A stretch of DNA of 64,000 bases from an uncultured Dehalococcoidia bacterium. Its GTDB lineage: Bacteria; Chloroflexota; Dehalococcoidia; Lucifugimonadales; UBA826. The position numbers and the translations under genes were made by a program. The notes beneath the pieces are model-generated. The model worked only from the letters and a program-made list of their open reading frames with translations. It made no database searches and was not told the DNA's origin. The stretch is taken from the NCBI GenBank assembly GCA_964409595.1, contig CAYPDR010000022.1, positions 20,399 through 84,398 on the forward strand. Reading direction: 5' to 3'. Shown piece after piece: positions 1-64,000 of the stretch (position 1 is the first letter of the stretch; every line of letters starts with the position of its first letter).

Positions 1-1
1 G

Positions 2-583
2 GCCCGTAAACTTCTAAAAAGGTCCGGTTCACCAGGTAATGGTGTTCTACTTCGGGGTTTTTCAAAGTTGCCGGATATTCCAAGTTTTGCAGAAAGCTAT
101 GCTTTGAGACCCGCTGCTATCGCAGCTTATCCAATGTACCGTGGGCTCGCAGAGCTTGTTGGAATGGAAGTGTTGAAATGTGGCACAAGTTTCGAATCTG
201 AACTGGAAGTGTTAGAAGGTGCGTTCAATGGTGAGCACGACTTCTTTTTCCTCCACTACAAACCAGCAGATAGTGCAGGGGAGGACGGAGATTTTGATAA
301 TAAAGTGAGAAGACTTGAGGAATTTGATAATTACCTCGATAGGATTCAAGCCTTGGACCCAGATGTACTAGTCGTGTGTGGAGACCATTCGACACCTTCC
401 TTTTTAGCAGCCCATAGTTGGCATCCGGTTCCATTTTTGATTAAGTCAATGTACTCAACCTCCAGCAATACCGAGTTTAATGAAAAGACGTGCAGTGAAG
501 GAGAGCTAGGCATGATTCAAGCCGAAATGCTAATGCTTACTGTGCTAGCCCACGCGGACAAACTTAATAGATTTGGAGCGTGA
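2..583 (+). CDS. apgM: 2,3-bisphosphoglycerate-independent phosphoglycerate mutase, archaeal type (C-terminal part; 5' end lies left of the window)
   Basis: The frame is open from nt 2 (ARKLLKRSGSPGNGVLLRGFSKLPDIPSF...), so the listed ORF 68..583 only marks the first TTG. Motifs PMYRGLAELVGM and CGDHSTP fit ApgM-type metal-dependent mutases. A glycolytic neighbour (tpiA) follows. Confidence 0.8.
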   Translation, partial: ARKLLKRSGSPGNGVLLRGFSKLPDIPSFAESYALRPAAIAAYPMYRGLAELVGMEVLKCGTSFESELEVLEGAFNGEHDFFFLHYKPADSAGEDGDFDNKVRRLEEFDNYLDRIQALDPDVLVVCGDHSTPSFLAAHSWHPVPFLIKSMYSTSSNTEFNEKTCSEGELGMIQAEMLMLTVLAHADKLNRFGA

Positions 584-598
584 ACTGTATATGATAAT

Positions 599-1360
599 AT
601 GACGATATATATATATGGTAACTGGAAAATGGAATTGAGCAGGGAAGAGGCTGTTCAATTGGGAAGCTATGTAGACAATAGGTGCCAGGGTCTACTAGGC
701 AATGTAGAGGTATGTCTGTTCCCGGCACTACCATTACTAGATCTTGTTTCTCAGTCAATGAGAAGTGACTCAGCTATCTCCCTTGGGGCGCAAAATATTC
801 ACTGGGAACTAAACGGTGCCTATACCGGCGAAACCTCTGTAAACATGCTGCCAAATAAATGCCAAACAGTGCTGGTAGGCCATTCGGAAAGGCGCTCGAT
901 GTTTCATGAATCTGATGCAAACATAAACCGTAAAATACTCACTATCAGCTCTGAAGGTTTGAAAGTAGTGTTATGTGTTGGTGAGAATATGGATCAGATG
1001 GAAGAAAAGTTGGCATGTTCCGTGATTAAAGGTCAAATTGAGGCTGCGCTGAACGGAGTAGAGCAATTTATTGAAGGGCAAATTTTATTCGCATACGAAC
1101 CCACGTGGGCTATAGGGTCGGGGATGGCAGCAAGCCCAGAAATCGTTAATTGCAGAGCTGGGCTGATTAAGCGAACTGTTAGGAGTATGGGTGTAGTGTG
1201 TGACTCCGACTCCATACCTGTACTCTACGGAGGAAGTGTCAACCAAGACAATGCTTGTTCCTACCTAACACAAGAAAACATAGAAGGATTGCTGATTGGT
1301 GGCGCCAGTCTTAATGGAGAGAGATTCCTAAATATCATAGAGACAGCGAGAGACCTGTGA
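599..1360 (+). CDS. tpiA: triosephosphate isomerase
   Basis: 253 aa with motifs GNWKM, VGHSERR (catalytic His), AYEPTWAIGSG (catalytic Glu) and YGGSV. Confidence 0.95.
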   Translation: MTIYIYGNWKMELSREEAVQLGSYVDNRCQGLLGNVEVCLFPALPLLDLVSQSMRSDSAISLGAQNIHWELNGAYTGETSVNMLPNKCQTVLVGHSERRSMFHESDANINRKILTISSEGLKVVLCVGENMDQMEEKLACSVIKGQIEAALNGVEQFIEGQILFAYEPTWAIGSGMAASPEIVNCRAGLIKRTVRSMGVVCDSDSIPVLYGGSVNQDNACSYLTQENIEGLLIGGASLNGERFLNIIETARDL

Positions 1361-1379
1361 ATATCAATAGTGGGTTGCC

Positions 1380-2306
1380 TTGTTAGTACTGGTAGGCGCT
1401 ACAGGAGTAGGAAAGACGGCGGTAGGAACGCGTGTCGCAGCTGAGATTGGTGGTGAAATAATCAATGCTGACAGCAGGCAAGTTTATAGAGGGATGAATA
1501 TTGGGACGTCGAAGCCTTCTCCTGAAGATTTTGCCTCTGTGCCTCACCACCTTTTTGATCTTGTACATCCGGACGAGAAATTTGATGTTTATAAGTATCA
1601 TCAATTGTTTAAGCAAGCTGTTTGTCAAATAAAATCGAGATCTCGAATACCTATTCTAATAGGAGGAAGTGGACAGTATATTTGGTCTGCTGTGGAAGAC
1701 TGGAAATTCGATATGAATGAGGGATATGGGATTAGCCGATGTGAGATCAATCAGCGTTATAGGATCGAAGGGTTACAAGCCTTGGTAAGTGAGCTTCAAA
1801 ATTTAGATCCAGAGGCCTCCAAGAGAATTGATACTAGGAATCCGAGGAGAGTAATTAGAGCTTTGGAAAGAATTGCCTCTGGGTCGCCCTCGTTTATTTC
1901 GAGAGAACAATCGAGTTGTTTGAGGGATGAGATACTTATGATAGGCCTGACTTTGCCTAGGTCCCAACTTTACGAGACGATTGATCGGCGTGTTAACGAC
2001 ATGATGATTGCAGGATGGATGTCGGAAGTAAAAAGATTAAAGCAACATGGTTACGGGCAGGCAAGTAATTCAATGGGCGGTATAGGGTATTGGGAGTTGC
2101 AAGCGTTTCTAGAAAAAAAGATAGGATGGACGTATTGTATAAACAAAATACGTTCGAGAACCCACAGGCTTGTAAGGACCCAGTTTAACTGGTTCAAAGG
2201 CGAGGATCCTAGGATCAGTTGGATTGACTTGTCTAATCTCTCGGTTGAACAGGCTGTCTATCAAATTTGTGATCGATACCGTACCAAAGTTGGTATATCA
2301 GCCTAG
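1380..2306 (+). CDS. miaA: tRNA dimethylallyltransferase
   Basis: TTG start. P-loop GATGVGKT and DSRQVYRGMNIGTSKP are typical of MiaA. Length is 308 aa. Confidence 0.9.
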   Translation: MLVLVGATGVGKTAVGTRVAAEIGGEIINADSRQVYRGMNIGTSKPSPEDFASVPHHLFDLVHPDEKFDVYKYHQLFKQAVCQIKSRSRIPILIGGSGQYIWSAVEDWKFDMNEGYGISRCEINQRYRIEGLQALVSELQNLDPEASKRIDTRNPRRVIRALERIASGSPSFISREQSSCLRDEILMIGLTLPRSQLYETIDRRVNDMMIAGWMSEVKRLKQHGYGQASNSMGGIGYWELQAFLEKKIGWTYCINKIRSRTHRLVRTQFNWFKGEDPRISWIDLSNLSVEQAVYQICDRYRTKVGISA

Positions 2307-2392
2307 CTGGACACTCACTCAATTTTCTGCGGCTTAAAAAGGGTTAGAATGCTAAGATATTTGGCACGGAGTCTTGGTGAGGAATTTACTTA

Positions 2393-3238
2393 ATGGATTT
2401 CACAAAGATGCATGGAGCGGGCAACGACTATATTTACGTTAACGCTTATCAGCATGATATGGATTGGCCCGAAGTAGCCAGAAAGGTCAGCAACAGGCAC
2501 ACTGGAATTGGAGCTGACGGTCTTATCATAGCTATGCCCTCAGAAACAGCGGATTTACGCATGAGGATGTTTAATTTTGATGGCTCTGAAGGTGAGATGT
2601 GCGGCAATGGGATTCGGTGCTTGGTTGCCTACGCCATCCAGGAGGGACTTATAAGTGACGGTCCGGGGGCTAAATCAATTGAAACAGGTAATGGGGTTTT
2701 GTCGGTTTCACCCGAGTATAGTAACGGATCCATGGTTGGCGCTACCGTGAATATGGGTGAGCCAATTTTAAATCCAGTAGAAATACCAGTTGAAATTCCT
2801 GTTAGTGATTGGCCAGTACTTGATTATCCGTTGGAAGTTGACGGATATGAGCTTGGACTCTCTTTCGTATCGATGGGTAATCCACATGCAATCGCGTTTA
2901 TAGATCAAGATGTTGACGAGTTTCCTCTTGAACAAATTGGCCCTGAAGTCGAAAGGCATCCGATTTTCCCTAATAAGGCTAATTTTGAAGTAGTCAATCG
3001 TGTCAGCGAAAATAAGTTGAAGGCTAGAGTATGGGAACGAGGTTCAGGGATTACGTTGGCTTGTGGAACAGGGGCCTGCGCCTTGGTTGTCGCGGCTCGT
3101 TTGAAGGATTTGGTTTCCACGGAAGTAGAAGTGGAGCTACCAGGCGGGGTTCTAAAGATATCATTGTCTGGAGACGGAGATGTTATGATGCATGGTCCCG
3201 TAAAAACCGTTTACAAGGGAAATTGGCTGGACGCTTAA
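2393..3238 (+). CDS. dapF: diaminopimelate epimerase
   Basis: Motifs KMHGAGNDY, CGNGIRC (first catalytic Cys), SMGNPH and ACGTGACA (second catalytic Cys). Confidence 0.95.
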   Translation: MDFTKMHGAGNDYIYVNAYQHDMDWPEVARKVSNRHTGIGADGLIIAMPSETADLRMRMFNFDGSEGEMCGNGIRCLVAYAIQEGLISDGPGAKSIETGNGVLSVSPEYSNGSMVGATVNMGEPILNPVEIPVEIPVSDWPVLDYPLEVDGYELGLSFVSMGNPHAIAFIDQDVDEFPLEQIGPEVERHPIFPNKANFEVVNRVSENKLKARVWERGSGITLACGTGACALVVAARLKDLVSTEVEVELPGGVLKISLSGDGDVMMHGPVKTVYKGNWLDA

Positions 3239-3320
3239 ACATATTTAACAGAATAGTTTGACAAGAAGCCGAACAAAAGCAGGGGACAACACACCTGGTC
3301 AAGCTGTTCATGGAGGGAAA

Positions 3321-4493
3321 ATGCAATTTGCTCGTAGATTAGATCAAGTCCCACCCTATTTGTTTGTAGAGATAAGTAGAAAAATAGCGGCCAAAAAGGC
3401 CGCGGGGATCAACGTTATTTCCTTTGGAATAGGTGATCCGGACTTACCTACGTCAGGACAGGTTATCGAAGAGTTGCGGAACACGGCGTTAGATAGTGCA
3501 AACCATAGATATCCAGAGACTGATGGATTACCTGAGTTCAGAAAGGCTGTCTCAAACTGGTATCTCAAAAGGTTTGAGGTAAATTTGGACCCCGATAGGG
3601 AGATTTTACCCCTTATAGGGGCAAAAGAAGGTATTGGTCACGCTTCACTGTGTTTCATTGATCCAGGTGATATTGCCTTGGTTCCTGACCCCGGATACCC
3701 GGTTTATTCTGTTGGCACCTGGTTTGCGGGTGGGGAGTGCCATTGGATGCCGTTAACAGAAGAAAATGGTTGGCTACCCGATTTAGATGCTATCTCTCCT
3801 GGGATAGCGGAAAAGGCCAAGGTGATATGGTTGAATTACCCAAACAACCCCACAGGGGCGGTGGTGGATGCTGGGTACCTTGGCAATGTTGTCGAATTTG
3901 CCAAACAATATAATATCGCTGTTCTACATGATGCCAGTTATACAGAAGTCACATATGATGGTTACAGGCCAATTAGCTTTCTTGAGATTCCTGGGGCTTT
4001 TGATATCGGATTAGAGTTTCACTCATTGTCAAAGAGTTACAACATGACCGGGTGGAGGGTCGGCACGGCGGCTGGTAACAGTGAGATGATAGACGCGCTC
4101 ATGGTGGTTAAATCAAATTTAGATTCTGGGATCCCAAACGCTGTTCAATACATGGGGATTGAAGCCCTTAAAAGCTCAGACGAAGAGATCGATGCCCGTA
4201 ACAACGTTTACCAAAATCGTCGAGATAAGGTTATTCAGACCCTTTCCAAAATTGGATTGGAGGTAGATCCTCCTCGCGCTAGCCTGTATGTTTGGGCCAA
4301 AATACCTGTTGGGTATACATCCACAGAGTTTGCTGAACTCATGCTAGAAGAGACAGACGTAGTGGTTACAGCAGGTAATGGTTATGGTCCCAGCGGTGAA
4401 GGCTACGTAAGGTTGTCCCTAACAATTTCTAATGAAGATCTTGAAGAGGGGTTGCGGCGTCTCGAAGACTGGAAGGTACCAACTAAGTCTTGA
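3321..4493 (+). CDS. dapL: LL-diaminopimelate aminotransferase (DapL-type class I aminotransferase)
   Basis: Motifs LDQVPPYLFVEI, SFGIGDPDLPT, NYPNNPTG and SLSKSYNMTGWRVG (PLP lysine). The gene is adjacent to dapF. I prefer ATG 3321, which follows GGAGGG at 3312-3317, over the TTG at 3258 listed in the ORF track. Confidence 0.8.
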   Translation: MQFARRLDQVPPYLFVEISRKIAAKKAAGINVISFGIGDPDLPTSGQVIEELRNTALDSANHRYPETDGLPEFRKAVSNWYLKRFEVNLDPDREILPLIGAKEGIGHASLCFIDPGDIALVPDPGYPVYSVGTWFAGGECHWMPLTEENGWLPDLDAISPGIAEKAKVIWLNYPNNPTGAVVDAGYLGNVVEFAKQYNIAVLHDASYTEVTYDGYRPISFLEIPGAFDIGLEFHSLSKSYNMTGWRVGTAAGNSEMIDALMVVKSNLDSGIPNAVQYMGIEALKSSDEEIDARNNVYQNRRDKVIQTLSKIGLEVDPPRASLYVWAKIPVGYTSTEFAELMLEETDVVVTAGNGYGPSGEGYVRLSLTISNEDLEEGLRRLEDWKVPTKS

Positions 4494-4577
4494 TTAAGTT
4501 TAGTAGCACTACTGAGGGTTAGTTAAATCGCTAGACGACTTATTAACGTAAGAAGCCTGTCAGAGCGGGCGCTGCTT

Positions 4578-5666
4578 TTGGGTGTTCGAAGCAGAAGTCA
4601 CGTGGACCAGTCGTGGGGCTTAAAGGATTCCATAGCTGAACTCGAGGAACTAACGTTGAGTGCAGGCGCGGAAGTAGTGACCAAGATCACGCAAAATCTT
4701 TCTAAGTATTCCAACACCTATGTTGGAAAGGGAAAGCTAGAAGAATTGAGAGAATCCGTCGCCGACTTTCATATCGACACTGTGATTTGTGATGATGAGT
4801 TAAATCCTAATCAGCAACTTAAATTGGAAGAGGCCTTAGGGGGAGTAAAGGTAATCGATCGCACGGCACTTATTTTGGACATTTTTGCATCCAATGCTCA
4901 TACAAAGGAAGGAAGGCTTCAGATCGAGCTCGCGCAACACGAATACCTTCTCCCAAGGCTCGCGGGCCAATGGACTCATTTAGAGCGATTGGGTGGCGGG
5001 ATAGGAACACGAGGTCCCGGTGAGTCCCAAATTGAGACAGATCGAAGGCTTGCGAGAAATAGAATCCGTCGTCTAAAAAAAGATATTGAAAAAGTAAGAC
5101 AGCACCGAACTAGATATAGAGAAAGAAGAAGGGATGCAAATTTAAAAGTAGTAGCTCTTGTAGGCTATACAAATGCCGGAAAAAGCACGTTACTAAATTC
5201 TCTAACAGCAGGTAGTGTTATTGAGGCTAATAGAATGTTTTCAACCTTGGACCCCGTAACTAGGCGATTGAGGTTATTAGATGGGTTTGAGGTGTTGTTG
5301 ACAGACACCGTTGGGTTTATCCAAAAGCTTCCCACGACACTGATCGCTGCATTTAGAGCTACTCTCGAAGAGATCGAGGAAGCTGATCTTATACTTCATG
5401 TAATTGATGTTACCCATCCCAGAAGGCAGGAGCAGGCTGAGGCAGTGTTGGAGATAATCTCCGATATAGGGTTGTCCGAAAAACCGATGGTGGTTGCTCT
5501 CAATAAATGTGATAAGTTGTCGGATCACTATGATCCTTTCAACGACGACTCTTTGAGGGACTTGTTGAACATGTTTGAATCGAGCGTGTTTAGTTCGGGT
5601 GTAACTGGGGCAGGGAGAAATGAGTTACTTAGAACAGTCGCCAGTAAAGTCAAAGTTGCATCCTGA
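4578..5666 (+). CDS. hflX: GTPase HflX
   Basis: Motifs DRTALILDIFA, GTRGPGESQIETDRR, Walker A GYTNAGKST, DTVGF and NKCD. The conserved N-terminal strand (SERALLLGV) starts upstream of the first canonical start (TTG 4578). The frame is open from 4527, so the real start may be a near-cognate codon such as ATT 4542. Confidence 0.9.
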   Translation: MGVRSRSHVDQSWGLKDSIAELEELTLSAGAEVVTKITQNLSKYSNTYVGKGKLEELRESVADFHIDTVICDDELNPNQQLKLEEALGGVKVIDRTALILDIFASNAHTKEGRLQIELAQHEYLLPRLAGQWTHLERLGGGIGTRGPGESQIETDRRLARNRIRRLKKDIEKVRQHRTRYRERRRDANLKVVALVGYTNAGKSTLLNSLTAGSVIEANRMFSTLDPVTRRLRLLDGFEVLLTDTVGFIQKLPTTLIAAFRATLEEIEEADLILHVIDVTHPRRQEQAEAVLEIISDIGLSEKPMVVALNKCDKLSDHYDPFNDDSLRDLLNMFESSVFSSGVTGAGRNELLRTVASKVKVAS

Positions 5667-5699
5667 GAGTACATTGCGCACTATAGTTATTATGTTAAG

Positions 5700-6701
5700 T
5701 TAGTGATTAAATTGGATACTCAGAATACCGCTGTTGTTTAATTCTTCGATGACCCTCATACCTATATTAGGCAGGTTATCTTCTATTATTTTCTTGCAAT
5801 TAGTATAGGAATACGGTGCTTGGGTTTGATCAAAGTTTTTCGTTGAAATGATCATCATATTTCCATTTGATATTCCAGTTCCGTATCCAAGCAGATACCC
5901 GTAGTCGTGGTAATCGTTTGGTTCAATATCTTGGACTATAACTAGTGTGGCTACGAAAGGTAGAGTTGGCGGTCCCGTCTTGTTAATATCTTCTAGTTCG
6001 ATTATGGCGGTTGATAATTTTAAGCGTTTTAAAAAGTCCGATAGATAGATTGCTGTATGTCGATTTTCCCGCCGACACAACACGCCAATTTGTTTCTCGT
6101 TAAGGTTGCGTTTCTCTACGCGGTGATTGTCTTGGTCACCAAGATCGGTACTAATTTGGTTGCCTAGAGGGAATTCTTCCTTGACTATTCCCACTTTAGG
6201 TTCAACCGGTGCTGCGGTCGGCGATGCAAATAGCGAGTTCGCTGTGTAAATTTTTGCGAATTCCTCTGTTTGATCTGGATGAAGCCCTAGGTCCCGTATT
6301 AACAGATTGGTTAAGAATTCTTTTCCGGGAAGGGGTTTTCCCTGTAATAGGCTGTTCAATTTGTGAAATAAAGTCGGTTTCAACATGGAGGCACTTAGTG
6401 CTTCGTGGAATTCATGCTGCGTACGTTTGGCTACAATTGACATACCCAATTCGGTGATCTTAATCGATTCGGATCTGTATCTACCCTGTGTTATTCCGTA
6501 TTCTTCTGAAGCGGCTAATTTGGTAACAAAAGAACTGCTATTCACTGTCGTACCTAGTCCAGTAGCCAGCAAAGTTCTTTGCAGCGGTAATCCAGCGTTT
6601 TGTTCGTATATGACTCTTGCGATACCAAGGGATTCCTCTATGTTATGAGCAGGGTAATTACGAATAAGCCTCCTTCTGCGCTGGTTCCTGTTAAAGTTCA
6701 T
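5700..6701 (-). CDS. hypothetical two-domain protein (arginine-rich N-terminus; function unknown)
   Basis: Long ORF on the opposite strand to all neighbours. ATG 6701 is preceded by GGTGG (reverse strand), so I prefer it over the ORF-track start at 6758. I recognise no diagnostic family motif. Confidence 0.6.
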   Translation of the reverse strand: MNFNRNQRRRRLIRNYPAHNIEESLGIARVIYEQNAGLPLQRTLLATGLGTTVNSSSFVTKLAASEEYGITQGRYRSESIKITELGMSIVAKRTQHEFHEALSASMLKPTLFHKLNSLLQGKPLPGKEFLTNLLIRDLGLHPDQTEEFAKIYTANSLFASPTAAPVEPKVGIVKEEFPLGNQISTDLGDQDNHRVEKRNLNEKQIGVLCRRENRHTAIYLSDFLKRLKLSTAIIELEDINKTGPPTLPFVATLVIVQDIEPNDYHDYGYLLGYGTGISNGNMMIISTKNFDQTQAPYSYTNCKKIIEDNLPNIGMRVIEELNNSGILSIQFNH

Positions 6702-6861
6702 GGTTCTACCACCTATGAGTAACTGAAATGTTTGAAGTAAATATACCACTTCAAACATTTCAAAGGGCTTTTCACGCTTCCTTATTATTTTTTCTGAAAT
6801 ATACTGATACTATCGTTGGTACAATTTCTAAAAAAATAGGAGGAGTCAAATTCTATATAAA

Positions 6862-8169
6862 GTGAGGGCAGGCGGAACTTCTGTGAGGCGACTTGCCTCC
6901 TTGGTGATCCTAATTTTATTGAGTCATCTTGTTCTAGGTTGTCAGACTAGTGAGGAAACCTTACAGGGTCCACAGGAATTGGCCAGTGAGGGTCAAACTC
7001 ACTTACCTGTTTCCCCCGGGATAAGTTCGAGCGCGCCATATATGCCAAAATTCACTCCGTTGGAAGATCCATTAGGGTCTTCCAACGGAGTGCCCAAGGA
7101 ACTCGAAGCTGTATGGGAAGCGTGGGCGCTGCTTAACAGAGAACACGTTGATAAAGACTCTTTTGATTCCAAGGAATTTGAGGAATTTGCGATAAAGGGT
7201 TTGGTGGGGGCTGTAGGAGATACTCATACATCTTATATCGAGCCAGTTGTGTTAAAGATTGAGACTGAGGACCTATCCGGTGAGTTTGAAGGAATTGGGG
7301 CGCATGTACGTAGGCGCGAAGATGGAGCAATTCAGATTGTGAGCCCAATAGCGGGTGGGCCGGCGGAAGCTGCCGGTGTTCAGTCAGGCGACATAATTTT
7401 AGCTGTGAACGGTAAAGTTTTGGAGGGGCTTTCAATACTGGAGGCCGTGTCACTTATACGCGGACCGAGAGGAAGTACAGTCATTTTAACTATTAAACAT
7501 GTAGGTCTGCTGGAACCTGTTGATATTTCTATAGTTAGAGACGTTATTGCGTTGCCAAGCGTGTTGCTAAGAAGTTCTACGGGTAGTGCCATTGCCCATG
7601 TCAGAATAACAGAGTTCAAAGCCAATACCGCAGAAATCTTTCGAGAAATTTTAAGGAAAGAATTAGATAATGGAGCAGAAGCCTTGATATTGGACCTTCG
7701 AGGGAACCCTGGTGGATATCTTCAACAGGTGTTTGAGATCGCAGATATGTTCATGAATAAAGATGTGATTTTGATCGAAGAAAGGCAGGATGGAGAATAT
7801 GTTTGGGAATCCGAGGATGGCGGAATGGCCGTAGAATTGCCAGTGGTTTTACTCATCAACGGAGCAAGCGCAAGTGGCAGTGAAATCATTATGGGGGCAT
7901 TTCAGGACACGGGGAGAGCTCAAGTTGTCGGTGAAACAAGTTTTGGGAAGGGAACTGTCAACGTTTTTCGTAAACTTACCAATGGTGGTGGTTTGTATAT
8001 GTCAATTGGAAGGTGGTTCACGCCAAACAGGCGTCCTATAGAAGGAGAGGGGCTATCGCCGGATTTCAATATTTCGTTTAAAGATTCTCAAAAAACAGAC
8101 ATAGAGCAAGTCCAAAAAGCCATCAAACTGTTGGAAGAATTTATTGATGGGCAACACGGGTCTAATTAA
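6862..8169 (+). CDS. carboxy-terminal processing protease (peptidase S41), probable lipoprotein
   Basis: The signal peptide ends in the lipobox LVLGC. A PDZ-like segment (GGPAEAAGVQSGDIILAVNG) is present, with S41 motifs LDLRGNPGG and NGASASGSEI and a TSFGKGT block. Confidence 0.9.
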   Translation: MRAGGTSVRRLASLVILILLSHLVLGCQTSEETLQGPQELASEGQTHLPVSPGISSSAPYMPKFTPLEDPLGSSNGVPKELEAVWEAWALLNREHVDKDSFDSKEFEEFAIKGLVGAVGDTHTSYIEPVVLKIETEDLSGEFEGIGAHVRRREDGAIQIVSPIAGGPAEAAGVQSGDIILAVNGKVLEGLSILEAVSLIRGPRGSTVILTIKHVGLLEPVDISIVRDVIALPSVLLRSSTGSAIAHVRITEFKANTAEIFREILRKELDNGAEALILDLRGNPGGYLQQVFEIADMFMNKDVILIEERQDGEYVWESEDGGMAVELPVVLLINGASASGSEIIMGAFQDTGRAQVVGETSFGKGTVNVFRKLTNGGGLYMSIGRWFTPNRRPIEGEGLSPDFNISFKDSQKTDIEQVQKAIKLLEEFIDGQHGSN

Positions 8170-8618
8170 TGCCACATGAACGCACCATAACCGTGAATAG
8201 AGGAGCGACGTATAACTACGAAATACTAGAGCGTATAGAGGCAGGACTAGTCCTGCAGTCAACAGAGATTAAGTCTGTGCGAGAGAATCATGTGAATCTA
8301 AGTGGGGGCTACGCATTTCCTTTGAATGGGGAATTGTGGCTGCAAAATTGCCATATTGCCCCCTACCCTGCTGCTTCATGGGAAAACCATGAACCAAGGC
8401 GACCAAGAAAACTTCTTCTCCGTAGGGGCCAGATGCGAAGATTCTGTACCGCTGCTTTACAAAAAGGTTTCACGATAGTTCCACTAAAACTATATATAGC
8501 CGGTCATTATGCAAAGGTAGAACTGGGCATAGGGCGTGGAAGAAAGCGACATGACAAGAGGCAAGTTCTACGAGACAGGGAGAGGAGAAAAGAAGCTAGG
8601 GATGCTGAGCGGCGTTAG
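8169..8618 (+). CDS. smpB: SsrA-binding protein
   Basis: 149 aa with EAGLVLQSTEIKSVRE, HIAPY, RPRKLLL and a basic C-terminal tail. These are all typical of SmpB. Confidence 0.93.
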   Translation: MPHERTITVNRGATYNYEILERIEAGLVLQSTEIKSVRENHVNLSGGYAFPLNGELWLQNCHIAPYPAASWENHEPRRPRKLLLRRGQMRRFCTAALQKGFTIVPLKLYIAGHYAKVELGIGRGRKRHDKRQVLRDRERRKEARDAERR

Positions 8619-8635
8619 GTTGCTGCGCTAACCTA
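8616..8635. terminator. weak hairpin between convergent genes (TAGGTT-N8-AACCTA)
   Basis: A 6-bp inverted repeat whose arms contain the stop codons of smpB and of the minus-strand HTH gene. The stem is short and AT-rich, with no clear T-run. Confidence 0.2.
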
Positions 8636-8866
8636 GACCTCTTCGAGCCTGGTGATTTGCAAGGAATCCCCTGGAGCTAGCGCAACCCTTCTGACGTTGA
8701 TCCTAAACTTGAGGAGCCAGTATCCGAGCGTCGCTTTACTTACGCCGAGATAGTCAGCTGTGGCGGTTAACCCTTGTTCAGTGACCATATCTGGCAGTAT
8801 CTTTTCTAGAGGCTGCCTGAACCTTTCTTCCACCGCTAGCATCTTTTTGGTTTTCCTCGTTGCCAT
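8633..8866 (-). CDS. small helix-turn-helix DNA-binding protein
   Basis: 77 aa. The segment LTATADYLGVSKATLGYWLLKF reads as a classical HTH. The gene is divergent from the tRNA gene. Confidence 0.55.
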   Translation of the reverse strand: MATRKTKKMLAVEERFRQPLEKILPDMVTEQGLTATADYLGVSKATLGYWLLKFRINVRRVALAPGDSLQITRLEEV

Positions 8867-9078
8867 ACTTTCCTCCGTCTGGAGCTACCAAGGTGGCAGA
8901 ATGTTAATGATGGCAGGGAGACTATGTCAATGGGTTTTCATCCATTTCTTTTACTTTTCCCGCCTTTTCAACGGTTTATGGGCAGGAGGGCGATTGTGAT
9001 TAATACCATTATGCATGCGGTTTGGGTTAGGTGTGTTGACCGGGAAGTGGTTATTTAGGAAAATTGTATATATTCTGC

Positions 9079-9155
9079 GTCCCTGTAGCTCAGATGGATA
9101 GAGCGGCTGCCTTCTAAGCAGCAAGTCGCGGGTTCGAATCCTGCCAGGGACGCCA
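9079..9155 (+). tRNA. tRNA-Arg (anticodon TCT), CCA encoded
   Basis: Folded by hand. Acceptor GTCCCTG/CAGGGAC, D-arm GCTC-AGATGGATA-GAGC, anticodon arm GCTGC-CTTCTAA-GCAGC (anticodon TCT), variable AAGTC, T-arm GCGGG-TTCGAAT-CCTGC, discriminator G, then CCA. Confidence 0.93.
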
Positions 9156-9259
9156 ATATCCGTGGTGGACAGGTTTTTTGCTAAGGTATCTGCATCATTC
9201 GGTTTGTGGGTTACTGTTCTAATATTGGACGGCGGTCGAACGTTTAACGGGGGTGTAAT

Positions 9260-11320
9260 GTGCCCAATAGGCTCATAAAACAAACGAGTCCCTATTTATT
9301 ACAGCATTCGGAAAATCCCGTGGATTGGTACCCATGGGGTCATGAAGCCTTCGAAGAGGCTAAAAGGCGGGACTCTCCTATACTATTAAGTATTGGGTAT
9401 TCGGCGTGCCATTGGTGTCACGTTATGGAGAAGGAATCTTTTGAAGACTCATCGATAGCGGCCCAGATGAATCGAGATTTCGTCAATATAAAGGTGGATA
9501 GAGAGGAAAGGCCTGATGTAGACGACATTTACATGTCCGCGGTACAGGCTATCTCTGGGAGCGGAGGCTGGCCGTTAACCGTGTTTTTGTCTCCTGATGG
9601 GCTGCCGTTTTGGGGCGGCACTTATTTTCCTCCCCAACCGAGAGGGGGGCACCCAGGGTTTCCGCAAATTTTGGAAGCTGTTGCTGATGCTTTTGCCAAT
9701 AGACGGACAGAACTTCACGAATCGTCCAAAAAAATAATGGATTATGTTGGACGTTTGGGTGAGGGCGAAGTTACAGAATTGATATCGCCCCATTATTTGG
9801 ATGAAGCCTTCCAAGATCTCAAAAAACAATTTGATTGGGATTGGGGTGGTTTTGGGAATCCCATAAAGTTTCCTCAGCCTCTGGTGTTAACTTATTTATT
9901 GCGATATTCGCAATGGAACAAAGAATCCGAAGCTTTAGATATGGTGGAATTTTCTCTAATGAAAATGATTTTTGGAGGGATTTACGACCATGTTGGGGGT
10001 GGGTTTCACCGATATTCCACTGACCGTCAGTGGCTGGTACCACACTTTGAAAAGATGTTATATGACAATGCCTTGATGGCGCATCTCTTCCTCAACGTGT
10101 TTCAGGAAACCGGCCGGCACGTGTTTAGGGACGTATCGTTGGACATTTTCGAATATGTCTTTAGGGATCTTACGAGGTCAGACGGACTTTTCTTTTCAGC
10201 TGAAGATGCGGATTCAGACGGTGAAGAGGGTATATTCTACACATGGACACCAGAAGAGCTGGACGACGTTCTCGGTAACGAACTTGGAAATAAAGTCGCC
10301 CGGGATATGCATGTAACCCAAGAAGGAAATTTCGAAGGCAGAAGTATACCGCACCCGAATCACTCCTCATGGAACCGGCCGCTAGAAGATCAAAACAATA
10401 ATCCTTGGCTATTGATCAGTAAGGAAGATAGGAAGAAGCTTCTTGCCTACAGGAGCGAAAGGAACAGGCCGTTTCGGGATGAGAAATGTATTTTGTCTTG
10501 GAATGCAATGATGGTTTGCGCTCTATCTGACGGCTATCTTGCTACGGGTAATGAATCCCTCAGGAAACATGCAATCCAAAACGTCCAAACGTGCCTAAAT
10601 ATAGAGAAATCAAACGGAGAGCTGTTTCGATCTGTCAAAGGATTGAATTGTTCAGGAGGGGCCTTTCTTGAAGACTATGCATCATTTATAAAAGCTTGCA
10701 TAGCGGTCCACGAAATCACATTTGATCCCAAATGGTTGTCAGAAGCACACAGGTTAACGGATTTAATGCTCGGAAAGTTTTGGCAAGGTGAAGAGGTAAT
10801 TCCATACGACGCTGCCCTGGGCGACGAAACCTTAATTGTTAGGCCTAGAAGTCTTTTCGATAATCCCATACCGTGTGGGAGTTCACAAGCTGCGGGCGCA
10901 TTGCTGGCTCTTAGTCGCCTTCTAGGTATAGCGAAATATTATGATATTGCCATAGGTATTTTGACGGGCATACCGAAGAGTTTGTACGCACAGCCTACCT
11001 CTGCGGGTAATTTCCTAAGTACCTATAGTTCGTTAATATTCCCCTGTGTAGAAATCGCAGTTGTAGGAGGAGATCTAGGAGCAATAAAATTGTTTCAAAG
11101 GGTCGTAGGAGGCAAATATATGCCTAACAGGGCATTTACGGGCAGCATATTAGGCGATTCTTACGAGTTCGGGGTTGAGATCCCTCTCTTGAAGGGCAGA
11201 TTGGAAGATGGAGGGCTAACAACGGCCTTCCTTTGCGAAAATTATTCTTGTCAGCTACCGACCAACTCCCCATTAGAACTAGCCAGCCAAATCAATGACT
11301 TTTTGAGGAATGATGAATAG
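9260..11320 (+). CDS. thioredoxin-domain protein (DUF255 / YyaL-type) with C-terminal alpha/alpha-barrel (N-acylglucosamine 2-epimerase-like) region
   Basis: GTG start. NPVDWYPWG and [18 protein letters not shown] (thioredoxin-like CxxC) are present, and the ~680 aa length is typical of this family. Confidence 0.85.
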
Positions 11321-11594
11321 TGACCTGTAATGCTGTCCCTCGGTTTCTAAATGTCCGACTAATATATTAAAGTTCTTCTGGGATACTCCTACTCAGTGTG
11401 AAAGTTAGCCGAACCTCTGGTATAGGCCAAGGGAACTTGGTAATCGAGTATTTCATACTTATTTATCCGTTTGGGATTGGTTTCTTGATTGATAACCCTC
11501 TTGCCTAATTGAGCACTAGTTTTAGTCCATAGTTCACCTCTGTTTTTAACAGATGTACCTATTTAATTCCGTCCTTGAGATAGCCTAGAGATTT

Positions 11595-11610
11595 TCTAAT
11601 CATGATTAGA
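11595..11610. promoter_or_regulatory. perfect 16-bp palindrome TCTAATCATGATTAGA in the 400-bp non-coding region preceding the locus
   Basis: Read directly from the sequence. It is its own reverse complement and lies ~110 nt upstream of the GT-C gene start. It is a candidate dimeric-regulator site, but the function is unknown. Confidence 0.25.
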
Positions 11611-11722
11611 GGTTCAGACGAACCGTGGTATGAAAAGGCGTTTCTACAAACATCGGGTACCTGTAATATACGGTTTGTTGAAAACGAGGTCAGATACAGG
11701 TCAAAGATTGTGAGACGAAATA

Positions 11723-13033
11723 TTGAGTAGCCCTGATAGAAATCGAAACAGAATTAATGAGCTGCAGGAACCATTCGAAGGTGAATCCGACCAATTGAAA
11801 TCTAAATACCAGACGATCGCTATATGCACGGGGATATTTTTATTAGCCTTTTTGGTACGAGGACTATTCGCCGTGGGTTTTTTGGACTTGGATCGACCTT
11901 TATCTGGAGACGAAGGCGCGTACCACGCCCGTGCGGTCCAGATCAGCACAGGACAGTTTCTTGGCTCTTCCGATAGGCCTCTGTTGCTCGGGGCCATAAT
12001 ATCCCCGTTTTATTTGATCATCGAAGAGAGTTATATCCTGGGACGATTAGTTAATGTTCTGATTTCTTCTCTTGGGGTTCCTATCATCTACCTATTGGTC
12101 AGACTTTTTTTTGCTGGAAAATCGATTCCTATTTTGGTTTCAATGGCCTGGACCTTGTATCCACCAAGTATCTGGTACGCTGGATGGCTGCTTACGGAGA
12201 CCTTATCTTCGGTGTTGATGATCGGCTCCGTGTGGTCGCTCTGTCGTCTTAAGGAACACCGTGGTCAAAAATACGCTCTACTCACTGGACTCCTTCTCGG
12301 CATGTTGGCTATGAATAGGTCAATTTACATCCTATTGCCTCTATTGATAATGGGAACATATATTTTAATGGAAATTGTTGACAGGCAAAGAGATTTCCAT
12401 TTTCCGGCCGTTGCTGGTCATTGTGCTTTGTTAATATGCTCGTTTTCCCTAGTGCTCAGCCCATGGGTGCTGCATAATTTCTTATTGTTGGATCGGTTCG
12501 TTCCACATAGTACACAGGGTGGATATGTGATGATGATTTCAAACGCGGATCTTCGACACCCCGAGATTCAATCCGGAAAATACATTAAGGATTCTTGGTT
12601 AATGGATCAGGTAGAAGCACACAATCCAAGAGATCAACATCACATAGATTCTATACAGCGTAGTATTGCGATGGAATCAATAACATCTAACCTGAATCTT
12701 TTGCCTCAACCTATTGTGAACAGGATTAAGAATTCTTGGACTTCTAGACCGGACCCTTACGATTCGAAATGGACAATCAACGATTCAATCATGGCTTCTG
12801 TTTGGATACCATTGATAATCTTGTTTTTGGTGGGATCGTTTTTGAGACCGCTTAGGGAGACTTGGCCGCTCTTATTATTCATCGCGTATTTTAGTTTTAT
12901 GGCAATCCCATTCTGGGGCACACCAAGATTCAGGTTTCCTGTCGACGCCGTGCTGATGGTTCTATCGGGAATTGGGATTGGCCCAGTATTGATAATTTTT
13001 AAATCGCGCTTTGGTAAAAGGCTGATCTCTTGA
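11723..13033 (+). CDS. GT-C fold membrane glycosyltransferase (family 39 / ArnT-PMT_2-like)
   Basis: Polytopic membrane protein of 436 aa. The first loop carries the acidic motif SGDEGAYHA, resembling the DE..Y loop motif of ArnT/PMT enzymes. It sits at the head of the glycan locus. Confidence 0.6.
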   Translation: MSSPDRNRNRINELQEPFEGESDQLKSKYQTIAICTGIFLLAFLVRGLFAVGFLDLDRPLSGDEGAYHARAVQISTGQFLGSSDRPLLLGAIISPFYLIIEESYILGRLVNVLISSLGVPIIYLLVRLFFAGKSIPILVSMAWTLYPPSIWYAGWLLTETLSSVLMIGSVWSLCRLKEHRGQKYALLTGLLLGMLAMNRSIYILLPLLIMGTYILMEIVDRQRDFHFPAVAGHCALLICSFSLVLSPWVLHNFLLLDRFVPHSTQGGYVMMISNADLRHPEIQSGKYIKDSWLMDQVEAHNPRDQHHIDSIQRSIAMESITSNLNLLPQPIVNRIKNSWTSRPDPYDSKWTINDSIMASVWIPLIILFLVGSFLRPLRETWPLLLFIAYFSFMAIPFWGTPRFRFPVDAVLMVLSGIGIGPVLIIFKSRFGKRLIS

Positions 13034-13034
13034 A

Positions 13035-14000
13035 ATGAAGAAATATATTGTTACAGGTGCCGCAGGTTTTATCGGAACTCATGTTGCTCGTCTCCTCTTA
13101 GAAAGAGGTGATGAAGTTGTAGGTATCGATAATCTCAATGACGCATATGATCCGGCTATAAAAACATGGCGGTTGAACGAATTGAATTGCTACGTAGGAT
13201 TTTCATTTATTGAAAATGATATTTCAACTTCAGGTTCAGGATGGTCCCATTCTTTTGAAGGATCCGAGGCCGTGATTCACCTCGCGGCAAGGGCAGGAGT
13301 AAGGCAATCCGTTCTAAACCCAAGAGACTACCTAAGAACTAATGTAGAGGGTACTCTAAATGTTCTTGAAAATTGCAAAGAAAATGGTGTAGGGAAATTT
13401 ATACTTGCTTCCACGTCCAGTGTGTACGGGGCTGGTAAAGAGCAGCCTTATTCTGAAGAGAGCGAGTCAAATAGGACATTGTCACCGTACGCAGCATCTA
13501 AGAAAGCCGCAGAAACCCTCACATACACTTATCACCACCTATATGGCTTTCATACTCAAGTACTCAGATTTTTCACGGTTTACGGGCCCGCTGGTCGACC
13601 AGACATGGCTATATTTCGTTTTATAAAAGCCATTGTAGAAGGGGAAGAGGTCATTCTTCTGGGGGATGGAGGAGAGAGGGATTTTACCTTTGTTGATGAT
13701 GCCGCAAATGGGGTAATTAAAGCACTTGGTGTAGAAGGATACAACGTAATAAATTTGGGAAGCGATAGGCCTATCAGAATAACGCACGTACTCAAATTAA
13801 TTGAAGAGATGACCGGGAAGCAGGCAAAAATTAAGATAGTAGAAAGAGACCCTTCTGATGTTCCTTCCACATGGGCGGATATAAGTAAAGCGAAACATTT
13901 GTTGGGATGGAAACCCGAGACTGTTATAGAAAGGGGCATCGGGCTCACTCTCAATTGGTACCTAGCCAACCAGAATTGGGCAAGAAATATAATGCTGTAG
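13035..14000 (+). CDS. UDP-glucuronate 4-epimerase-like SDR (NAD-dependent epimerase)
   Basis: GAAGFIGTH, YAASKKAAE (YxxxK) and the family-typical RFFTVYGPAGRPDMA and ERDFTFVDD blocks. Confidence 0.8.
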   Translation: MKKYIVTGAAGFIGTHVARLLLERGDEVVGIDNLNDAYDPAIKTWRLNELNCYVGFSFIENDISTSGSGWSHSFEGSEAVIHLAARAGVRQSVLNPRDYLRTNVEGTLNVLENCKENGVGKFILASTSSVYGAGKEQPYSEESESNRTLSPYAASKKAAETLTYTYHHLYGFHTQVLRFFTVYGPAGRPDMAIFRFIKAIVEGEEVILLGDGGERDFTFVDDAANGVIKALGVEGYNVINLGSDRPIRITHVLKLIEEMTGKQAKIKIVERDPSDVPSTWADISKAKHLLGWKPETVIERGIGLTLNWYLANQNWARNIML

Positions 14001-14014
14001 GCTTTCGAACTTCA

Positions 14015-14617
14015 ATGGAAAGGGATTATTACAAAAGGCCATTCGATCTATTAATACTCTTAGCTGCACATCTTTTCTTGTTCCCTATTTTCCTGATTCT
14101 GTGGATCGTTATACCTTTGGCAATATGGATAGAGGATAGAGGGCCAGTGTTCTATGCACAGTTGCGAGTAGGGAAAAATGGAAAGATTTTCAAGCTATTC
14201 AAATTTAGGTCTATGGTGCCTAATGCTGAAGGTATAACAGGACCAATTTGGGCACTTGAAGACGATCACAGAATCACAAAGGTCGGACAGTTTTTACGAA
14301 AACGTGCTTTAGACGAATTACCACAGGTTATTAATCTAATGAAAGGCGACTTAAGTCTAGTAGGACCACGTCCAGAGAGGCCAGCCCTTTTGAAGGAGAT
14401 TAGGTTATATGTGCCTGGGTATGATTACCGATTATCTGTAAGACCTGGCCTTACTGGGTTTGCTCAAGTACATGGACGCTATAGAACGAAACCGAAACAT
14501 AAACTTATTTACGATCGACTCTATATTTCTAAAATGAACCCCTTGTTGGATATAAGATTACTAATCTTTTCTGTGATTTATACGATTAGAGCACGCTGGC
14601 AGGAAAGCGAGAAATAA
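14015..14617 (+). CDS. undecaprenyl-phosphate sugar phosphotransferase (small PglC/WbaP-C-type, Bac_transf)
   Basis: KRPFDLLI plus one re-entrant hydrophobic helix, GPVFYAQLRVGKNGKIFKLFKFRSM and DELPQVINLMKGDLSLVGPRPERP. I prefer ATG 14015 because the ORF-track start 13907 would overlap the upstream gene by 94 nt. Confidence 0.9.
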   Translation: MERDYYKRPFDLLILLAAHLFLFPIFLILWIVIPLAIWIEDRGPVFYAQLRVGKNGKIFKLFKFRSMVPNAEGITGPIWALEDDHRITKVGQFLRKRALDELPQVINLMKGDLSLVGPRPERPALLKEIRLYVPGYDYRLSVRPGLTGFAQVHGRYRTKPKHKLIYDRLYISKMNPLLDIRLLIFSVIYTIRARWQESEK

Positions 14618-14660
14618 CATTAAATAAACGGCTCGTGGATGACTTCAGATTATGTCTCAC

Positions 14661-16682
14661 TTACTTTGCAGGACTGACTTCCAGTTGACGATTCACATAG
14701 TCGCTCATCTCTCGCGCTCGTATTGCCTCACGTGTACCTGGGGCAATTTCCTCTAGTTTTTGCACGAATTTGTTTGCTTTCTGTAGACTCGCGGGGTCTT
14801 CCGTAGCACTGAGTAGATAAAACCGGGCCCAGGAGAAATACAAGCGCCAACTTTCAGGTTCTTGCCGGATTGACTCTTCTAATTCGTGATTCATGAATTC
14901 AATTGTCTGCTTTTTTACGTCTGAAGGCATACGTCCCCATAATCGCCCGATGCTCTCTATCATAAATAGTCTGGTGTAATTTGCTAAACCTGGTGCCTTA
15001 TCGATGGCGGACTCAAACGAGTGGACTCTTTCGGGCCACGGCGTATTTCTGTCTGCGACGATCGCGGTGTGCTGGGCTCCTGAATAGGCACCTATATTGA
15101 TCCAGTAAATCAAAACAATCATTAATGGAGCGACAATAGCGAAACAGAAATATACCGTCGTTAGCCTCGCAATTTTTAAATTCTTCCAAATTTTTATTTT
15201 TGAGCAGTACTTTTCTTTGACAATCTCATTTCCCTGTTCATCAAAGGTCCATGAAGTTTGGGACATGCAGACAACTAGTGAGATTAGAATGATGAATTGG
15301 GAATAAGTCGTGAGAGTGTCAAATAAAAAGAGATTTTGAATGAAATACGCAAATAATGCGCTGCTTATCGCCACGATGAATCCGGTTGCCATTCCTTTTC
15401 TTAGGACTTTGACTAAGTAAAAGGCGGTTAATGTCCATATTGAAAGATACGATAAAAGTCCGGTTATTCCTTTTGTAGTTAATTCTTCAATTATCTTGTT
15501 GTGAGCTTGGTCGAACCTTTCCTGTATTTCATCAGGTTCATCGAAGTATCTACCCCATGCGATTAGAAAGTTTTCAGGTCCCCAGCCAAATATAGGTTTG
15601 TCCAAAGCGGCACGAAGACCTGCCCGCCATGTGTGCCACCGACTGACTACTGAAGCATCGTTTATGTCCAATTGAACGAACCGCCCAGCAAGGGAACTAG
15701 AAGGTATATTCGATTTTACAAACTCCGAGTCTCGGTAAGAGAAAAACGCTATCACCATCAACATAGCTAGGGCTATTAGGAATAAAGAGCCTTTTTTTAC
15801 TAGTAAGTTTTTACCGCTAAAACTATAAACGATAGACGCAAATATGAGTGAAGAACCTAGTCCGATCATTGCTCCTCTAGTTCCTGTCAATGAAAGCACT
15901 GTAATATTCAGGAAGATCGCGATTGCCCAGAATGTTGTAGATGCTAAAGTAAGGAGATTTTTCTGCCTCACAAGTTGTTCGTTTCGATCCTTACGTCTTA
16001 CCCCCCTTCGCCGACTTGGCCTATTGCGGGAGCCCTTTGGCTGATACGAATTTCGAACGAATAGCTTTCCTGCATTAAGGCTTATAAGTGCTGCAGCTAC
16101 AAATGTATTCACAAGGCAATACGTGCCTAAGTAGGCTGAATTACCCAGAGTAGATTCTACGCGGCCTGCCCCAGGCTTCGAAATGAAATTTGGGAGTATT
16201 GATGAAAACCCTAAGTACTCCATTATTCCCATACAGCAAACGAGGACACTTACGAGCAGATTACAGCTCAAAAATATTTTCCATTGGAAAATATTTTTGA
16301 AAACGGAAATGACAATCAGCATAAAAATGATCCAATGTGAAAGATCAAGTAAACCTTGCATGCGTTCGTATGTGGACCAAAGGCTGCTGTTCATACTAAC
16401 GCCAGTCATCGAACTAACCATTGAAACCGCAAGATAGATCACGAAAGCCGCTACTACGGTGCTTTTGGGAGGCCTGTGTTCTTTGGACAATATTATTAGA
16501 GGGAGCCAAAGTATCACAGCCATTTCAATCAATACCCTCGAGAATACGGCTTTGCCGACCACATAAGGAAACAATGTAGTGGTTGTGACGACCAGCGGCA
16601 TGAACAATGCGAGAATGACAAGAATTCTGGTCATTGATGCTAACACTGGAACTAGCGATTGTTCTTGGTTTGAATTTTGCAT
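14661..16682 (-). CDS. Wzy_C (O-antigen ligase / O-oligosaccharyltransferase family) polytopic membrane protein with C-terminal TPR-like soluble domain
   Basis: 673 aa with many TM helices. It has the Wzy_C-like loop LTGTRGAMIGLGSSL and a basic cytoplasmic loop (RNRPSRRRGVRRKDR). The C-terminal ~130 aa are helical-repeat-like (WRLYFSWARFYLL...LQKANKFVQKLEE). Confidence 0.7.
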   Translation of the reverse strand: MQNSNQEQSLVPVLASMTRILVILALFMPLVVTTTTLFPYVVGKAVFSRVLIEMAVILWLPLIILSKEHRPPKSTVVAAFVIYLAVSMVSSMTGVSMNSSLWSTYERMQGLLDLSHWIIFMLIVISVFKNIFQWKIFLSCNLLVSVLVCCMGIMEYLGFSSILPNFISKPGAGRVESTLGNSAYLGTYCLVNTFVAAALISLNAGKLFVRNSYQPKGSRNRPSRRRGVRRKDRNEQLVRQKNLLTLASTTFWAIAIFLNITVLSLTGTRGAMIGLGSSLIFASIVYSFSGKNLLVKKGSLFLIALAMLMVIAFFSYRDSEFVKSNIPSSSLAGRFVQLDINDASVVSRWHTWRAGLRAALDKPIFGWGPENFLIAWGRYFDEPDEIQERFDQAHNKIIEELTTKGITGLLSYLSIWTLTAFYLVKVLRKGMATGFIVAISSALFAYFIQNLFLFDTLTTYSQFIILISLVVCMSQTSWTFDEQGNEIVKEKYCSKIKIWKNLKIARLTTVYFCFAIVAPLMIVLIYWINIGAYSGAQHTAIVADRNTPWPERVHSFESAIDKAPGLANYTRLFMIESIGRLWGRMPSDVKKQTIEFMNHELEESIRQEPESWRLYFSWARFYLLSATEDPASLQKANKFVQKLEEIAPGTREAIRAREMSDYVNRQLEVSPAK

Positions 16683-16832
16683 AATTGTTTGATCGTTACT
16701 CTACAGTATTAAGTGAGTAGCCTAATGATCTCAACTGTGAAGATTATATGTTTGTGCTAATTGAAATCCCAAGGGTGTTGGCAGCAATAAAATGGGAATA
16801 TGAAAATCAGGGTTGTCCTGCCACTTGACTAA

Positions 16833-16880
16833 TGTGTTCATTTTATGAACAATGATTCATGTGTTCACTTCTTGAACACA
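16833..16880. promoter_or_regulatory. two tandem inverted repeats (candidate operator pair) in the divergent promoter region
   Basis: IR1 is TGTTCA-TTTTA-TGAACA (16835-16851). IR2 is TGTGTTCA-CTTCT-TGAACACA (16860-16880). Both are preceded by the same ATGTGTTCA 9-mer, 27 bp apart. A TTGACT hexamer at 16825-16830 lies just upstream. Confidence 0.4.
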
Positions 16881-16913
16881 GAATTTTCGCCCATTGTCCT
16901 TCGGGGAATGTAT

Positions 16914-17528
16914 ATGAGTCAACACAGAGTTAAGGATGCTGGTGAGGGGTCCGAATTCAAGGAACTAAGATTGCTTGAGGAACTTATCGACACTCCTCAG
17001 ATCTCACAGCGAAAAATGGCAGACAGGCTGGGGGTTGCTCTCGGCGTGGCCAATATATTGACCAAAAACCTGATTAGAAAAGGATATGTTAAAGCGACGC
17101 AAGTTGGATGGCGAAGATGGGTCTATAGTTTAACCCCCGCCGGGTTCTCAAGGAAGGTTCAATTAACGAGACAGTACGTTGATAGGACGTTAGACCATTA
17201 CCGAAGGATTAGATCACTGTTGAGGGAAGAATTAAACGTAGCCCCTCTCGAGGGAGACTCAAGGGTGGCTATTTTGGGTAACTCAGAACTCGGGGAGCTT
17301 GTTTGTCTTGCTTTAAGTGATCTTGGTGTAAAGGATATATCAGTATTTGATGACCAAACATCTGGTGACCGACTTTCTAACTTCTTGGTTCAAGAGGAGC
17401 AGCACTTTACGAGATCAAATTTCGACACCGTCATAGAAGCGCGGGCAAACGACATGGAATACCTTGTGGTTGCAAATATGGACGATCCGGATGCCATACA
17501 AGGTAGATTTTGGGAGCCCCGCGAATGA
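16914..17528 (+). CDS. winged-helix (MarR-like, EPS-locus type) transcriptional regulator with C-terminal Rossmann-like extension
   Basis: The HTH segment is ISQRKMADRLGVALGVANILTKNLIRKGYVKA, followed by a wing (WRRWVYSLTPAG). The C-terminal half contains RVAILGNSELGELVCLALSDLGV. I prefer ATG 16914 (or 16908) because the ORF-track start 16845 lies inside the inverted repeats. Confidence 0.6.
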   Translation: MSQHRVKDAGEGSEFKELRLLEELIDTPQISQRKMADRLGVALGVANILTKNLIRKGYVKATQVGWRRWVYSLTPAGFSRKVQLTRQYVDRTLDHYRRIRSLLREELNVAPLEGDSRVAILGNSELGELVCLALSDLGVKDISVFDDQTSGDRLSNFLVQEEQHFTRSNFDTVIEARANDMEYLVVANMDDPDAIQGRFWEPRE

Positions 17529-18109
17529 AAAGAGATGCGATCTCCGGGGGCTGGTATCTAATTCGTATCAAGTCTGGTTGGGACAGAAAGGTTGAGGAGT
17601 TTCTACGGTATGCTGGACTCATAAGCTACTTGCCTGCTATTTCCCTGCCAAAAAATGATGGCACAATTCATATGAAACCTTTGTTTCCTGGATATGCATT
17701 TATATATATGGAGTCAGACGGTCCGGACTGGGCGAAAATTTTAGACCTACCTGGGATTCTTTCCTGGCTCAGTTTTGATGGTGTAATTCCTAGTATTCCT
17801 GAGACTGTGATTGAGTCGATCCGGGAGAAAGTTAAGGATTTAAGTGGAAAGGCTGAATTTTGGAGTCGCCTGAAAAGGGGTGAATTGGTTCAGGTAGTAA
17901 CAGGGAAAATAGAGGTGATAGCTGAAGTCTTTGAGGATGCAAAGTCACCTGATTCTCCGGTGATACTTCTCATGGAATTCATGGGACGTATGGTGAGGGC
18001 GTCGGTCCCATGGCACATGATAGCTGGAGTTTATGATGAGACCAAGGCGCCGCGGAATTTAAGACGTAAAAGAAGGACCAGAGGTCGCGGTCGATTAGTC
18101 AGATATTAG
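17525..18109 (+). CDS. NusG/RfaH-like transcription antitermination paralog (NGN + KOW) with Arg-rich tail
   Basis: The NGN-like part is WYLIRIKSGWDRKVEEFL...PLFPGYAFI. The KOW-like part is GELVQVVTGK. The tail is RNLRRKRRTRGRGRLVRY. ATG 17525 overlaps the regulator stop codon (ATGA). Confidence 0.7.
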   Translation: MKRDAISGGWYLIRIKSGWDRKVEEFLRYAGLISYLPAISLPKNDGTIHMKPLFPGYAFIYMESDGPDWAKILDLPGILSWLSFDGVIPSIPETVIESIREKVKDLSGKAEFWSRLKRGELVQVVTGKIEVIAEVFEDAKSPDSPVILLMEFMGRMVRASVPWHMIAGVYDETKAPRNLRRKRRTRGRGRLVRY

Positions 18110-18210
18110 CGATAATTGGAATTTATTGCGACAGGTTCAACAATGTGAAGAACCCTACCCGTTGAAGCGACAGCTCCGGTAGTTCTGAACTAAACGTGGT
18201 TATAAAAAAT

Positions 18211-18224
18211 TCGGTATATACCGA
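18211..18224. promoter_or_regulatory. perfect 14-bp palindrome TCGGTATATACCGA in the operon leader
   Basis: Read directly from the sequence. It lies ~40 nt upstream of the first biosynthetic gene and just downstream of the NusG paralog. Its function is unknown. Confidence 0.25.
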
Positions 18225-18262
18225 GAGGGCGGAGCTGTCTCCAAACATATTTTGGTTTTGGA

Positions 18263-19603
18263 TTGTTCATGAATGCGTCGGAAAAACTAATAAAGAGGTT
18301 TCGTAACAGAGAAGCGAACATCGCAGTCGTAGGGCTTGGCTATGTTGGGCTTCCGTTAGCAGTCGCATTTTCTGAAGCGGGACATCACGTGACAGGAATA
18401 GACTCATCAGAGACAAAGATCGAAGCATTAAAACGCGGAATATCTTATATAGACGATGTGCCAAGCGAAAAGATATTGGGTTTGTTGAACAATCGTAGCG
18501 GGCGACCAATTTGTTTCGCCTCCGATTACAGGTCAGTTGAAGTATCTGACGCTGTGGTAATTTGTGTCCCTACCCCACTCGCCAAGACTGGTGATCCAGA
18601 CATTAGTTACATTTTGGCCGCAGGTGAAAGTATTGGGGTAACACTAGCGGAAGACACACTGATAGTTTTAGAAAGTACCACCTACCCGGACGCTACCAAG
18701 GAATTATTGGCACCATTGATCTCAGACTCCGAGAAAGGTAATTTCACATTGGGAGAAAATGTATTTTTGGCTTATTCTCCAGAGAGAATTGATCCTGGCA
18801 GGACCGATTGGACTGTGACAAATACTCCAAAAGTTGTTGGAGGAATGACTGCGGGTTGTACAGAATTAGCGTCAGAACTTTATGGAACTATAATCGACAC
18901 TGTTGTGCCAGTTTCTAATACTACTTCGGCGGAGATGGTAAAGCTTTTAGAGAATACTTTTCGCGCAACTAACATAGCTCTAGTTAATGAAATCGCGATC
19001 ATGTGTGAGAGACTCGGAGTAGATGTGTGGGAAGTAATTTCGGCGGCTGGCACAAAACCTTTCGGATTCATGCCTTTTTATCCCGGCCCTGGGTTAGGAG
19101 GACACTGTATACCGATCGATCCTAAGTACTTGTCTTGGCGTATGAAGAAACTTGATTATGAGGCTCGGATCATCGGTGTGGCAGATGAAATTAACTCTGG
19201 CATGCCAAGATATGTTGTCAGTAGGATTAAAGATATACTCGGTGCGAAAAGCAAACAATTATCTGGTTCCACAGTACTGGTACTGGGGGTCGCATACAAG
19301 CCAGATGTTAGCGATCTAAGAGAGTCTCCAGCTTTGGACGTTATGAGTTTGTTAGAGGAAGAAGGCGCGTGTGTTTCCTATAACGACCCATATGTCCCTT
19401 CGCTACTGTTGGAGGAGACGGAATCCAAATATCATTCAGTTGAGCTAACCTCTGATGTTCTCTCTGAGAAAGATCTGGTAGTGATAATTACAGACCATTC
19501 CAGCTATCAGTGGGAATTCATTTGTTCTATGGTAAAACACATACTTGATACTAGAAACGCTATAACGCTCGATCAAGTCTCTTCTAGAGTATCTAAATTG
19601 TGA
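18263..19603 (+). CDS. UDP-N-acetyl-hexosamine 6-dehydrogenase-like nucleotide-sugar dehydrogenase (WbpA/TviB family)
   Basis: VVGLGYVGLPLAVAF, CVPTPL, YSPERIDPG, NIALVNE and GGHCIPIDPKYL. An alternative ATG start lies at 18269. Confidence 0.75.
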   Translation: MFMNASEKLIKRFRNREANIAVVGLGYVGLPLAVAFSEAGHHVTGIDSSETKIEALKRGISYIDDVPSEKILGLLNNRSGRPICFASDYRSVEVSDAVVICVPTPLAKTGDPDISYILAAGESIGVTLAEDTLIVLESTTYPDATKELLAPLISDSEKGNFTLGENVFLAYSPERIDPGRTDWTVTNTPKVVGGMTAGCTELASELYGTIIDTVVPVSNTTSAEMVKLLENTFRATNIALVNEIAIMCERLGVDVWEVISAAGTKPFGFMPFYPGPGLGGHCIPIDPKYLSWRMKKLDYEARIIGVADEINSGMPRYVVSRIKDILGAKSKQLSGSTVLVLGVAYKPDVSDLRESPALDVMSLLEEEGACVSYNDPYVPSLLLEETESKYHSVELTSDVLSEKDLVVIITDHSSYQWEFICSMVKHILDTRNAITLDQVSSRVSKL

Positions 19604-19637
19604 CCTTATATTTTATAAAGGCGGCGTTTGTAAATAA

Positions 19638-21035
19638 ATGAGACCAACGTCTAGTGACATTACTTTGGGTGTTCTAGGATTAGGACATGTTGGATTGCCT
19701 ACGGCTATTGGGCTTGCTGAATTAGGTTGGAAGGTGATTGGTTCCGATGACTATACGGAAAAGGCCGATCAGATAAGAGGAGGAGTTGCCCCGTTCTATG
19801 AGCCAGGTCTTGTAGAACTACTTAGGTCTAATTTAGATAGTGGAAATTTCATTGTAGGGCGGTCAGTAGAGGAAACCATTGAAAAAAGCGACGCAATTTT
19901 CGTTTGTGTTGGAACCCCGCAAAATGAGGATGGCTCGGCTGACTTATCTCAGATTGAGGCAGTTGGAAGAGTGATCGCCCAAAACGCGAGTTCTGATCTC
20001 GTAGTTGTTGAAAAAAGTACAACCCCAGTTTCTACGGCAAAACGACTAAAAGATACAATGACCCGCTATTCACGCGACAATCTAAATATAGATGTTGCCG
20101 TTAATCCTGAATTCCTTAGGGAAGGTTCCGGGATGAAGGATTTTTTTAATCCAGACAGAATCGTTCTCGGAGTGGAGTCGGAGGCTGCTAAAGGGTTATT
20201 GCTGAAAATATATGCACCATTGCTTGCCAGGGCCGACAACCTGAGTGTCGAAATGATAGATCAAAACCACCCAAAGTATCTCATCACTGATTTAAACACT
20301 GCTGAACTTATAAAACATGCTTCAAATAGTTTCTTAGCAACAAAAATCTCCTTTATCAACGCGGTTGCTGATATATGTGATCAAGTTGGTGCAGATGTGA
20401 TGAACGTATCTAAAGGGATGGGTATGGATCCCCGTATAGGTAATAGCTTCTTAAACCCCGGTCTCGGTTTTGGGGGCTATTGCTTGCCGAAAGATGTAAA
20501 GGCGTTTACGAAGATTGGCGAAGATCTTGGCGTGGACATGTCCCTATTCAAGTCGGTGTCGAAGATTAACGAAAGCAGAGTGGGCCGGATCGTGACGAAA
20601 TTAAAAGACCGGTTATGGGTTCTAAATGGAAAGGTCGCAGCGATTTGGGGGCTTTCCTTCAAGCCAGGAACTGATGATATCAGAGAGAGCCCTAGTTTAT
20701 CTCTGGTAGAAGCGTTAGTACAAGAAGGTATGAAGGTGAAATTACATGATCCGGAAGCCTTGGATGCATTTAAAGAGGTGCGCCCAAACAGAAAAGGTGT
20801 TATCGAATATTATGAAACGCCGGAGGAGGCTGCAGAAGGTGCATACGTCATCATCCTTGCCACAGAATGGGAATGCTACGGATCCGTCGATTTCAGTATA
20901 GTGAAGGAATCAATGGAATATCCCTTGGTGATTGATGGCCGAAACTTTTTGGACCCTGTATTATTGGGCGAAGCTGGATTGGAATATGTTGGTACTGGCC
21001 GTGAAGAAACTTTCGGCAAACCAAGGGTACCCTAG
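19638..21035 (+). CDS. ugd: UDP-glucose 6-dehydrogenase
   Basis: [38 protein letters not shown] and [14 protein letters not shown]. Confidence 0.9.
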
Positions 21036-21037
21036 CC

Positions 21038-21985
21038 ATCACTGCGACAGCTTTTATAACGGGAGGCTCTGGTTTTCTTGGGTCGCATTTATGTGAGCGA
21101 TTGCTCTCCGAGGGCTATAGAGTTCTGTGTTTGGACAACCTTTTGACGGGGAGAGCCTCGAACATAGAACATCTATTCAGTAACGGCAAGTTCAAATTTC
21201 TAGAGGGAAACGTAACTGAGTACATAGATTGCCCCGAAAAGTTGGACTTTGTTTTGCATTTTGCCAGTCCTGCCAGTCCTAAGGATTATTTCGAGAATCC
21301 TATTCATACCCTTAAAGTAGGCGCTTTGGGTACTCTAAATGCCTTGGGCTTAGCTAGATCTAAACAGGCTGTATTTCTACTTGCTTCTACATCAGAGGTT
21401 TATGGGGACCCCTTAGAATCTCCGCAAAGAGAGACTTACTGGGGAAACGTAAATCCTGTAGGTACCCGCAGTGTATATGACGAGGCGAAAAGGTTTGCCG
21501 AAGCGATCACAATGTCGTACCTCAGAGAACATGATGTCGATGTCAGGATATGTCGTATATTTAACTGCTATGGGCCGCGGATGAGACCGAATGATGGTCG
21601 GGCATTGCCGAATTTTATAAACCAGTCTCTCTCGGGTAGGCCTCTAACAATATATGGTGACGGAAGTCAAACTAGGTCTTTTTGCTTTGTAGACGATTTG
21701 ATTGATGGAATATTCAAGTTTTTGGAAACTCCCCGAGGAAGATTTCATGATCTCTCGGATAGGGTAATAAATTTAGGTAATCCCGAAGAATTTACAATCT
21801 CAGAAGTCGCTAACTTCGTGAAACGAATCACTCGCAGTTCCAGTGATATTAAACATCTGCCTTTGCCAGAGGACGATCCAAAAGTAAGAAGGCCAGATAT
21901 TACGAAAGCTGCCAAGTTTTTGAATTGGTGTCCGACCATATCTCTGGAAGAGGGCCTCAAAAGGACCATAGCTTCATTTAAATGA
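21038..21985 (+). CDS. UDP-glucuronate decarboxylase (UDP-xylose synthase); start codon non-canonical or unresolved
   Basis: [46 protein letters not shown] and [15 protein letters not shown]. The Rossmann motif [11 protein letters not shown] (21059-21091) lies upstream of the first canonical start (TTG 21101). The frame is open from 21005, and the candidate starts are ATC 21038 and ATA 21056. Confidence 0.8.
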
Positions 21986-22032
21986 AGTATTTTGTGTTGA
22001 AAATGCCGGGATTTAGGAGAGCTTGAGTTAGT

Positions 22033-22695
22033 ATGGGTGGAGAGGCTAGGAAGAATGGCAAGACTAGGATTTTTGTTCAGGCCCGTATGACTTCGTCTAG
22101 GTACCCAGGGAAGGTGCTAGCACCTTTAAAAGGCACTCCTCTCATTGGGCATTTGATGACGAGGATATGTGAAGTGCGACCAGTTGAGGACATAATCGTC
22201 TTGACTAGTGTAGAGATCTCTGATGACCCACTGGTTGAATACCTAAATTACTTAGGGGTGCAAACCTTTCGCGGTCCTTTGGACAATGTTTTCCGAAGGT
22301 TTCAACTATGCTTAAAAGAATTTGAATGCCAATGGTTTTTTAGGATATCGGCTGACAGCCCATTATTTGAGCCTGACTTAATAAACAGAATGACTCCTTT
22401 CAGTGAGAGGAGTAAATTCGACTTGGTGACCAATGTTTTTCCTCGAAGCTTTCCTAAAGGCCATAGCTTGGAGATGTTGAAGTCAAGTGTCTTTGAAGGC
22501 ATAGATTCTTCGCTCCTTACGATTGACCAGAAAGAACATGTTACAAAGATTTACTATGACAACCCTTGCCAATATTCCATAAAGAATATCTCTTCCGGAA
22601 ATAAGGATATGGCGGAAATTAATCTTTGTGTGGATACTCTTCAGGATCTAAATAGGCTCAGCTCCTTCAATTTCCAAAATCCGTTAAAGACCTAA
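22033..22695 (+). CDS. SpsF/NeuA-type cytidylyltransferase (CTP_transf_3), module A
   Basis: The N-terminus IFVQARMTSSRYPGKVLAPLKGTPLIGH is characteristic of SpsF-like sugar cytidylyltransferases. Length is 220 aa. Confidence 0.75.
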   Translation: MGGEARKNGKTRIFVQARMTSSRYPGKVLAPLKGTPLIGHLMTRICEVRPVEDIIVLTSVEISDDPLVEYLNYLGVQTFRGPLDNVFRRFQLCLKEFECQWFFRISADSPLFEPDLINRMTPFSERSKFDLVTNVFPRSFPKGHSLEMLKSSVFEGIDSSLLTIDQKEHVTKIYYDNPCQYSIKNISSGNKDMAEINLCVDTLQDLNRLSSFNFQNPLKT

Positions 22696-22708
22696 GATAA
22701 CTTGCCTC

Positions 22709-23746
22709 ATGAAAACTGTTGAAACAGATAAAATAGAACACCTGCAAGTCGCGATCGTAGGGTTGGGTGTCGGCGAGCAGCACGCCCGTGCATTCAATAA
22801 AAACCAACGCTGTCAAATAAGATGGTTATGCGACTTTGATACAGAGAAAGCAAGCCGCCTAAGAAGTAATATAGGTTGTGTTGGGGCACTAATTACTCGC
22901 GATATTGGAGAAGTTTTAAACGATCCAGAAGTTGATGTGGTTTCGATAGCAACTTACGATCATCATCACTACAAGCAGGTCGTCGATTCCTTGAGTGCTG
23001 GCAAGCATACTTTTGTGGAGAAGCCTCTCTGCCGAGGATTAAAGGAACTGTCGAGAATCAAAGAGGTATGGCATAGACGACAGCCAGAACTTAAACTTCA
23101 ATCTAACTTAGTGTTGCGCGCAGCCCCACTTTATCAATGGCTGGAACGACTTATCATGTCCGGGGACTTCGGAGATGTATATTCCTTCGATGGGGAATAT
23201 TTGTACGGCAGACTCAGTAAGTTGACCCACGGATGGAGAAAAAATGTGCAAGACTATTCGGTACTCGAAGGTGGCGGCATACATTTAATCGATTTGATGC
23301 TTTGGTTGGTTAAGGAGAAACCTGTAGAGGTTTATGCTGTTGGTAATGGGATTTCCACCGAGTCTTCCGACTTTATTTATAACGACTTTTCTACAGCGGT
23401 TATGAAATTTTCATCAGGGCTGGTAGCTCGGATAACAGCTAATTTTGGATGTGTTCACAGACATCAACATGTAATGAGAATTTATGGAACCAACAAAACC
23501 TTTCTGTATGATGATTTGGGAGCACGTGTCCACCAGAGTAGAGACCCGGAGGTTGAGAGTTCACCAGTTTCCTTGCAACCCCTACCGTTGGGAAAGGGGG
23601 ACTTAATAGACGATTTTATCAATTCAATCCTTGATAAAAGGGATGTGGCGGAAATAACTCAGGGAACATTCGACGCCATAAGCGTCTGTGCAGCAAGCGA
23701 TATATCCATCAAGACAGGGCGTCCTGAGAAAATAGATTATGTGTGA
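22709..23746 (+). CDS. Gfo/Idh/MocA family oxidoreductase, module A
   Basis: The N-terminal Rossmann region is VAIVGLGVGEQHARAF, followed by the FVEKPL motif. Length is 345 aa. Confidence 0.8.
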   Translation: MKTVETDKIEHLQVAIVGLGVGEQHARAFNKNQRCQIRWLCDFDTEKASRLRSNIGCVGALITRDIGEVLNDPEVDVVSIATYDHHHYKQVVDSLSAGKHTFVEKPLCRGLKELSRIKEVWHRRQPELKLQSNLVLRAAPLYQWLERLIMSGDFGDVYSFDGEYLYGRLSKLTHGWRKNVQDYSVLEGGGIHLIDLMLWLVKEKPVEVYAVGNGISTESSDFIYNDFSTAVMKFSSGLVARITANFGCVHRHQHVMRIYGTNKTFLYDDLGARVHQSRDPEVESSPVSLQPLPLGKGDLIDDFINSILDKRDVAEITQGTFDAISVCAASDISIKTGRPEKIDYV

Positions 23747-24906
23747 AGTTTAATTTGAAGAATATTCCTTTTGCTCGCCCAACCCTCACCGATGATGAAA
23801 GACAGGCTGTCCATAAAGTGCTCTCCGGGCACATTCTTACCCACGGTCCTGAAACAGAATCATTTGAGGAAAAATTTCGAGATTTTGTAGGAGGGAATGC
23901 TTATTGTGTGGCTGTAAGTTCGTGCACGGCCGCACTTCACTTGGCGTATTTCCAGCTTGGTATACAGCCGGGAGACGAAGTCATAGTACCGGCGATGACT
24001 CATGTCGCTACTGCCCACGCTGTGGAACTAATGGGAGGCAAGCCTATTTTTGTCGATTGTGAGTCTGCAACAGGTAATATTAGTCCTGAAAAAATAGAAG
24101 AGAAAATTACTGGCAAAACGAAAGCAATTTCATTGGTGCATTTCCTTGGAATTCCCTGTGAATCTGATCGGATTAATCAGTTGGCAGATTCATACTCGTT
24201 GCCTCTCATAGAAGATTGTGCGCTGGCTATAGGGGCGAAATTTGGAGACGCCCATGTTGGGACAATGGGAGATGTTGGATGTTTTTCATTTTATCCGACA
24301 AAACATATGACAACCGGTGACGGAGGCATGTTTATGACAAGACATGAAAATATCGCAAAGGATATCTCCAAAATTAGGGCGTTTGGTGTTGATAGATCGC
24401 ATGGGGAGAGATCAATTCCAGGTATATATGATGTGCCGGTTTTGGGGTTGAACTACCGCATGTCTGAAATGCAGGCAGCGGTAGGCAAGGTACAAGTCGG
24501 GAAACTAAAATCGATTATTGAGAAAAGAAGCCAAAACTTTTCTAGGTTGAAAGACATGATTTCTATTCGAAACGATGTGTCAGTCTTAGATTCAACGTCA
24601 GACTTATCAAGTAATAGCCATTATTGCCTCACGGCGGTTCTGAAAGGCCAATTTTCTAATAGCCGTAATGCGATTATGGCCGAACTCAACAAAAATGGGG
24701 TCGGTACCAGCGTGTATTATCCTCACCCCGTGCCCCGATTGCAATATTACTCGAGTAAGTACGGTTACAAACAAGGGGACTATCCTAATGCAGAAGAAAT
24801 CAGCGATAGCTCCATTGCGCTCCCAGTAGGCCCACATATTTCGGATGATGACGTAGACTACATGGGCGAGGTTTTCAACTATATCGTTAATAAAAGGGAC
24901 TCATGA
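23743..24906 (+). CDS. DegT/DnrJ/EryC1/StrS-type sugar aminotransferase, module A
   Basis: PTLTDDERQAV, SSCTAALHLA and FSFYPTKHMTTGDGG (PLP lysine). GTG start overlapping the upstream stop (GTGA). Confidence 0.9.
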   Translation: MKFNLKNIPFARPTLTDDERQAVHKVLSGHILTHGPETESFEEKFRDFVGGNAYCVAVSSCTAALHLAYFQLGIQPGDEVIVPAMTHVATAHAVELMGGKPIFVDCESATGNISPEKIEEKITGKTKAISLVHFLGIPCESDRINQLADSYSLPLIEDCALAIGAKFGDAHVGTMGDVGCFSFYPTKHMTTGDGGMFMTRHENIAKDISKIRAFGVDRSHGERSIPGIYDVPVLGLNYRMSEMQAAVGKVQVGKLKSIIEKRSQNFSRLKDMISIRNDVSVLDSTSDLSSNSHYCLTAVLKGQFSNSRNAIMAELNKNGVGTSVYYPHPVPRLQYYSSKYGYKQGDYPNAEEISDSSIALPVGPHISDDDVDYMGEVFNYIVNKRDS

Positions 24907-25922
24907 TTAATACTCCTGAAAACAAAAAAATATTGTTAATAGGTGGTGCAGGTTTTATAGGGCATAACCTTGCTTTGCATTTGGCAAAGCTTGGTGGGAC
25001 TGTTGAAATAATTGACGGGTTGCAAGTAAATAATTTGCTTACATACTCATCATCTTACCCAGATCTTCATAACAAGGAATTGTATTTGAAGATTATCAAC
25101 CAGAGGCTAGATCTGTTGAGAGATGCCGGGATTCCTCTGCACCCTGTCGATGCTAGGGACTATCATGTCTTGTCCAATCTGATTAATAGGCAGATAAAGC
25201 CAGACGTAATAATACATTTGGCCGCAGTTTCTCATGCGGGGAAGTCAAATAAGGACCCACACAGTACTTTCGATCACAGTTTGAGAACTTTAGAGAATGC
25301 ATTGGATTCTGCCCGAGATCAGGTGGAGCAATTTATATATTTGTCATCAAGCATGGCTTACGGAAACTTTATGACAGAGAGGGTAACAGAAGATCATCCC
25401 TTGGAACCCATTGGAATCTATGGCGCCTTGAAAGTGGCCGGAGAAAAAATGGTTATCGCTTATCAGCAGGTTTTTGATATCCCTTACACGATTCTTAGGC
25501 CCTCCGCCCTTTATGGACCACGATGCGTGAGTCGAAGAGTTGGTCAGATTTTTATAGAAAATGCGCTTAGCAACTCTAAACTGCGTGTCGACGGTGATGG
25601 TAGTGATCGTCTGGATTTCACCTACATAGAAGATCTTGTACGTGGGATTTCGTCTGCGGTGGGCCACCCAAAGGCCGCGAACGAGATATTTAATATGACT
25701 TACGGCCAGTCAAGGTCCATTAGAGAATTAGTTGAGATCATTCAGTACCATTTTGAAGATGTAGAAATCGAGCATGTTGATCGAGACGAGTTGATGCCAT
25801 TTCGGGGAACTTTGAGCATCGATAAAGTTCGAGATGCCCTTGGGTATGAACCTGGGTTTCCTCTAGAGTTTGGGATGGAAAAATATGTCTCCTGGTATAG
25901 GGACCTTTATCACCAAGATTAG
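24903..25922 (+). CDS. NAD-dependent sugar epimerase/dehydratase (extended SDR), module A
   Basis: IGGAGFIGHNL and YGALKVAGE (YxxxK). ATGA overlap with the upstream gene. Confidence 0.8.
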   Translation: MINTPENKKILLIGGAGFIGHNLALHLAKLGGTVEIIDGLQVNNLLTYSSSYPDLHNKELYLKIINQRLDLLRDAGIPLHPVDARDYHVLSNLINRQIKPDVIIHLAAVSHAGKSNKDPHSTFDHSLRTLENALDSARDQVEQFIYLSSSMAYGNFMTERVTEDHPLEPIGIYGALKVAGEKMVIAYQQVFDIPYTILRPSALYGPRCVSRRVGQIFIENALSNSKLRVDGDGSDRLDFTYIEDLVRGISSAVGHPKAANEIFNMTYGQSRSIRELVEIIQYHFEDVEIEHVDRDELMPFRGTLSIDKVRDALGYEPGFPLEFGMEKYVSWYRDLYHQD

Positions 25923-25927
25923 GGAAC

Positions 25928-26734
25928 GTGAGGATGCCCATAAATGATTTGATCAGCGTTTCCCGTGACGATTGGTTGTGCAAAATGATGGAACGCGATG
26001 TTTTCAAAGTCGTATTTCCTGAAAACAAGGCTGGACCAGAAACATCTTTGAAATCATTGCGCTATGAATTATCCGATTTATTTAGCATGTCGCCAGATGC
26101 TTTCTACTACGTAAGAATTCCTTCTGGTGAACAATTCCAATTGGCCTACATGCAAGACTTGGGCTTTAATGTTGTTGATCTGAATGTGACATTAGGCCGA
26201 GATTCAAAAAGTCAGTTTTCTGTCAGAAGTGATAGTTTTGTGATAACCCAATGGGAAGATTCGGATGATAACGAGGATATATTGGATATTGCTTTAAAAT
26301 CCTTTAAATATTCTAGATTCCACTTAGATCCACTGATACCAAACGCTTTAGCTAATTACATAAAAAGAGAATGGATTAGAAATTATCTTAAAGGGAATCG
26401 TGGGGAGTGTTTGCTGGTAGCGACACTAGAGGGCCAACCAGTTGGATTTCTAGCAGTTTTGACTGATGTGAACCAGGGTGAAGAACTTAGAATTATAGAT
26501 CTCATAGCCGTGGGAGGAAGGCATCAGAATAGGGGAATAGGGAAAGCACTGGTGGCGCGGTTCATTGAGCTCTACGCCGGTAAAGGATTCAACCTGAAAG
26601 TCGGGACACAGGCAGCCAACATAGCTTCTATAAATCTTTATCAAAAGTTGGGATTTCACGTAGAAGAAACCTCGTACAACCTTCATGCGCACTATAGAAA
26701 TAAACGGCTTTTGCATAGTGCAACTGCGATTTAG
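25928..26734 (+). CDS. GNAT N-acetyltransferase, WecD (amino-deoxy-sugar N-acetyltransferase)-like architecture
   Basis: The C-terminal GNAT core is QNRGIGKALV. The SRFHLDP and LKVGTQAANIASINLYQKLGF blocks are colinear with what I recall of E. coli WecD. Confidence 0.65.
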   Translation: MRMPINDLISVSRDDWLCKMMERDVFKVVFPENKAGPETSLKSLRYELSDLFSMSPDAFYYVRIPSGEQFQLAYMQDLGFNVVDLNVTLGRDSKSQFSVRSDSFVITQWEDSDDNEDILDIALKSFKYSRFHLDPLIPNALANYIKREWIRNYLKGNRGECLLVATLEGQPVGFLAVLTDVNQGEELRIIDLIAVGGRHQNRGIGKALVARFIELYAGKGFNLKVGTQAANIASINLYQKLGFHVEETSYNLHAHYRNKRLLHSATAI

Positions 26735-26754
26735 ATACTAAGGAAAAAATAGGT

Positions 26755-27564
26755 ATGGGTGACCTTCCTCTCAAAGTAGCTGTCTTAACAACTAAAACCC
26801 CCCATCACCTATATTTTTTGAGGGAAATACGAAAGCGCCTTGCAGGAATTATTACCTTAGATTTGGTCCTTGTTGAAGAGCGGCCAGTTCCTTTCCGTAA
26901 ACTTTTTCTCAGGTATTTACGGAACCATTGGTACAATCCCGTCAAGGGAATCCTCCTTAACCCTTATATGAACATTCCATATAAACCTAAGGAGCAACAT
27001 GCTTTCGAGATGGAACGTTTTTTTTCTTCAGCGGAGTATGGATACGATGAAGGAATTTTAGTGGAGAATGTCTGGTCGGTAAATGGGAAGCGATCCACCG
27101 ACTTGTTGAATCAGGTGTCGCCTGACGTGATTATGGTTTATGGAACGGGTCTGGTAAATTCAAATATCTTCGAAATTGCGAAGCTAACATCGATCAACTT
27201 TCATGGTGGATGGCTTCCAGATTATAGAGGGTCGGACACTAACTTGTGGGCCGCCTTGAAAGGCGATTACGATAAAATTGCTGTGGCTTGCCATAAGTTG
27301 GACAAGACGTTTGATACAGGTCCTGTTTTTATGATGGAAAGACTTTTACCGGTTGCCGATTTATCTGTACCCACGATTAGGTATTACACTACACTACTCG
27401 TAATTGATATGGCTGAAAAGTTGTTACGTTCCATCTCTAATGGAACCGTGGAGGCTGTCAACCAACCAGCAAAGGGGGATTTCTTTAGATTTATGCCTTG
27501 GATCTTGAAACCTTGGGCAAATCGGGGTCTTCGAAATTATGCCCGCAATTACGTCAGGAGATAA
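26755..27564 (+). CDS. formyltransferase-fold protein (Formyl_trans_N-like)
   Basis: INFHGGWLPDYRGSDTNLWA matches the N.H.S.LP.yRG motif of formyl/acyl transferases. The substrate is unknown. Confidence 0.6.
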   Translation: MGDLPLKVAVLTTKTPHHLYFLREIRKRLAGIITLDLVLVEERPVPFRKLFLRYLRNHWYNPVKGILLNPYMNIPYKPKEQHAFEMERFFSSAEYGYDEGILVENVWSVNGKRSTDLLNQVSPDVIMVYGTGLVNSNIFEIAKLTSINFHGGWLPDYRGSDTNLWAALKGDYDKIAVACHKLDKTFDTGPVFMMERLLPVADLSVPTIRYYTTLLVIDMAEKLLRSISNGTVEAVNQPAKGDFFRFMPWILKPWANRGLRNYARNYVRR

Positions 27565-28504
27565 ATTGAGAGAATACAAACCACACGGAAGTAAAGAATA
27601 TGCTGTCATTTTGTATCATGGGATTCATGGGCCCGATGTTGATTTAGCTGGTCGTAATAGCTCAGGAAAACATATAAGTGTTTCCGAGTTTAGGAAACAC
27701 ATGGAGATAGTAGCTAATGAGTGGAATTTGGTCACTATGTCCGACATAAGATTGGCCCACCAAGGTGAAATTGAGCTCCCTGAAAGAGCCGTGGCTATCA
27801 CCGTTGATGATGGATTTTCTAACGTTTATCATCAGGCATGGCCAATACTAAAAGACTTAGGTCTCAAGGCAACTTTTTACTTAGCGACCGGATTTATAGG
27901 CACTGGGAGGATGAGCTGGACTGACCAGCTGGAAAGCATGTTGTTGGATTCATCTCTAAAAAATCTAAATGTCAAAGCTTCCGGCCAAAATAAGGAGTTT
28001 GATCTTTCTAATGTGGATAGTAAGGTTGCCACCCTCCAGGATATCAAATCCGTTTATAAGAGGCTTCCCTTCAAAGATGTAGAACAATTATTAGAAGATG
28101 TAAAAAACCAATTAGATTGTGGACCGGATTCAACGCACCAACTTTACGAGATGTTAAATTGGGACCAAGTTAGAGAGATGAATGAGGAAGGAACTTTTGA
28201 TTTTGGGGCCCACACGGTGGACCATATTCCTGTTTCTCGGATCCCGTATGAGGAAATGAAATATCAAGTATCGGCGTCTTTGGAAAAAGTTTCTGACGAA
28301 CTTGATAGTGAGATAAGGGTGTTTTCGTACCCGGAAGGGCAGTCAGACGATTACGATCAGACGTCCATAGACTATCTAAAGTCCATTGGGGTGGATATGT
28401 GTCCGACTGCTATAGAAGGGGTTAACAATTACAAAAAGACAGATCCATTCCACATTAGTAGATGTATGATTGGGTTTGAAGGTAGATCTTTTGTATTAGA
28501 TTAA
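27539..28504 (+). CDS. polysaccharide deacetylase (NodB homology domain)
   Basis: ITVDDGFSNVY (the Asp-Asp motif) and HTVDH (metal His). 26-nt overlap with the upstream gene. Confidence 0.75.
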   Translation: MPAITSGDKLREYKPHGSKEYAVILYHGIHGPDVDLAGRNSSGKHISVSEFRKHMEIVANEWNLVTMSDIRLAHQGEIELPERAVAITVDDGFSNVYHQAWPILKDLGLKATFYLATGFIGTGRMSWTDQLESMLLDSSLKNLNVKASGQNKEFDLSNVDSKVATLQDIKSVYKRLPFKDVEQLLEDVKNQLDCGPDSTHQLYEMLNWDQVREMNEEGTFDFGAHTVDHIPVSRIPYEEMKYQVSASLEKVSDELDSEIRVFSYPEGQSDDYDQTSIDYLKSIGVDMCPTAIEGVNNYKKTDPFHISRCMIGFEGRSFVLD

Positions 28505-28517
28505 AAAAGGACAAACC

Positions 28518-29528
28518 ATGGAACTGTTTGGAAAAGACTTATCAGAGGATGTAGTTATTGTGGCAGAGGTCGGGGTCAACCACGAGGGAAATATCAACAA
28601 GGCATTGGAACTTGTGCACATGGCTGCTGAGTCAGGTGCCGACGCGGTTAAATTTCAAACTTATGAACCCTTCAGGTACGCTAGCACATCAGACATGGAG
28701 CGATTTCAGAGAGTGAGCAGCTTCAGCTTAAGTAACGAGGAATTTGTTTTGCTATCTAAGGAAGCTGAATCTCTGGGGATAGGATTCTTCTCCACTCCGC
28801 TCGACGAATCGTCTGTTCAATTCGTTTCCTCCATCAGCCCTGTGATAAAAATAGCATCCCCAGACATGAATTTTGAACCGACTGTAAGGGCGGCGGCTTC
28901 GACAGGTAAGCCGCTGATAATTTCAACAGGTATGGCACTTCCTGAGGAAATTGATAAGACACTGTCGTGGGTCCAAGATGAGATAGGGTCAGATGTTCCC
29001 TTGAATAGTCGAGTTGTATTGCTTCATTGCGCATCTGCCTACCCTACTCCGATCGAGGAAATCAATTTGTTATCTATTCCATATCTTGCGGAGCGGTATC
29101 CGGTTTATGTTGGCTTCTCGGATCATACTATCGGCCTGGATGCAGCAAGGGCTTCAGTCGCTCTTGGCGCAACTGTTATAGAAAAACATTTCACTGACAA
29201 CAAGGAAGATAGAGATTTCAGGGATCATGAATTGTCGGCTGACCCCGATGATCTGAAAACTCTCGTAGATGATGTCGCTAGGACTAAATTAGCTCTTGGT
29301 GTGAAGGAGAAAACAAGATCTGTGAGTGAAACCCCAAATCTGGTTCCAACTAGAAAAGGTGTTGTTGCTGCTAGTGACTTGCCGGAGGGAAAGATACTTG
29401 AACGAAATGACTTGATGTTTGCTCGGCCCTCTTCTGAAATACCAGCCGAACGTATTAATGAACTGATTGGGAAGACTCTTAAAGTTCCGTTGCAGCGGGG
29501 AAATCTTGTGCCGTCAGACACTCTTTAA
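28518..29528 (+). CDS. NeuB-family nonulosonic acid synthase (copy 1, module A)
   Basis: VAEVGVNHEGN and AVKFQTY, plus a C-terminal SAF-like domain. Length is 336 aa. Confidence 0.85.
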   Translation: MELFGKDLSEDVVIVAEVGVNHEGNINKALELVHMAAESGADAVKFQTYEPFRYASTSDMERFQRVSSFSLSNEEFVLLSKEAESLGIGFFSTPLDESSVQFVSSISPVIKIASPDMNFEPTVRAAASTGKPLIISTGMALPEEIDKTLSWVQDEIGSDVPLNSRVVLLHCASAYPTPIEEINLLSIPYLAERYPVYVGFSDHTIGLDAARASVALGATVIEKHFTDNKEDRDFRDHELSADPDDLKTLVDDVARTKLALGVKEKTRSVSETPNLVPTRKGVVAASDLPEGKILERNDLMFARPSSEIPAERINELIGKTLKVPLQRGNLVPSDTL

Positions 29529-29757
29529 ATTAGGACCTCCGGCGTAGTGTATTACGATTTCAAATCTGTTTGATATGGCTAATCCGCGAACGTGTCAGGT
29601 TATCGGTCGGGCTTTTCAAGTGAGAATTTGTTATAGGTAACTTCGACCAGTTTGTTTGTCCAATTTAGACATAAAAAGACTGGACATATTCTAATCAGAG
29701 ATTACTCACATAATATTTAGTGTTAATCATGGGTGGATATTTTTTGGAAATTTTCAA

Positions 29758-31590
29758 ATGTGTGGAATAGCGGGGTATATTGGTTCCCGGCATTTGCAGG
29801 AAGGGATTCTGCAATTATGCCTAGAGCTAATGCATAGAAGAGGACCGGATCATCAGGGCTATTTCCATGATTCGCCTCGAGAAGGGCGTAACATCTATCT
29901 TCTCAGTAGTAGGCTAAGTATCATTGACTTGGATGCTAGATCGAACCAGCCTTTTTTGATGGGTTCCTCGGCGATCGCGTTTAACGGAGAACTCTACAAC
30001 TACCTTGAAGTAAAAACCCAATTCATATCCAGGGGCCACAAGTTCAGGACTAAATCTGATACGGAAGTAGTTTTGAAGGCGATTAATGAATTAGGTTTGG
30101 ATTCCTTAGACACTTTTGAAGGTATGTTTGCATTCGCATTCTATAATCGTGACACGCATGAATTTTTCTTAGCCAGGGATCGTTTTGGGGAGAAGCCTCT
30201 TTACATTTATAGAGATGAAACCGGGATTTACTTCGGGTCCGAAATAAAATACATAAAAGCTCTATTAGGGAAGCCATTAAAAGTTAACTATGATCACCTT
30301 TATCGATATTTGGTCAACGGATATAAAGCGCTCTACAAGCAGCCCAACACGTTTTTTGTCGGAGTGAGCGAAGTTCCGGCAGCTTCGCTGCTTTCAATAG
30401 ATGAAAATGGAACCGAGACTATTCGCCGATATTGGGAGCCTTCATTTAATCAGAATTGTGACATGAGCTATAAAGAAGCCGTGCAACTAACGAAAGAGAA
30501 GTTGATTCGATCGGTTGAACTAAGGTTGAGGGCAGATGTACCCCTCGCTTTTTGCATGAGTGGCGGAGTCGACTCCAATGCTCTAATTTCGATTGCTAAA
30601 AATGTGTTCGATTACGATGTGCATGGATTCACCGTAACTAATACAGATTCGAGGTACGAGGAACAAGACATGGTCGATCATGCTGTTTCGGAATTAGGTA
30701 TAAAGCACACCTCCGTGCCGGTAACTGTAGACAGATTTATACCGCAGCTAAGAACTCTCGTTAAGCAGCATGATGCACCTGTGTTCACCATTAATTACTA
30801 TGCACATTGGCTACTTATGGAAAAAATCCGAGATTATGGATACCGAATTTCTGTAAGTGGAACGGCAGCCGACGAGCTATTTACCGGATATTATGATCAT
30901 CACCTAGCATATTTGTTTGAGATCAAGAACGACCAAAAGTTATTTACTGATTCCATAAAGGCATGGGAAAAGTATATTAAGCCCATAGTGCGGAATCCCT
31001 ATCTCAACAATCCATATTTGTTTTTAGATAATCCTCAACAAAGAGGGCATATTTTTCTGGATTCGGAGGAATTCGCTAAATATTTGAATACTGACTGGGA
31101 CGAGCCATTCACCGAATCTCATTATACAGACAGTCTGCTAAGAAATCGTATGCTCAATGAGATATTTCACGAAGCTACTCCCATGATTTTGCACGAAGAT
31201 GACCTGAATGCTATGTATTTTTCTATCGAAAACAGGTCTCCCTTCCTTGATAGAGATTTGTTTGAGTTTTGTAACAGTGTCCCTTCCCAATACCTTGTGA
31301 GAAACGGATTTGCCAAAGTATTATTGCGCGACGCTTTGGAAGGCATTGTGCCTAAGAAAATTCTGGCGGAGAGGCGAAAAGTTGGGTTCAATGCTCCGAT
31401 AAGGTCTTTCTTAGATTTGGAAGACATAAATGTTAAGTCAATGTTATTGGATGATAGTCCTATTTATGAACATATCAAAAGAGACAAGATCGAAAAATTG
31501 CTGCTGGAAAAAAACATATCAGAACCTAACAGCAAATTTATTTTTTACTTTCTCTCAAGCAAACTGTTTTTAGAGTTGTTTGATAGTTGA
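29758..31590 (+). CDS. asparagine synthase (glutamine-hydrolysing) family amidotransferase, copy 1
   Basis: MCGIAGY (Ntn Cys2) and PP-loop CMSGGVDSNA. Length is 610 aa. Confidence 0.85.
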   Translation: MCGIAGYIGSRHLQEGILQLCLELMHRRGPDHQGYFHDSPREGRNIYLLSSRLSIIDLDARSNQPFLMGSSAIAFNGELYNYLEVKTQFISRGHKFRTKSDTEVVLKAINELGLDSLDTFEGMFAFAFYNRDTHEFFLARDRFGEKPLYIYRDETGIYFGSEIKYIKALLGKPLKVNYDHLYRYLVNGYKALYKQPNTFFVGVSEVPAASLLSIDENGTETIRRYWEPSFNQNCDMSYKEAVQLTKEKLIRSVELRLRADVPLAFCMSGGVDSNALISIAKNVFDYDVHGFTVTNTDSRYEEQDMVDHAVSELGIKHTSVPVTVDRFIPQLRTLVKQHDAPVFTINYYAHWLLMEKIRDYGYRISVSGTAADELFTGYYDHHLAYLFEIKNDQKLFTDSIKAWEKYIKPIVRNPYLNNPYLFLDNPQQRGHIFLDSEEFAKYLNTDWDEPFTESHYTDSLLRNRMLNEIFHEATPMILHEDDLNAMYFSIENRSPFLDRDLFEFCNSVPSQYLVRNGFAKVLLRDALEGIVPKKILAERRKVGFNAPIRSFLDLEDINVKSMLLDDSPIYEHIKRDKIEKLLLEKNISEPNSKFIFYFLSSKLFLELFDS

Positions 31591-32720
31591 AAACAAACAT
31601 TTCCTATTGCGTCAAATGTATTATTCCCGATACCAGGCCCGGTATCAAAATATACACTGATGGGATTTGTTCAGCTTGCAAGTCTCATGAGCGAAAAGGT
31701 GTTGAGACTGACTGGGAAGTACGCCGGGAAGCGTTTACAACGTTAGTGTCACAGGTAAAAAAGCTAAATCGTGACTATGATTGCGTTATTCCAGTCAGCG
31801 GAGGTAAAGACAGTACTTGGCAGGTAGTAAAATGCCTTGAATACGGATTGCATCCTCTGGCAATTACTTGGAGATCACCTTCCCGTAATGAAGTAGGTGC
31901 ACGCAACTTAGAAAATTTAATTTCTCTTGGCGTTGACCATATTGATTTCTCTATAAATCCTCACGTAGAGAAGAAATTTATGCTTGTGTCGTTGGTTGAA
32001 GCTGGTGACTGTGCAATTCCAATGCATATGGCAATATTCAATATTCCACCTATGATGGCATTGAAAATGAATATACCTTTGATTATATGGGGGGAGAACC
32101 CTGCAGAAGAATATTCTGGTCAATATAAAGACCTGCTAGGGCACAGGCTTGATGAAAAATGGTTTAAAAAATTTGGAGTTACTCAAGGAACAACCGCCTT
32201 GAATTGGGAGTCATCGGAGTTGTCTGCCGAGGAACTTACTCCTTACTTCGGTCCAACTGACGAACAACTTTCCGCAGGCGGTATAAAGGGTGTATTTCTA
32301 GGATACTATTTCGATTGGGATCCAGAAAATAGCCTTGAGATGGCAGAATTAAATGGGTTCGAGAGAAGTTCTAAAGGGCCGAAAACGGGATTTTATAACT
32401 ACGCTGACATAGACGAAGATTTCATATCTATTCACCATTATCTCAAATGGTATAAATTCGGGTTTACTCGATCTTATGACAACCTATCATTGGAGATACG
32501 TAATGGAAGATTGAGACGTGATGAGGCTGTGCAATGGCTATTGGATAGGGGAGATGAAACGCCCCATGAGGACATCGTCAAATTTTGCGATTTTGTTGGC
32601 TTAACGAAGCATGAGTTTTATGAAGTAATCGAACAGCATAGAAATCCGAATATTTGGAAGATCGTCGATAACAAGTGGATGATAGAAGGTTTTCTTATTC
32701 CTGATTGGAGATGGATTTGA
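31587..32720 (+). CDS. N-acetyl sugar amidotransferase (WbuX/PseA-type PP-loop enzyme)
   Basis: The N-terminal Zn-ribbon is YCVKCIIPDTRPGI...GICSACKSH, and the PP-loop is PVSGGKDST. TTG start overlapping the asnB-like stop (TTGA). Confidence 0.8.
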   Translation: MKTNISYCVKCIIPDTRPGIKIYTDGICSACKSHERKGVETDWEVRREAFTTLVSQVKKLNRDYDCVIPVSGGKDSTWQVVKCLEYGLHPLAITWRSPSRNEVGARNLENLISLGVDHIDFSINPHVEKKFMLVSLVEAGDCAIPMHMAIFNIPPMMALKMNIPLIIWGENPAEEYSGQYKDLLGHRLDEKWFKKFGVTQGTTALNWESSELSAEELTPYFGPTDEQLSAGGIKGVFLGYYFDWDPENSLEMAELNGFERSSKGPKTGFYNYADIDEDFISIHHYLKWYKFGFTRSYDNLSLEIRNGRLRRDEAVQWLLDRGDETPHEDIVKFCDFVGLTKHEFYEVIEQHRNPNIWKIVDNKWMIEGFLIPDWRWI

Positions 32721-33097
32721 AACTTGAGGCGAATCAACCACCAAGAAAGTTCAATGTTGGAGGGAAGTTTCCAATTCAACTCTCGGATTGTGGCAAAGTA
32801 ATATTGGAAGCTAATGAATTAGTCACATTAGAACATGAATCTGGTTCATGTTACGACGTTGTTTGTAAAGATTGGGGATTTTATGCAACACCATCTTTAA
32901 ATGGAAGACTCTTAAAATTCAACCTTCGCGCTGTTTTGGTGAGGAATAAGGGAGGTCATTATTTCATCTTGATGGTAGTAGAAGGCAAAGAGCTCGAATT
33001 TCAGAAATATTTGGATTTATCGGACAATGAAATTGTAGCTTGGATGGACTCTGATAAAGCACTTGCAACCGCTCCAACCAATAAGGAAGATTTTTGA
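32705..33097 (+). CDS. hypothetical protein (130 aa)
   Basis: The ORF is translationally overlapped on both sides (with the amidotransferase and the methyltransferase), which argues that it is real. I recognise no motif. An alternative ATG lies at 32711. Confidence 0.5.
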   Translation: MEMDLKLEANQPPRKFNVGGKFPIQLSDCGKVILEANELVTLEHESGSCYDVVCKDWGFYATPSLNGRLLKFNLRAVLVRNKGGHYFILMVVEGKELEFQKYLDLSDNEIVAWMDSDKALATAPTNKEDF

Positions 33098-33918
33098 TTG
33101 AAGATTGTTTGAGATGCCCATGTGAAGGCAGATACTTTGGAGAGTGGCATACATATAGCGCTCCTCCTAAAGGTGAAGGGAATTTTAAGTTTAAGAGTAA
33201 TGGATCTTACTCGAGAACGATTAGCAAATGTGCCGTATGTAGTCATTTTGTATCTGTTCATGAAATGAGTACAGGTTCACTTTATTCTGGTGACTATGTT
33301 AACGCTAACTATGGAGGTATAGAGGGTATAAAGAAGTCATTCGAGAGAATTGTCAATATGGATTCCTCTAAATCAGACAACTATTGGAGAGTTGAGCGGG
33401 TTTGCCAATTTGGCGAAAGAAACTTTCCGACCGAATCTAATAACAGATCAATTCTTGACGTTGGTTCGGGACTTTGTGTGTTCCTTCACGGTATGAAGCA
33501 ACGCGGCTGGAATTGCACTGCTTTGGACCCCGATAAAAGATCCGTGGAGCACGCACGAGACTATGTAGGGGTTAATGCCGTTCGCGCTGACTTTATGACT
33601 GTTGAAAATCTTGGTCGTTACGATGTAATCGCCTTCAATAAGGTTCTTGAGCACGTAGACGATCCGGTGAACATGCTTTCGAAATCTTTAAATTTATTGA
33701 ATCCGAATGGGTTTATATACTGTGAGGTTCCGGATGGTGAAACCGCCGCCGGGATATCGCCGGCAAGAGAGGAATTTTTCATAGAACATCCTCACATATT
33801 CAGTGCTGCATCGTTGATGCTTATGGTTTATCGGGCAGGGTTAATTGTTAAAGACTTTCAACGTATCACTGAACCGAGTGGTAAACACAGCTTAATTACA
33901 TTTATGACTTTGACTTGA
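33094..33918 (+). CDS. class I SAM-dependent methyltransferase with N-terminal Cys-rich (zinc-ribbon-like) segment
   Basis: CLRCPCEG...CAVCSH, then SAM motif I ILDVGSGLCVF and the post-I/II block DVIAFNKVLEHVDDP. Confidence 0.8.
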   Translation: MIEDCLRCPCEGRYFGEWHTYSAPPKGEGNFKFKSNGSYSRTISKCAVCSHFVSVHEMSTGSLYSGDYVNANYGGIEGIKKSFERIVNMDSSKSDNYWRVERVCQFGERNFPTESNNRSILDVGSGLCVFLHGMKQRGWNCTALDPDKRSVEHARDYVGVNAVRADFMTVENLGRYDVIAFNKVLEHVDDPVNMLSKSLNLLNPNGFIYCEVPDGETAAGISPAREEFFIEHPHIFSAASLMLMVYRAGLIVKDFQRITEPSGKHSLITFMTLT

Positions 33919-34279
33919 CCTATATATTTGATTTCTCAAATTGGTTGTTGTGAAAATGGGTGAGACGCAAGACATTCCAAGTAGATTCAAGAATGTGGAT
34001 ATATGCCTCTCGCCAGAGAGTCATAAGGAATTCGATGAGTAGTTCAGTGTTACTTTAGGGTTTTGGCCTCCTTAGTAGAAGCGCAAGATAATGTTCACCT
34101 TCCATTCGATAAGAAGTATAAAGGTCGGGATGTTTTTCACCAATGAAGGAAGTTAATTGCAGTTGGTAGACTTGGTCCCAGAAACGTTTGAACACAAATA
34201 CCGATTGAAATTTGATCTTATAAAGTTGTGTATTTCTCCGTAGGAAGGCGTTTGAACAAATTAAGTAGAGCATCGACTT

Positions 34280-35740
34280 ATGAAAAATAAAAGTCCGCGA
34301 ATATTATTCCAAGTTAAAGCACCAATACGCCAGATTGCAGAGACACTTAAGAATAAACAGGGCTGGGAAATTTATGGTTACTACGGCGGTCCCATATCCG
34401 ATCATGCTGTAAACGAATGTTCGGGAACTCTAAACTTATATGAAATTATTGAGCGCTCTAAACTTTCCCAGGTGCCAGAAAACATCATTGCCAAATGCCG
34501 AGAATTAGAAGACGAATATGACATTAACCTAGCAGACGTGATAGCTGCTGACCGCCACCTAGGTATTAGATGGGTAACTGGGGGTTTGTATCATCCAGGA
34601 AAGTTATCCAGGATGCCATACGAAAAACATCTTCAAATAATATTAGATGTTTTTACCGCTTTCAGAAAGTATTTAGACCAAATAAATCCGACAATAGTGT
34701 GTTCAGATCAAGTAGCGTCGTTTGTGGGTGCTATCTCATTTGAGATATGTAGAAAAATGGGAATTCCCATTTACGGTGTTATGCCCCTTGGAATCTATGA
34801 GAATTATTTTTATTGGCAAAGAGATAGGGCGGCAATTGTTCCAGGGCTAGAGGAAAATTATCTGAGTCAGAGATTGTCACAAGCTGATTGTGATAGTACG
34901 AGGGCAGAAATAGTTTTGGATGGGAGAGTTAGAGGAGTTACGCAGCTTACTTTGCAAAAAGGTAACTTATTTGATTTGCTTAAGAAGGTAGTGAGGATAA
35001 CAAAAAAACACCTTATTGTAACGCTAGCAAGGGGGGATCGGGCTCCAGGGGGTATCAACCTTTCAAATAGGCTGACCTATTTGCTCCGGAATTTTTTGGG
35101 ATTCCGGAAAGAAATGAGGCGAAAGTACGAACCCGTGGAGAAATTATTGAACTCAAGTTATATCTATTACCCATTGCACTACGAACCGGAGGCCTCTCTA
35201 AACGGATTAGAACCTCATTTCTCTAATCAAATGTATGCTATTGAGCTTCTCTCAAGGAGTGTGCCCGTAGGGATCAACGTTCTGGTTAAGGAACATCCCT
35301 CCGGAATTGGAAACAGACCGTCGTATTGGATCGACATTATTGAGAAATTCCCAAGAGTGAAACTTGTCCATCCCCTCGAAAATTCTATTGACTTGATTAA
35401 GCATTCCATCGCTACCGCTACTATTACTGGGACATCGGGATTTGAGGCGGCCCTTCTTGGGAAGCCGGTTATTAGCCTAGGTCCCAACTACAGATACAAC
35501 TTTATCAACTATGTTACGTACGCAAATGACATTAATAGCTTAAGAAAGTTGATTAAAGATATATGCAACGATGAACACCTCCTTGATTTGAAGAAGAATG
35601 CCGCCCATTTGAGAAAAGCAGTTGAAATGACATGTTTTAGGTTAGATGATCGGCTAGATGATCGGATCTCTTTTGCCAGGAATCCGTCTCAGGAATCTGT
35701 TGAAATAGCAGCCGATGAGCTTTTGAAATTGGTAGTGTAA
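34280..35740 (+). CDS. capsule polysaccharide biosynthesis family protein (PF05159; KpsS/KpsC/LpsZ-like glycosyltransferase)
   Basis: YYPLHYEPEASLN...VLVKEHPSGIGNRP...TITGTSGFEAALLGKPVISLG is colinear with the KpsS pattern PLQ..D.Q...KHHP...TINST.G.EALL.GKPV as I recall it. Confidence 0.7.
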   Translation: MKNKSPRILFQVKAPIRQIAETLKNKQGWEIYGYYGGPISDHAVNECSGTLNLYEIIERSKLSQVPENIIAKCRELEDEYDINLADVIAADRHLGIRWVTGGLYHPGKLSRMPYEKHLQIILDVFTAFRKYLDQINPTIVCSDQVASFVGAISFEICRKMGIPIYGVMPLGIYENYFYWQRDRAAIVPGLEENYLSQRLSQADCDSTRAEIVLDGRVRGVTQLTLQKGNLFDLLKKVVRITKKHLIVTLARGDRAPGGINLSNRLTYLLRNFLGFRKEMRRKYEPVEKLLNSSYIYYPLHYEPEASLNGLEPHFSNQMYAIELLSRSVPVGINVLVKEHPSGIGNRPSYWIDIIEKFPRVKLVHPLENSIDLIKHSIATATITGTSGFEAALLGKPVISLGPNYRYNFINYVTYANDINSLRKLIKDICNDEHLLDLKKNAAHLRKAVEMTCFRLDDRLDDRISFARNPSQESVEIAADELLKLVV

Positions 35741-35899
35741 ATCCTTGAGTTGTTAAAGTGCTACGAATTGTTGATGCGACCAAGTGAGAATTCGAGTTTT
35801 ACTAATGAAATCTTGTCGAACGCAGCGAACACAGACTGCGCAGAAACCATAGTCACTTAGCAACTTATAAACAAAGGGAAGAAAAGTTGGTCAAATACG

Positions 35900-36868
35900 T
35901 TGAATTTAAATAATAAGACCTTAATGTTGACCGGAGGAACTGGTTCTTTCGGATGGAAATTCGTTGAAATAGTTCTTGAACACTATTCTCCAAAGAAGCT
36001 AATCGTTTTCAGCAGAGACGAATTAAAACAAAGCGACATGAGTAATAAATTCCAGGGATCGGCCCTCCGTTATTTCATCGGAGATGTTCGCGATAAGGAT
36101 AGACTGCAGAGAGCTATGGACGGGGTTGACTATGTTATTCATGCCGCTGCATTGAAGCAGGTACCTGCATGTGAATACAATCCTATGGAAGCAGTTAAAA
36201 CCAACGTTTTTGGGGCCCAAAACGTTATAGATGCTGCTATCGATCAAGGAGTGAAGAAAGTCGTTGCGCTAAGCACGGATAAGGCGGTAAATCCAGTAAA
36301 CCTTTACGGGGCCACAAAATTATGTGCAGAAAAACTGTTCATTCAAGCTAATGCCTATTCCGGCAGGGAGGGAACAAGGTTTAGTTGTGTCAGATACGGA
36401 AATGTGGCAGGTAGTAGAGGTAGTGTGATTCCAGTTTTCGAGAGTCAAAGAGAAGAGGGAGTCTTGACTATTACCGACAAAAGGATGACAAGATTTTGGA
36501 TTACCTTAGGTCAAGGAGTTAATTTCGTGATTTCTTGCCTTTCTGATATGCAAGGCGGGGAGGTGTTTATTCCAAAAATCCCGAGTATGAAAATAGTTGA
36601 TCTTGCATCCGCAATCGCTCCCGGCTGCGAGTTTAATTTTGTAGGCATTAGGTCAGGTGAGAAACTTCACGAAGTTTTGATATCTAAGGATGAATCCCGC
36701 ACGGTTCTGGAAGTAGGTGATAAATACGTCATTTGTCCACCCCACCCGTGGTTCGCCCAACCCCATTACCCTCAAGGGAGATTGGTGGAGGAGGAATTTG
36801 AATATCGAAGCGATAATAACGATCAGTGGATTTCCGCTTCAGAGTTCGATAGATTAAATCTCTCATAA
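35900..36868 (+). CDS. pseB: UDP-N-acetylglucosamine 4,6-dehydratase (inverting), PseB/FlaA1
   Basis: LTGGTGSFG, SRDELKQ, FIGDVRD, NLYGATKLCAEKLF, RYGNVAGSRGSVIPVF, RMTRFWIT and IPKIPSMKI. It is nearly colinear with Helicobacter FlaA1 as I recall it. Confidence 0.92.
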   Translation: MNLNNKTLMLTGGTGSFGWKFVEIVLEHYSPKKLIVFSRDELKQSDMSNKFQGSALRYFIGDVRDKDRLQRAMDGVDYVIHAAALKQVPACEYNPMEAVKTNVFGAQNVIDAAIDQGVKKVVALSTDKAVNPVNLYGATKLCAEKLFIQANAYSGREGTRFSCVRYGNVAGSRGSVIPVFESQREEGVLTITDKRMTRFWITLGQGVNFVISCLSDMQGGEVFIPKIPSMKIVDLASAIAPGCEFNFVGIRSGEKLHEVLISKDESRTVLEVGDKYVICPPHPWFAQPHYPQGRLVEEEFEYRSDNNDQWISASEFDRLNLS

Positions 36869-36904
36869 ATATTCTTAAACTAATATGCAATTAAAGTTGA
36901 CCAG

Positions 36905-38098
36905 GTGATAACTTCTGACCTAGCGATAAACGGTGGGAAGCCTGTACGTGAGTCAATGTTGCCCTACGGGCGCCACTTCCTCGACGATCATGATCTAGAC
37001 TCCGTGCTGGAAGTTTTGAAGTCTGATTGGCTGACCACAGGACCCAAAGTTAGGGAATTTGAAAAGGCACTTTGTTTTCGTACAGATGCCAAATACGCAG
37101 TTGCCGTGAACAGTGGTACGGCGGCACTACATTCAGCGATGTACGCTTTGAACATTACACCAGGAGATGAAGTTATAGTGCCTGCTATGACCTTCGCAGC
37201 CACCGCAAATTGTGTTCTGTACCAAGGGGGTACCCCAGTATTTTCCGATGTACGACGCGAAACCTTGCTTATAAACACTGAAAGTATGGAATCGCTAATA
37301 ACATCGCGTACCAAGGCCGTTATTTCAGTTGACTATGCTGGGCAACCTTGTGACTACGATGTTTTAAGAAATATATGCGATAAGTACGGGCTGATACTCG
37401 TGGCAGATTCGTGCCACTCCTTAGGGGGGACATATAAAGGTCGAGCTGTTGGTTCCGTTGCTGATATTAACGCGTTCTCATTCCATCCAGTCAAACACGT
37501 GGCAGCCGGAGAAGGTGGAGCAATTACTACTGATAACGAATCGATTTACAATCGAATAAGAGCTTTTAGGAATCATGGTATACAAACTGACCATCATCAA
37601 AGAAGCGTGGAAGGTGCCTACAAGTATGATGTATCAGATCTAGGTTTTAATTACCGAATTCCCGACATAAATTGTGCTTTAGCGCTAAGTCAGCTCGAAA
37701 AGCTAGAGAAATCCGTTGCTAGGAGACAGGCGATTGCAAAAATATATGACTCAGCGTTTCACTCAATGGATTGTATTACACCCCTTAATCAGGTCCCTGA
37801 CGTTGACAACGCCTACCATCTCTATGTGATAGGGCTATCTAAGGAGTTTCCGAAATTTGACAGGGACTACTTATTCAAAGCCCTGCGTGCTGAAAACATA
37901 GGGGTTAACGTGCATTATTTGCCTGTATATTTGCACCCTTATTACAGAAAATTAGGGTATGACGAAGGGATTTGCCCCACCGCTGAGGATGTCTATAAGA
38001 ACATTATTAGCTTACCGATATTTCCGAGTATGGATGAAAAAGACATTGCCGATGTATTGGAAGCCGTTACAAAAATTGTGGGCTCCCACAACAACTAA
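36905..38098 (+). CDS. pseC: UDP-4-amino-4,6-dideoxy-N-acetyl-beta-L-altrosamine transaminase, PseC-like
   Basis: DegT family with FSFHPVKHVAAGEGG (PLP Lys) and SVDYAGQP. It lies directly downstream of pseB. Confidence 0.85.
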   Translation: MITSDLAINGGKPVRESMLPYGRHFLDDHDLDSVLEVLKSDWLTTGPKVREFEKALCFRTDAKYAVAVNSGTAALHSAMYALNITPGDEVIVPAMTFAATANCVLYQGGTPVFSDVRRETLLINTESMESLITSRTKAVISVDYAGQPCDYDVLRNICDKYGLILVADSCHSLGGTYKGRAVGSVADINAFSFHPVKHVAAGEGGAITTDNESIYNRIRAFRNHGIQTDHHQRSVEGAYKYDVSDLGFNYRIPDINCALALSQLEKLEKSVARRQAIAKIYDSAFHSMDCITPLNQVPDVDNAYHLYVIGLSKEFPKFDRDYLFKALRAENIGVNVHYLPVYLHPYYRKLGYDEGICPTAEDVYKNIISLPIFPSMDEKDIADVLEAVTKIVGSHNN

Positions 38099-38247
38099 TA
38101 TTTTTTGAAAATTCTCAATTCTGTTAATAGTTTGTTTCACGCTCAAAGAGCTTGGGCCCAATCATTAATTCCAGTATCGATAAATGGTCTATTGATCATT
38201 CAATTTTATGGTTCCCTAAGTCATCATAAATTCAGTGAGACTCTTCT

Positions 38248-40065
38248 ATGTGTGGAATAGCAGGAATATACAGCTTCAACGGCAGAGAAATTAGAAACCT
38301 CGAGGAAAGGATCGGTCAGATGACTAATTATCTGGTCCATAGAGGTCCAGATGGCCGTGGGATTTATGTGGATCCGAAAATGCAATTCGCTTTGAGTAAT
38401 ACGAGACTAGCCATAAGCGACCCAATTTCTACTTTACAACAACCTCTAACGGACGTTACTAATGACTCATTTTTGACATTCAACGGGGAGATATTCAACG
38501 ATCTGGAACTTCGTGAAGATTTGATTTCTTCCGGGCGACGTTTCAGGTCGAATCAAGATACAGAGATTCTGTTACAAGGGATGGTTGCAGAAGGCGAGCC
38601 GTTTCTTCAGAAAATTGATGGTATGTGGGCCTTCGCATTTTACGATGGCGTAGATAAAAGCCTACTCTTGTCCCGTGACTTGCTTGGTGAAAGACAGTTG
38701 TTTTACAAGCTATACGAAACTGAAATAGTTTTTGCTTCAGAAGTTCCTCCGTTGCTTGCAGATTCCGATATGAAGAATGAGCTCGATTTTCAACAAGTTT
38801 TACATAGTCTTAGACTTGGGGTTCCTGAACCAGGACATACTTTGATAGGGGATATTCGCAAGTTAAATGCAGGTCATAACTTGAAAGTCAATCAAAATGG
38901 TGAGTGGAAAGAATATAGGCACACCCGTTTACATCCAGAGAAATGGCTAGATTACTTTCAATCCAATCCTGATTTAGATAGTGTCGTAGCAAATTTCAAT
39001 GACATTTTTTTCAAATCCTGCTTACGCCGGGTTCCAAGAGATGTCCCATTTATGTCAACTTTGAGCGGAGGGTTAGATAGCGCTTTAGTCAGCATAAATT
39101 CCTCTGGTTTTGGGAAACGAAAAATTGACACTATTTTTGGTTGGTCGTACAGCACTGAAAGCCAAGATATGCCTTTTGAACTGTCCGAACGGGCAGCGAG
39201 TTACGTGACCTCAGATTTTATTGGGTCTAAACACCATGAAGTTCAACTTGATACAGAGGAATCTATTGAAGTGCTGGAGGGAGTAGCTTCCAATTCATAT
39301 GATGGTATGTTGGAAGAGGCAACGGCTCCGTTTGAGATGCTCGCGAGATATGGGAACAAGTTCGGAAAAAAAGTAATGCTTCTAAGCGATGGGCCGGATG
39401 AACTACTCGGTGGATATCCGGGGGATGCGCGCCATTATCTTAACAATAGCGAATATTGCGGCTGGGAGAACTTTAGCTTTATTCCCAATCATCAAACCAA
39501 TGCCCCAAGTGTTCTCGGAGAGTTGTTTGAAGGCTACGACTATAAAGACTATGGAATTAAATTTGGAAGGATACACCCAGATTACTCAGTAATCGGTGAC
39601 CAGCTGGATGTTTCTCAATTAATGGCCTTGTCTTACGCGTCATATACGATCCCAGACTATAACAATTTGAGGACAGACAGAGGGTTTATGCGGGCCAGCG
39701 TAGAATGCAGATCACCGTTTCTGGCGCCAGAAATGGTGGAGTTTATGGTGGCAATGCCGGGGGATCTGCGATTTGGGGATGGCCGTTCCACAAAATGGCT
39801 GATGCGGCGAATAATAGGTGATATTTTGGGGGACAAAATTGCTAAGAGAACGAAACATGGATTTAGTGAGCCCCTCTGGTTTGCACCGGCGATTTCAAAA
39901 GCGCTTCAGTTCGAAGAGGTCCTCAATAGCTCACCGTTACTGAATCTAATGCCTTTTTCAAAAAAATTTCTAGATGCCCCTTTTGCTTCCCCTTTTCACA
40001 AAATAAGGTGGTCAATTTTTTCTCTCACAAAAATGCATCATAATCTTACTAATTGTCGTTTCTGA
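38248..40065 (+). CDS. asparagine synthase family amidotransferase, copy 2
   Basis: MCGIAGIY and PP-loop TLSGGLDSAL. Length is 605 aa. Confidence 0.85.
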   Translation: MCGIAGIYSFNGREIRNLEERIGQMTNYLVHRGPDGRGIYVDPKMQFALSNTRLAISDPISTLQQPLTDVTNDSFLTFNGEIFNDLELREDLISSGRRFRSNQDTEILLQGMVAEGEPFLQKIDGMWAFAFYDGVDKSLLLSRDLLGERQLFYKLYETEIVFASEVPPLLADSDMKNELDFQQVLHSLRLGVPEPGHTLIGDIRKLNAGHNLKVNQNGEWKEYRHTRLHPEKWLDYFQSNPDLDSVVANFNDIFFKSCLRRVPRDVPFMSTLSGGLDSALVSINSSGFGKRKIDTIFGWSYSTESQDMPFELSERAASYVTSDFIGSKHHEVQLDTEESIEVLEGVASNSYDGMLEEATAPFEMLARYGNKFGKKVMLLSDGPDELLGGYPGDARHYLNNSEYCGWENFSFIPNHQTNAPSVLGELFEGYDYKDYGIKFGRIHPDYSVIGDQLDVSQLMALSYASYTIPDYNNLRTDRGFMRASVECRSPFLAPEMVEFMVAMPGDLRFGDGRSTKWLMRRIIGDILGDKIAKRTKHGFSEPLWFAPAISKALQFEEVLNSSPLLNLMPFSKKFLDAPFASPFHKIRWSIFSLTKMHHNLTNCRF

Positions 40066-40081
40066 TGTTTAGCAGGGATCT

Positions 40082-41113
40082 GTGTATAAATCAGAGTCGA
40101 TGGACTGTCAGATGAAGAATATCTCAGTGTTAGTTTCAGGCTATGGCTCTATGGGTAGAAGACATGTGGAGAATCTACTACGTTTGGGAATAGATCAGGT
40201 ATACGTTTGCGATATTGACGAGAGTCGCGTGGCCAAGGCAGATATTGACAAGCGATTGAAGGCATTCTCATCTTTAGAAAGTGCGATTGAACAAGTGACT
40301 CCCATAGCTGTGATAGTGTGCACTCCACCTAATCTACATGTGGACCAAGCCTTGGTTGCCTTGTCTCGCGGTGCTCACGTATTTATAGAAAAGCCCCTGT
40401 CGAACTCACTGGACAAGGTAGATATGTTGACAGAAAAAGCCTGCTCAGAATCCAAAGTTGTTCAAGTTGGATATAACTGGAGGTTCCACGAAGGGCTACA
40501 AAAGATAAACTGTCTACTTAGTAAACAAGAGATAGGCAAAGTCCTGTCAGTCAGGTCAGAATTCGGTCAATACTTACCGGACTGGAGACCTTGGCAAGAT
40601 TATAGACAAAGTTATACGGCAAAATCTTCTATGGGAGGTGGAATTATTTTAGACGCGTCCCACGAGATAGATTATTTGAGATGGTTTCTTGGAGAAATAG
40701 GCCAAGTTTATTGTTGGTCAGGCATCCAGAGTGACTTGAATGTAGATGCAGAAGACACAGCTTCGATGATATTCCGTTTTGAGTCGGGTTGCGTTGGTGA
40801 ACTACATTTGGACTTCATTCAAAGGACGAAATCCAGAAATTGCAAGATTGTAGGTAGCGAGGGCACGATATTTTGGGACAATAATGACCAAGAAGTAAAT
40901 GTTTTCACATCCTTTGAAAGCAGTTGGCGGAAATTTGATGTTTCATCAGATACTAACCAAAAATACTTAAAGGAAATGGCTTCTTTTTTAGATTGCATAG
41001 CTACAGGTCGTGAGCCTGTAGTGGGCGTCGCATCGGCTCGTAGAACCCTGGAGGTTGCGTTGGCATGCCAAAAATCTTCTCAATTAGGTACTTCTATCAA
41101 ACTGCCACTATAG
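40082..41113 (+). CDS. Gfo/Idh/MocA family oxidoreductase, module B
   Basis: VSGYGSMGRRH and FIEKPL. Alternative ATG starts lie at 40100 and 40112. Confidence 0.8.
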   Translation: MYKSESMDCQMKNISVLVSGYGSMGRRHVENLLRLGIDQVYVCDIDESRVAKADIDKRLKAFSSLESAIEQVTPIAVIVCTPPNLHVDQALVALSRGAHVFIEKPLSNSLDKVDMLTEKACSESKVVQVGYNWRFHEGLQKINCLLSKQEIGKVLSVRSEFGQYLPDWRPWQDYRQSYTAKSSMGGGIILDASHEIDYLRWFLGEIGQVYCWSGIQSDLNVDAEDTASMIFRFESGCVGELHLDFIQRTKSRNCKIVGSEGTIFWDNNDQEVNVFTSFESSWRKFDVSSDTNQKYLKEMASFLDCIATGREPVVGVASARRTLEVALACQKSSQLGTSIKLPL

Positions 41114-41174
41114 ATGAATTGACTATGCTCGAGTTATTTTCTGAAGGTTCTGGTATTTAATTGAAACTATTTCT

Positions 41175-41741
41175 ATGATGTCACAAAAAAGGATTAGTGG
41201 AGAACGGTTGGACTTAGCAGTTTTTAGCAACGTTTACATCACCAAAGATTATCTCGGATGGATTAATGATCCTGAAGTGACTGAATATTTGGAAGTAGGA
41301 AATACAACTCAAACAATGGGGTCATTAAAGGAATACACAGAAAAATTTAATGATGAGAATAACTATATGTTTGCCATAATTGCCAAACCGGAGGATATAC
41401 ACATAGGGAATGTAACTCTTCAGAATATCGACTGGTTTCACAAATATGGTACTGAGGGGATCATGATAGGCAGAAGGGATTATTGGGGCAAGGGATACGC
41501 GACAGAGGCAAGAAGAATGATGCTACGATTCGCGTTTTTTGATCTAGGATTGAATAAAGTGGTATCGGGTGCTTTCGCAGATAATCTTGCTGGCATTAAG
41601 AGTAACGCGAAACTTGGGTATCAAAGGGAAGGATTATTGAGGAAGCAGAAGCTACTAAACGGCCAGTATAGGGATGAGGTGCGGCAAGGGTTACTCAAGG
41701 AAGAGTTCATATTGAATGACGAACGAAACAAATCTTTGTAA
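41175..41741 (+). CDS. GNAT N-acetyltransferase (RimJ/RimL-like)
   Basis: YWGKGYATEARRMMLRFAF is a typical GNAT motif A region. Length is 188 aa. Confidence 0.75.
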   Translation: MMSQKRISGERLDLAVFSNVYITKDYLGWINDPEVTEYLEVGNTTQTMGSLKEYTEKFNDENNYMFAIIAKPEDIHIGNVTLQNIDWFHKYGTEGIMIGRRDYWGKGYATEARRMMLRFAFFDLGLNKVVSGAFADNLAGIKSNAKLGYQREGLLRKQKLLNGQYRDEVRQGLLKEEFILNDERNKSL

Positions 41742-41855
41742 TTGATGCTTAATATCCAAAGTTTTATGGTCAATTGGACGGGCTTCATAAGTTTAATGAA
41801 CTGGTTTTGATTAATAAATATTGTTTGTTTTTCGTAAGGATTCAGTGAAATCACG

Positions 41856-43928
41856 ATGCTTGCCATAATACAGGCGAGGATGGCCTCCACGAGACTCCCA
41901 GGAAAGATGCTTGCCGATATAGATGGGCAGCCCATGCTGTGGCACGTGGTGAATAGAACAAGGCGTTCTAGCCTAGTTGATCGTCTAATAGTAGCCACTA
42001 GTGTAAATTCCGGAGATGATCCGATCGTTCAATTTTGCGCTCGGAATAATATCGACTGTTTTCGCGGGTCAGAAGATGATGTTCTGGATCGTTTTTATCA
42101 AGCAGCCAAGTCAGCAAAGGCAGATAGCATAATTAGGATAACAGGGGATTGTCCTCTACTAGACTCGAGTCTGCTTGATGAGGTTGCTCGGATTTACACC
42201 ACAGGTGACTTTGATTATGTGACAAATAGTTTGCGTTATACCTATCCTGACGGTCTTGATGTAGAAGTTTTTTCATACAAAGCATTAGAAAGGGCTTGGA
42301 CTGAGGCTAAATCGCCCAGAGAACGAGAGCATGTTGTGTCATATTTTAAGTACTCCGGTAAGTTTAAAATAACAAATGTGGACAATCCTAAAGGGGCTGT
42401 TGGTGAAAAGTATAGGTGGTCTGTCGACGAACCAGTTGACTTGGAATTCGTTAGAGAAGTGTACCGTAGACTTTCAAAGGGAAAGAATTTTGACTTTGGT
42501 ATGGATGAGGTTGTCAATCTATTGTGTGAAAATCCTGAAATTACTGATATCAACACGGGGATTAATAGGAATGAGGGAAGCTTCACATCATATGCTAATG
42601 AGCCGCCTATACCCGAGCAGGTTCGAACCCTCAAACGTTCATTAGAACTGAAAGAGGAGGCAACTAGATTAATTCCCGGATATACTCAAACTTTCAGCAA
42701 GGGTCCTTTACTTTTTATTCAGGGCGTTTCGCCTGTATACCTGTCCAAAGGACTGGGAAGCCATGTTTGGGACGTTGATCAAAATGAATACATAGATTAC
42801 CCGATGGCTTTGGGACCTGTAATACTGGGCCATAATTATCCGGCTGTCACACAAGCAGTTACCACGCAAATAAACCTCGGATCTAGTTTTTCTCTTGCCC
42901 ACCCCTTGGAGTTGGAAGTCGCCTCGTTATTAGTCGATCAAATACCTTGTGCTGAAATGGTTCGGTTCGGCAAGAACGGGTCTGACGCGACGTCTGGCTC
43001 AGTCAGAGCCGCCAGAGCATTCACCGGTAGAGATATTATCGCCTGTTGTGGGTACCACGGATGGCAAGATTGGTACATCGGTACCACAACTCGCGGAGAA
43101 GGAGTGCCAGAGGCTGTCGCTGAATTGACAATACCGTTTACGTATAATGACTTTTCCAGTTTGGAAAAAATATTTGCCGAAAATCCTGGTCGAGTAGCGG
43201 CGGTGATTATGGAACCAATCGGTGTGGAAGAACCGAAGGACGAATTCTTGAGCAAGGTTCGTGAATTAACCCGTCGGGAGGGATCCGTACTTATTTATGA
43301 TGAGGTAGTAACAGGATTCCGGTTAGGGCTCGGGGGCGCTCAAGAATATTTTGGAGTCACTCCTGACTTGACATGTGTGGGAAAAGGTATGGGGAATGGA
43401 TTTCCTATTTCTGCCGTTGTAGGCAGGAAAGAAATCATGAAAATATTTAATGACATCTTCTTCTCATTTACTTTTGGTGGTGAAGCCGTGTCTTTAGCGG
43501 CCTCCAAGGCTACTATCCAGGAAATGATAGAGAAGCCTGTCATTGAACATCTGTGGCAACAGGGACAGAGGCTGCAAGATGGGTTCAATGTTTTAGCAGA
43601 GACCTACAATGTTGGGGCCTATTTGCAGTGTGTCGGGTTGCCTCCACACACGGCAATTTCCTACAAAGATGGTTCCGAGAAATCGGGAACATCTACGGAG
43701 ACAGACCCCTTGTTGATAAAAAGTTTATTCCAGCAAGAATGTGTGAAGCGGGGAGTACTTGTTTCGAGTTCTCAAAACATGTCCTTCAGTCATAGCAACC
43801 AAGATATTGATTACACTCTTAGAGTTTACCGCACTTCGATGGAAATTTTGTCTGTCGCTCTAAAGGAAGGAGACTTATTGTCGCGCCTAGAAGGACCTCT
43901 AGTGGAACCAGTATTTCGCAACCCGTAA
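41856..43928 (+). CDS. bifunctional fusion: SpsF/NeuA-type cytidylyltransferase (aa 1-~240) + class III aminotransferase (GSA-aminomutase-like, aa ~260-690)
   Basis: The N-domain has IIQARMASTRLPGKMLADIDGQPML and RITGDCPLLD. The C-domain has GSHVWDVDQNEYIDY, IMEPI, DEVVTGFR and CVGKGMGNGFPISAV (PLP Lys). It is a single uninterrupted 690-codon ORF. Confidence 0.8.
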   Translation: MLAIIQARMASTRLPGKMLADIDGQPMLWHVVNRTRRSSLVDRLIVATSVNSGDDPIVQFCARNNIDCFRGSEDDVLDRFYQAAKSAKADSIIRITGDCPLLDSSLLDEVARIYTTGDFDYVTNSLRYTYPDGLDVEVFSYKALERAWTEAKSPREREHVVSYFKYSGKFKITNVDNPKGAVGEKYRWSVDEPVDLEFVREVYRRLSKGKNFDFGMDEVVNLLCENPEITDINTGINRNEGSFTSYANEPPIPEQVRTLKRSLELKEEATRLIPGYTQTFSKGPLLFIQGVSPVYLSKGLGSHVWDVDQNEYIDYPMALGPVILGHNYPAVTQAVTTQINLGSSFSLAHPLELEVASLLVDQIPCAEMVRFGKNGSDATSGSVRAARAFTGRDIIACCGYHGWQDWYIGTTTRGEGVPEAVAELTIPFTYNDFSSLEKIFAENPGRVAAVIMEPIGVEEPKDEFLSKVRELTRREGSVLIYDEVVTGFRLGLGGAQEYFGVTPDLTCVGKGMGNGFPISAVVGRKEIMKIFNDIFFSFTFGGEAVSLAASKATIQEMIEKPVIEHLWQQGQRLQDGFNVLAETYNVGAYLQCVGLPPHTAISYKDGSEKSGTSTETDPLLIKSLFQQECVKRGVLVSSSQNMSFSHSNQDIDYTLRVYRTSMEILSVALKEGDLLSRLEGPLVEPVFRNP

Positions 43929-43951
43929 AAATTTGCCAGTTGTCATGTTAA

Positions 43952-44437
43952 TTGAATTACAAACTTAGTGAATTTGTGGTGCGAGTAGCTGAAATGAGCG
44001 ACGCACCATTATTTTGGGATTGGGCCAACGATCGAGAGGTCAGGCAAAATTCGTGGTCTTCAAAGGAAGTGGAGCTGACTTCACATTTGTCCTGGTTCAA
44101 GGGCAAAATAGAATCGAAGGATTCGAGAGTCTATGTGCTAGAATCGGAGGTAGGTCCGGTCGCTCAAGTGAGGTATGACCGCACACTTTGCAATGAAGCT
44201 GAGATAGACTTTTCAGTGTCATCAAAATGGCGGGGTCAGGGGGTAGGCACAGAGGCTCTGAGACTCACAAAGGAAGATGCGCGTGTTTTCCTGGGAGTTT
44301 GCAGACTATTTGGCATTGTGAAAAGCAATAATTTCGGTTCATGTAAGGCGTTCTTAAAAGCAAGTTTTGTAGAGGGCGACCAAACCGAAATTAAGGGGCA
44401 ACCGTGTAGGACATTTTACTGGCCTAAAAGTCCTTAG
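43952..44437 (+). CDS. small GNAT acetyltransferase (PseH-sized, candidate 4-amino sugar N-acetyltransferase)
   Basis: 161 aa with WRGQGVGTEAL. It sits immediately upstream of the second NeuB-family synthase. Confidence 0.65.
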   Translation: MNYKLSEFVVRVAEMSDAPLFWDWANDREVRQNSWSSKEVELTSHLSWFKGKIESKDSRVYVLESEVGPVAQVRYDRTLCNEAEIDFSVSSKWRGQGVGTEALRLTKEDARVFLGVCRLFGIVKSNNFGSCKAFLKASFVEGDQTEIKGQPCRTFYWPKSP

Positions 44438-44463
44438 AAATAATTCCAAGAGTGGGGATATAA

Positions 44464-45492
44464 TTGCAGAACCTCGGTAGTATAAAAATCGCGGGTAAAA
44501 CCATTGGTTATGGTAGTCCGACATTCATAGTCGCGGAAGTCGGTATAAATCATAGCGGTGACCTAGATCTGGCCCATAAATTGGTTGACGGAGCTGCCGA
44601 CGTTGGGGCCGATTCCATAAAATTTCAGACGATTGATGCTGATTCAAGCTATGTACCGGGCACTCCATCCCATGAGGTGTTTGAGGGAGCCGCATTCACC
44701 TTAGATCAGTATAAGGAACTGCTCATTCATTGCGAGGAACGGGAGATAATTTTCTTTACCACCCCAGGGGATTGGCCGTCTCTAGAAATTTGTAGGAAGT
44801 TACCAGTTCCTGCAATAAAGATAAGTTCTGGGTTAATGACGAATGTCCCAATTATACTAGAGGCAGCGAAAATGGAAGTTCCGCTAGTTATATCTACCGG
44901 GGGATCGTATCTCTGGGAAATCGGCGAAGTGGTAACCAAATTGGAGGAATTAGGAAAAACTGATTTTGCTTTGCTTCACTGTGTGAGCATTTACCCCGCG
45001 AGCGATGATAAATTAAATCTCAGGGCAATTGGAGCTATGCAAGCAGCTTTTCCTTACCCTATCGGGTATTCCGACCACAGCCTAGGCAAGGTTGCCCCTT
45101 TGGCCGCAGTCACCTTGGGAGCAACTCTTATAGAAAAACATTTCACAATTAGTAAAACACTACCTGGAGGAGACAATTTTTTGTCAAGTGAACCCGATGA
45201 ATTTAGAGAGATGGTCCGGGAAATTAGAGATTGTGAGAAGATGCTTGAAGGTGGTGTAAAAAGACCACATGTGGATGAAATGGGATTTCGGTCGGGATAC
45301 AGAAGGCGTCTGGTTGCGAACCAAGATATTTCTTCAGGACAAAAATTAACTTCAGAGCTAGTTGGGTTAAAGCGCCCGCTGAAGCCTGCGGGATTAGGGC
45401 CAGAGTTTTTTGACAGCGTTATAGGTAGGAGAGCGACTCGAAACCTGCGTAAACATGAGCCCATCGGATGGGACTCAATTACCAAAGCTTGA
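44464..45492 (+). CDS. NeuB-family nonulosonic acid synthase (copy 2; PseI-like by context)
   Basis: VAEVGINHSGD, SIKFQT and a C-terminal SAF-like domain. It shares a sub-cluster with pseB/pseC. Confidence 0.85.
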   Translation: MQNLGSIKIAGKTIGYGSPTFIVAEVGINHSGDLDLAHKLVDGAADVGADSIKFQTIDADSSYVPGTPSHEVFEGAAFTLDQYKELLIHCEEREIIFFTTPGDWPSLEICRKLPVPAIKISSGLMTNVPIILEAAKMEVPLVISTGGSYLWEIGEVVTKLEELGKTDFALLHCVSIYPASDDKLNLRAIGAMQAAFPYPIGYSDHSLGKVAPLAAVTLGATLIEKHFTISKTLPGGDNFLSSEPDEFREMVREIRDCEKMLEGGVKRPHVDEMGFRSGYRRRLVANQDISSGQKLTSELVGLKRPLKPAGLGPEFFDSVIGRRATRNLRKHEPIGWDSITKA

Positions 45493-45506
45493 CATGAAGC
45501 AAGAAT

Positions 45507-46565
45507 GTGATTGGTAAAAGTTTTAAGGTTTTAATCACTTGCGTTGGCGGATTTTATGGCCGTGACACAATAGAGGCTCTTAAATCCGATAAGGAATTGG
45601 ATGTGACAGTGGTTGGTGTGGATTCTGACGAGACTGTTCCAAACCGGCATTTTACCGATATGTTCAGTGTAGTGCCTAATGCGGAAGCCCGTCCGGAAGA
45701 TTTTGTAGAAACACTCCTAACTCTCTGCAGTGATTTTTCTATAGACGCGATCGTTCCGGGTTCGGACGAAGAGGCATATGCATTATCTAGAGCTAAGCTT
45801 GACTTCCGTAAGTTAGGCACAGAGTGCGCGGTTCAAGATTTGGAAACTATGGAGTTAATTAGGGATAAGTTAGTATTCTTTCAAAAAATCTCAAATGAAT
45901 CTTTTAACATCCCTAAATTTGCTGACATATCTGTTGTAGAGGATCTGAAAGCAGAAGCTTCACGATTAGGCTATCCGAGCCGTCGTATCATACTGAAACC
46001 ACGCGTCGGTAGAGGCGCGAGAGGCTTGATCGTTTTAGATGAAACTGTTAGGGCCCCCTCCCGTGGTACTGAATCAAGGGGTTACTGGCTAGGAGACCTT
46101 GAGTCCGCAGTCAATATGCTTGAAAAAAAAGATCGGCTTCTAAATTTGATCGGCATGGAATTTCTTCCTGGGGACATCTATGATGTCGATTGTCTAGCCA
46201 AGTCAGGCGATCCTATTTATATAGTTCCAAGAAAGCGTCTGTGGGATTCACCCTTTTCTCGTGGAATCGAGGGTCACGTCATTGAACATGATCAAGAGAT
46301 AGTAGACATCACTAGTCGAATAGTTGCGGCCTTGAAATTGGGATATGCCTTTGATTGTGACTTCGGCACGCATGAAGGTGGCGGGGTCGGTATCCTTGAG
46401 GTCAATCCTAGATGGAGTGGATCCGTAGCAGCTTCACGGGCATCCGGAGTTAACATTCCAGCATTATTGGTTAGAGACTTAATGGGTTTACCTCTTCCCG
46501 ATTTGGAAGTCGTCCATGGAGCTAGCATATTTCCAGTAAGTCGAATGGAATTTTTTAGAGCGTAA
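45507..46565 (+). CDS. ATP-grasp domain protein
   Basis: ILKPRVGRGARGLIVLD, MEFLPGDIYDVDCL and ILEVNPRWSG are typical ATP-grasp blocks. Confidence 0.7.
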   Translation: MIGKSFKVLITCVGGFYGRDTIEALKSDKELDVTVVGVDSDETVPNRHFTDMFSVVPNAEARPEDFVETLLTLCSDFSIDAIVPGSDEEAYALSRAKLDFRKLGTECAVQDLETMELIRDKLVFFQKISNESFNIPKFADISVVEDLKAEASRLGYPSRRIILKPRVGRGARGLIVLDETVRAPSRGTESRGYWLGDLESAVNMLEKKDRLLNLIGMEFLPGDIYDVDCLAKSGDPIYIVPRKRLWDSPFSRGIEGHVIEHDQEIVDITSRIVAALKLGYAFDCDFGTHEGGGVGILEVNPRWSGSVAASRASGVNIPALLVRDLMGLPLPDLEVVHGASIFPVSRMEFFRA

Positions 46566-46614
46566 GGACAGATCTATTGAACTGTAGTTATACAAGTGTT
46601 CATGATAGTTATTC

Positions 46615-47322
46615 GTGTTGGGGGCTGAGAGTATTACAAACATTCTTGTGATAGCAGCACATCCAGATGATGAAGTTTTAGGATGTGGAGGGACAATTCT
46701 CACTACTGCCCCGGAAGACGTGGTTATTATTGGTATTCTTGGTGAAGGAATCACTTCCCGATATCCCAAACGAGATGAGGCCCCTATAGAAGAGTTGAAC
46801 TCTCTAGAATTGCAGGCGAAACAGGTCTCCAGCCTTTTGGGGGCATCGGACCTCGTTCTAGGAGGATTGCCAGACAACAGGTTTGACAGTCTTGATATGT
46901 TGGATATTGTGCAAACTATCGAACAATGGATCGATAAATACAATCCGGGAGTTGTTTACACCCATCATCCGGGTGATCTGAACATCGACCACTCCACCAC
47001 CTATAGGTCTGTGTTGACAGCCACTAGACCGACGAAGGGCTCGGGCGTAAAAGAACTTTATACCTTCGAAGTGCCCTCCTCCACTGAATGGGCTTTCCAA
47101 TCATTATCGCCACCGTTCATGCCCAACACTTTTGTCGATGTCTCAGACGTTATTGACAGAAAGGTGCAGGCTTTAAATGTTTATAAAGATGAGGTTCGTG
47201 ACTTTCCACATCCGCGTTCTTCAGAAGGATTAAAGGTTGTTGCTAGGCGATGGGGTTCCGTAATCGGAACCAATTATGCTGAAGCATTTCAATTAATTAG
47301 ATCTATACGCCGTGATAATTGA
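46615..47322 (+). CDS. PIG-L / LmbE family N-acetyl-sugar deacetylase
   Basis: VIAAHPDDEVLGCGG and HPGDLNIDH (the metal/His motif). Confidence 0.85.
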   Translation: MLGAESITNILVIAAHPDDEVLGCGGTILTTAPEDVVIIGILGEGITSRYPKRDEAPIEELNSLELQAKQVSSLLGASDLVLGGLPDNRFDSLDMLDIVQTIEQWIDKYNPGVVYTHHPGDLNIDHSTTYRSVLTATRPTKGSGVKELYTFEVPSSTEWAFQSLSPPFMPNTFVDVSDVIDRKVQALNVYKDEVRDFPHPRSSEGLKVVARRWGSVIGTNYAEAFQLIRSIRRDN

Positions 47323-47764
47323 TTAGGTTCTCATCTGGAGTCAATGCAGATCACAGAACCGAGAACAGGAATATTTAAGGTCGTTTGCACTACGACATCT
47401 CCGTTATTTTGTGCCTAACTCCGCGTAAAACTTTGGGGCGGCACCTGGATTTGGACATATATATACCGTCGGACAAGTTTTGTATGAGATGCCAGCTGAT
47501 GGAGTTCCAATAATTACATCCAGGGTCTCTACTAGTCAGCCGGAAGATATACGTCCACTACCCCAAACACCGGATAGTCGAGACCATCGTTTTTGAAGGT
47601 GCTAAGGCGTCGAGAGATTAATTGAAGTGGGAACTGACTTAGTTAGTCATCAATAACAACAAGGTAGCAACGGGTATTCAGGACTAATAAGGGATGCCAG
47701 ACCTGACCTCTTAGTTAAGTTTTTCCTTCCATATTCGGATTTTCCTTCAAGCATGAGGCGATAA

Positions 47765-48979
47765 TTGAAAGTAATTGTCATCAGTAGTAAATATCCTCCC
47801 GAATATTCGGGTTCTGGGGGAAGAGCTCACAATACATATTTGCGTCTAAGAGAGAAGTACGATGTTAAGTTTAGAGTTATCACAAGTTCTGAAATATATA
47901 AAGAATCATCGAAATATCAGATCGACTCAGTAGATGTTAAGAGGATATCTAGCAAATCGTGGAACGGAATCAAGGGAGCAAATGAGGATAACCTATTAAC
48001 AAGATTTCGGTCCATCCTAGTACGACGTGGGAGATATATTAGAGAGTTTGTTCCTGTTTTTTTTAATCTGCTGAGAAATAAAAGAGAAACTGATGTTTTA
48101 CATGTTTTTGGCAACGTGACTGTTACTCAGGCCGCCATAGCGTTCGCCAAGGTATTCAATGTGCCAATCATAATAGAATTGACATCAGATAGAGCAACAC
48201 CTTTCTTTGCGGAGCCCAGAGTAGTTACGTGGTTCTGGGGGCATGGGCTTCCTAAGAATTCTAAAATTGTGTGCATTTCCGAACGGTTAAGAAGAATGTG
48301 TGAATCCTTTGGTGTTAGTGAGAATGTTTGGTCTCGGCCTAATCCGATAGATGTGAGCCGTTTCAGGCTACGTCACTCCGAGAAACATGTTCTTAAATCG
48401 AATAATACGAAATTTACCGAGGCTAGTATTTTGATTTGCTTCATTGGTAAATTTATACCGAGCAAAAACCAAAAATTGTTGGTGGAGATTCTAAAATTTC
48501 TCCCAGAAAGGTACGTTTTATTTTTAGGAGGTCCGCTTGAAACTGAGGGAGTTAACGCATTTAGGGACGTGAAGTATTTTAAAGAACTAAAGGATATGGT
48601 GCGAGTGAACCGATTGGCGAAAAGAGTTCAGATTAAACCGTCTTTCATCCACAACCCGGAGGATTATATTGGCATGAGCGACGTTTATGTTTCAGCTTCT
48701 AAAAGTGAGGGACTCGGGACAACAATTCTTGAGGCATTTTGTTGTGGGGTTCCCGTGGTCGCATTGCGTATTGATGGGATTACAGACCAATTCATTTCAA
48801 ACAACATCAATGGATATGAAGTCTCGGAAAATCCAAGGGAGTTTGCCGACTCTATTCAATTAGCATGTAAAATTCCAAGCGATAATTTAATGAAATTTAG
48901 GCAAAATTTAGTCGAAGAGCTGTCAACATCGAAAATCGATGCTAAGTATGTCTCGTTGCTAGCCGGAAAGACCGATTAG
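47765..48979 (+). CDS. glycosyltransferase family 4 (GT-B)
   Basis: N-terminus MKVIVISSKYPPEYSGSGG and C-terminal SEGLGTTILEAFCCGVPVV (EX7E region). TTG start. Confidence 0.85.
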   Translation: MKVIVISSKYPPEYSGSGGRAHNTYLRLREKYDVKFRVITSSEIYKESSKYQIDSVDVKRISSKSWNGIKGANEDNLLTRFRSILVRRGRYIREFVPVFFNLLRNKRETDVLHVFGNVTVTQAAIAFAKVFNVPIIIELTSDRATPFFAEPRVVTWFWGHGLPKNSKIVCISERLRRMCESFGVSENVWSRPNPIDVSRFRLRHSEKHVLKSNNTKFTEASILICFIGKFIPSKNQKLLVEILKFLPERYVLFLGGPLETEGVNAFRDVKYFKELKDMVRVNRLAKRVQIKPSFIHNPEDYIGMSDVYVSASKSEGLGTTILEAFCCGVPVVALRIDGITDQFISNNINGYEVSENPREFADSIQLACKIPSDNLMKFRQNLVEELSTSKIDAKYVSLLAGKTD

Positions 48980-49039
48980 TATATCGTGATAAGCCCAGAT
49001 TGATGATACTGCAAAAGTGTGGTGTGAAGCCCTAGCCGT

Positions 49040-50830
49040 ATGAAAGAATTCATTCGATTTATGAGATTCCTGTACGAATCAATCGGTTGGAAACTCTACG
49101 CGTGGGTTATATTCATAGCTGTTGCTGCCCTATTAGATGGCTTAAGCGTGGGGTTTTTCTTTCCCATATTAGAGGCCGACCAGGGAGCGAGTGAACTTAC
49201 AAAGTTTCTGAACGGCATCCTTGGTCGGCTCGGCCTTACATACAGTATCGTATTGGCGGTTGTATTCGTGTTGATCTTGTTTCTTCTCAGGACTTTTTTC
49301 CTCATTGTTCAGGAGTTATTTGCCAGTAGATTAATGACCAGAGTCTTGGCAAAAAGTAAAAGAGAGGTAATAGAAAAGATATTTGCAGCCGAGTATCTCT
49401 ATTTTGCATCAAGAGAGCTAGGCTACTTTAACAACGCGGTTACTATCGAATATAACAATGTTACTTTTGCATTTAGATGCTGCATGCGATTGCTCGTGAA
49501 TGGAGGATTTGCTATTGTCTACTTTTCCCTACCGCTGTTTGTAAATTTTCAAGCTACGATTGTGGTTCTTGCTCTGGGAATTCCATTACACATAGCTCTC
49601 CGCCGCGCTAATGTGCTAACACGGCGTTACTCCTTTAGGTTTACTGATATCAATTCTCGTGTCCAATCAATGCTGATACAACTATTGACCAATTTCAGGT
49701 ATTTAAAATCAACAAACACGTCAAAAACGTTAGTGAGGAAGGTATCTTCGGACATTAACGAGCAGTCAGACATAATGTTCAAGCAATCGATAGTTAACGC
49801 CTCAGTTGGTAAATCAACTGAACTTTTCACAATATTGCTGGCGGCGTTGATAATTCTCTATAACGAACTGGTAGTTGGAGATCCTTTAATTCAAATAGTG
49901 TTTTTGCTTTTTGTTATCAGGAGAGCGGTAAACTATGCCCTCGCGAGCTACACAGACTATCGGGAATTTGTTGGGTCGTCGGGAAGCATCGCTGTGTTTA
50001 AAAAGCTCGAGAAAGAGCTTGCTGATAATCAGGAGCCGGTAGCTAACTCTTCTACCAGATTGCCTGAGTTTACTGAAACTATATCGCTGCGAGACATTCA
50101 CGTGTCGTATGATGGTAAGACTGACGTGTTATCCGGTGTAAATATAGAGATTTCCCCTCTGAAGACGGTTGCGATCGTAGGTGAGTCAGGAGCTGGTAAA
50201 AGTACTATAGCTGGGCTCCTTACAGGTGTAATTAAGCCTAAACAAGGAAGTCTGTTCATAGGTGACTGTCCGTATGTAGATATGGATTTGTCGACCTTAC
50301 GGGAGTCGATAGGATATGTGACACAAGAGAACGTTATATTTACCGATACGTTAAGGAACAATATAACTCTTTGGGACGAGACTGGAGGCACAAAAAATGA
50401 CGAAGGATCGGAAACCTTTTTGAGGTCAGTCATCAACAAATCCAGCCTGACCGAATTTGTTGATAGTCTTCCTGAAGGTTTAGATACTCAATTGGGGGAC
50501 AACGGGTTGAATTTGTCTGGTGGGCAAAGGCAAAGAGTATGCATCGCGAGGGAATTGTACAAAAAGATAAATCTCCTGATTCTAGATGAAGCTACAAGTG
50601 CATTAGATTCTATTTCGGAGAGAGAAATACAAAATAGTATTGAAGCGATGTCTGGCGGCCTGACAATCGCAGTTATTGCTCACAGACTGTCGACTATCAA
50701 GAATGCTGATCTTATTGTGGTTCTACATAACGGGAAAGTAGCGGAATCAGGCACTTTTGAAGAACTTTATGCGCTAGAAGGTAGATTTCGTAAAACGGTT
50801 GATTACCAAGAAATATCGGTAACTTATTGA
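49040..50830 (+). CDS. ABC exporter, fused permease/ATPase (MsbA/PglK-like; candidate lipid-linked glycan flippase)
   Basis: A six-TM N-domain, then Walker A GESGAGKST, signature LSGGQRQR, Walker B LLILDEATSALD and H-loop AHRL. Confidence 0.88.
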   Translation: MKEFIRFMRFLYESIGWKLYAWVIFIAVAALLDGLSVGFFFPILEADQGASELTKFLNGILGRLGLTYSIVLAVVFVLILFLLRTFFLIVQELFASRLMTRVLAKSKREVIEKIFAAEYLYFASRELGYFNNAVTIEYNNVTFAFRCCMRLLVNGGFAIVYFSLPLFVNFQATIVVLALGIPLHIALRRANVLTRRYSFRFTDINSRVQSMLIQLLTNFRYLKSTNTSKTLVRKVSSDINEQSDIMFKQSIVNASVGKSTELFTILLAALIILYNELVVGDPLIQIVFLLFVIRRAVNYALASYTDYREFVGSSGSIAVFKKLEKELADNQEPVANSSTRLPEFTETISLRDIHVSYDGKTDVLSGVNIEISPLKTVAIVGESGAGKSTIAGLLTGVIKPKQGSLFIGDCPYVDMDLSTLRESIGYVTQENVIFTDTLRNNITLWDETGGTKNDEGSETFLRSVINKSSLTEFVDSLPEGLDTQLGDNGLNLSGGQRQRVCIARELYKKINLLILDEATSALDSISEREIQNSIEAMSGGLTIAVIAHRLSTIKNADLIVVLHNGKVAESGTFEELYALEGRFRKTVDYQEISVTY

Positions 50831-50851
50831 CCTGATCCTATTTTCAAAAAA

Positions 50852-51964
50852 ATGATAAAAAAACTTTTCATATTGTCGGATGGTAATAGCGGTAACACGG
50901 GTCCCTTTGAAGGACCTTTCCATCAATTCCGTAATTTTCTGAAAGACAGTTCAATATCTGTCTCATTTAAAAGTTATGGAGATAATCTTGAAGAAGGCGA
51001 CTGCTATTTAGTGAATAGTAAATTCTTCAGAAAAAAATATCCATTATGGGATGATAAGGCTGTAACTCATATAAGAGAGTTCCTCGATTTATTGCACCGG
51101 TTTACCAATAACGTCGTTTGGTTCGATACATCCGATAGTTGTTCGAGCAATCAATTCGCAATTATCGATAACGTAAATATGTTTTGCAAAAATCAGATCT
51201 ATGTTGAAAAAGAGATGTATCTCAAAAATTTTTATGGTGGACGGATTTATACGGACTTCTACCACAGGAGATACGGAGTCTGCGATGAACAAATTAGCTT
51301 CAACCATAATGAGTGTATGCCCAAAGAAAATGATCTAGATAAGATCGTCGTCTCGTGGAATTCATCCTTTGGTGAGTACGGTTTTGGGATTATAAACAGG
51401 CTCAATAGACGTTTGAATAATAGGTACCCGCAAGCATCTAAATTTTTCTTGAAACTTGGCGATCCGAAGTCTAGAAGGCGAAACACTGTAAGTTGTCGGA
51501 TAGGTGTGAATCATTTGAGAAACACTGTTCGGTTTCAACGCGAGCGTCTCACAGATATTCTGGCCTCTTCTTGGGAAGTTTCGACAAACAGGATCAATAA
51601 AAAACAATATTTTCGTGAGTTACTTAACTCACAGGTGTGTATTTCTCCTTTTGGATGGGGCGAAATTGCATATAGAGACTTTGAGATCTTTATATCGGGG
51701 GCCGCCCTTCTAAAACCTTCCATGAGTCATATGAAAACTTGGCCTGACATCTATGTTGAGGGAGAAACCTTTGTTTCATATTCCTGGGATTTGAGTGATA
51801 TTGATGAGAAGTTACACTATCTGGGTGAATCAACGACTTCTACCGAAATTGCTCAATGGGGGCAAGAAACGTATCTAGACTCTGTTCGTGGTCGGGACGC
51901 AGCTGATCTGTTTTGTAAGCGTTTATTGTCGATAGTGACAGGGGACCGAAGTACCCTACAGTAA
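50852..51964 (+). CDS. hypothetical protein, possibly a divergent glycosyltransferase
   Basis: 370 aa embedded among GT genes. Only a weak exostosin/GT-B-like C-terminal pattern is visible (CISPFGWGEIAYRDFEIFISGAALL). Confidence 0.45.
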   Translation: MIKKLFILSDGNSGNTGPFEGPFHQFRNFLKDSSISVSFKSYGDNLEEGDCYLVNSKFFRKKYPLWDDKAVTHIREFLDLLHRFTNNVVWFDTSDSCSSNQFAIIDNVNMFCKNQIYVEKEMYLKNFYGGRIYTDFYHRRYGVCDEQISFNHNECMPKENDLDKIVVSWNSSFGEYGFGIINRLNRRLNNRYPQASKFFLKLGDPKSRRRNTVSCRIGVNHLRNTVRFQRERLTDILASSWEVSTNRINKKQYFRELLNSQVCISPFGWGEIAYRDFEIFISGAALLKPSMSHMKTWPDIYVEGETFVSYSWDLSDIDEKLHYLGESTTSTEIAQWGQETYLDSVRGRDAADLFCKRLLSIVTGDRSTLQ

Positions 51965-51993
51965 ATATCCAAGGAAGTAGAAGGACAAGCTAT

Positions 51994-53175
51994 TTGAAAA
52001 TAGTTGTGTTTATCATGGGATCTTTGTTTAAGGTTGGCGGATACCAAGTGTTCACATACAACTTACTGGATCACCTGACTAAAAACGGTCACGAAACATA
52101 CCTTGTAGTACCAGAATATGAGCTAAATGAAAATCGGTCAAAGTATAAGCTTCTGCCGTATGAAGTTTTAGGTATCAAGTGGTCGAAGGGCAAGTCGGTT
52201 AGGTACTTCCCTGCCCTAACACGTCACGGGATAAGGAAGATTCAAGATCGCTTAAATGCTGATATCTGGCAGGTCGTAGGGGCCTTTCCTGCAGGCTACT
52301 TGGCCTTAACTTTGTCTGGTCGAGTTCCAATTGTTCTTCGGAGCCATGGAGAAGATGTTCAAATCGATCGATCGATCGGATATGGTCTACGATTGGATTC
52401 TAACGTCGGTCAGAGAGTTGAAAAAACTTTGTGCGGAGTTAACTCAGTAGTCGCTCTAACAAAAACCATGGCAGCTTCATACGTAGACATGGGTGTAAAT
52501 GTTGCAGATATAGAGGTGATAGCAAACGGGGTAGACTGTCAGAGATTTTTTGTTCCGAGTCAAAAAGGCGAGGTCAATTTAGGAAGTAATCATACTAATG
52601 ACACGTCTCAATCGATACGGTTATTAACCGTAGGTAGATACCATCGTAAAAAGGGATTTAACTTGATACCACAAATTGCCAATCTGCTGAAGCGAGCTCA
52701 GTTGGATTTCCATTGGAGCGTGGTGGGTTCTGGTAATGACGTGTTAAAGGACGAAATAAGCAGGCGTGAATTGAACAGCAAAGTCAAGGTTTTTGATGAG
52801 ATAGGCATCTCAGTCGATGGTAAATTTCCCAGCGATGAATTGGTCGAAATTTACAAAGCTTCTGACATTTTTGTTTTTCCGTCATTGTTGGAGGGATTTC
52901 CCAGAGTGATCGTGGAGGCAATGTCGGCCTCCCTCGCTGTTGTAACGACAGACGCGGAGGGTTGCATAGATGTAATAACAGATATGGAAACCGGACTTAT
53001 AACGCCTAAACATGATGTCGTTTCAATGGCTAATGCAATAGGTTTGCTAATAAAGGATTCAACTCTCCGTCATAAAATGGCAACTTGCGGAAGGGAGGAA
53101 TCCCTGAAATATGATTGGGCAAAAGTTGTCAACGAGTATGAATCTATTTACAAAAATTTGCTCCTAGAAGGTTGA
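51994..53175 (+). CDS. glycosyltransferase family 4
   Basis: LEGFPRVIVEAMSASLAVVTTD plus N-terminal MKIVVF...GG. TTG start. Confidence 0.85.
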   Translation: MKIVVFIMGSLFKVGGYQVFTYNLLDHLTKNGHETYLVVPEYELNENRSKYKLLPYEVLGIKWSKGKSVRYFPALTRHGIRKIQDRLNADIWQVVGAFPAGYLALTLSGRVPIVLRSHGEDVQIDRSIGYGLRLDSNVGQRVEKTLCGVNSVVALTKTMAASYVDMGVNVADIEVIANGVDCQRFFVPSQKGEVNLGSNHTNDTSQSIRLLTVGRYHRKKGFNLIPQIANLLKRAQLDFHWSVVGSGNDVLKDEISRRELNSKVKVFDEIGISVDGKFPSDELVEIYKASDIFVFPSLLEGFPRVIVEAMSASLAVVTTDAEGCIDVITDMETGLITPKHDVVSMANAIGLLIKDSTLRHKMATCGREESLKYDWAKVVNEYESIYKNLLLEG

Positions 53176-53348
53176 TCCCTAGCGGACCGGGCTTTTACAA
53201 AAATACTTTATAGTCACGTCAATAGTTTTATATGACTATTATTAAGTCGAAGGATAGAGTTGAAGGGCAAGTAATGGTAGGTGTATAGGAGGTTGTTTCA
53301 CCTCACGATCAGTAGGCTGCCACTTCTAGAAAGGATGATGGCAAATTT

Positions 53349-54473
53349 ATGAATCAATTTTCCATGTCACTAATTTCCTTATCTAATCACGAATATTTTT
53401 CCGAAGGTTTTGTCGATTTTACTGGAGGATCTGAGAGACAGATGAGGTACCTTGCCGATGTGTTGCTTGAAGAGGGGTTTAAGCTCAGGTTTGTTACTGC
53501 TAATTTGAGTGAAAATGATCCGACTTACGAGAAAAATTTGTTTCGAGTTAGTCTTTGGTCCAAAGGAGATAACTATTTTATAAGGATGATGAGGATGTTT
53601 CGGTTAGTCCTATCAAGTAGAGAACCAATTTACATGAGGGGCGTGTCTACTGTTCATATGATGATAATTGTAGCCGCCAAATTTTGCGGAAGAACCGGCA
53701 TAGTCAACATGACATCAGATCTACATTGCACCAAGGGCGGCTCAGCCCGCTCTTATATTATGAGATGGCTGCTATTTAACTTAAGTGGGACGGTCATCGC
53801 CCAATCAAGTGAACAACAGCAGCTAATTCAAAGGAACTTTGGTGTTTCTAGCAAAGTTCTACCAAATTTCATAAACCCGGACCGATTCACGGCAATAAAA
53901 GGCGGCCATAAATTTGAAAGTCGCTGCATAGACGTAGTATGGATTGGGACAGTAGAGCCTAGGAAGGGACTTGAACGACTAAAAGCTATAGCTATAGCCC
54001 TACCAGAACTTAAATTCGTGGTGATTGGAAAACCTGACGACTTGCATCTAGAGTATGGGGAAACACTCCTTGATGAGATGGGTAAATTACCAAATGTGAA
54101 TGTGATGGGATATGTTCAACCGAATCGTATAGGTGATATTCTTGCAACGTCTAAAATCTTGATTAACACGTCCCAAAAGGTTGAATCGGGTGTTACCAAA
54201 GAGGGGTTTCCTAATGTGTTCCTCGAAGCATGGGAGTTCGGCTCTCTAGTTCTTTCCATGGGAATAGACCCAGATGCCCTTGTTTCTGCGGCAGGCCTCG
54301 GTACCTTATGTAATACGCAGGAGGAAGCTGTAGAGTTAATATCCCAGTATGCAAATAATCGGAATATTTGGAAATTTAAATCTAATAAAGCTTTGGAATT
54401 CATTTCAACCCGGGATGTGACCTCTGCCACGGTCAGAAAAGAGATTGTTAGAATTTTAAATGTGTCCGGTTAG
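53349..54473 (+). CDS. glycosyltransferase (GT-B, family 4-like)
   Basis: GGSERQMRYLADVL and KEGFPNVFLEAWEFGSLVLS. Confidence 0.75.
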   Translation: MNQFSMSLISLSNHEYFSEGFVDFTGGSERQMRYLADVLLEEGFKLRFVTANLSENDPTYEKNLFRVSLWSKGDNYFIRMMRMFRLVLSSREPIYMRGVSTVHMMIIVAAKFCGRTGIVNMTSDLHCTKGGSARSYIMRWLLFNLSGTVIAQSSEQQQLIQRNFGVSSKVLPNFINPDRFTAIKGGHKFESRCIDVVWIGTVEPRKGLERLKAIAIALPELKFVVIGKPDDLHLEYGETLLDEMGKLPNVNVMGYVQPNRIGDILATSKILINTSQKVESGVTKEGFPNVFLEAWEFGSLVLSMGIDPDALVSAAGLGTLCNTQEEAVELISQYANNRNIWKFKSNKALEFISTRDVTSATVRKEIVRILNVSG

Positions 54474-54551
54474 CAAAATTTGGCACTTGGAAGTGTAGTG
54501 GTAATTTCAGGTATCGTATTCTCTTAGATCTAATGTTTAATTTTGGGTTGA

Positions 54552-55712
54552 TTGCAGTGTTTGAAAGAGAGTCAAGTGACTAAGACCTTAATACTTCAGC
54601 GCACCTTTGAACATTACCGGGTTCCAGTGTTTGAAGAATTTTCGCAGAGGGCATGTGTCGACCTAGTGGTTGCTATTCCATTCCAAGGACGGGATGCCTC
54701 ACCGTTTTCTAACGTAGAATTGAACTATTCTGTGGCCGATTTAGACGTGAGTTCCTATCGGATCCCATTTGTTCAAGAATTGTTTTTTTATAGGAATTGG
54801 GAATCACTTGTGAGTCTTGTGCACCCTGATGTAATCGTTGCCGAGGGCAACGCAAGAATTTGGAGCCTCGGAAAGCTTTTGAGCTATTCAAAATGTAAGA
54901 ATATCCGAACGGTAGCTTGGACTAAATACGACAATTTGGTGTCGTGGCCTAAATCATTGGTTTGGAACAATTTCTTAAAAAAATGGGACCATGTAGTATG
55001 TTACGGACAACAATCGTTAAATGGAGTGAAAAAATTAGGTATACCCCCATGTCGTATCAACATAGCGCAGAACGCCGTTCCTATTCCGGAAACGGAAACG
55101 GAATTAAATGATTTGAAGGTCCGTTCGAAGGCTATTTCGTTGAATAAGCTGTCTAATGGGATTCCTGTAGTGGTTTCACTTGGTACCTTGGTAAAGAAGA
55201 AAAGGTTTGATCTTGTTATTGATGCGGCAGCCGATCTCATGCGGGAAGGTAATGACTTTCAGTTAGTAATCGTAGGAGATGGTCCGGAATTTGATAATTT
55301 GTCGAAGCAGGCAGACAAAATTCTTCGGTACTGCGGTATACCTGCTAAGAGAATTTTATTTGTTGGACATGTTAAGGAAGGTGAAGACGCCGTTTGGATG
55401 ACTCGTGCGGACGTATCCGTTATGGGTGGGGCTGTCGGGTTGGCGTTGAATGTAAGTATGTCTTGCGGAACCCCGACGCTAATTCCAGATGAGATTGGAA
55501 GCGACGCTGAATTACTACAAGATACCGTAAACGGGATCCGGTTTATTCCTGGTAATCGTCGAGATTTGAGTAACAAACTTAAGAGTTTACTTGAATCAGA
55601 GAAACTTAGAAGAGGATTAGGAATTAAAGCCAGGGAAACCATTATTCAAAAGGCCACCGTAGGTAAAATGGTTGATGGTCTACAAGAAGCAGTTTTGGGA
55701 GGCGCAACATAG
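54552..55712 (+). CDS. glycosyltransferase (GT-B, family 1/4-like)
   Basis: LVIVGDGPE and GGAVGLALNVSMSCGTPTLI. TTG start. Confidence 0.7.
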   Translation: MQCLKESQVTKTLILQRTFEHYRVPVFEEFSQRACVDLVVAIPFQGRDASPFSNVELNYSVADLDVSSYRIPFVQELFFYRNWESLVSLVHPDVIVAEGNARIWSLGKLLSYSKCKNIRTVAWTKYDNLVSWPKSLVWNNFLKKWDHVVCYGQQSLNGVKKLGIPPCRINIAQNAVPIPETETELNDLKVRSKAISLNKLSNGIPVVVSLGTLVKKKRFDLVIDAAADLMREGNDFQLVIVGDGPEFDNLSKQADKILRYCGIPAKRILFVGHVKEGEDAVWMTRADVSVMGGAVGLALNVSMSCGTPTLIPDEIGSDAELLQDTVNGIRFIPGNRRDLSNKLKSLLESEKLRRGLGIKARETIIQKATVGKMVDGLQEAVLGGAT

Positions 55713-55719
55713 TATCCGT

Positions 55720-57027
55720 ATGAAAATTTTGGTTTATGGGCTTGGCTACGTAGGGGCCGTCACATCCGCTATGTTGGCCAAGGAGGGACATACCGTTTTA
55801 GGAGTAGATAATAACCGAGCAAAGGTGGATTTGATAAACAATGGAGAATCTCCGGTAAATGAGCCGTACTTGCGATCAGTTATAAAGGAACAGGTCCTTT
55901 CAGGAAGGTTGACTGCTTCAAACAACACCAAAACAACCGATGACCTAGATGCGGTGTTTATTTGTGTAGGTACTCCAAGTAATGATGACGGCGGCATGGA
56001 TGATTCCCAGGTTCGTAATGTGATCGCGGAAATAACTGATCTTAGGCAGCAAATCAATTCAAATCTAGCCGTTTTTAACAGAAGTACATGTTTACCATCG
56101 ACTCATATGTGGGCTGTTACAAATTTGAAAAAGAGGTTTCTAGGCCAGGTGGAATATTTTGTTCATCCTGAGTTTCTCCGCGAAGGTTCAGCTTTAAGTG
56201 ATTTCAAGTCTCCTCCACTTATTTTGTATGGGTCAGAAGAGGAGGTTAATACCGATTTGGCGGAGATTTCTAAATTGTTGTATCCAGGCGTTACGTCGCC
56301 GGTTCATGTTGTGGGAATTAAAGAAGCTGCGGTTGCTAAATATGCTTCCAATGCTTTTCACGCGGTAAAAGTGACATTTGCCAATGAGATTGGCTCGATC
56401 TCTAAGTCAGTTGGCGCAGATGCGAGATCAATATTAGAAATTCTCTGTTGCGACACAACCTTGAACATTTCTGAAGCTTACCTGAAGCCAGGCATGCCAT
56501 ACGGAGGTAGTTGCCTTCCCAAAGATGTCAGTGCACTTGTTGGTCTTGCCACTGGGCTGGGTACCACAGCCCAAATGTTGGGAACTTTGAACGAATCAAA
56601 TGACAATCAGATCTCGTCAATTTGTGAGCGACTCTTGGCAGAGAAGCCTGAGTCAATAGGCTTCCTGGGCATATCCTTCAAACAGGGGACTGATGATCTC
56701 AGGGGTAGCCCATTTGTAAGAATTGCCCGATGCTTGATCGATAAGGGTGTTAAGGTCAGTATTTATGATAAAGACGTGGATCTTGAACGTTTTACAGGAG
56801 CCAACCTGACTTTTCTGAATTCTCTGATACCAGAATTGAATGAAATCACCTTCTCCCGTGCGTCAGAAGTGATCGATAATTGTGAAATAGTGCTGTTAGC
56901 ACATCGCAATGCGTTGCATGATCTCAAGCTAACTCCACCAAAACCGAATGTAAAAATTTTTGACTTAGTTGGTTTGTCTAATGATGAATTGTCGGGTTTT
57001 GGCGACGTGGAAGGACTCTACTGGTAG
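55720..57027 (+). CDS. GDP-mannose 6-dehydrogenase-like (AlgD family)
   Basis: MKILVYGLGYVGAV...[60 protein letters not shown] and C-terminal EGLYW. It is colinear with P. aeruginosa AlgD as I recall it (AlgD ends EGICW). I prefer ATG 55720 over the overlapping start at 55672. Confidence 0.8.
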   Translation: MKILVYGLGYVGAVTSAMLAKEGHTVLGVDNNRAKVDLINNGESPVNEPYLRSVIKEQVLSGRLTASNNTKTTDDLDAVFICVGTPSNDDGGMDDSQVRNVIAEITDLRQQINSNLAVFNRSTCLPSTHMWAVTNLKKRFLGQVEYFVHPEFLREGSALSDFKSPPLILYGSEEEVNTDLAEISKLLYPGVTSPVHVVGIKEAAVAKYASNAFHAVKVTFANEIGSISKSVGADARSILEILCCDTTLNISEAYLKPGMPYGGSCLPKDVSALVGLATGLGTTAQMLGTLNESNDNQISSICERLLAEKPESIGFLGISFKQGTDDLRGSPFVRIARCLIDKGVKVSIYDKDVDLERFTGANLTFLNSLIPELNEITFSRASEVIDNCEIVLLAHRNALHDLKLTPPKPNVKIFDLVGLSNDELSGFGDVEGLYW

Positions 57028-57062
57028 ACAGAAAACATAGCTCTATACATGCGGTCTTTTTT

Positions 57063-58211
57063 TTGCCAAACGTCAGTGGATACACAGACCGTATCCGGCT
57101 TCTTGAAGAAGTTTCGAAGTTGATAGGAAAAGTCACTCTTTTGGTCGGCGTCGTTGACGCTGCTTTGCCAGTAGGTGAATCTAAGAAGTTCGTTTTAAAC
57201 GAAGTTCGTTTTGTGCGAGGATTTCGACCGCTGAATCTATGGAGAACTGCTCGAGCAGCCTTGGCTGTAAATGATGTGGACATTTTCCACGATACGTCCG
57301 GGAACCTCATACTAGTATTTTTGCTACTATTTCGTAGAAAATTGCGACCTGCATTGATCACTTCATTTTTTGCATTGGAGAAATGGAGGATCGAAAATGT
57401 TTGGAAGAGGAATGGCTACAGCACCATACGGCTTCTTCTGGAGCCATCCACACGAAACATGTATTTCGGAGCCTTTATTCAGCACATTATGGCGCTTGTT
57501 TCCGATCGGATTGTTTTGCAATCAGCAGGACTTTTTGGAAGATTAACTGAGTACATAGGGATCGACGAAAAAAAAATCAGTGCTCTTCCCAACAATGTGG
57601 ACTGCGATTTTTGGCGTGCTAACTCAAGAAAGATTGGGCGGGCAAGATGTTTTCAAATGTTGTATGTCGGAGGTCTAGATCATTCACGGGGTGTGTTTGC
57701 TGTTTTGGAAGCTTTGGGCAAGTTGAAGGAGGAGGCATGGACAGTGAACTTAGTTTTGGTAGTGAAACAAGGTATTGGAGGAGAGGGACCGATAAATGAC
57801 TTTGTAGCCCGAAATAGTTTGGGAAATTGTGTCGAATTTGTCAGCGGACTATCCAGAGGGGAAATGTTAAACACATACAACAATTCTGACGTGCTGGTGT
57901 ATCAAACCATAAATGATGGTTCTCCGAGAGTGGTTTTGGAAGCTCTATCTTGCGGGTTACCTGTTGTTGCTTCACATCATCCCGGTATTAATGTTCTTGA
58001 CCCAGGAGCTCGTTTTATAAAATTTACCGATTACTCTGATGTGGATGCGATAGTCAGAAACGTGAGTGAACTTTTTAGAGATAATGAACTTCGTTCAGAT
58101 TTAAGTGAAGTAGGTCAGGAAGAAGTGAGGGCGAACTTCAGTAGTGAAAGAGTCGCGAAACAATACGCCAATTTTTATCAAAACATGTTATCTGAACAGA
58201 CATGTGGTTAG
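57063..58211 (+). CDS. glycosyltransferase family 4 (N-terminus possibly truncated by a T8 tract)
   Basis: NDGSPRVVLEALSCGLPVVAS. The TTG start is formed by the 3' end of the T8 run at 57057-57064. An ATG at 57049 would be in frame only with nine Ts. Confidence 0.8.
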   Translation: MPNVSGYTDRIRLLEEVSKLIGKVTLLVGVVDAALPVGESKKFVLNEVRFVRGFRPLNLWRTARAALAVNDVDIFHDTSGNLILVFLLLFRRKLRPALITSFFALEKWRIENVWKRNGYSTIRLLLEPSTRNMYFGAFIQHIMALVSDRIVLQSAGLFGRLTEYIGIDEKKISALPNNVDCDFWRANSRKIGRARCFQMLYVGGLDHSRGVFAVLEALGKLKEEAWTVNLVLVVKQGIGGEGPINDFVARNSLGNCVEFVSGLSRGEMLNTYNNSDVLVYQTINDGSPRVVLEALSCGLPVVASHHPGINVLDPGARFIKFTDYSDVDAIVRNVSELFRDNELRSDLSEVGQEEVRANFSSERVAKQYANFYQNMLSEQTCG

Positions 58212-58249
58212 CTATGCTTCAGGAATCGTTCTAGCAGGTAGAGGTTAAT

Positions 58250-60157
58250 ATGTGCGGGATCGCAGGAGTTCTTAGATTCGATGGCAAGATCGCGGAAAGC
58301 CAGACGATTCAAGACATGAATCTTTCTCAACGCCATCGGGGGCCTGATGATGAAGGTGTGTTCGTAAATGGGCAAATTGCCCTTGGTCTTGCCCGCCTTT
58401 CTGTAATGGATACGTCAGAGAATGCGAAACAACCAATATTCAACGCTACGGGCGATGTCGCTGTAGTGTTTAACGGGGAAATCTACAATTTCGCAGAAAT
58501 CAAAAATCTTCTTTATGAGAATGGGCACGCCTTCGTATCAAACGGTGATGCCGAAGTTTTGCCCCATGCTTACGAAGAGTGGGGTATGCCAGGAATGCTT
58601 TCCCGCCTTAAAGGGATGTTTGCATTTGCCTTATGGGATCAGGAACGTGAATCATTGTTTCTCGTTAGGGATAGATTGGGAGTGAAACCATTGTGCTATG
58701 CAGTAAGCTCCGATTCGATGGAATTTGCTTCGGAGCCTCATGCGTTGAGTTGCTACCAACAACTCGTCACCAAACTTGATTTGGATGGGTTAGAAAGCTA
58801 TTTGTCGTTAGGATATACCGACACTCACACTAACTTTGTGAAAGGGGTAATGTCTGTGTCTCCCGCCTGTTATTTGGAAGTTAAAAATGGGGTTGTTAGA
58901 GAGTTTAAGTATTGGTCTCTTCCTGAGGTGGTATTAAATCCACGTAATCCTACCTTTCAGCAATATGTTGACGAAGCGGACGCTTTACTTTTAAATGCTG
59001 TTGAAAGCAGAATGAAAAGTGATGTTCCTTTAGGAGTGTTTCTCAGCGCGGGTATAGACTCCAGTCTAATAGCAGCCTACGCATCTCGAAACAGTAGAGG
59101 ACCGATAAAAACATTCACAGTTGACTTTACAGACTCTCCAAAGACTGAATCAGAGAATGAATCGCATCTAGCATCTCAGGTCGCTAACAGGTACGGCACT
59201 GATCACAAAATCCTACAAGTGGGAGCTGACTCGATAGGTTCTCTTCCTAGACTTGTTCATAATGTTTCAGAACCATTCTCCGACCCCTCGCTACTTTCAA
59301 CATACATGATTTGCAAGGCCGCGAGAGAGGATATTACTGTAGCACTCACGGGGGATGGAGGTGATGAGTCTTTTGCCGGTTATTCAAACGTTAATGTTGC
59401 CCGTTTAGCGGATAGGGTAATGGGATGGTGCCCTAATTACATCAGAAAACCAACTTTTGAGCTATTACTTGAGATTTTCCCAGATAATCCAAGGCTATCC
59501 AAGATTAGAACACTTTTGAAATATGGCACGAATGACATTGGACATATCTACGATAATCCACAACTGTGGAATCGAAAAATTAGAGATAAATTGCTTGCTG
59601 AAACTAGAGATAATTCAGATTTGCGGTTGCCGTTTAAGGGGAAACTAGATCAGTTTGAACAATCGCTGACCAGGAAACTATCTTATGTGGATTTCAACTT
59701 GAGACTTCCTTGCGGGTATCTTAAAAAAGTAGATATAGCTAGTAGTTCGTTATCGATGGAGATAAGATCTCCTTTCCTAGATCACGAATTAGTCGAATAT
59801 ATGTGGAATGTTCCTGATGAGTTGAAGATCTACAAAGGTAGACAGAAAGGCTTTCTTAGGTATTTAGCGAGTAATTACCTACCTGAGGCCATAGTAAGAA
59901 GAAAAAAAACAGGGTTTTCCCCCCCGATCTCTGAATGGCTTAGGACACGGTGGAGGCCAATCCTCATTCAACTTGTAGAAAATGGCTTAGCCAGACGGAA
60001 AGGCTATTTTCGACCAGACATAATCCGGGACCAAGTTGATGATCACCTGAGCCTAAGGCGAGATAATGGGATGAGGCTTTGGCAACTGATTTGTCTAGAA
60101 GTATGGTTCCAAATATTTGTTGACAGGACCTTAAAACCCGATGACTCCCTTTTCTGA
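58250..60157 (+). CDS. asparagine synthase family amidotransferase, copy 3
   Basis: MCGIAGV and PP-loop variant FLSAGIDSSL. Length is 635 aa. Confidence 0.85.
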   Translation: MCGIAGVLRFDGKIAESQTIQDMNLSQRHRGPDDEGVFVNGQIALGLARLSVMDTSENAKQPIFNATGDVAVVFNGEIYNFAEIKNLLYENGHAFVSNGDAEVLPHAYEEWGMPGMLSRLKGMFAFALWDQERESLFLVRDRLGVKPLCYAVSSDSMEFASEPHALSCYQQLVTKLDLDGLESYLSLGYTDTHTNFVKGVMSVSPACYLEVKNGVVREFKYWSLPEVVLNPRNPTFQQYVDEADALLLNAVESRMKSDVPLGVFLSAGIDSSLIAAYASRNSRGPIKTFTVDFTDSPKTESENESHLASQVANRYGTDHKILQVGADSIGSLPRLVHNVSEPFSDPSLLSTYMICKAAREDITVALTGDGGDESFAGYSNVNVARLADRVMGWCPNYIRKPTFELLLEIFPDNPRLSKIRTLLKYGTNDIGHIYDNPQLWNRKIRDKLLAETRDNSDLRLPFKGKLDQFEQSLTRKLSYVDFNLRLPCGYLKKVDIASSSLSMEIRSPFLDHELVEYMWNVPDELKIYKGRQKGFLRYLASNYLPEAIVRRKKTGFSPPISEWLRTRWRPILIQLVENGLARRKGYFRPDIIRDQVDDHLSLRRDNGMRLWQLICLEVWFQIFVDRTLKPDDSLF

Positions 60158-61322
60158 AAACATTAGCAATAAGTTACTTGCCTTTTGTGACGGATACCCA
60201 TCCCGGAAAGACCCCGCAACGAATGTTTTTGTTCACACCCTGATGAAGTCTGTTAGGAAGCACGGTGTCGATGTAAGCGTAATTGCTCCCGCTCCAATAT
60301 TTTCTCTGACAAGGGGAGTAAATTTTTCGACAGGTTCGCGAAAACAAGAGACCCTTGAAGGGATCCCGGTCAACCGACCCAGATATTTATCATATTCCGC
60401 AAAAAAAATTCCATTGATTGGTACCACTCTCGCAATGTCTATTGGAAGTTTGTCATCTTCTGCTCTTCGTGTAGCTGCTAAAGAAGTAGATAGACCATCT
60501 GTCGCATATGGGCATTTTTTGTTTTCCGGTGGTACTTGCGCGATCAAGGTTGCGGAATATTTTTCCATACCATCGGTTGTTTCTCTAGGTGAAAGTAGTT
60601 TTGATGTCTATATGGAACACTTTGGTAGACAGATGATCAAGACACAACTCCATAAATTTGACAAGGTAATAGCGGTTTCCAATGGCTTGAAAGAGAAATG
60701 CGTTGAAGAATTTGGATACCCTACTGATGGTATACGAGTCATCCCTAATGCAGTGGATCCTGACATGTTCTTTCCACGTAGTAGATCAGAAAGTCGTAAA
60801 ATTTTAAGGTTGCCTATGTCTGAAATTATTGGGATTGCAGTAGGTAGTTTCAGTACTCGCAAAGGCTACAAGAAATTTCACAAGGTAGTGGAATCAATAA
60901 AAGGCCTAAACATGATCTATTTAGGGTCAGGACCTGAAAAACCAGCTGGTAAAAACATTCTGTACGTAGGAGAAGTTCAGCATGCGAATGTTCCTTTGTG
61001 GTTAGCAGCAGCTGATTTTTTTGTTCATCCATCTCAAGCAGAAGGTTCATCAAATGCCATATTGGAGGCTTTATCGTGTGGCCTGCCGGTTGTTGTTAAC
61101 GATATCCCACCAAACAGAGAATTGGTTGATGAAAAGAAAGCAATTTTCTTTGATGCCGGATCCTACTCCCAAGTTAAGGAAGCAATCACAGATGTGGTAC
61201 ATAATTCTGAAAAGCGTGGCATTTTGGCAAGGAACTCAAAGAATGAGGCGAGCCAATATACGATCCATCACAGAAGTGAAAATATTATCAACTGGCTAGG
61301 GATAAATAATTACCAGAGATGA
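60141..61322 (+). CDS. glycosyltransferase family 4
   Basis: AEGSSNAILEALSCGLPVVVND. 17-nt overlap with the upstream gene. Confidence 0.85.
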   Translation: MTPFSENISNKLLAFCDGYPSRKDPATNVFVHTLMKSVRKHGVDVSVIAPAPIFSLTRGVNFSTGSRKQETLEGIPVNRPRYLSYSAKKIPLIGTTLAMSIGSLSSSALRVAAKEVDRPSVAYGHFLFSGGTCAIKVAEYFSIPSVVSLGESSFDVYMEHFGRQMIKTQLHKFDKVIAVSNGLKEKCVEEFGYPTDGIRVIPNAVDPDMFFPRSRSESRKILRLPMSEIIGIAVGSFSTRKGYKKFHKVVESIKGLNMIYLGSGPEKPAGKNILYVGEVQHANVPLWLAAADFFVHPSQAEGSSNAILEALSCGLPVVVNDIPPNRELVDEKKAIFFDAGSYSQVKEAITDVVHNSEKRGILARNSKNEASQYTIHHRSENIINWLGINNYQR

Positions 61323-61450
61323 GTTCGTAATCATAGGTGATTTGGCGGTTGCCAAAGGACGCCTATAAGGAGTGAGGTATCCAATTTGCCATTGGATTTT
61401 GAGTTTAAAATTGGGCTAAGGTTTTCCACCCGGACTAAAGGTATTCAAGT

Positions 61451-62611
61451 ATGAATGTTTTGAGTATTCTTCAATACCCGGCTTACAACGGACACGCCAA
61501 TACATGTGTGCCGATCGATAAAATACTTGAGAAGCAAGGGGTTTATTCGACGTCCCTGATTCCTTCTGGTATCCATACATTGATAACCAGTCACAAGAGA
61601 CACAACTGCAATTATAGGGAGGAAGACCTCTCTAGATTGCGCATCACAAAGAATTTTAGAACTCAATCGGAAGTGTTGAAGAATTTTTACGGCACTGTAA
61701 ATCGGATTCGAGTGGCAATAAGGGAACTTAACATAGACGTAGTACTTGTTTGTGGGATGGAAAATCCCCACGGAGCTATCGCTGCACGCCTAGAGGGTAA
61801 AAAAGTTGTGGGACAGGTGTTGGGATTGGGCATACCTTCGTACGTTAGGCGTTTGGTGGCAATATGGACTCGCTATACCTGTGAGGTTGGTATGATGCCA
61901 GGAAAATCTCTTCACCAATATTTTCCTGGCTTTATTCCCAAGTCTAAATGTGTATTCTTTTTTCCCCCGGTGGACTCGGACACCTACACTTTCACTGAAA
62001 AGAGTATCGATTTTGCGGAGTATCATGGGATTGATATTGGGAATCCGGTGATCGGCACTGTAGGGAATATAAATCCTGCAAAAGGTCTTGAGACTTTCAT
62101 AACAGCCGCAGGTTTAATAAAGAAACATTTGCCAAAAGCACAATTCTTGGTCAAGGGCAACGTTTTAGCCAATCAAGAGGGTTATTTCAATCGATTGCTC
62201 GATATGGCTAAAGGACTAGGAATTCAAAGTGGCAAAGATATATTCTTCATAAGAGATTCTGAAAGTGCCGTAAGGGCGGTCTCTATAATGGACGTCTATG
62301 TTCAAGCATCCAAAGGCGAAGGAATCTCAACTGCCCTTCTTGAGGCGATGTCTATGAAAAGGCCGGTGATTGCTACCTCTGTGGGAGCTACAGAGGATGC
62401 TGTGGCGGACCGAAAGAATGGTGTTCTGGTGATGCCGGGAGATGGAGAATCAATCTCAGGTGAAGTGTTAAATATATTGAAAAATGAGCAGTTCGCTTGC
62501 AGTCTTGGAGAACGAGCTCGCAGATTTGTGTTGAGGCATGCATCGATTGAATCTTGTGCAAAAGCCCATCGTGAGGCATTCGAAATGGCATTACAAAAGC
62601 GTAAAAATTAA
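61451..62611 (+). CDS. glycosyltransferase family 4
   Basis: KGEGISTALLEAMSMKRPVIATSVG. Confidence 0.85.
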   Translation: MNVLSILQYPAYNGHANTCVPIDKILEKQGVYSTSLIPSGIHTLITSHKRHNCNYREEDLSRLRITKNFRTQSEVLKNFYGTVNRIRVAIRELNIDVVLVCGMENPHGAIAARLEGKKVVGQVLGLGIPSYVRRLVAIWTRYTCEVGMMPGKSLHQYFPGFIPKSKCVFFFPPVDSDTYTFTEKSIDFAEYHGIDIGNPVIGTVGNINPAKGLETFITAAGLIKKHLPKAQFLVKGNVLANQEGYFNRLLDMAKGLGIQSGKDIFFIRDSESAVRAVSIMDVYVQASKGEGISTALLEAMSMKRPVIATSVGATEDAVADRKNGVLVMPGDGESISGEVLNILKNEQFACSLGERARRFVLRHASIESCAKAHREAFEMALQKRKN

Positions 62612-62622
62612 ATCGGAGAGAT

Positions 62623-63600
62623 ATGGTCAAGAAAATTCTAGTAACTGGTGCAGGTGGATTCATAGGTCATCATCTTGTGTCCTTTTTGAAAGAGAGAGGA
62701 TACTGGGTTCGTGGCGTGGATATTAAACTTCCGGAATATGCTGAATCTTTGGCTGACGAATTTGAGTTGTTGGATCTACGTCGCTGGGACTCTTGTCTCC
62801 AGGCAACTAGAGGTGTTGAAGAGGTCTACAATCTCGCAGCTGACATGGGAGGTATTGGATATATCACCGCGTATTTGGCCGATATTGCTAGGAACAATTC
62901 ATTGATTAACACACATATGCTGGAATCTTCACGCCTTAACGACGTCGCTCGTTTCTTCTATTCGTCGTCTGCATGCATTTACCCGAGTTATCTACAGGAA
63001 GACGCTGACGTAACTCCTCTCAAAGAATCAGACGCTTATCCGGCTGACCCGGAAGAAGGCTATGGATGGGAAAAGTTGTACATGGAGAAAATGTGTCAAT
63101 ACTACTCTCATGACTATGGCTTAGAGACAAGGGTGGCGAGATTTCATAATGTGTATGGACCGTTGGGAACATATGATGGTGGAAAAGAGAAGGCACCGGC
63201 TGCCATATGCAGAAAAATTGCCTTGGCAAAAGACGGAGATGAGCTCGAGATTTGGGGCGATGGTAAGCAAACCAGGTCTTTTATGTATATCGACGATTGC
63301 GTAGAAGGGATTTATAAGATAACTAAATCAGATTACTGTGAACCCTTGAATCTTGGTATGGACGTTATGGTCACCGTGGACGAATTAGTCGACTTGGTTT
63401 TGGAAATAGCCGGTAAATCGCTTTTGAAGCGGCACGACACGAGTAAACCCCAGGGTGTTCGGGGACGAAATAGTGACAATTCAAAATTGGAAGGTCTTTT
63501 GAATTGGTCTCCTGAATATTCCTTGGCTGATGGTCTCTCCATCACTTATGGCTGGATAGAATCGGAACTAAAAAAGACGGAAAAAATTTCTTCTTACTGA
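62623..63600 (+). CDS. GDP-mannose 3,5-epimerase homolog (extended SDR)
   Basis: VTGAGGFIGHHL, NLAADMGGIGYI, FFYSSSACIYP, YGWEKL, RFHNVYGP.GT..GG.EKAPAA.CRK, WGDGKQTRSF and GVRGRNSDN. It is colinear over nearly the full length with plant GME as I recall it. Confidence 0.8.
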   Translation: MVKKILVTGAGGFIGHHLVSFLKERGYWVRGVDIKLPEYAESLADEFELLDLRRWDSCLQATRGVEEVYNLAADMGGIGYITAYLADIARNNSLINTHMLESSRLNDVARFFYSSSACIYPSYLQEDADVTPLKESDAYPADPEEGYGWEKLYMEKMCQYYSHDYGLETRVARFHNVYGPLGTYDGGKEKAPAAICRKIALAKDGDELEIWGDGKQTRSFMYIDDCVEGIYKITKSDYCEPLNLGMDVMVTVDELVDLVLEIAGKSLLKRHDTSKPQGVRGRNSDNSKLEGLLNWSPEYSLADGLSITYGWIESELKKTEKISSY

Positions 63601-63609
63601 TCCTAACTT

Positions 63610-64000
63610 ATGGGTAGACGGATTCTGGTAATCAATCAGTATTTCTCGCCAGATGTTGCGTCGTCTGGACAAATTCTCAAAGAATTATGTGCTGGCTTGG
63701 TTGGAAATGGTCACCGAGTCTCCGTCGTGGCGGCGCAACCGAGCTATGAGAGTTCCGAAGTCAATGCACCGCGATTCGAAAACGTCGACGGAATTGATGT
63801 ATACAGAATAAATATGTCTGGCACGCGAGGTAGAAGCAACCTAGCGTTACGTTGCATTGGTTACATTAGGTTTTTGTTGGTGAGTTGGTGGTTGGCGAGA
63901 AAATTAATGTCGCAAACCGGGTTTGATTTGGTCATAACCCTATCGAATCCTCCCTTTGCTGCCGTAGTGGGAGCATTGACGGCAAGAAGGTGGGACATTC
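63610..64000 (+). CDS. glycosyltransferase family 4 (WcaI-like N-terminus), truncated by the window end
   Basis: My own translation from ATG 63610 reads MGRRILVINQYFSPDVASSGQILKELCAGLVGNGHRVSVVAAQPSY..., with no stop before nt 64000. It is absent from the ORF track because it has no stop codon. Confidence 0.75.
   Translation, partial: MGRRILVINQYFSPDVASSGQILKELCAGLVGNGHRVSVVAAQPSYESSEVNAPRFENVDGIDVYRINMSGTRGRSNLALRCIGYIRFLLVSWWLARKLMSQTGFDLVITLSNPPFAAVVGALTARRWDI

What the first reader, a model, noticed from the sequence alone, without database searches (positions are those of the whole stretch)
22033..47322. Two separate NeuB-centred nonulosonic-acid (NulO) pathways in one locus, with the hexose-release step unassigned
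Module A (22033-29528) encodes an SpsF/NeuA-type cytidylyltransferase, a Gfo/Idh/MocA oxidoreductase, a DegT aminotransferase, an SDR, a WecD-like GNAT, a formyltransferase-fold protein, a NodB deacetylase and a NeuB-family synthase. Module B (35900-47322) encodes unambiguous PseB and PseC, an AsnB-like enzyme, a Gfo/Idh/MocA oxidoreductase, a GNAT, a cytidylyltransferase-aminotransferase fusion, a PseH-sized GNAT, a second NeuB-family synthase, an ATP-grasp protein and an LmbE deacetylase. Each module therefore has its own condensing enzyme, its own CMP-activating enzyme and its own aminotransferase/acyltransferase set. That implies two different 5,7-diamino (or related) nonulosonates, or one highly decorated sugar plus a second keto-sugar acid. 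I could not find a PseG-type UDP-sugar hydrolase or a NeuC/LegG-type hydrolysing 2-epimerase in either module. Canonical Pse, Leg and Neu routes need one of these before the NeuB step. Either an unrecognised enzyme does this job (candidates: NodB 27539-28504, formyltransferase-fold 26755-27564, LmbE 46615-47322) or the gene lies outside the window.
Basis: partly seen in the sequence, partly recalled or inferred. Interest (0 to 1): 0.8.

Follow-up and report, generated by a model that had tools for sequence, protein, structure and literature searches.

The report
Two nonulosonic-acid cassettes, no sugar-release gene
A large surface-polysaccharide locus, probably from a Dehalococcoidia-like bacterium, carries two unrelated gene cassettes for sialic-acid-like nine-carbon sugars; neither has the usual enzyme that frees the sugar from its nucleotide carrier, although close relatives of one cassette do have it.

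Summary
All 18 ORFs exist at the stated coordinates. Two NeuB-family synthases, only 33% identical, sit in one co-directional locus. No PseG or NeuC/LegG signal was found anywhere in the 64-kb window.

The interpretation needs revision in four ways.
1. Each module is a conserved cassette that occurs on its own in other phyla, and both are larger than stated: A runs 22033-33918 and B runs 34280-47322.
2. Module B is a pseudaminic-acid-type pathway whose relatives normally carry a true PseG. PseG was present in 19 of 23 comparable loci. It is either fused to the PseH-like acetyltransferase at the position of the window's 43952-44437 gene or stands alone just after the LmbE gene. The window's lineage lacks it, yet its Module B genes are under purifying selection.
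3. LmbE also co-occurs with PseG in relatives, and the NodB/formyltransferase pair co-occurs with LegG in a published Kuenenia cluster. They are best read as N-acyl editing enzymes, not sugar-release enzymes.
4. Module A also lacks a 4,6-dehydratase. It lacks PseG/NeuC in all five related loci examined.

The release step is most likely encoded outside the window. A non-homologous solution for Module A remains possible.

The parts
22033..22695 (+). Module A: SpsF-like cytidylyltransferase (CTP_transf_3)
   Evidence: Pfam CTP_transf_3, 63 bits. No PseF match was listed at E<=0.001, and all matches fall far below the KdsB cut-offs. It lies next to the Gfo gene in the window, L002, L008 and L010.
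22709..23746 (+). Module A: Gfo/Idh/MocA oxidoreductase, 'Gfo-A' subfamily
   Evidence: Pfam. It forms a distinct subfamily with the L002, L003, L008 and L010 proteins: 187-439 bits among themselves and at most 68 bits to Gfo-B/PtmF-like proteins. It overlaps the DegT gene by 4 bp.
23743..24906 (+). Module A: DegT-family sugar aminotransferase
   Evidence: NCBIfam PseC 291 bits (cut-off 423) and LegC family 223 bits (cut-off 420), so it is below both.
24903..25922 (+). Module A: extended SDR, Pal/epimerase-like, not a 4,6-dehydratase
   Evidence: 'LSSSMAYG' aligns with 'vSTDEvYG' of two RmlB structures and with 'mSTCMvYD' of Pal. The motif is conserved in L002, L003 and L008 and reads 'LSSGAVYG' in L010.
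25928..26734 (+). Module A: WecD-like GNAT N-acyltransferase
   Evidence: NCBIfam WecD 59-71 bits; Pfam Acetyltransf_1. In L003 and L008 a full-length formyltransferase takes its place.
26755..27564 (+). Module A: sugar N-formyltransferase-like protein
   Evidence: PDB sequence matches to GDP-perosamine formyltransferase, ArnA and PseJ. The motifs 'NFHGGWLPDYRG' and 'FDTGPV' preserve the Asn-His-Asp triad.
27539..28504 (+). Module A: CE4/NodB deacetylase
   Evidence: Pfam Polysacc_deac_1, 75 bits. 'TFDDG' and 'HTVDH' are invariant across the window, L002 and L003 proteins.
28518..29528 (+). Module A: NeuB-family synthase A
   Evidence: NeuB+SAF domains. NeuB_NnaB 280 bits (cut-off 400) and PseI 233 bits (cut-off 340). 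It belongs to an AsnB-adjacent clade found without PseG or NeuC.
29758..31590 (+). Module A: AsnB-type amidotransferase, always next to NeuB-A
   Evidence: TIGR01536, 383 bits. It lies next to NeuB-A-type genes in the window, L002, L003, L008, L009 and L010.
31587..32720 (+). Module A: WbuX/PseA-type N-acetyl-sugar amidotransferase (makes acetamidino groups)
   Evidence: TIGR03573, 315 bits, above its cut-off of 203. A homolog is present in all six NeuB-A-type loci.
32705..33097 (+). 130-aa ORF of unknown family inside Module A
   Evidence: No Pfam or NCBIfam hit. It was not found in three or more related loci.
33094..33918 (+). Module A: SAM-dependent methyltransferase
   Evidence: Pfam Methyltransf_23, 74 bits.
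34280..35740 (+). Module B: 486-aa GT-B protein, likely CMP-nonulosonate glycosyltransferase
   Evidence: The C-terminal half weakly matches Capsule_synth/KpsC and the BFO_1060 family (T. forsythia Pse/Leg transferase). The 'KEHP' and 'YPLHxEPE' motifs are conserved. The AF2 model has pLDDT 90 and a GT-B fold. It lies next to PseB in L005, L007 and L094 and co-occurs with PseG. Profile comparison with PseG gives only 36% probability over 53 columns.
35900..36868 (+). Module B: PseB, inverting UDP-GlcNAc 4,6-dehydratase
   Evidence: TIGR03589, 513 bits, above its cut-off of 408. It carries the 'LSTDKAV' signature and is the only dehydratase-type SDR in the window.
36905..38098 (+). Module B: PseC aminotransferase
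   Evidence: TIGR03588, 458 bits, above its cut-off of 423.
38248..40065 (+). Module B: AsnB-type amidotransferase
   Evidence: TIGR01536, 288 bits. It is present at this position in L093 and L094 but not in L005 or L007.
40082..41113 (+). Module B: Gfo/Idh/MocA oxidoreductase, 'Gfo-B'/PtmF-like subfamily
   Evidence: It scores 277-280 bits to the L012 Gfo and to the Gfo domain of the triple fusions. It is fused to the cytidylyltransferase-aminotransferase in L018, L019, L023 and L035.
41175..41741 (+). Module B: GNAT 1 (acylates an amine, probably one added late)
   Evidence: Pfam and NCBIfam GNAT; PseH only 28 bits (cut-off 93). It is conserved next to the Gfo and fusion genes in L005, L007 and L012.
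41856..43928 (+). Module B: cytidylyltransferase fused to a class-III (HemL-like) aminotransferase
   Evidence: Pfam CTP_transf_3 103 bits plus Aminotran_3 172 bits. PRK06209 414 bits. More than 565 relatives in metagenomes. The N-terminal domain scores PseF 28.8 bits against a cut-off of 206.
43952..44437 (+). Module B: GNAT 2, the PseH-equivalent; in relatives this gene carries an N-terminal PseG domain
   Evidence: It aligns with residues 350-481 of the L012 PseG::GNAT fusion at 31% identity. PseH 23.7 bits. PseG+GNAT2 fusions sit at this position in 15 related loci.
44464..45492 (+). Module B: NeuB-family synthase B (SpsE-like), probable PseI role
   Evidence: NeuB+SAF domains. Best PDB match is SpsE 1vli, 205 bits. 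It falls in a clade whose members (L005-7, L011, L012) all have PseG nearby.
45507..46565 (+). Module B: ATP-grasp ligase
   Evidence: Pfam ATPgrasp_Ter and PylC-like_N. It is conserved after NeuB-B in L005, L007, L011 and L012.
46615..47322 (+). Module B: PIG-L/LmbE N-deacetylase
   Evidence: Pfam PIG-L, 71 bits. The 'AAHPDDE' and 'HHPGDLNIDH' motifs are intact. It co-occurs with PseG in seven loci.
47323..47764 (.). 442-bp non-coding gap at the position where relatives L006 and L007 encode a stand-alone PseG
   Evidence: L006 14682-15785 and L007 14674-15780 pass the PseG equivalog cut-off (184 and 198 bits against 153.6). The window gap shows no PseG remnant. The same gap is present in L093 and L094.

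Best explanation
The region is the sugar-precursor part of a locus of about 50 kb for a surface polysaccharide or glycoconjugate. All genes run in the same direction, the locus is preceded by MarR-like and NusG-like regulators, and it is followed by glycosyltransferases and an ABC exporter. The closest genome match is a Dehalococcoidia MAG. It holds two evolutionarily independent nonulosonic-acid (NulO) cassettes.

**Module B (34280-47322), a pseudaminic-acid-type route**
- PseB and PseC make UDP-4-amino-4,6-dideoxy-L-AltNAc. This step is shown by equivalog scores.
- The GNAT at 43952-44437 acetylates the amino group. This is inferred from its positional homology to the PseH half of PseG::PseH fusions.
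- A UDP-sugar hydrolase must then free the hexose. None is encoded here.
- NeuB-B condenses the hexose with PEP, and the N-terminal domain of the 690-aa fusion makes the CMP-sugar.
- The Gfo-B oxidoreductase, the fused class-III aminotransferase and GNAT 1 then probably oxidise, transaminate and acylate the CMP-sugar. This is inferred from Gfo::cytidylyltransferase::aminotransferase triple fusions and from the ElaA/ElaB precedent.
- LmbE plus the ATP-grasp protein exchange an N-acyl group.
- The 486-aa KpsC/BFO_1060-like GT-B protein probably transfers the sugar.

**Module A (22033-33918), a Leg/ptm-like set**
- Its conserved core is NeuB-A, AsnB, a WbuX amidotransferase and the block CTP_transf_3-Gfo-DegT-SDR-acyltransferase.
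- A NodB deacetylase plus formyltransferase pair swaps N-acetyl for N-formyl.
- It has neither a 4,6-dehydratase nor a hydrolase, so it depends on precursors made elsewhere. In this window the only possible source of a 4-keto-6-deoxy sugar is PseB.

**The release step**
The missing hexose-release enzyme is most likely a PseG/NeuC-type gene outside the 64-kb window, acting in trans.
For: **Each module is a conserved cassette**
- Module A-type loci: L002, L008 (Dehalococcoidia MAG), L003 (its NeuB is the one NCBI names from Thalassospira alkalitolerans) and L010 (Kofleriaceae MAG).
- Module B-type loci: L005-L007, L012, L093, L094 and dozens of metagenome loci.

**PseG is the normal partner of Module B-type cassettes**
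- PseG was found in 27 of 48 loci that have NeuB plus the fusion.
- It was found in 19 of 23 loci that also have PseB and PseC.
- The L006, L007, L011 and L012 proteins pass the NCBIfam PseG cut-off.

**None of the other Module B genes substitutes for PseG**
LmbE, the ATP-grasp protein, Gfo-B and the 486-aa GT each co-occur with PseG in related loci.

**Module B is functional without a PseG in cis**
- dN/dS is 0.04-0.29 against L094 and 0.05-0.17 against L093, where dS exceeds 1.
- There are no internal stop codons.

NodB, the formyltransferase-like protein and LmbE all keep their motifs.

**Published precedents**
- Kuenenia: a deacetylase plus formyltransferase pair in a leg-like cluster that still has legG.
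- ElaB/ElaA/ElaC: a CTP-transferase, a Gfo/Idh/MocA enzyme and an SDR that act at the CMP-Leg level (PMC13656337).
- BFO_1060/Tanf_01245: a genetically proven Pse/Leg transferase (PMC5420450).

**Dehydratase and synthase evidence**
- PseB is the only SDR in the window with a dehydratase signature.
- The two NeuBs fall in separate context-defined clades.
Against: - No PseG or NeuC gene outside the window could be shown. Only 64 kb of a contig of about 157 kb was available.
- The absence of PseG/NeuC within +-10 kb in all five Module A-type loci, from three phyla, is hard to put down to chance placement in trans. It suggests this cassette may not need such an enzyme.
- Three further PseB+PseC+NeuB+fusion loci (L051, L064, L068) also lack PseG within the sequence held.
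- Neither NeuB reaches any curated equivalog cut-off, so the Pse and Leg assignments rest on gene context.
- The CMP-level roles of the Gfo proteins and the aminotransferase domain are inferred from gene fusions and an analogy. No assay supports them.
- That PseB feeds Module A is an inference for this window only. L003 and L010 show no PseB nearby.
Confidence: 0.55

Rival explanations
1. Module A-type cassettes do not use an NDP-hexose route at all. NeuB-A condenses PEP with a common hexose or hexosamine, and the small cytidylyltransferase activates the product. Amino groups are then installed on the CMP-sugar by the translationally coupled Gfo-A oxidase and DegT transaminase, in the manner of KdnB/KdnA for Kdo8N or ElaA for CMP-Leg. 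The GNAT or formyltransferase acylates, and the SDR reduces or epimerises. On this reading no 4,6-dehydratase and no PseG/LegG-type hydrolase is required for Module A.
For: - All five Module A-type loci lack both a dehydratase-type SDR and PseG/NeuC.
- The order CTP_transf_3-Gfo-DegT-SDR is conserved, with 4-bp overlaps.
- The ElaB/ElaA/ElaC precedent shows cytidylyltransferase, Gfo and SDR acting on a CMP-NulO.
- Gfo-A is a separate subfamily that was never seen with PseG or NeuC.
Against: - ManNAc, the usual substrate, itself needs NeuC or another epimerase, and none is present.
- DegT-A scores best against PseC, an enzyme that acts on NDP-sugars.
- No biochemical precedent exists for DegT enzymes acting on CMP-NulOs.
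- The sample is only five loci with +-10 kb of flank each.
Confidence: 0.2
2. A non-homologous enzyme encoded in the locus releases the hexose. The most plausible is the Gfo-A oxidoreductase. It would use tightly bound NAD+ to oxidise C3, eliminate the nucleotide, add water and reduce again, as in GH109/GH4 glycosidases and the NanOx sialic-acid oxidoreductase. In the window's lineage this activity could also serve Module B, which would have allowed loss of PseG.
For: - Gfo-A has no assigned role in canonical pathways and is present in every PseG/NeuC-less Module A locus.
- The fold family has precedents for NAD-assisted elimination and hydration (PMC7535918, listed; the mechanism itself is from my own knowledge).
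- The PseG-less Module B lineage is the one that lies next to Module A.
Against: - No direct evidence exists.
- The related Gfo-B/PtmF-like subfamily co-occurs with PseG or NeuC and is fused to the cytidylyltransferase, which points to a different role.
- The tight coupling of Gfo-A to DegT suggests an oxidase-transaminase pair.
- Whether L093 and L094 carry Module A is not known.
Confidence: 0.12
3. One reading: the NodB deacetylase, the formyltransferase-fold protein or the LmbE deacetylase performs the hexose-release step.
For: Only their unexplained presence next to the synthases and the absence of PseG/NeuC.
Against: - All three keep the catalytic motifs of their own reaction types.
- LmbE co-occurs with a bona fide PseG in seven related loci.
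- A deacetylase plus formyltransferase pair co-occurs with legG in Kuenenia, whose NulO carries a free amine and an N-formyl group.
- The minimal Module A-type locus L010 lacks both NodB and the formyltransferase, and still has no PseG or NeuC.
Confidence: 0.03
4. Module B is a decaying remnant in this lineage. Loss of PseG inactivated the pathway, and only one NulO is made.
For: PseG is missing from a cassette that normally has it.
Against: - All Module B genes are intact.
- They show dN/dS of 0.04-0.29 against L094 and 0.05-0.17 against L093, across synonymous divergence above 1.
- The same PseG-less arrangement is kept in three loci.
Confidence: 0.05

Closest known systems
Campylobacter jejuni flagellar glycosylation locus (pse and leg/ptm genes, Cj1293-Cj1337)
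   Same: - One locus holds two NeuB-family synthases (PseI and LegI) and two cytidylyltransferases.
- It has PseB/PseC, a WbuX-type amidotransferase (PseA/PtmG) and a methyltransferase (PtmH).
- It has an oxidoreductase/cytidylyltransferase/SDR trio (PtmF/PtmB/PtmA).
- It produces two different 5,7-diamino NulOs.
(Gene lists are; the rest is from my own knowledge.)
   Different: - C. jejuni encodes PseG, LegG and LegB.
- Here the sugars go into a polysaccharide-type locus with GT4 enzymes and an ABC exporter, not onto flagellin.
- Neither NeuB here reaches the PseI or NeuB/LegI equivalog scores.
- C. jejuni has no NodB/formyltransferase pair, no LmbE/ATP-grasp pair and no aminotransferase fused to the cytidylyltransferase.
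Ca. Kuenenia stuttgartiensis leg-like cluster (SugarBase preprint, 10.64898/2026.04.20.719630)
   Same: A deacetylase and a formyltransferase are embedded between legB/legF/legC-like genes and neuB. The preprint links them to a CMP-NulO with one free amine and one N-formyl group. This is the same logic as the NodB plus formyltransferase pair of Module A.
   Different: - The Kuenenia cluster includes legG and a legB homolog.
- Module A has neither, but does have Gfo-A, AsnB and WbuX.
Acinetobacter baumannii KL49 ElaB-ElaA-ElaC (CMP-Leg5,7Ac2 8-epimerisation)
   Same: A cytidylyltransferase, a Gfo/Idh/MocA oxidoreductase and an SDR are encoded together and act on the CMP-activated NulO (PMC13656337). 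This matches the gene content 22033-25922 of Module A, and the Gfo-B plus cytidylyltransferase pairing of Module B.
   Different: - Here an aminotransferase is inserted (Module A) or fused (Module B), which suggests amination rather than epimerisation.
- Sequence relatedness to ElaA and ElaC was not established. The PDB sequence searches returned only generic Gfo hits.
Tannerella forsythia Pse/Leg loci with the Tanf_01245/BFO_1060 transferase
   Same: A Pse (or Leg) biosynthesis cluster is coupled to a dedicated GT-B NulO transferase whose conserved C-terminal domain carries an HP motif (PMC5420450). The window's 486-aa protein matches that family's C-terminal domain weakly.
   Different: - T. 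forsythia has PseG.
- The match is only 36 bits against a cut-off of 200, so the 486-aa protein belongs to a different family.
Bacillus subtilis sps genes (SpsC-SpsG) and the B. thuringiensis Pen/Pal pathway
   Same: - NeuB-B is most similar to SpsE among solved structures (205 bits).
- The small cytidylyltransferases are SpsF-like.
- SDR-A is most similar to Pal.
   Different: Both Bacillus pathways include a PseG-type hydrolase (SpsG, Phy). This statement is from my own knowledge and from PMC13317340 and PMC5109656.

Membership tests
Pseudaminic acid pathway (PseB, C, H, G, I, F) | PseB: inverting UDP-GlcNAc 4,6-dehydratase | tested here: met
   35900-36868 scores 513 bits on TIGR03589, above its cut-off of 408. 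The T-D-K signature 'LSTDKAV' is present.
Pseudaminic acid pathway (PseB, C, H, G, I, F) | PseC: C4 aminotransferase | tested here: met
   36905-38098 scores 458 bits on TIGR03588, above its cut-off of 423.
Pseudaminic acid pathway (PseB, C, H, G, I, F) | PseH: N4-acetyltransferase | tested here: inconclusive
   43952-44437 scores only 23.7 bits on TIGR03585 (cut-off 93). It is, however, the positional and sequence homolog (31% identity) of the GNAT half of PseG::PseH fusions.
Pseudaminic acid pathway (PseB, C, H, G, I, F) | PseG: UDP-sugar hydrolase with the RxDxxxxIGxGH motif | tested here: not met
   No TIGR03590 hit in any ORF. The six-frame profile search gave a best E of 0.48. Relatives L006, L007, L011 and L012 do pass the cut-off.
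Pseudaminic acid pathway (PseB, C, H, G, I, F) | PseI: Pse synthase | tested here: inconclusive
   NeuB-B scores 227 bits on TIGR03586, below its cut-off of 340. Its clade is nevertheless PseG/PseB/PseC-associated.
Pseudaminic acid pathway (PseB, C, H, G, I, F) | PseF: CMP-Pse synthetase | tested here: not met
   The N-terminal domain of the fusion scores 28.8 bits on TIGR03584 (cut-off 206). It matches only the general CTP_transf_3 family.
Legionaminic acid pathway (LegB, C, H, G, I, F) | [quoted passage not shown] | tested here: not met
   SDR-A scores 103 bits on TIGR04180 (cut-off 475). It lacks the acid/base pair that follows the catalytic Ser/Thr.
Legionaminic acid pathway (LegB, C, H, G, I, F) | LegC-family aminotransferase | tested here: not met
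   DegT-A scores 223 bits on TIGR04181 (cut-off 420).
Legionaminic acid pathway (LegB, C, H, G, I, F) | LegG/NeuC: hydrolysing 2-epimerase (Epimerase_2) | tested here: not met
   No PF02350 or TIGR03568 hit in any ORF. The six-frame NeuC profile search gave a best E of 0.02.
Legionaminic acid pathway (LegB, C, H, G, I, F) | LegI/NeuB synthase (TIGR03569) | tested here: not met
   NeuB-A scores 280 bits and NeuB-B 288 bits, against a cut-off of 400. NeuC-associated NeuBs form a separate clade.
ElaBAC-type CMP-NulO tailoring trio | Cytidylyltransferase, Gfo/Idh/MocA oxidoreductase and SDR encoded together | tested here: met
   22033-25922 carries the three genes, with a DegT gene inserted. This order is conserved in L002, L008 and L010.
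ElaBAC-type CMP-NulO tailoring trio | Orthology to ElaA/ElaC, and activity on a CMP-NulO | not testable with these tools
   The ElaA/ElaC sequences could not be identified among the PDB hits. Enzyme activity needs an assay.
GT107/KpsC-like and BFO_1060-like CMP-ulosonate glycosyltransferases | GT-B fold with an HP motif in the C-terminal, CMP-binding domain | tested here: met
   The AF2 model has pLDDT 90 and a GT-B fold. 'KEHP' is present at residues 337-340, with K337 invariant and E338 nearly invariant in the family.
GT107/KpsC-like and BFO_1060-like CMP-ulosonate glycosyltransferases | Profile membership | tested here: inconclusive
   Capsule_synth scores 24.4 bits, just above its cut-off of 20. 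BFO_1060 scores 35.6 bits (cut-off 200) and TIGR04396 scores 25.5 bits (cut-off 125). KpsC in the PDB matches at E = 1.4e-4.

The most novel reading that the evidence does not exclude
NeuB-A-type cassettes may be an undescribed route to amino-nonulosonic (or longer) acids. These cassettes comprise NeuB-A, AsnB, WbuX and the block CTP_transf_3-Gfo-A-DegT-SDR. They are found in Chloroflexota, Rhodospirillales-like Alphaproteobacteria and Myxococcota.

On this reading the route needs neither an NDP-hexose 4,6-dehydratase nor a PseG/NeuC hydrolase. There are two ways this could work:
- amino groups are installed after condensation, on the CMP-sugar, by an oxidase-transaminase pair; or
- Gfo-A itself releases the hexose by NAD-assisted elimination and hydration.

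The same activity could explain why the neighbouring Pse-type module has been able to do without its PseG.
Probability: 0.25. Interest if true: 0.8.

Novelty: new variant of a known kind. Interest (0 to 1): 0.5.

Why it matters
Nonulosonic acids shape bacterial surfaces, phage recognition and immune evasion. Their pathways are predicted from gene content, using the rule that a PseG or NeuC/LegG step precedes the NeuB step.

This locus shows two things.
- A widespread Pse-type cassette, marked by a cytidylyltransferase-aminotransferase fusion with more than 565 metagenomic relatives, can persist under purifying selection without PseG in cis.
- A second widespread cassette, the NeuB-A clade, lacks both the dehydratase and the hydrolase in every locus examined.

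If the release enzyme is simply elsewhere in the genome, the lesson is practical: locus-based NulO prediction will miss or misjudge such pathways. If it is not, there is an undiscovered enzyme or an undescribed late-amination route to find. The Gfo::cytidylyltransferase::aminotransferase triple fusions also give a directly testable prediction: some bacteria make tri-amino NulOs by oxidation and transamination at the CMP-sugar level.

Tried and rejected
1. **Gfo/Idh/MocA as the missing hydrolase in both modules (my own hypothesis).** Rejected for Module B. Gfo-B-type proteins co-occur with PseG in 11 loci and with NeuC in others, and are fused to the cytidylyltransferase-aminotransferase in four loci. 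For the separate Gfo-A subfamily it survives only as a low-probability rival.

2. **The 486-aa GT-B protein as a cryptic PseG/NeuC.** The top Foldseek hits were UDP-GlcNAc 2-epimerases, including NeuC. However, TM-scores were only 0.24-0.32 and the hits were mixed with unrelated GT-B enzymes. Comparison with a PseG profile gave 36% probability over 53 columns. The protein co-occurs with PseG in L005-7 and L085. It carries the KxHP motif of KpsC-type enzymes. Rejected.

3. **The GT4 at 47765-48979, which occupies the place of PseG.** It is an ordinary Glycos_transf_1 protein with no PseG signal.

4. **Promoter and terminator scan of 28400-48200.** Both counts were below shuffle expectation, so no module boundaries could be inferred.

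5. **The genome-contig scan with the NodB alignment.** It returned only one locus, so a statistical test across named genomes was not possible for Module A.

6. **Sequence searches of both Gfo proteins against the PDB.** These gave only generic dehydrogenase hits.

8. **The Schoenhofen 2009 Leg-pathway paper.** It could not be retrieved, so statements about PtmF and PtmA rest on memory.

Full report
**1. What is in the window**

The 64-kb window is almost entirely co-directional. After housekeeping genes (TIM, MiaA, DapF, HflX, SmpB) and a tRNA-Arg, a polysaccharide locus begins. In order it contains:
- a PMT_2-like membrane protein, a 4-epimerase-type SDR, a Bac_transf initiating transferase and a Wzy_C protein on the opposite strand;
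- a MarR-like regulator and a NusG-like regulator (16845-18109);
- two UDP-sugar dehydrogenases and a UDP-glucuronate decarboxylase homolog;
- the region under study (22033-47322);
- six Glycos_transf_1 (GT4-type) glycosyltransferases, an ABC exporter, a third UDP-sugar dehydrogenase, a third AsnB paralog and a GME-like SDR.

The only genome-collection relative is an uncultured Dehalococcoidia MAG with the same gene order and 51-82% protein identity. The source is therefore probably a Dehalococcoidia-like Chloroflexota bacterium. Identical proteins occur in metagenome assemblies only.

**2. Check of the observation**

- PseB and PseC pass their curated equivalog cut-offs.
- Neither NeuB reaches the NeuB/LegI cut-off (280 and 288 bits against 400) or the PseI cut-off (233 and 227 bits against 340).
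- Neither cytidylyltransferase approaches the PseF cut-off.
- The two NeuBs are 33% identical, so they are not recent duplicates.

No PseG or NeuC is present. This rests on NCBIfam and Pfam scans of all ORFs of at least 120 aa, and on six-frame searches with profiles I built from PseG and NeuC proteins of related loci.

**3. Module B is a conserved Pse-type cassette that normally includes PseG**

Close relatives of NeuB-B (L005/L006, L007; 65% identity) share this order: [about 480-aa GT-B protein]-PseB-PseC-Gfo-GNAT-[cytidylyltransferase::class-III aminotransferase]-GNAT-NeuB-ATP-grasp-(2-hydroxyacid dehydrogenase, methyltransferase)-PIG-L.

A more distant Omnitrophota-type locus (L012; 52% identity) has a 501-aa Glyco_tran_28_C+GNAT protein directly upstream of NeuB. 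Its GNAT half aligns with the window's 161-aa GNAT at 43952-44437.

A metagenome scan with the fusion protein returned 80 loci from more than 565 confirmed relatives. I built a PseG profile seeded with the L012 N-terminal domain.
- It found PseG in 27 of 48 loci that hold NeuB plus the fusion.
- It found PseG in 19 of 23 loci that also hold PseB and PseC. One of the other four has NeuC and three have neither.
- It also picked up stand-alone proteins of 349-368 aa in L006 and L007, immediately after PIG-L, and in L011. The precomputed Pfam annotation had left these blank. They pass the NCBIfam PseG equivalog cut-off (184-204 bits against 153.6) and carry the RxDxxxxIGxGH motif.

In the window, the position after PIG-L is a 442-bp gap with no PseG remnant. 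The same arrangement is found in a locus whose NeuB-B is 98% identical (L094) and in one at 82% (L093).

The Module B genes are intact. Their dN/dS is 0.04-0.29 against L094 and 0.05-0.17 against L093, at dS above 1. This lineage has therefore kept a working module for a long time without PseG in cis.

**4.

PIG-L, the ATP-grasp protein, Gfo-B and the 486-aa GT-B protein each co-occur with PseG in several loci. None of them is a PseG substitute.
- LmbE has intact zinc-site motifs. With the ATP-grasp ligase it is best read as an N-acyl exchange pair.
- In four loci the Gfo protein is fused in front of the cytidylyltransferase-aminotransferase, giving proteins of 972-1043 aa.
- Published structures show that ElaB (cytidylyltransferase), ElaA (Gfo/Idh/MocA) and ElaC (SDR) oxidise and reduce C8 of CMP-legionaminic acid (PMC13656337).
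- Together these suggest that Gfo-B, the aminotransferase domain and GNAT 1 oxidise, transaminate and acylate the CMP-sugar. This is an inference.

The 486-aa protein gives a confident GT-B model (pLDDT 90).
- Its C-terminal half matches KpsC/Capsule_synth and the BFO_1060 family. The founding member of that family is the genetically proven Pse/Leg transferase of Tannerella forsythia (PMC5420450).
- It keeps a KxHP motif.
- Foldseek ranks UDP-GlcNAc 2-epimerases, including NeuC, first. TM-scores are only 0.24-0.32 and other GT-B enzymes are interleaved.
- Comparison with the PseG profile is insignificant.

I read it as the NulO transferase.

**5. Module A is a different, also conserved, cassette that lacks two steps**

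NeuB-A relatives (45-70% identity) are numerous. NCBI calls them only 'N-acetylneuraminate synthase family protein'.

I examined five independent loci for the shared core: the window, L002, L008 (Dehalococcoidia), L003 (its NeuB is the one NCBI names from Thalassospira alkalitolerans) and L010 (Kofleriaceae). The core is CTP_transf_3, Gfo, DegT, SDR, an N-acyltransferase (a GNAT, or a full-length formyltransferase instead), NeuB, AsnB and a WbuX-type amidotransferase. Four of the five also have the short formyltransferase-like protein and the NodB deacetylase. AsnB is always adjacent to NeuB-A. This is also true in L009, where the pair sits beside a canonical PtmE-Gfo-NeuB-NeuC set.

None of the five loci has PseG or NeuC within +-10 kb, by Pfam or by my profiles.

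The SDR is not a 4,6-dehydratase.
- Its 'LSSSMAYG' aligns with 'STDEVYG' of RmlB structures and resembles Pal and the 4-epimerases.
- This holds in all five loci.
- PseB is the only dehydratase-type SDR in the whole window.

NodB and the formyltransferase-like protein have intact catalytic motifs, and the latter matches sugar N-formyltransferases such as PseJ. A 2026 preprint links a deacetylase plus formyltransferase pair in a Kuenenia leg-like cluster to a CMP-NulO with one free amine and one N-formyl group, and that cluster still has legG. These two proteins are therefore N-acyl editors.

The Gfo of Module A belongs to a subfamily distinct from Gfo-B/PtmF-like proteins, scoring at most 68 bits against them.

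**6. Phylogenetic placement**

I built a neighbour-joining tree of 62 NeuB proteins from the window and the fetched loci, each labelled by its neighbouring genes.
- NeuB-B falls in a PseG-associated clade with L005-7, L011 and L012.
- NeuB-A falls in the AsnB-adjacent clade that lacks PseG and NeuC.
- NeuC-associated NeuBs form a third clade.

**7. Synthesis**

The two-module reading is right. The modules are larger than stated: A runs 22033-33918 and B runs 34280-47322.

Module B is a Pse-type de novo pathway with extensive late tailoring and a lineage-specific absence of PseG. Module A is a Leg/ptm-like set without a dehydratase or a hydrolase. In this window it can obtain a 4-keto-6-deoxy sugar only from PseB.

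The simplest account of the missing release step is a PseG/NeuC-type gene outside the window, and I give this account a confidence of 0.55. The consistent absence in all Module A-type loci keeps two less conventional readings alive:
- late amination at the CMP-sugar level, so that no NDP-hexose hydrolase is needed (0.2);
- a non-homologous release enzyme, with Gfo-A the best candidate (0.12).

Decay of Module B is contradicted by the selection analysis (0.05).

**8. Novelty**

Two NulO pathways in one locus are well known, for example in Campylobacter. The enzyme families here are all known. What is new:
- the cassette architectures have not been characterised experimentally;
- one cassette lacks PseG in cis in this lineage, although its relatives carry it;
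- the other lacks both the dehydratase and the hydrolase in every locus examined;
- Gfo::cytidylyltransferase::aminotransferase fusions exist.

I rate this a new variant of a known kind, of moderate interest.

Noticed in passing
window 21038-21103 (start of the UXS-like gene 21101-21985): The NAD-binding motif '[11 protein letters not shown]' of the UDP-glucuronate decarboxylase homolog is encoded in frame upstream of the first ATG/GTG/TTG. The listed ORF therefore starts after its Rossmann glycine motif. This points to a non-canonical start codon (for example ATC at 21038 or ATA), or to a sequence error. The L008 homolog is 313 aa against 294 aa here.
   Followed up: partly
window 16845-18109: A MarR-type HTH protein overlaps a NusG-domain paralog by 19 bp, directly upstream of about 46 kb of co-directional, tightly packed sugar genes. 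This looks like a dedicated antitermination and regulator pair for one very long operon.
   Followed up: no
L018 8960-12046, L019 6618-9704, L023 273-3404, L035 2-2920: Triple fusion proteins of 972-1043 aa: Gfo/Idh/MocA, then cytidylyltransferase, then class-III aminotransferase. This is a Rosetta-stone link between the three activities. It predicts oxidation and transamination of a CMP-nonulosonate.
   Followed up: partly
L071 9745-13107; L050 and L064 (NeuB hits in 798-aa ORFs); L088 (NeuB+fusion, 776 aa): Further unusual multi-domain fusions in related metagenome loci. One is an 1120-aa protein with PseG at its C-terminus. Others are NeuB domains inside ORFs of 776-798 aa.
   Followed up: no
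window 50852-51964: A soluble 370-aa ORF between the ABC exporter and a GT4 has no Pfam or NCBIfam match. It is conserved in L093 and L094. Its dN/dS against L094 is 0.68, far higher than its neighbours, although this rests on few substitutions. The sequence 'PFGWGEIAYRDFEIFISGAALL' looks like a glycosyltransferase C-terminal motif.
   Followed up: partly
L093 721-2376: In the relative whose NeuB-B is 82% identical, a 551-aa protein with no Pfam hit lies between PseB and PseC, and no homolog of the 486-aa GT-B protein was found in the locus. It may be an alternative transferase.
   Followed up: no
window 29758-31590, 38248-40065, 58250-60157: There are three AsnB-type amidotransferase paralogs in one locus. 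The first is invariably adjacent to NeuB-A-type synthases in other genomes, which suggests a role in NulO chemistry rather than in uronic-acid amidation.
   Followed up: partly
window 9079-9155: A tRNA-Arg(TCT) lies between smpB and the thioredoxin-like gene, a few kb upstream of the polysaccharide locus. No tmRNA gene was detected next to smpB. GC content is uniform (0.40-0.47), so nothing marks the locus as an island.
   Followed up: no
L003 409-1512 and 4017-8269; L009 13152-15426: Loci with a NeuB-A-type synthase often carry a second NeuB and extra cytidylyltransferases. Examples are the locus whose NeuB NCBI names from Thalassospira alkalitolerans (L003) and L009, which has a canonical NeuB-NeuC pair. 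Two synthases per locus seems to be a recurring feature of this clade.
   Followed up: partly
SugarBase preprint 10.64898/2026.04.20.719630: The preprint reports CMP-activated ulosonic acids with a C10-type backbone, and CMP-linked HexNAc-like species, in Magnetospirillum gryphiswaldense. No gene cluster was assigned to them. Many NeuB-A relatives come from Alphaproteobacteria, several of them Rhodospirillales-type by name (Thalassospira, Magnetovibrio, Ferrovibrio). A link is pure speculation but could be tested.
   Followed up: no

What the first reader, a model, noticed from the sequence alone, without database searches (positions are those of the whole stretch)
29758..60157. Three AsnB-family glutamine amidotransferases matched by three nucleotide-sugar 6-dehydrogenases in one locus
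AsnB-like genes lie at 29758-31590, 38248-40065 and 58250-60157. All keep the Ntn Cys (MCGIAG) and a PP-loop (SGGVDS, SGGLDS, and the variant SAGIDS in copy 3). The locus also encodes three uronate-forming dehydrogenases: WbpA/TviB-like at 18263-19603, Ugd at 19638-21035 and AlgD-like at 55720-57027. AsnB-like enzymes in O-antigen loci (for example WbpS of Pseudomonas aeruginosa, as I recall) are associated with converting sugar carboxylates to carboxamides. A 3:3 match suggests a glycan rich in uronamides. Alternatively, because copies 1 and 2 sit inside the NulO modules, the target could be the C1 carboxylate or acyl side chains of the nonulosonates, which would be unusual chemistry.
Basis: inference. 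Interest (0 to 1): 0.6.

Follow-up and report, generated by a model that had tools for sequence, protein, structure and literature searches.

The report
Three sugar amidotransferases, three different jobs
One long surface-sugar operon carries three intact asparagine-synthetase-like enzymes that do not pair with the three sugar-acid dehydrogenases: two belong to conserved nine-carbon (sialic-acid-like) sugar modules where their substrate is unknown, and only the third looks like an ordinary sugar-acid amidating enzyme.

Summary
Three intact AsnB-like genes and three NDP-sugar 6-dehydrogenases lie at the stated coordinates, in a roughly 47-kb one-strand glycan operon.

The 3:3 uronamide pairing is not supported.
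- The three AsnB copies are only 28-30% identical to each other and fall in three old subfamilies.
- **Copy 1** belongs to a 610-aa family found in many phyla. In 44 genome loci, its orthologs have neuB in 38 and an NDP-sugar dehydrogenase in only 3. In 33 loci with other AsnB-like genes, neuB appears in none.
- **Copy 2** relatives have NeuB, PseB or PseC in 31 of 42 loci and a dehydrogenase in none.
- **Copy 3** sits in a GT4-AsnB-GT4 triad conserved in 5 of 5 homologous loci. An AlgD-like GDP-mannose dehydrogenase is nearby in 2 of those 5 and in the window. It is the one plausible uronamide enzyme.
- The Ugd gene is followed by a UXS-type decarboxylase, so its product probably goes at least partly to UDP-xylose.

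All three copies keep the glutaminase residues and the PP-loop. None keeps the Glu348 of E. coli AsnB, and none reaches the housekeeping AsnB score. The acceptors of copies 1 and 2 remain unknown. They could be the C1 carboxylate of the nonulosonic acid (NulO) or an acyl side chain.

The parts
29758..31590 (+). AsnB-like copy 1 (610 aa), the subfamily linked to neuB cassettes
   Evidence: Pfam GATase_6/7 + Asn_synthase. Homologs of 61-65% identity and 610 aa occur in many phyla. neuB is present in 38 of 44 ortholog loci. E. coli Glu348 is Thr here and in 57 of 60 family members.
31587..32720 (+). WbuX/PseA/PtmG-type N-acetyl sugar amidotransferase (acetamidino synthase); its start overlaps the copy 1 stop by 4 nt
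   Evidence: TIGR03573 at 315 bits against a cut-off of 203. Orthologs lie immediately downstream of copy 1 orthologs with no HisH/HisF in the locus.
32711..33097 (+). Conserved 128-aa ORF of unknown function between WbuX and the methyltransferase
   Evidence: Translation. Gene called in L002, L003 and L004. tblastn hits in 18 related loci. No Pfam match.
33094..33918 (+). SAM methyltransferase, in a position like PtmH
   Evidence: Methyltransf_23/11/12/25. Conserved after type I WbuX. PtmG/PtmH precedent in PMC13317340.
22033..29528 (+). NulO module A core: CMP-transferase, GFO oxidoreductase, DegT aminotransferase, SDR, GNAT, formyltransferase-like, polysaccharide deacetylase, NeuB
   Evidence: Pfam and NCBIfam. 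The same cassette occurs in L003-L007 and in 25 of 44 genome loci.
34280..35740 (+). Candidate NulO transferase
   Evidence: Weak Capsule_synth. Weak hits to the BFO_1060-family glycosyltransferase and TIGR04396 surface carbohydrate protein, both below cut-off.
35900..38098 (+). PseB and PseC (start of NulO module B)
   Evidence: TIGR03589 at 513 bits and TIGR03588 at 458 bits, both above cut-off.
38248..40065 (+). AsnB-like copy 2 (605 aa), the subfamily linked to Pse-type modules
   Evidence: Pfam. The 69%-identical homolog in L177 has identical synteny. NeuB, PseB or PseC is present in 31 of 42 related loci and a dehydrogenase in 0 of 42.
40082..47322 (+). Rest of module B: GFO, GNAT, CMP-transferase fused to a class-III aminotransferase, GNAT, NeuB/PseI-like, ATP-grasp ligase, PIG-L deacetylase
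   Evidence: Pfam and NCBIfam.
18263..19603 (+). NDP-HexNAc 6-dehydrogenase (Cap5O/WecC/WbpA-like)
   Evidence: TIGR03026 at 428 bits. Best PDB hit Cap5O at 2e-64.
19638..21035 (+). UDP-glucose 6-dehydrogenase (Ugd/TuaD-like)
   Evidence: NCBIfam TuaD at 375 bits, below cut-off; TIGR03026 at 404 bits.
21029..21985 (+). UXS-type UDP-glucuronate decarboxylase. The Rossmann motif lies upstream of the first canonical start codon at 21101.
   Evidence: Best PDB hit human UXS1 at 5e-95, against 8e-36 for the next family. Frame reading.
55720..57027 (+). AlgD-like GDP-mannose 6-dehydrogenase
   Evidence: Best PDB hit 1MFZ at 1.8e-90. Homologs near copy 3 relatives in L010 and L174.
57063..58211 (+). 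GT4 glycosyltransferase, upstream member of the conserved triad
   Evidence: Pfam Glycos_transf_1. Homologs of 32-39% identity lie upstream of the AsnB gene in all 5 related loci: directly in 3, and separated by one or two genes in L010 and L173.
58250..60157 (+). AsnB-like copy 3 (635 aa), candidate uronamide-forming enzyme
   Evidence: Pfam Asn_synthase at 7.5e-81. Nearest curated model is TIGR03108 at 499 bits, below the 817 cut-off. Conserved GT4-AsnB-GT4 synteny.
60141..61322 (+). GT4 glycosyltransferase, downstream member of the triad; its start overlaps the copy 3 stop by 17 nt
   Evidence: Pfam. Homologs of 36-40% identity lie downstream of the AsnB gene in all 5 related loci, directly in 4.
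16845..18109 (+). HTH regulator and NusG-like protein at the head of the one-strand operon
   Evidence: HTH_24 and NusG Pfam hits.

Best explanation
Positions about 16.8-63.6 kb form one co-directional surface-glycan operon. It holds two nonulosonic-acid (NulO) modules, a block of GT4 glycosyltransferases and an ABC exporter.

The three AsnB-like genes encode complete two-domain amidotransferases. The N-terminal Ntn glutaminase releases ammonia from glutamine. The PP-loop domain adenylates a carboxylate on the acceptor, and the ammonia converts it to a carboxamide. This mechanism is established for the family and is inferred here from conserved residues.

The three are not paralogous spares and do not pair with the three dehydrogenases. 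Each belongs to a different old subfamily wired to a different module.
- **Copy 1** is a fixed component of a widely distributed cassette: CMP-transferase, GFO, DegT, SDR, GNAT, NeuB. It is usually followed by an acetamidino-forming WbuX system and a methyltransferase. It therefore tailors the NulO of module A. The most economical acceptor is the only carboxylate that cassette creates, C1 of the NulO (inferred).
- **Copy 2** belongs to Pse-type modules that also carry an ATP-grasp ligase, a PIG-L deacetylase and extra GNATs. It most likely amidates a carboxyl on the Pse derivative or on an amino-acyl substituent added after de-N-acetylation (inferred).
- **Copy 3** is the middle gene of a conserved GT4-AsnB-GT4 triad next to an AlgD-like GDP-mannose dehydrogenase. 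It most likely makes a hexuronamide, as WbpS is proposed to do (inferred).
For: **Intact enzymes.**
- Cys1, Arg49, Asn74, Gly75, Glu76, Asp98, the PP-loop, Asp351/Glu352, Lys429 and Lys449 (Arg in copy 1) are conserved in each copy. They are invariant or nearly invariant across about 60 relatives of each.

**Three subfamilies.**
- The copies are 28-30% identical to each other.
- They fall in separate clades in an NJ tree.

**Copy 1.**
- In a scan of 185,579 species genomes, 44 loci carry an ortholog of at least 41% identity. neuB is present in 38, and upstream within 3 kb on the same strand in 33.
- The full 5-gene core is present in 25 of the 44, a WbuX-like gene in 30, and an NDP-sugar dehydrogenase in 3.
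- The 33 loci with other AsnB-like genes from the same scan have no neuB.

**Copy 2.**
- The 69%-identical homolog has identical synteny.
- Of 42 related metagenome loci of at least 7 kb, 25 have NeuB, 17 PseB, 17 ATP-grasp, 17 PIG-L and 0 a dehydrogenase.

**Copy 3.**
- All 5 homologous loci keep both flanking GT4 orthologs.
- 2 of the 5 have the AlgD-like dehydrogenase, and none has a called NeuB-family gene.

**Dehydrogenases.**
- DH3 is AlgD-like.
- Ugd is followed by UXS.

**Precedents.**
- WbpS-type amidotransferases are linked to HexNAcAN formation, and an H. pullorum wbpS knockout gave a truncated HexNAc-HexNAcA disaccharide instead of the amidated pentasaccharide (PMC6025236, citing King et al. 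2010).
- PtmG and PtmH are the acetamidino synthase and N-methyltransferase acting on legionaminic acid (PMC13317340; bioRxiv 10.64898/2026.04.20.719630).
Against: - No biochemical datum identifies the acceptor of any copy. Genomic context shows linkage to a module, not the atom modified.
- No NulO C1 carboxamide turned up in a full-text search for NulOs with the word carboxamide, and searches pairing asparagine synthase with NulO terms found no characterised enzyme of this kind. The C1 carboxylate is normally part of what CMP-NulO synthetases and transferases recognise.
- The closest subclade to copy 2 apart from L177 (51-53% identity: L008, L093-L095, L139) shows no NeuB or Pse genes in the available flanks.
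- Only 2 of 5 copy-3 homolog loci show a dehydrogenase within 8-10 kb.
- I could not obtain WbpS, WbqG or WbtH sequences, so a WbpS-type placement of copy 3 is untested.
- Dehydrogenase 1 (HexNAcA-forming) has no assigned consumer in the window. Its product could still be amidated by any copy.
Confidence: 0.6

Rival explanations
1. Each AsnB-like enzyme amidates the product of one of the three NDP-sugar dehydrogenases, giving a glycan rich in uronamides (HexNAcAN, GlcAN, ManAN).
For: There are three of each in one operon. WbpS-type enzymes are linked to uronamides (PMC6025236). Copy 3 lies two genes from DH3.
Against: - Copy 1 orthologs have a dehydrogenase nearby in 3 of 44 loci, and copy 2 relatives in 0 of 42.
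- Both families instead track NeuB, PseB and PseC.
- Ugd is followed by a UXS decarboxylase, so UDP-GlcA is probably consumed at least partly to make UDP-xylose.
- DH1 and DH2 lie 9-20 kb from copies 1 and 2, with whole NulO modules in between.
Confidence: 0.1
2. Copy 1 has no acceptor of its own. It serves as the glutaminase or ammonia source for the adjacent type I WbuX acetamidino synthase, replacing the HisH/HisF pair that canonical WbuX systems use.
For: - Type I WbuX orthologs (45-63% identity) lie immediately downstream of copy 1 orthologs, often with overlapping stop and start. Those loci have no HisH/HisF next to that WbuX (L022 and L024 carry a pair further downstream beside a second, type II WbuX).
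- Distant type II WbuX genes are nearly always preceded by HisH-HisF.
- The window has a 4-nt overlap between the two genes.
Against: - Copy 1 orthologs also occur directly upstream of complete HisH-HisF-WbuX sets (for example L020, L028, L042, L048, L053).
- They also occur with no WbuX at all (L006/L007, L017, L027, L034, L036, L040, L044, L045, L059).
- The synthetase domain, including the PP-loop and the PPi-binding Lys/Arg, is as strongly conserved as the glutaminase domain. That would not be expected for a mere ammonia donor.
Confidence: 0.12
3. One copy, most plausibly copy 3, is the organism's housekeeping glutamine-dependent asparagine synthetase that happens to sit in the glycan operon.
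For: All three pass the generic TIGR01536 cut-off (383, 288 and 424 bits against 267), and public sources name their relatives asparagine synthase. Asp351/Glu352, which bind the aspartate amino group in ASNS models (PMC6748925), are conserved.
Against: - All three score far below the AsnB equivalog PRK09431 (203, 199 and 251 bits against 499).
- Glu348 of E. coli AsnB corresponds by alignment to Glu364 of human ASNS, where E364A and E364Q are inactive (PMC6748925). It is Thr in copy 1 and Asp in copies 2 and 3.
- Each copy keeps glycan-gene synteny across phyla, with overlapping reading frames.
- Whether the genome has another asnB or a tRNA-dependent route could not be checked from one window.
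Confidence: 0.06
4. Copies 1 and 2 are amide- or lactam-forming ligases like beta-lactam synthetase, TsnB9 or lasso-peptide cyclases. They would join a NulO amine to a carboxylate rather than adding ammonia.
For: The best PDB hit of copy 1 is the hydroxyamidotransferase TsnB9 (7YLZ, 7e-42, full length). Lasso cyclase and macrolactam cyclase models give partial hits.
Against: Cys1 and the whole glutamine-binding set are invariant or nearly so in both families, which points to glutamine hydrolysis. Scores against the cyclase models are far below their cut-offs.
Confidence: 0.05

Closest known systems
WbpS (P. aeruginosa O6) / WbqG (E. coli O121) / H. pullorum WbpS uronamide-associated amidotransferases
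   Same: AsnB-like enzymes encoded inside glycan loci near an NDP-sugar 6-dehydrogenase and glycosyltransferases. They are proposed to convert a hexuronate carboxylate to a carboxamide, which the next transferase may require (PMC6025236). Copy 3 matches this logic.
   Different: - Orthology could not be tested because no reference sequence was available.
- The neighbouring dehydrogenase of copy 3 is AlgD-like (GDP-mannose), not a UDP-HexNAc dehydrogenase.
- Copies 1 and 2 do not share this context at all.
XrtA/PEP-CTERM-associated amidotransferase (TIGR03108, EPS loci)
   Same: This is the best-scoring specific curated model for copy 3 (full-length match, 499 bits). It is likewise an AsnB-like gene embedded among group-1 glycosyltransferases, with an unknown acceptor.
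   Different: The score is well below the 817-bit cut-off. No exosortase or PEP-CTERM gene was seen among the scanned window ORFs.
E. coli AsnB / human ASNS (housekeeping asparagine synthetase)
   Same: Same two-domain architecture, catalytic Cys1, glutamine-binding residues, PP-loop and PPi-binding lysines.
   Different: Only 26-28% identical, below the PRK09431 cut-off. Glu348 is replaced, Lys376 is lost in all three copies, and Arg387 is kept only in copy 2 (Leu in copy 1, Lys in copy 3). The genes sit in glycan operons.
T. forsythia AsnB (Tanf_01265) in the Pse/Leg-containing O-glycosylation cluster
   Same: A 605-aa AsnB-like gene in a locus that also encodes Pse or Leg synthesis and WecB/WecC. 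Its authors proposed a role in modifying the NulO (acetamidino formation) (PMC6120980).
   Different: - That assignment is only a prediction.
- From my own recollection, not checked here, the T. forsythia glycan also contains a ManNAc-uronamide that could be its real product.
- In the window the acetamidino step already has a dedicated WbuX/PtmG-type enzyme.
PtmG/PtmH (C. jejuni) and the WbuXYZ / WbpG-HisH2-HisF2 acetamidino systems
   Same: The window's 31587-32720 gene meets the WbuX model and is followed by a methyltransferase, as PtmG is by PtmH.
   Different: The window type has no HisH/HisF partner. Instead it is flanked by AsnB copy 1 and a conserved 128-aa ORF.
Ngg/AsnO (NAGGN synthesis) and peptidoglycan amidation (MurT/GatD; LtsA/AsnB on mDAP)
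   Same: The logic is acylation or ATP-grasp ligation of an amino acid, followed by AsnB-type amidation of the remaining carboxylate. This resembles the GNAT + ATP-grasp + AsnB content of module B. This comparison rests on my own knowledge and inference.
   Different: TIGR03104 scores are below cut-off for all copies. The scaffold here would be a NulO, not a peptide.

Membership tests
AsnB-type class II (Ntn) glutamine amidotransferase with PP-loop synthetase domain | N-terminal catalytic Cys directly after Met, plus the glutamine-binding residues (Arg49, Asn74, Gly75, Glu76, Asp98 in E. coli numbering) | tested here: met
   All present in the three copies and in 59-61 of about 60 relatives of each.
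AsnB-type class II (Ntn) glutamine amidotransferase with PP-loop synthetase domain | PP-loop SGGxDS and the PPi-binding lysines (Lys429, Lys449) | tested here: met
   SGGVDS, SGGLDS and SAGIDS; the SAG variant is seen in 7 of 60 relatives of copy 3. Lys429 is conserved. Lys449 is Arg in the copy 1 family.
Housekeeping asparagine synthetase B (NCBIfam PRK09431) | Score at or above the curated cut-off of 499 bits | tested here: not met
   203, 199 and 251 bits.
Housekeeping asparagine synthetase B (NCBIfam PRK09431) | Catalytic Glu348, corresponding by alignment to human Glu364, which is required for activity (PMC6748925) | tested here: not met
   Thr in copy 1 (57 of 60 in the family). Asp in copy 2 (54 of 61) and in copy 3 (59 of 60).
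Housekeeping asparagine synthetase B (NCBIfam PRK09431) | Complements asparagine auxotrophy / aspartate-dependent activity | not testable with these tools
   Needs an experiment.
WbpS/WbqG-type uronamide amidotransferase | Orthology to P. aeruginosa WbpS or E. coli O121 WbqG | not tested
WbpS/WbqG-type uronamide amidotransferase | Encoded next to an NDP-sugar 6-dehydrogenase and glycosyltransferases of the same glycan | tested here: inconclusive
   Copy 3: an AlgD-like dehydrogenase two genes upstream; homologs have it in 2 of 5 loci; flanking GT4 genes in 5 of 5. Copy 1: 3 of 44. Copy 2: 0 of 42.
WbpS/WbqG-type uronamide amidotransferase | The product glycan contains a hexuronamide | not testable with these tools
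   Needs glycan NMR or MS.
XrtA/PEP-CTERM system amidotransferase (TIGR03108) | Score at or above the cut-off of 816.9 bits | tested here: not met
   Copy 3 at 498.6, copy 1 at 254, copy 2 at 212 bits.
NAGGN amidotransferase AsnO (TIGR03104) | Score at or above the cut-off of 570 bits | tested here: not met
   261, 205 and 380 bits.
WbuX/PseA/PtmG N-acetyl sugar amidotransferase (TIGR03573), for the neighbour gene 31587-32720 | Score at or above the cut-off of 203.2 bits | tested here: met
   315.3 bits over the full model.
WbuX/PseA/PtmG N-acetyl sugar amidotransferase (TIGR03573), for the neighbour gene 31587-32720 | Accompanied by HisH/HisF-like ammonia-supplying subunits (WbuY/WbuZ) | tested here: not met
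   There are no HisH/HisF homologs in the window, nor beside the type I WbuX gene in any of the 18 related loci that carry one; L022 and L024 have a HisH/HisF pair further downstream beside a second, type II WbuX.

The most novel reading that the evidence does not exclude
The copy 1 family is a dedicated nonulosonic-acid amidotransferase. It would convert the C1 carboxylate of a NulO (free, CMP-activated or already transferred) into a carboxamide. Combined with the adjacent acetamidino synthase, this would yield a neutral or cationic 'nonulosonamide'. I found no report of such a sugar class. Methods that rely on the alpha-keto acid, such as DMB labelling or CO2-loss fragments, might miss it. 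The family occurs in many bacterial phyla, including SAR11 relatives, so such sugars would be widespread.
Probability: 0.22. Interest if true: 0.8.

Novelty: new variant of a known kind. Interest (0 to 1): 0.5.

Why it matters
AsnB-like genes in glycan loci are routinely annotated as asparagine synthase, and their products are ignored when glycan structures are predicted. This analysis shows that the label hides at least three distinct, conserved, module-specific subfamilies.

The copy 1 family is about 60% identical across phyla from Chloroflexota to Acidobacteriota, and about 35-42% in SAR11. It is nearly as tightly tied to neuB as the core NulO enzymes, yet no function has been assigned to it. 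That makes it a concrete, testable candidate for an undescribed modification of bacterial sialic-acid-like sugars, which shape surface charge, phage recognition and immune recognition.

The analysis also corrects a tempting numerical argument. Equal gene counts did not mean pairing.

Tried and rejected
- **Organism identity.** Exact look-ups returned only unnamed metagenome and MAG records. Rfam and tRNA scans gave only tRNA-Arg. The best hint is that module A is most similar to a Dehalococcoidia MAG (L020, 52-82% identity per gene).\n- **Phylogeny against WbpS, WbqG and WbtH.** Not possible because no reference sequences were reachable. I used E. coli AsnB and curated HMM cut-offs instead.\n- **Literature.** Searches for a NulO C1 amide, or for AsnB in Pse/Leg clusters, found only the T. 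forsythia prediction. A search for AsnB active-site numbering with E. coli residue names found nothing. Human ASNS numbering from PMC6748925 was used instead.\n- **The 128-aa ORF and ORF 50852.** Pfam gave nothing for either.\n- **Structure prediction of copy 1.** Considered and dropped. It would only confirm the AsnB fold, and coordinates cannot be inspected for the acceptor pocket.\n- **Copy 1 as a mere ammonia donor for WbuX.** Considered and down-weighted, because copy 1 also occurs with complete HisH-HisF-WbuX sets and with no WbuX.\n- **First MAFFT run.** It timed out and was repeated with faster settings on half of the sequences.

Full report
**1.

ORFs of 610, 605 and 635 aa lie exactly at 29758-31590, 38248-40065 and 58250-60157 on the + strand.
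- Each has an N-terminal class II glutaminase domain (GATase_6/7) and a C-terminal Asn_synthase domain.
- All begin with MCGIAG. The PP-loops are SGGVDS, SGGLDS and SAGIDS.

Three UDPG_MGDP_dh-family dehydrogenases are also present.
- The best solved-structure match of 55720-57027 is P. aeruginosa GDP-mannose 6-dehydrogenase (1.8e-90, against 1.5e-50 for UDP-glucose dehydrogenases).
- 18263-19603 is closest to Cap5O and archaeal UDP-ManNAcA dehydrogenases.
- 19638-21035 is Ugd/TuaD-like.

**2. Layout of the locus**

From 16845 to at least 63600 every gene is on the + strand. Pfam and NCBIfam scans give the following order.
- **Head of the operon:** an HTH regulator and a NusG-like protein.
- **Early genes:** the two dehydrogenases and an SDR.
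- **NulO module A:** CMP-transferase, GFO oxidoreductase, DegT aminotransferase, SDR, WecD-like GNAT, formyltransferase-like, polysaccharide deacetylase, NeuB, AsnB copy 1, a WbuX/PseA-type amidotransferase (TIGR03573, 315 bits against a cut-off of 203), a 128-aa ORF, and a methyltransferase.
- **Candidate NulO transferase:** 34280-35740, supported only by weak hits.
- **NulO module B:** PseB and PseC (both above cut-off), AsnB copy 2, GFO, GNAT, a CMP-transferase fused to a class-III aminotransferase, GNAT, NeuB, ATP-grasp, PIG-L deacetylase.
- **Glycosyltransferase block:** GT4 transferases, an ABC exporter, more GT4s, the AlgD-like dehydrogenase, GT4, AsnB copy 3, GT4, GT4 and an epimerase.

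The SDR after Ugd matches human UDP-glucuronate decarboxylase UXS1 at 5e-95; the next-best family scores 8e-36. Its Rossmann motif lies upstream of the first canonical start codon.

**3. The three copies are old, distinct subfamilies**

- They are 28-30% identical to each other and 26-28% identical to E. coli AsnB.
- In a neighbour-joining tree each groups with its own set of database relatives.
- All pass only the generic TIGR01536 model. None reaches the cut-off for AsnB (PRK09431), the XrtA-associated amidotransferase (TIGR03108) or the NAGGN amidotransferase (TIGR03104).

I aligned each copy with about 60 of its relatives and with E. coli AsnB.
- Conserved in all three families: the glutaminase residues (Cys1, Arg49, Asn74, Gly75, Glu76, Asp98), the PP-loop, Asp351/Glu352 and Lys429. 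Lys449 is conserved in families 2 and 3 and is Arg throughout family 1.
- Glu348 is not conserved. It is Thr in family 1 (57 of 60) and Asp in families 2 and 3.
- The residue that aligns with it in human ASNS is Glu364. The E364A and E364Q variants of that enzyme are inactive (PMC6748925).
- Arg387 is Leu in all 60 members of family 1, Arg in family 2 and Lys in family 3.

My reading is that these are working glutamine-dependent, adenylating amidotransferases whose acceptor is not aspartate. This is inference from conserved residues, not a measured activity.

**4. Copy 1 belongs to a neuB cassette**

Database relatives are 610 aa long and 61-65% identical. They come from very different lineages, with source names including Nitrososphaera, Anaerolineales, Desulfobaccales, Methylomirabilales, Pyrinomonadaceae and cyanobacteria.

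Three long contigs show the same gene order as the window: CMP-transferase, GFO, DegT, SDR, GNAT, NeuB, with or without formyltransferase and deacetylase, then AsnB, with or without the WbuX-like gene, small ORF and methyltransferase.

A scan of one genome per species returned 80 loci. I annotated them by tblastn with the window's proteins.

| Feature in the locus | 44 loci with an ortholog of at least 41% identity | 33 loci with other AsnB-like genes (under 35%) |
|---|---|---|
| neuB anywhere | 38 | 0 |
| neuB upstream within 3 kb, same strand | 33 | 0 |
| neuB immediately upstream | 23 | 0 |
| Full five-gene core | 25 | not counted |
| WbuX-like gene | 30 | 4 |
| NDP-sugar dehydrogenase | 3 | 2 |

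The link is therefore to the NulO cassette, not to uronate formation.

**5. Copy 2 belongs to Pse-type modules**

- Its closest non-self relative (69% identity) has identical synteny: PseC, AsnB, GFO, GNAT, CMP-transferase/aminotransferase fusion, GNAT, NeuB, ATP-grasp, PIG-L, GT4, ABC.
- A metagenome scan gave 80 loci. Together with L008 and L009, 42 loci are at least 7 kb long. Among these, NeuB is present in 25, PseB in 17, PseC in 14, ATP-grasp in 17 and PIG-L in 17.
- NeuB, PseB or PseC is present in 31 of the 42, and an NDP-sugar dehydrogenase in 0.
- In several marine contigs the AsnB gene lies between PseB and PseC or next to NeuB.
- One caveat applies. A 51-53% identical marine subclade (L008, L093-L095, L139) shows other sugar-modifying genes but no NeuB in the available flanks.

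**6. Copy 3 is the middle of a GT4-AsnB-GT4 triad**

- Five homologous loci (41-44% identity) all keep orthologs of both flanking GT4 genes. The 57063-type is 32-39% identical and the 60141-type 36-40%.
- The downstream GT4 directly follows the AsnB gene in four of the five loci. The upstream GT4 directly precedes it in three; in L010 and L173 one or two other genes lie between.
- In the window, the start of the downstream GT4 overlaps the stop of copy 3 by 17 nt.
- An AlgD-like dehydrogenase is nearby in two of the five loci (47% and 39% identity to the window gene). No gene in any of the five was called as NeuB family.
- This fits the precedent in which a uronamide-forming enzyme sits among the transferases that need its product. 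In H. pullorum, a wbpS knockout gave a truncated HexNAc-HexNAcA disaccharide in place of the pentasaccharide that contains HexNAcAN (PMC6025236, which cites King et al. 2010 for WbpS and the E. coli O121 system).
- I could not obtain WbpS-type sequences, so orthology is untested.

**7. Consequence for the 3:3 argument**

- Ugd is followed by UXS. At least part of the UDP-GlcA is therefore probably decarboxylated to UDP-xylose rather than amidated (the routing is inference).
- Dehydrogenase 1 has no AsnB neighbour.
- Only dehydrogenase 3 pairs with an AsnB gene by position and by conserved context.
- Equal counts are a coincidence. Related neuB loci often carry two AsnB-like genes and no dehydrogenase.

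**8. What copies 1 and 2 might amidate**

The family chemistry is adenylation of a carboxylate followed by attack of glutamine-derived ammonia.
- **Module A.** It creates one carboxylate, C1 of the NulO, introduced from PEP by NeuB. I therefore rank C1 amidation first for copy 1. This remains inference, and a full-text search for NulOs with the word carboxamide returned no such sugar. Searches pairing asparagine synthase with NulO terms found no characterised enzyme either.
- **Module B.** It also has a PIG-L deacetylase, an ATP-grasp ligase and two GNATs. A plausible route is de-N-acetylation, ligation of an acidic amino acid, then amidation of its free carboxylate. Family 2 keeps Asp384 and Arg387, which correspond to Asp400 and Arg403 in the human ASNS synthetase site (PMC6748925). 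This is weak support at best.
- **T. forsythia precedent.** Its AsnB was proposed to make the acetamidino group of Pse (PMC6120980). That is only a prediction. In the window, that step already has a WbuX/PtmG-type enzyme followed by a PtmH-like methyltransferase (PMC13317340; bioRxiv 10.64898/2026.04.20.719630).
- **Deacetylase and formyltransferase pair.** The pair in module A parallels the Ca. Kuenenia cluster that yields N-formyl or free-amine NulOs (same preprint).

**9. A side finding on the WbuX neighbour**

Next to copy 1 orthologs there are two kinds of WbuX gene.
- **Type I**, the window's kind (45-63% identity). In most loci it lies directly after the AsnB gene, followed by the small ORF and, in most, a methyltransferase. 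It never has HisH/HisF next to it.
- **Type II** (24-35% identity) is nearly always preceded by HisH-HisF homologs, the canonical arrangement.
- Copy 1 orthologs occur with type I, with type II, with both, and with neither.

Type I may have swapped its ammonia source. Copy 1 itself must still have a function that does not depend on WbuX. The counts are biased because all loci were found through AsnB.

**10. Verdict**

- The features are real.
- Copy 3 is an ordinary-looking member of the glycan-locus amidotransferases.
- Copies 1 and 2 represent conserved, uncharacterised NulO-module variants.
- No chemistry was demonstrated.

Noticed in passing
window 31587-33918; loci L003-L005, L013, L016, L018-L030, L033, L035, L038-L055: Two kinds of WbuX/PseA-like acetamidino synthase lie next to copy 1 orthologs. 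Type I (the window's kind) has no HisH/HisF and is followed by a conserved ~125-aa ORF and, in most loci, a methyltransferase. Type II is nearly always preceded by HisH-HisF homologs. This suggests the ammonia-supply partner was replaced.
   Followed up: partly
window 32711-33097 (+): A conserved 128-aa ORF with no Pfam match sits between WbuX and the methyltransferase and overlaps both neighbours by a few bases. It was missed by the 150-aa ORF list, but it is called as a gene in related contigs and has tblastn hits in 18 loci.
   Followed up: partly
window 21029-21101 (+): The UXS-like gene's Rossmann motif ([12 protein letters not shown]) lies upstream of the first ATG/GTG/TTG after the preceding stop codon. 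The true start is either a non-canonical codon or there is a sequence error at this point.
   Followed up: partly
window 26755-28504 (+): A formyltransferase-like gene and a polysaccharide deacetylase sit next to NeuB; the pair is present in 13 of 44 related loci. This is the same pairing reported for the Ca. Kuenenia cluster that makes N-formyl or free-amine NulOs.
   Followed up: partly
window 41856-43928 (+): A 690-aa fusion of a CMP-sugar cytidylyltransferase domain with a class-III (GSA-aminomutase-like) aminotransferase domain. It is conserved in L177 and in 10 of 42 related loci. The role of the aminotransferase half is unknown.
   Followed up: no
window 34280-35740 (+): A 486-aa protein with only weak matches to Capsule_synth, the BFO_1060-family glycosyltransferase and TIGR04396. 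It is a candidate NulO transferase between the two modules.
   Followed up: no
window 11723-13033 (+) and 14661-16682 (-): A PMT_2-type glycosyltransferase and a 673-aa Wzy_C (O-antigen ligase / O-oligosaccharyltransferase-like) protein lie just upstream of the operon. The glycan could be attached to protein rather than to lipid A-core.
   Followed up: no
window 16845-18109 (+): An HTH regulator and a NusG-like paralog open the ~47-kb one-strand operon. This is consistent with a dedicated antitermination factor for a very long transcript.
   Followed up: no
L004 17826-19226; L009 2552-3970: B12-binding radical SAM enzymes and several methyltransferases accompany the AsnB genes in related NulO loci. 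They may C-methylate the sugar; the SugarBase preprint reports ulosonic acids with an extended carbon backbone in Magnetospirillum.
   Followed up: no
L020 (Dehalococcoidia MAG CAZRSW010000014.1): This is the closest overall match to module A (52-82% identity per gene), and it has a Ugd homolog upstream at 60% identity. This hints that the window comes from a Chloroflexota relative.
   Followed up: no
L049, L050, L054, L055, L058 (Pelagibacteraceae / SAR11): SAR11 genomes carry more distant relatives of copy 1 (33-42% identity). In L049, L050, L054 and L055 these lie in a locus with the neuB cassette; L058 showed none.
   Followed up: no
window 9079-9155 (+): tRNA-Arg (TCT), the only RNA gene detected in the window.
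   Followed up: no

What the first reader, a model, noticed from the sequence alone, without database searches (positions are those of the whole stretch)
34280..35740. KpsS/KpsC-family (PF05159) enzyme wedged between the two NulO modules: candidate CMP-nonulosonate transferase
The protein carries the PF05159 signature pattern (YPLHYEPEASLN ... KEHP ... TGTSGFEAALLGKPV). Characterised members of this family (KpsS and KpsC) are beta-Kdo transferases that use CMP-Kdo. I recognised no Kdo synthesis genes (kdsA/kdsB) in this window, whereas two CMP-activating enzymes for 9-carbon keto-sugar acids flank the gene. By analogy, this enzyme may transfer a CMP-activated NulO, possibly onto a lipid or glycan primer. 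That would extend the known donor range of the family.
Basis: inference. Interest (0 to 1): 0.6.

Follow-up and report, generated by a model that had tools for sequence, protein, structure and literature searches.

The report
KpsS1-like nonulosonic acid glycosyltransferase gene
This gene most likely encodes an enzyme that attaches a sialic-acid-like nine-carbon sugar (pseudaminic/legionaminic type) to a cell-surface glycan in an uncultured marine Chloroflexota bacterium; that this enzyme class uses such sugars was predicted in 2014-15 and shown biochemically in 2024, so the reading is sound but not new.

Summary
ORF 34280-35740 (+, 486 aa) carries the quoted motifs. It passes the Pfam PF05159 gathering score (24.4 vs 20 bits), but only over residues 328-403.

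The interpretation as a CMP-nonulosonate (NulO) transferase is well supported:
- The protein's family is a full-length homologue of Acinetobacter baumannii KpsS1, the biochemically proven Pse5Ac7Ac transferase that founded GT118 (hhalign E 4e-47, 451 columns).
- Its profile scores KpsS1 at 161 bits, against 7-30 bits for E. coli KpsS and KpsC.
- 37 of 39 related genome loci with full 10-kb flanks carry a NeuB-type synthase or a CMP-synthetase. KdsA or KpsF appear in only 2 of 59 loci.
- The host is a marine Dehalococcoidia/SAR202-like Chloroflexota, a lineage not expected to make Kdo.

The claim that this "would extend the known donor range" is outdated (Kenyon 2014-15; Tomek 2017; Walklett 2024).

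What is mildly new is the lineage. It is a large, unannotated sister group of GT118. It has H-x-E-P-E where Kdo transferases have QxxxD. It lacks KpsS1's proposed base Glu132. The target's own subclade has also lost a conserved Arg. Donor, acceptor and stereochemistry remain untested.

Verdict: new member of a known kind. Interest 0.3.

The parts
34280..35740 (+). The gene: a 486-aa soluble GT-B-fold protein, a KpsS1-like (GT118-related) candidate CMP-nonulosonate glycosyltransferase
   Evidence: ORF; PF05159 24.4 bits; NF046086/TIGR04396 weak hits; AF2 model pLDDT 91.3, pTM 0.90 with two Rossmann-like halves; hhalign to the KpsS1 family E 4e-47 over 451 columns
34550..34555 (+). D91-R92, an N-domain pair invariant in all 82 family members; aligns with D90-R91 of KpsS1
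35168..35203 (+). YPLHYEPEASLN motif. H300 aligns with Q156 and E304 with the Asp160 nucleophile of the KpsC-N QxxxD motif. E304 is invariant (82/82), H300 is 76/82, E302 is 74/82
35288..35299 (+). K337-E338-H339-P340, equivalent to the 'HP' motif of KpsC/WbbB/sialyltransferases (CMP phosphate contact). K337 is invariant. H339 is His in 18/18 of the close clade but only 24/64 of the rest
35420..35470 (+). TITGTSGFEAALLGKPV nucleotide-binding motif (T381, T383, G384, E389, P396 conserved); aligns with TVNSTAGYEALLLGKPV of KpsS1 and VVTSQYGFEALLAGKPV of KpsC
33094..33918 (+). Class-I SAM methyltransferase directly upstream. A methyltransferase gene sits in the same position next to homologues in four other loci
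21101..32720 (+). NulO module 1: SDR, CMP-NulO synthetase (22033-22695), Gfo/Idh/MocA, DegT aminotransferase, 4,6-dehydratase-like SDR, GNAT, formyltransferase-like, polysaccharide deacetylase, NeuB-type synthase (28518-29528), AsnB, WbuX amidotransferase
35900..47322 (+). NulO module 2 (Pse-type): PseB (513 bits), PseC (458 bits), AsnB-like, Gfo/Idh/MocA, GNAT, CTP_transf_3 + class-III aminotransferase fusion (41856-43928), GNAT, NeuB/PseI-type synthase (44464-45492), ATP-grasp, PIG-L deacetylase
   Evidence: synteny with L087
49040..50830 (+). Fused ABC exporter (PglK/MsbA/HepA-like), probable flippase/exporter of the lipid-linked glycan. A homologue lies near the GT in 35 of 85 loci
13907..14617 (+). 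Polyprenyl-phosphate sugar-phosphate transferase (initiating enzyme of the lipid-linked glycan)
14661..16682 (-). Wzy_C / O-antigen-ligase-like membrane protein, candidate for the final transfer of the glycan to its acceptor
47765..48979 (+). First of a series of GT4 glycosyltransferases (also 51994, 53349, 54552, 57063, 60141, 61451) that would build the acceptor oligosaccharide

Best explanation
The gene encodes a cytoplasmic, soluble GT-B-fold glycosyltransferase. It takes a CMP-activated 5,7-diamino-3,5,7,9-tetradeoxy-nonulosonic acid made by the flanking modules and adds it to a sugar of a polyprenyl-diphosphate-linked oligosaccharide. The donor is most likely the Pse-type product of the pseB/pseC module that starts 160 bp downstream.

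The oligosaccharide would be started by the phosphoglycosyltransferase at 13907 and built by the GT4 enzymes. The finished glycan would then be exported by the PglK/MsbA-like ABC transporter at 49040. The Wzy_C ligase-like protein at 14661 (- strand) would attach it to a cell-envelope acceptor.

The enzyme belongs to the retaining ulosonic-acid transferase superfamily (GT99/GT107/GT118/GT140) and is closest to KpsS1 (GT118).

Proposed chemistry, inferred by homology and not shown here:
- The C-terminal domain binds CMP through K337-E338-H339, T381/T383/G384 and E389.
- H339 assists departure of the CMP phosphate.
- The invariant E304 occupies the position of the Asp nucleophile of KpsC/WbbB. 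It either forms a covalent glycosyl-enzyme intermediate or otherwise stabilises the oxocarbenium, giving net retention of anomeric configuration.
- The general base is not KpsS1's Glu132, which is absent here. It is more likely E302, E77 or D91.

Shown here: homology, motif conservation, gene context, fold class. Inferred: donor identity, acceptor, stereochemistry, residue roles.
For: Homology to a proven NulO transferase:
- BLASTP to the A. baumannii K-locus KpsS1-type protein (L082:13116-14558) gives 33% identity over 170 aa, E 2e-21. The two proteins are collinear: 486 vs 480 aa, with the motif at residue 297 vs 296.
- I identified that protein as KpsS1-type from three things: its position after pseBCFGHI-wzx in a K locus, its Y131-E132 as described for KpsS1, and an A. 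baumannii paralogue at 51% identity, the value reported for KpsS2.
- Profile-profile comparison of the two families gives probability 100%, E 4e-47, 451 columns, residues 13-486 vs 11-479.
- The window-family HMM scores KpsS1 160.9 bits, against KpsC-N 30.2, KpsS 20.1 and KpsC-C 6.7.
- The best NCBIfam hit is NF046086, the family of the knock-out-validated Tannerella Pse/Leg-derivative transferases.

Gene context:
- Of 59 related loci at least 12 kb long, 40 have a NeuB homologue, 47 a CMP-synthetase, 53 one or the other, and only 2 have KdsA or KpsF. With full 10-kb flanks, 37 of 39 have NeuB or a CMP-synthetase.
- Four of four close-clade members examined lie inside NulO clusters. One of them is syntenic with the window's module 2.
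- The Mariluticola plasmid shows pseBCF-pseG-neuB, a methyltransferase, then the homologue.

Motifs and fold:
- E304, K337, G384, D91 and R92 are invariant in 82 sequences.
- hhalign puts H300 opposite Q156 and E304 opposite D160 of KpsC-N (residue roles from PMC10148158).
- The AF2 model is confident (pLDDT 91.3) with two alpha/beta halves. Its PDB matches are GT-B enzymes.

Host: a marine Chloroflexota. From general knowledge this lineage is monoderm and lacks LPS, so CMP-Kdo is unlikely to be available.
Against: - No activity, donor or acceptor has been measured for any member of this lineage.
- Identity to KpsS1 is low: 17% over the profile alignment and 33% over the C-terminal 170 aa.
- KpsS1's invariant Glu132 (the proposed base) aligns with D143, a position that is not conserved in the family (G31, C13, Y12 of 82).
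- KpsS1's invariant H301 is E302 here. KpsS1's invariant R160 corresponds to G171 and is missing throughout the target's close clade.
- The window has two complete NulO modules but only one such transferase, so it is unclear which product is transferred.
- Foldseek's top 50 PDB matches are generic GT-B enzymes (NeuC, MnaA, CalG) with low TM-scores (0.25-0.32), not KpsC or WbbB.
- The PF05159 and NCBIfam hits are marginal.
Confidence: 0.78

Rival explanations
1. It is the missing nucleotide-sugar hydrolase (or hydrolysing 2-epimerase) of the NulO pathway. In this reading it is a functional substitute for PseG/LegG/NeuC, which are also GT-B-fold proteins, and not a transferase.
For: The window has PseB, PseC, two NeuB-type synthases and two CMP-synthetases. 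It has no PseG, LegG or NeuC homologue by phmmer, NCBIfam or Pfam. The top Foldseek PDB hits are NeuC and other UDP-GlcNAc 2-epimerases. 19 of 24 PseB-containing related loci lack a detectable PseG.
Against: The closest characterised homologue, KpsS1, is a proven transferase. It coexists with its own PseG in the K locus. The Mariluticola locus and the close-clade locus L088 both have a separate PseG (PF04101) as well as the homologue. 29 of 40 NeuB-containing loci carry a PseG/NeuC-like gene in addition to the homologue. The conserved motifs match the CMP-binding HP/T-x-G-x-E motifs of KpsC and KpsS1, not the UDP-binding motifs of epimerases. The Foldseek TM-scores are only 0.25-0.32.
Confidence: 0.07
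2. It is a genuine beta-Kdo transferase of the KpsS/KpsC type (GT107) that uses CMP-Kdo made elsewhere in the genome, for example to lay down a Kdo linker on a lipid primer.
For: It passes the PF05159 gathering score. The best PDB sequence matches are KpsC, then WbbB. The HP histidine is present. kdsA and kdsB are normally not in capsule loci, so their absence from the window is weak evidence on its own.
Against: Similarity to KpsS and KpsC is limited to 40-74 residues and 7-30 bits, against 161 bits for KpsS1. The invariant QxxxD motif is H-Y-E-P-E here. KdsA or KpsF occur in only 2 of 59 related loci, against 53 with NulO genes. There are no KpsM/T/E/D-type export genes in the window. GT107 separates from this family in the NJ tree with 91% bootstrap support. 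The host is a Chloroflexota, a lineage not known to make LPS or Kdo (general knowledge).
Confidence: 0.03
3. It is a GT-B transferase for some other activated donor, for example a TagB/TagF-like CDP-glycerol/ribitol phosphotransferase or a transferase of an NDP-hexose. It would sit in NulO loci only because those loci are large glycan clusters.
For: The Tannerella enzymes of NF046086 were described as containing a TagB-like domain. The generic GT-B fold matches. All family hits are far below trusted cutoffs.
Against: The association is specific to NulO synthesis genes and not to glycan clusters in general. GT4 genes were found by the same probe approach in only 4 of 59 loci, against 40 for NeuB. 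Full-length homology to KpsS1 is far stronger than to anything else. The gene is often immediately adjacent to pseB or to neuB/CMP-synthetase genes.
Confidence: 0.04

Closest known systems
KpsS1 of Acinetobacter baumannii KL2 (founder of CAZy GT118; retaining Pse5Ac7Ac pseudaminyltransferase), with its relatives KpsS2 and Gtr59
   Same: Same length and collinear architecture (486 vs 480 aa). Full-length profile homology (E 4e-47). Shared conserved residues: D91/R92 = D90/R91, H300 = H299, P303-E304 = P302-E303, K337 = K336, H339 = H338, E389 = E388. The gene sits beside a pse module in a surface-polysaccharide locus.
   Different: Only 17% identity over the profile alignment and 30% over the C-terminal domain. 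KpsS1's invariant Glu132 (YE motif, the proposed base) has no conserved counterpart. H301 is replaced by E302. R160 is missing in the target's clade. The window family forms its own group apart from the sampled KpsS1 family: NJ bootstrap 58% for the window family and 81% for the KpsS1 family. The locus uses an ABC exporter, and I found no Wzx flippase among the ORFs scanned. The host is Chloroflexota, not Gammaproteobacteria.
KpsS and KpsC (GT107) and WbbB (GT99): retaining beta-Kdo transferases using CMP-Kdo
   Same: Same superfamily. They share the C-terminal CMP-binding domain with the K-x-H-P and T/S-x-x-G-F-E-A-x-L-x-G-K-P-V motifs. An acidic residue lies at the nucleophile position, 38-39 residues upstream of the His.
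   Different: QxxxD is replaced by H-x-E-P-E, so Glu takes the place of Asp. The sequence match covers only 40-74 residues. The N-terminal domain is about 140 residues longer. The context is NulO genes, not Kdo genes. None of the Foldseek top-50 PDB matches is KpsC or WbbB.
Tannerella forsythia Tanf_01245 / TFUB4_00887 / BFO_1060 (NCBIfam NF046086): Pse- and Leg-derivative transferases of the S-layer O-glycan
   Same: This is the best NCBIfam hit (35.6 bits, residues 332-453 vs profile positions 221-346). It has an HP-containing C-terminal domain. It has the same kind of role, adding a highly modified NulO (for example with an acetamidino group) to a surface glycan. The window also encodes a WbuX amidotransferase.
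   Different: The score is far below the family cutoff (200 bits), and only the C-terminal domain matches. The Tannerella proteins are about 365 positions long with a different N-terminal half.
TIGR04396 'surface carbohydrate biosynthesis protein'
   Same: Weak match to the same C-terminal region (25.5 bits, residues 332-439).
   Different: Far below the cutoff of 125 bits, so it is not a member.

Membership tests
Pfam PF05159 Capsule_synth | Score at or above the Pfam gathering threshold (20 bits) | tested here: met
   24.4 bits, E 2.5e-5, but only residues 328-403 vs profile positions 184-264 of 310. For comparison, KpsS1_Ab scores 53.5 bits and the Mariluticola homologue 44.8.
GT107 (KpsS/KpsC beta-Kdo transferases) | Invariant QxxxD motif with an Asp nucleophile | tested here: not met
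   The aligned positions are H300-Y-E-P-E304, with H at the Q position and E at the D position. E304 is invariant in the family.
GT107 (KpsS/KpsC beta-Kdo transferases) | HP motif (His contacting the CMP phosphate) | tested here: met
   K337-E338-H339-P340 aligns with VKVHP of KpsC. His is present in 18/18 of the close clade and 24/64 of the rest.
GT107 (KpsS/KpsC beta-Kdo transferases) | Sequence similarity across the whole GT module | tested here: not met
   HMM and BLAST matches are confined to 40-74 residues: 30.2, 20.1 and 6.7 bits for KpsC-N, KpsS and KpsC-C. GT107 is a separate group in the NJ tree with 91% bootstrap support.
GT107 (KpsS/KpsC beta-Kdo transferases) | Association with CMP-Kdo supply and kps-type export genes | tested here: not met
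   There is no KdsA or KpsF in the window. KdsA or KpsF occur in 2 of 59 related loci. No KpsMTED-like genes were found.
GT118 (KpsS1-type NulO transferases) | Significant full-length similarity to the founding member KpsS1 | tested here: met
   hhalign probability 100%, E 4e-47, 451 columns. HMM 160.9 bits. BLASTP E 2e-21. Whether CAZy would place it in GT118 or in a new family cannot be decided here.
GT118 (KpsS1-type NulO transferases) | Residues invariant in the KpsS1 family: R91, H299, P302, E303, K336, H338, E388 | tested here: met
   All are conserved as R92, H300, P303, E304, K337, H339 and E389.
GT118 (KpsS1-type NulO transferases) | Glu132 of the YE motif (proposed general base), H301 and R160, all invariant in the KpsS1 family | tested here: not met
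   E132 aligns with D143, a non-conserved column. H301 is E302. R160 is G171, absent in 18/18 of the close clade.
GT118 (KpsS1-type NulO transferases) | Gene adjacent to a NulO biosynthesis module | tested here: met
   Window. Related loci: 53 of 59. Close clade: 4 of 4.
GT118 (KpsS1-type NulO transferases) | Retaining transfer from CMP-Pse to a glycan acceptor | not testable with these tools
   Needs an enzyme assay and NMR of the product.
NCBIfam NF046086 (BFO_1060 family, Tannerella NulO transferases) | Score at or above the curated cutoff (200 bits) | tested here: not met
   35.6 bits, C-terminal domain only.
NCBIfam TIGR04396 surface carbohydrate biosynthesis protein | Score at or above the curated cutoff (125 bits) | tested here: not met
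   25.5 bits.
PseG / LegG / NeuC nucleotide-sugar hydrolases | Sequence membership (TIGR03590, PF04101, PF02350) | tested here: not met
   No such hit at E <= 1 in Pfam or NCBIfam. phmmer with two PseG sequences and E. coli NeuC finds nothing in the window. The only resemblance is a generic GT-B fold match.

The most novel reading that the evidence does not exclude
The window protein's lineage (thousands of unannotated sequences in Chloroflexota, Planctomycetota, Alphaproteobacteria, CPR bacteria and archaea) may be a distinct glycosyltransferase family and not part of GT118. In that reading its catalytic base has moved from KpsS1's Glu132 to E302, E77 or D91. In loci like this one, with two complete NulO modules and a single transferase, one enzyme would either accept two different CMP-NulO donors or join one NulO to another.
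Probability: 0.15. Interest if true: 0.5.

Novelty: new member of a known kind. Interest (0 to 1): 0.3.

Why it matters
Nonulosonic acids decorate bacterial and archaeal surfaces and govern recognition by hosts and phages, yet very few of the enzymes that attach them are known. This gene adds a well-supported candidate from an uncultured marine Chloroflexota.

More usefully, it flags a large, nearly unannotated sister lineage of GT118: 4,984 cluster representatives at E <= 1e-30. Its residues differ from KpsS1 at the proposed catalytic base. Two cultured carriers, Agaricicola taiwanensis and Kiloniella sp., make it experimentally accessible. It could supply new enzymes for the chemo-enzymatic synthesis of Pse/Leg glycoconjugates.

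It does not change the concept. The idea that KpsS-like enzymes use CMP-NulO donors is already established.

Tried and rejected
- Foldseek against the PDB returned only generic GT-B enzymes with low TM-scores. I treat this as fold class only.
- The primary KpsS1 paper (Walklett 2024) is not held. Its content is taken second-hand from PMC12887879.
I recovered a KpsS1-type protein from an A. baumannii chromosome that is filed as a 'plasmid'. I inferred its identity from locus position, the Y131-E132 motif and the 51% paralogue. This is an inference, not an accession match.
Taxonomy instead comes from named DapL homologues.
- The promoter/terminator scan around the gene gave counts equal to the shuffled expectation. 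I draw no operon inference from it.
- The first NJ run was invalid because of a NaN in the Kimura distance. I repeated it with a capped distance. Deep branching support is still only moderate (58%).
- I tested ORF 50852 (370 aa, no family) as a possible second NulO transferase. It co-occurs with the homologue in only 1 of 85 loci, so I rejected it as a general partner.
- I considered and down-weighted the hydrolase hypothesis, the Kdo-transferase hypothesis and the generic-GT hypothesis (see the rival explanations).
Full report
**Observation.**
The ORF is exactly as reported: 34280..35740, + strand, ATG start, 486 aa. It contains YPLHYEPEASLN (residues 297-308), KEHP (337-340) and TGTSGFEAALLGKPV (383-397).

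A real profile search hits Pfam PF05159 (Capsule_synth) above the gathering score (24.4 vs 20 bits, E 2.5e-5). The match covers only residues 328-403, about a quarter of the profile. In NCBIfam the best hits are NF046086 'BFO_1060 family glycosyltransferase' (35.6 bits, cutoff 200) and TIGR04396 (25.5 bits, cutoff 125). Both match the C-terminal domain only and both are far below their cutoffs.

**Locus.**
The gene lies in a large, co-directional surface-glycan locus.
- Upstream are a polyprenyl-phosphate sugar-phosphate transferase (13907), a Wzy_C/O-antigen-ligase-like protein (14661, - strand), MarR-EPS and RfaH/UpxY-like regulators, and two NDP-sugar dehydrogenases.
- NulO module 1 follows (21101-32720). 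It has an SDR, a PF02348 cytidylyltransferase, Gfo/Idh/MocA, a DegT aminotransferase, a dehydratase-like SDR, a GNAT, a formyltransferase-like protein, a deacetylase, a NeuB-type synthase, AsnB and a WbuX amidotransferase. After it come a 130-aa ORF and a methyltransferase (33094).
- Downstream of the target is NulO module 2. It has PseB (513 bits), PseC (458 bits), an AsnB-like protein, Gfo/Idh/MocA, a GNAT, a CTP_transf_3 + class-III aminotransferase fusion, a second GNAT, a NeuB/PseI-type synthase, an ATP-grasp protein and a PIG-L deacetylase.
- After that come GT4 enzymes, a fused PglK/MsbA-like ABC exporter (49040), and further GT4, AsnB and SDR genes.

The first 6.7 kb are housekeeping genes (apgM, tpiA, miaA, dapF, dapL, hflX). 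The named relatives of DapL at 76-83% identity are Chloroflexota, Dehalococcoidia and SAR202-cluster MAGs from marine samples. The target's own closest genome hits are also Dehalococcoidia. From general knowledge this lineage is monoderm and lacks LPS, so CMP-Kdo is unlikely to be available.

**What is already known.**
- Kenyon and colleagues assigned PF05159-type proteins adjacent to NulO modules as transferases for Pse, acinetaminic acid and 8-epilegionaminic acid. The examples were KpsS1, KpsS2 and Gtr59, plus cases in E. coli O108/O165, Photobacterium, Bacteroides and Sphingobium (PMC4487303).
- KpsS1 was then characterised as a retaining Pse5Ac7Ac transferase and made the founder of GT118. 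Its proposed base is Glu132, in a YE motif (Walklett 2024, as summarised in PMC12887879; the primary paper is not held).
- The NF046086 family is named after the Tannerella forsythia enzymes. Knock-out, complementation and nucleotide-sugar pool analysis showed them to be strain-specific Pse- and Leg-derivative transferases (PMC5420450).
- So the statement that a NulO donor 'would extend the known donor range of the family' is no longer true.

**Relationship to KpsS1 and to KpsS/KpsC.**
A tblastn search of the plasmid collection hit an A. baumannii chromosome-sized record. It contains a classic K locus: wzc-wzb-wza, gna, six pse genes, wzx, a 480-aa ORF, then wzy. That ORF has three features that identify it as KpsS1-type:
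- Y131-E132.
- An A. baumannii paralogue at 51% identity, the value reported for KpsS2.
- An E. coli relative at 53%.

The comparison with the target gives:
- BLASTP: 33% identity over 170 residues, E 2e-21, motif at residue 297 vs 296.
- Profile-profile, 82-sequence window family against 25-sequence KpsS1 family: probability 100%, E 4e-47, 451 columns, essentially end to end.

I retrieved genuine E. coli KpsC and KpsS from the UTI89 kps cluster. The window-family HMM scores KpsS1 at 160.9 bits, KpsC-N at 30.2, KpsS at 20.1 and KpsC-C at 6.7. Against the PDB, the family profile finds KpsC (E 2e-6), then WbbB (E 2e-3), over about 50-75 residues.

A neighbour-joining tree on 122 C-terminal columns (69 taxa, 100 bootstraps) supports these groups:
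- the target's close clade: 85%
- the KpsS1 family: 81%
- KpsS + KpsC-N + KpsC-C: 91%
- the whole window family: 58%, a weaker result (the first run was invalid for deep nodes)

Mean identities in that region are 40% to the wider family, 30% to the KpsS1 family and 20% to GT107.

**Catalytic-site comparison.**
In KpsC-N the nucleophile is Asp160 of QxxxD, the base is Glu66, and a His of the HP motif acts on the CMP phosphate (PMC10148158).
- hhalign puts H300 opposite Q156 and E304 opposite D160. The spacing to the HP histidine is 39 vs 38 residues.
- E304 is invariant in both the window family (82/82) and the KpsS1 family (E303, 25/25).
- D91-R92, K337, G384 and E389 are likewise conserved in both families.

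The differences from KpsS1 are:
- Glu132 aligns with a non-conserved column (D143 in the target; G, C or Y elsewhere).
- The invariant H301 of KpsS1 is E302 here (74/82 Glu, 6 Asp).
- In the target's close clade (18 sequences, 39-63% identity), the Arg equivalent to KpsS1 R160 is absent. It is present in 59/64 of the wider family.
- The HP histidine is always kept in the close clade, but is Thr in 35/64 of the others.

These differences suggest a relocated general base. This is an inference. Base relocation within this superfamily is discussed in PMC12887879.

**Fold.**

**Guilt by association.**
A scan of one genome per species found at least 561 relatives, and I kept 79 loci. I probed their six-frame ORFs with the window's own NulO proteins and with reference proteins from E. 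coli, A. baumannii and Mariluticola.

| Feature within the locus | 59 loci ≥ 12 kb |
|---|---|
| NeuB-type synthase | 40 |
| CMP-synthetase | 47 |
| NeuB or CMP-synthetase | 53 |
| KdsA or KpsF | 2 |

- With full 10-kb flanks, 37 of 39 loci have NeuB or a CMP-synthetase.
- A random 20-kb genome segment would be expected to contain a NeuB gene in about 1-2% of cases. This is an estimate from typical copy number, not a computed control.
- In the Dehalococcoidia loci L003 and L004 the order WbuX, homologue, pseB, pseC matches the window. In Agaricicola taiwanensis (L021) and Kiloniella sp. (L039) the homologue is again flanked by two NeuB-containing modules.
- Four close-clade members examined with precomputed Pfam annotation all lie inside NulO clusters. 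P0012's locus reproduces the window's module 2, including the cytidylyltransferase-aminotransferase fusion.
- A Mariluticola plasmid shows pseB-pseC-pseF-PIG-L-pseG-neuB, a methyltransferase, the homologue, then GT4 and asnB.

**Rivals.**
- Hydrolase. The window lacks any PseG, LegG or NeuC-type hydrolase, so the target could in principle be that enzyme. But 29 of 40 NeuB-containing loci, the KL2-type locus, the Mariluticola locus and the close-clade locus L088 all have a separate hydrolase alongside the homologue.
- Kdo transferase. The scores, the motif, the gene context and the host all argue against it.
- Generic GT in a big glycan cluster. The association is specific to NulO genes, and the homology to KpsS1 is full-length.

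**Family size.**
A profile search of 1.84 billion cluster representatives finds 11,614 proteins at E <= 1e-3, 8,983 at E <= 1e-10 and 4,984 at E <= 1e-30. The weaker matches will include KpsS1-like and KpsS/KpsC proteins. The lineage is large, spans many phyla including archaea and CPR bacteria, and is mostly labelled 'hypothetical' or 'capsular biosynthesis protein'.

**Conclusion.**
The gene is best explained as a KpsS1-like CMP-nonulosonate glycosyltransferase acting on a lipid-linked glycan (confidence about 0.78). Retention via E304 is a reasonable but untested sub-claim.

It is a new member of a known kind: a divergent sister lineage of GT118. It does not extend what the superfamily is known to do.

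Open points are which of the two NulO products it transfers, the acceptor, the identity of the base, and the missing pathway hydrolase.

Noticed in passing
window 33094-33918; L083 8858-9529; L086 6968-7714; L087 8168-8929; L088 7664-9004: A class-I SAM methyltransferase gene sits directly or almost directly upstream of the KpsS1-like gene in the window and in four other loci. This looks like a conserved methyltransferase-transferase pair of unknown role. By sequence the methyltransferases are divergent: phmmer with the window methyltransferase finds only 2 loci.
   Followed up: partly
window 21101-47322: There are two complete NulO modules (each with a dehydratase, aminotransferase, acyltransferase, NeuB-type synthase and CMP-synthetase). 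No PseG, LegG or NeuC-type nucleotide-sugar hydrolase was detected anywhere in the 64 kb, and there is only one KpsS1-like transferase. The hydrolase step and the transferase for the second NulO are unaccounted for.
   Followed up: partly
window 41856-43928; L087 15013-17067: A 690-aa fusion of a CMP-NulO-type cytidylyltransferase (PF02348) with a class-III aminotransferase (GSA-aminomutase-like). It recurs as a 684-aa protein in a syntenic locus. The aminotransferase part also appears in L050, L072 and L089. It may be an enzyme that activates and also modifies the NulO.
   Followed up: partly
window 50852-51964: A 370-aa soluble ORF between the ABC exporter and a GT4 gene. It has no Pfam or NCBIfam hit. 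Its C-terminus (GWGEIAYRDFEIFISGAALLKP) resembles GT-B/exostosin-like glycosyltransferases. A homologue sits next to the ABC exporter in L010 only.
   Followed up: partly
window 14661-16682 (-) and 11723-13033 (+): A 673-aa Wzy_C/O-antigen-ligase-like protein and a PMT_2-like membrane protein in what appears to be a monoderm Chloroflexota. They may be oligosaccharyltransferases for protein (S-layer) O-glycosylation rather than LPS ligases.
   Followed up: no
window 29758-31590, 38248-40065, 58250-60157 and 31587-32720: Three AsnB-type amidotransferase paralogues plus a WbuX amidotransferase in one locus. This suggests heavy amidation or acetamidino modification of the sugars. WbuX homologues occur in 25 of 59 related loci.
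   Followed up: partly
L003 9965-11473: The closest species-representative homologue (Dehalococcoidia MAG, 52% identity) is split into two adjacent ORFs. It is either a pseudogene or an assembly error.
   Followed up: no
window 1-64000: Almost all genes are on the + strand, and GC skew is positive in every 2-kb window (cumulative skew rises monotonically). The window therefore lies within a single replichore with strong strand bias. GC dips to about 40% across 30-36 kb and 48-52 kb, against about 44% elsewhere.
   Followed up: no
L082 (NZ_CP077849.1): A 3.66-Mb A. baumannii chromosome is filed in the plasmid collection as 'plasmid pDETAB15' with almost no annotation. This made a KpsS1-type sequence retrievable, but it is a mislabelled database record.
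   Followed up: yes
window 33919-34279: A 361-bp non-coding gap lies upstream of the target, long for this tightly packed locus. It shows no promoter or terminator signal above chance and no ORF of note.
   Followed up: partly
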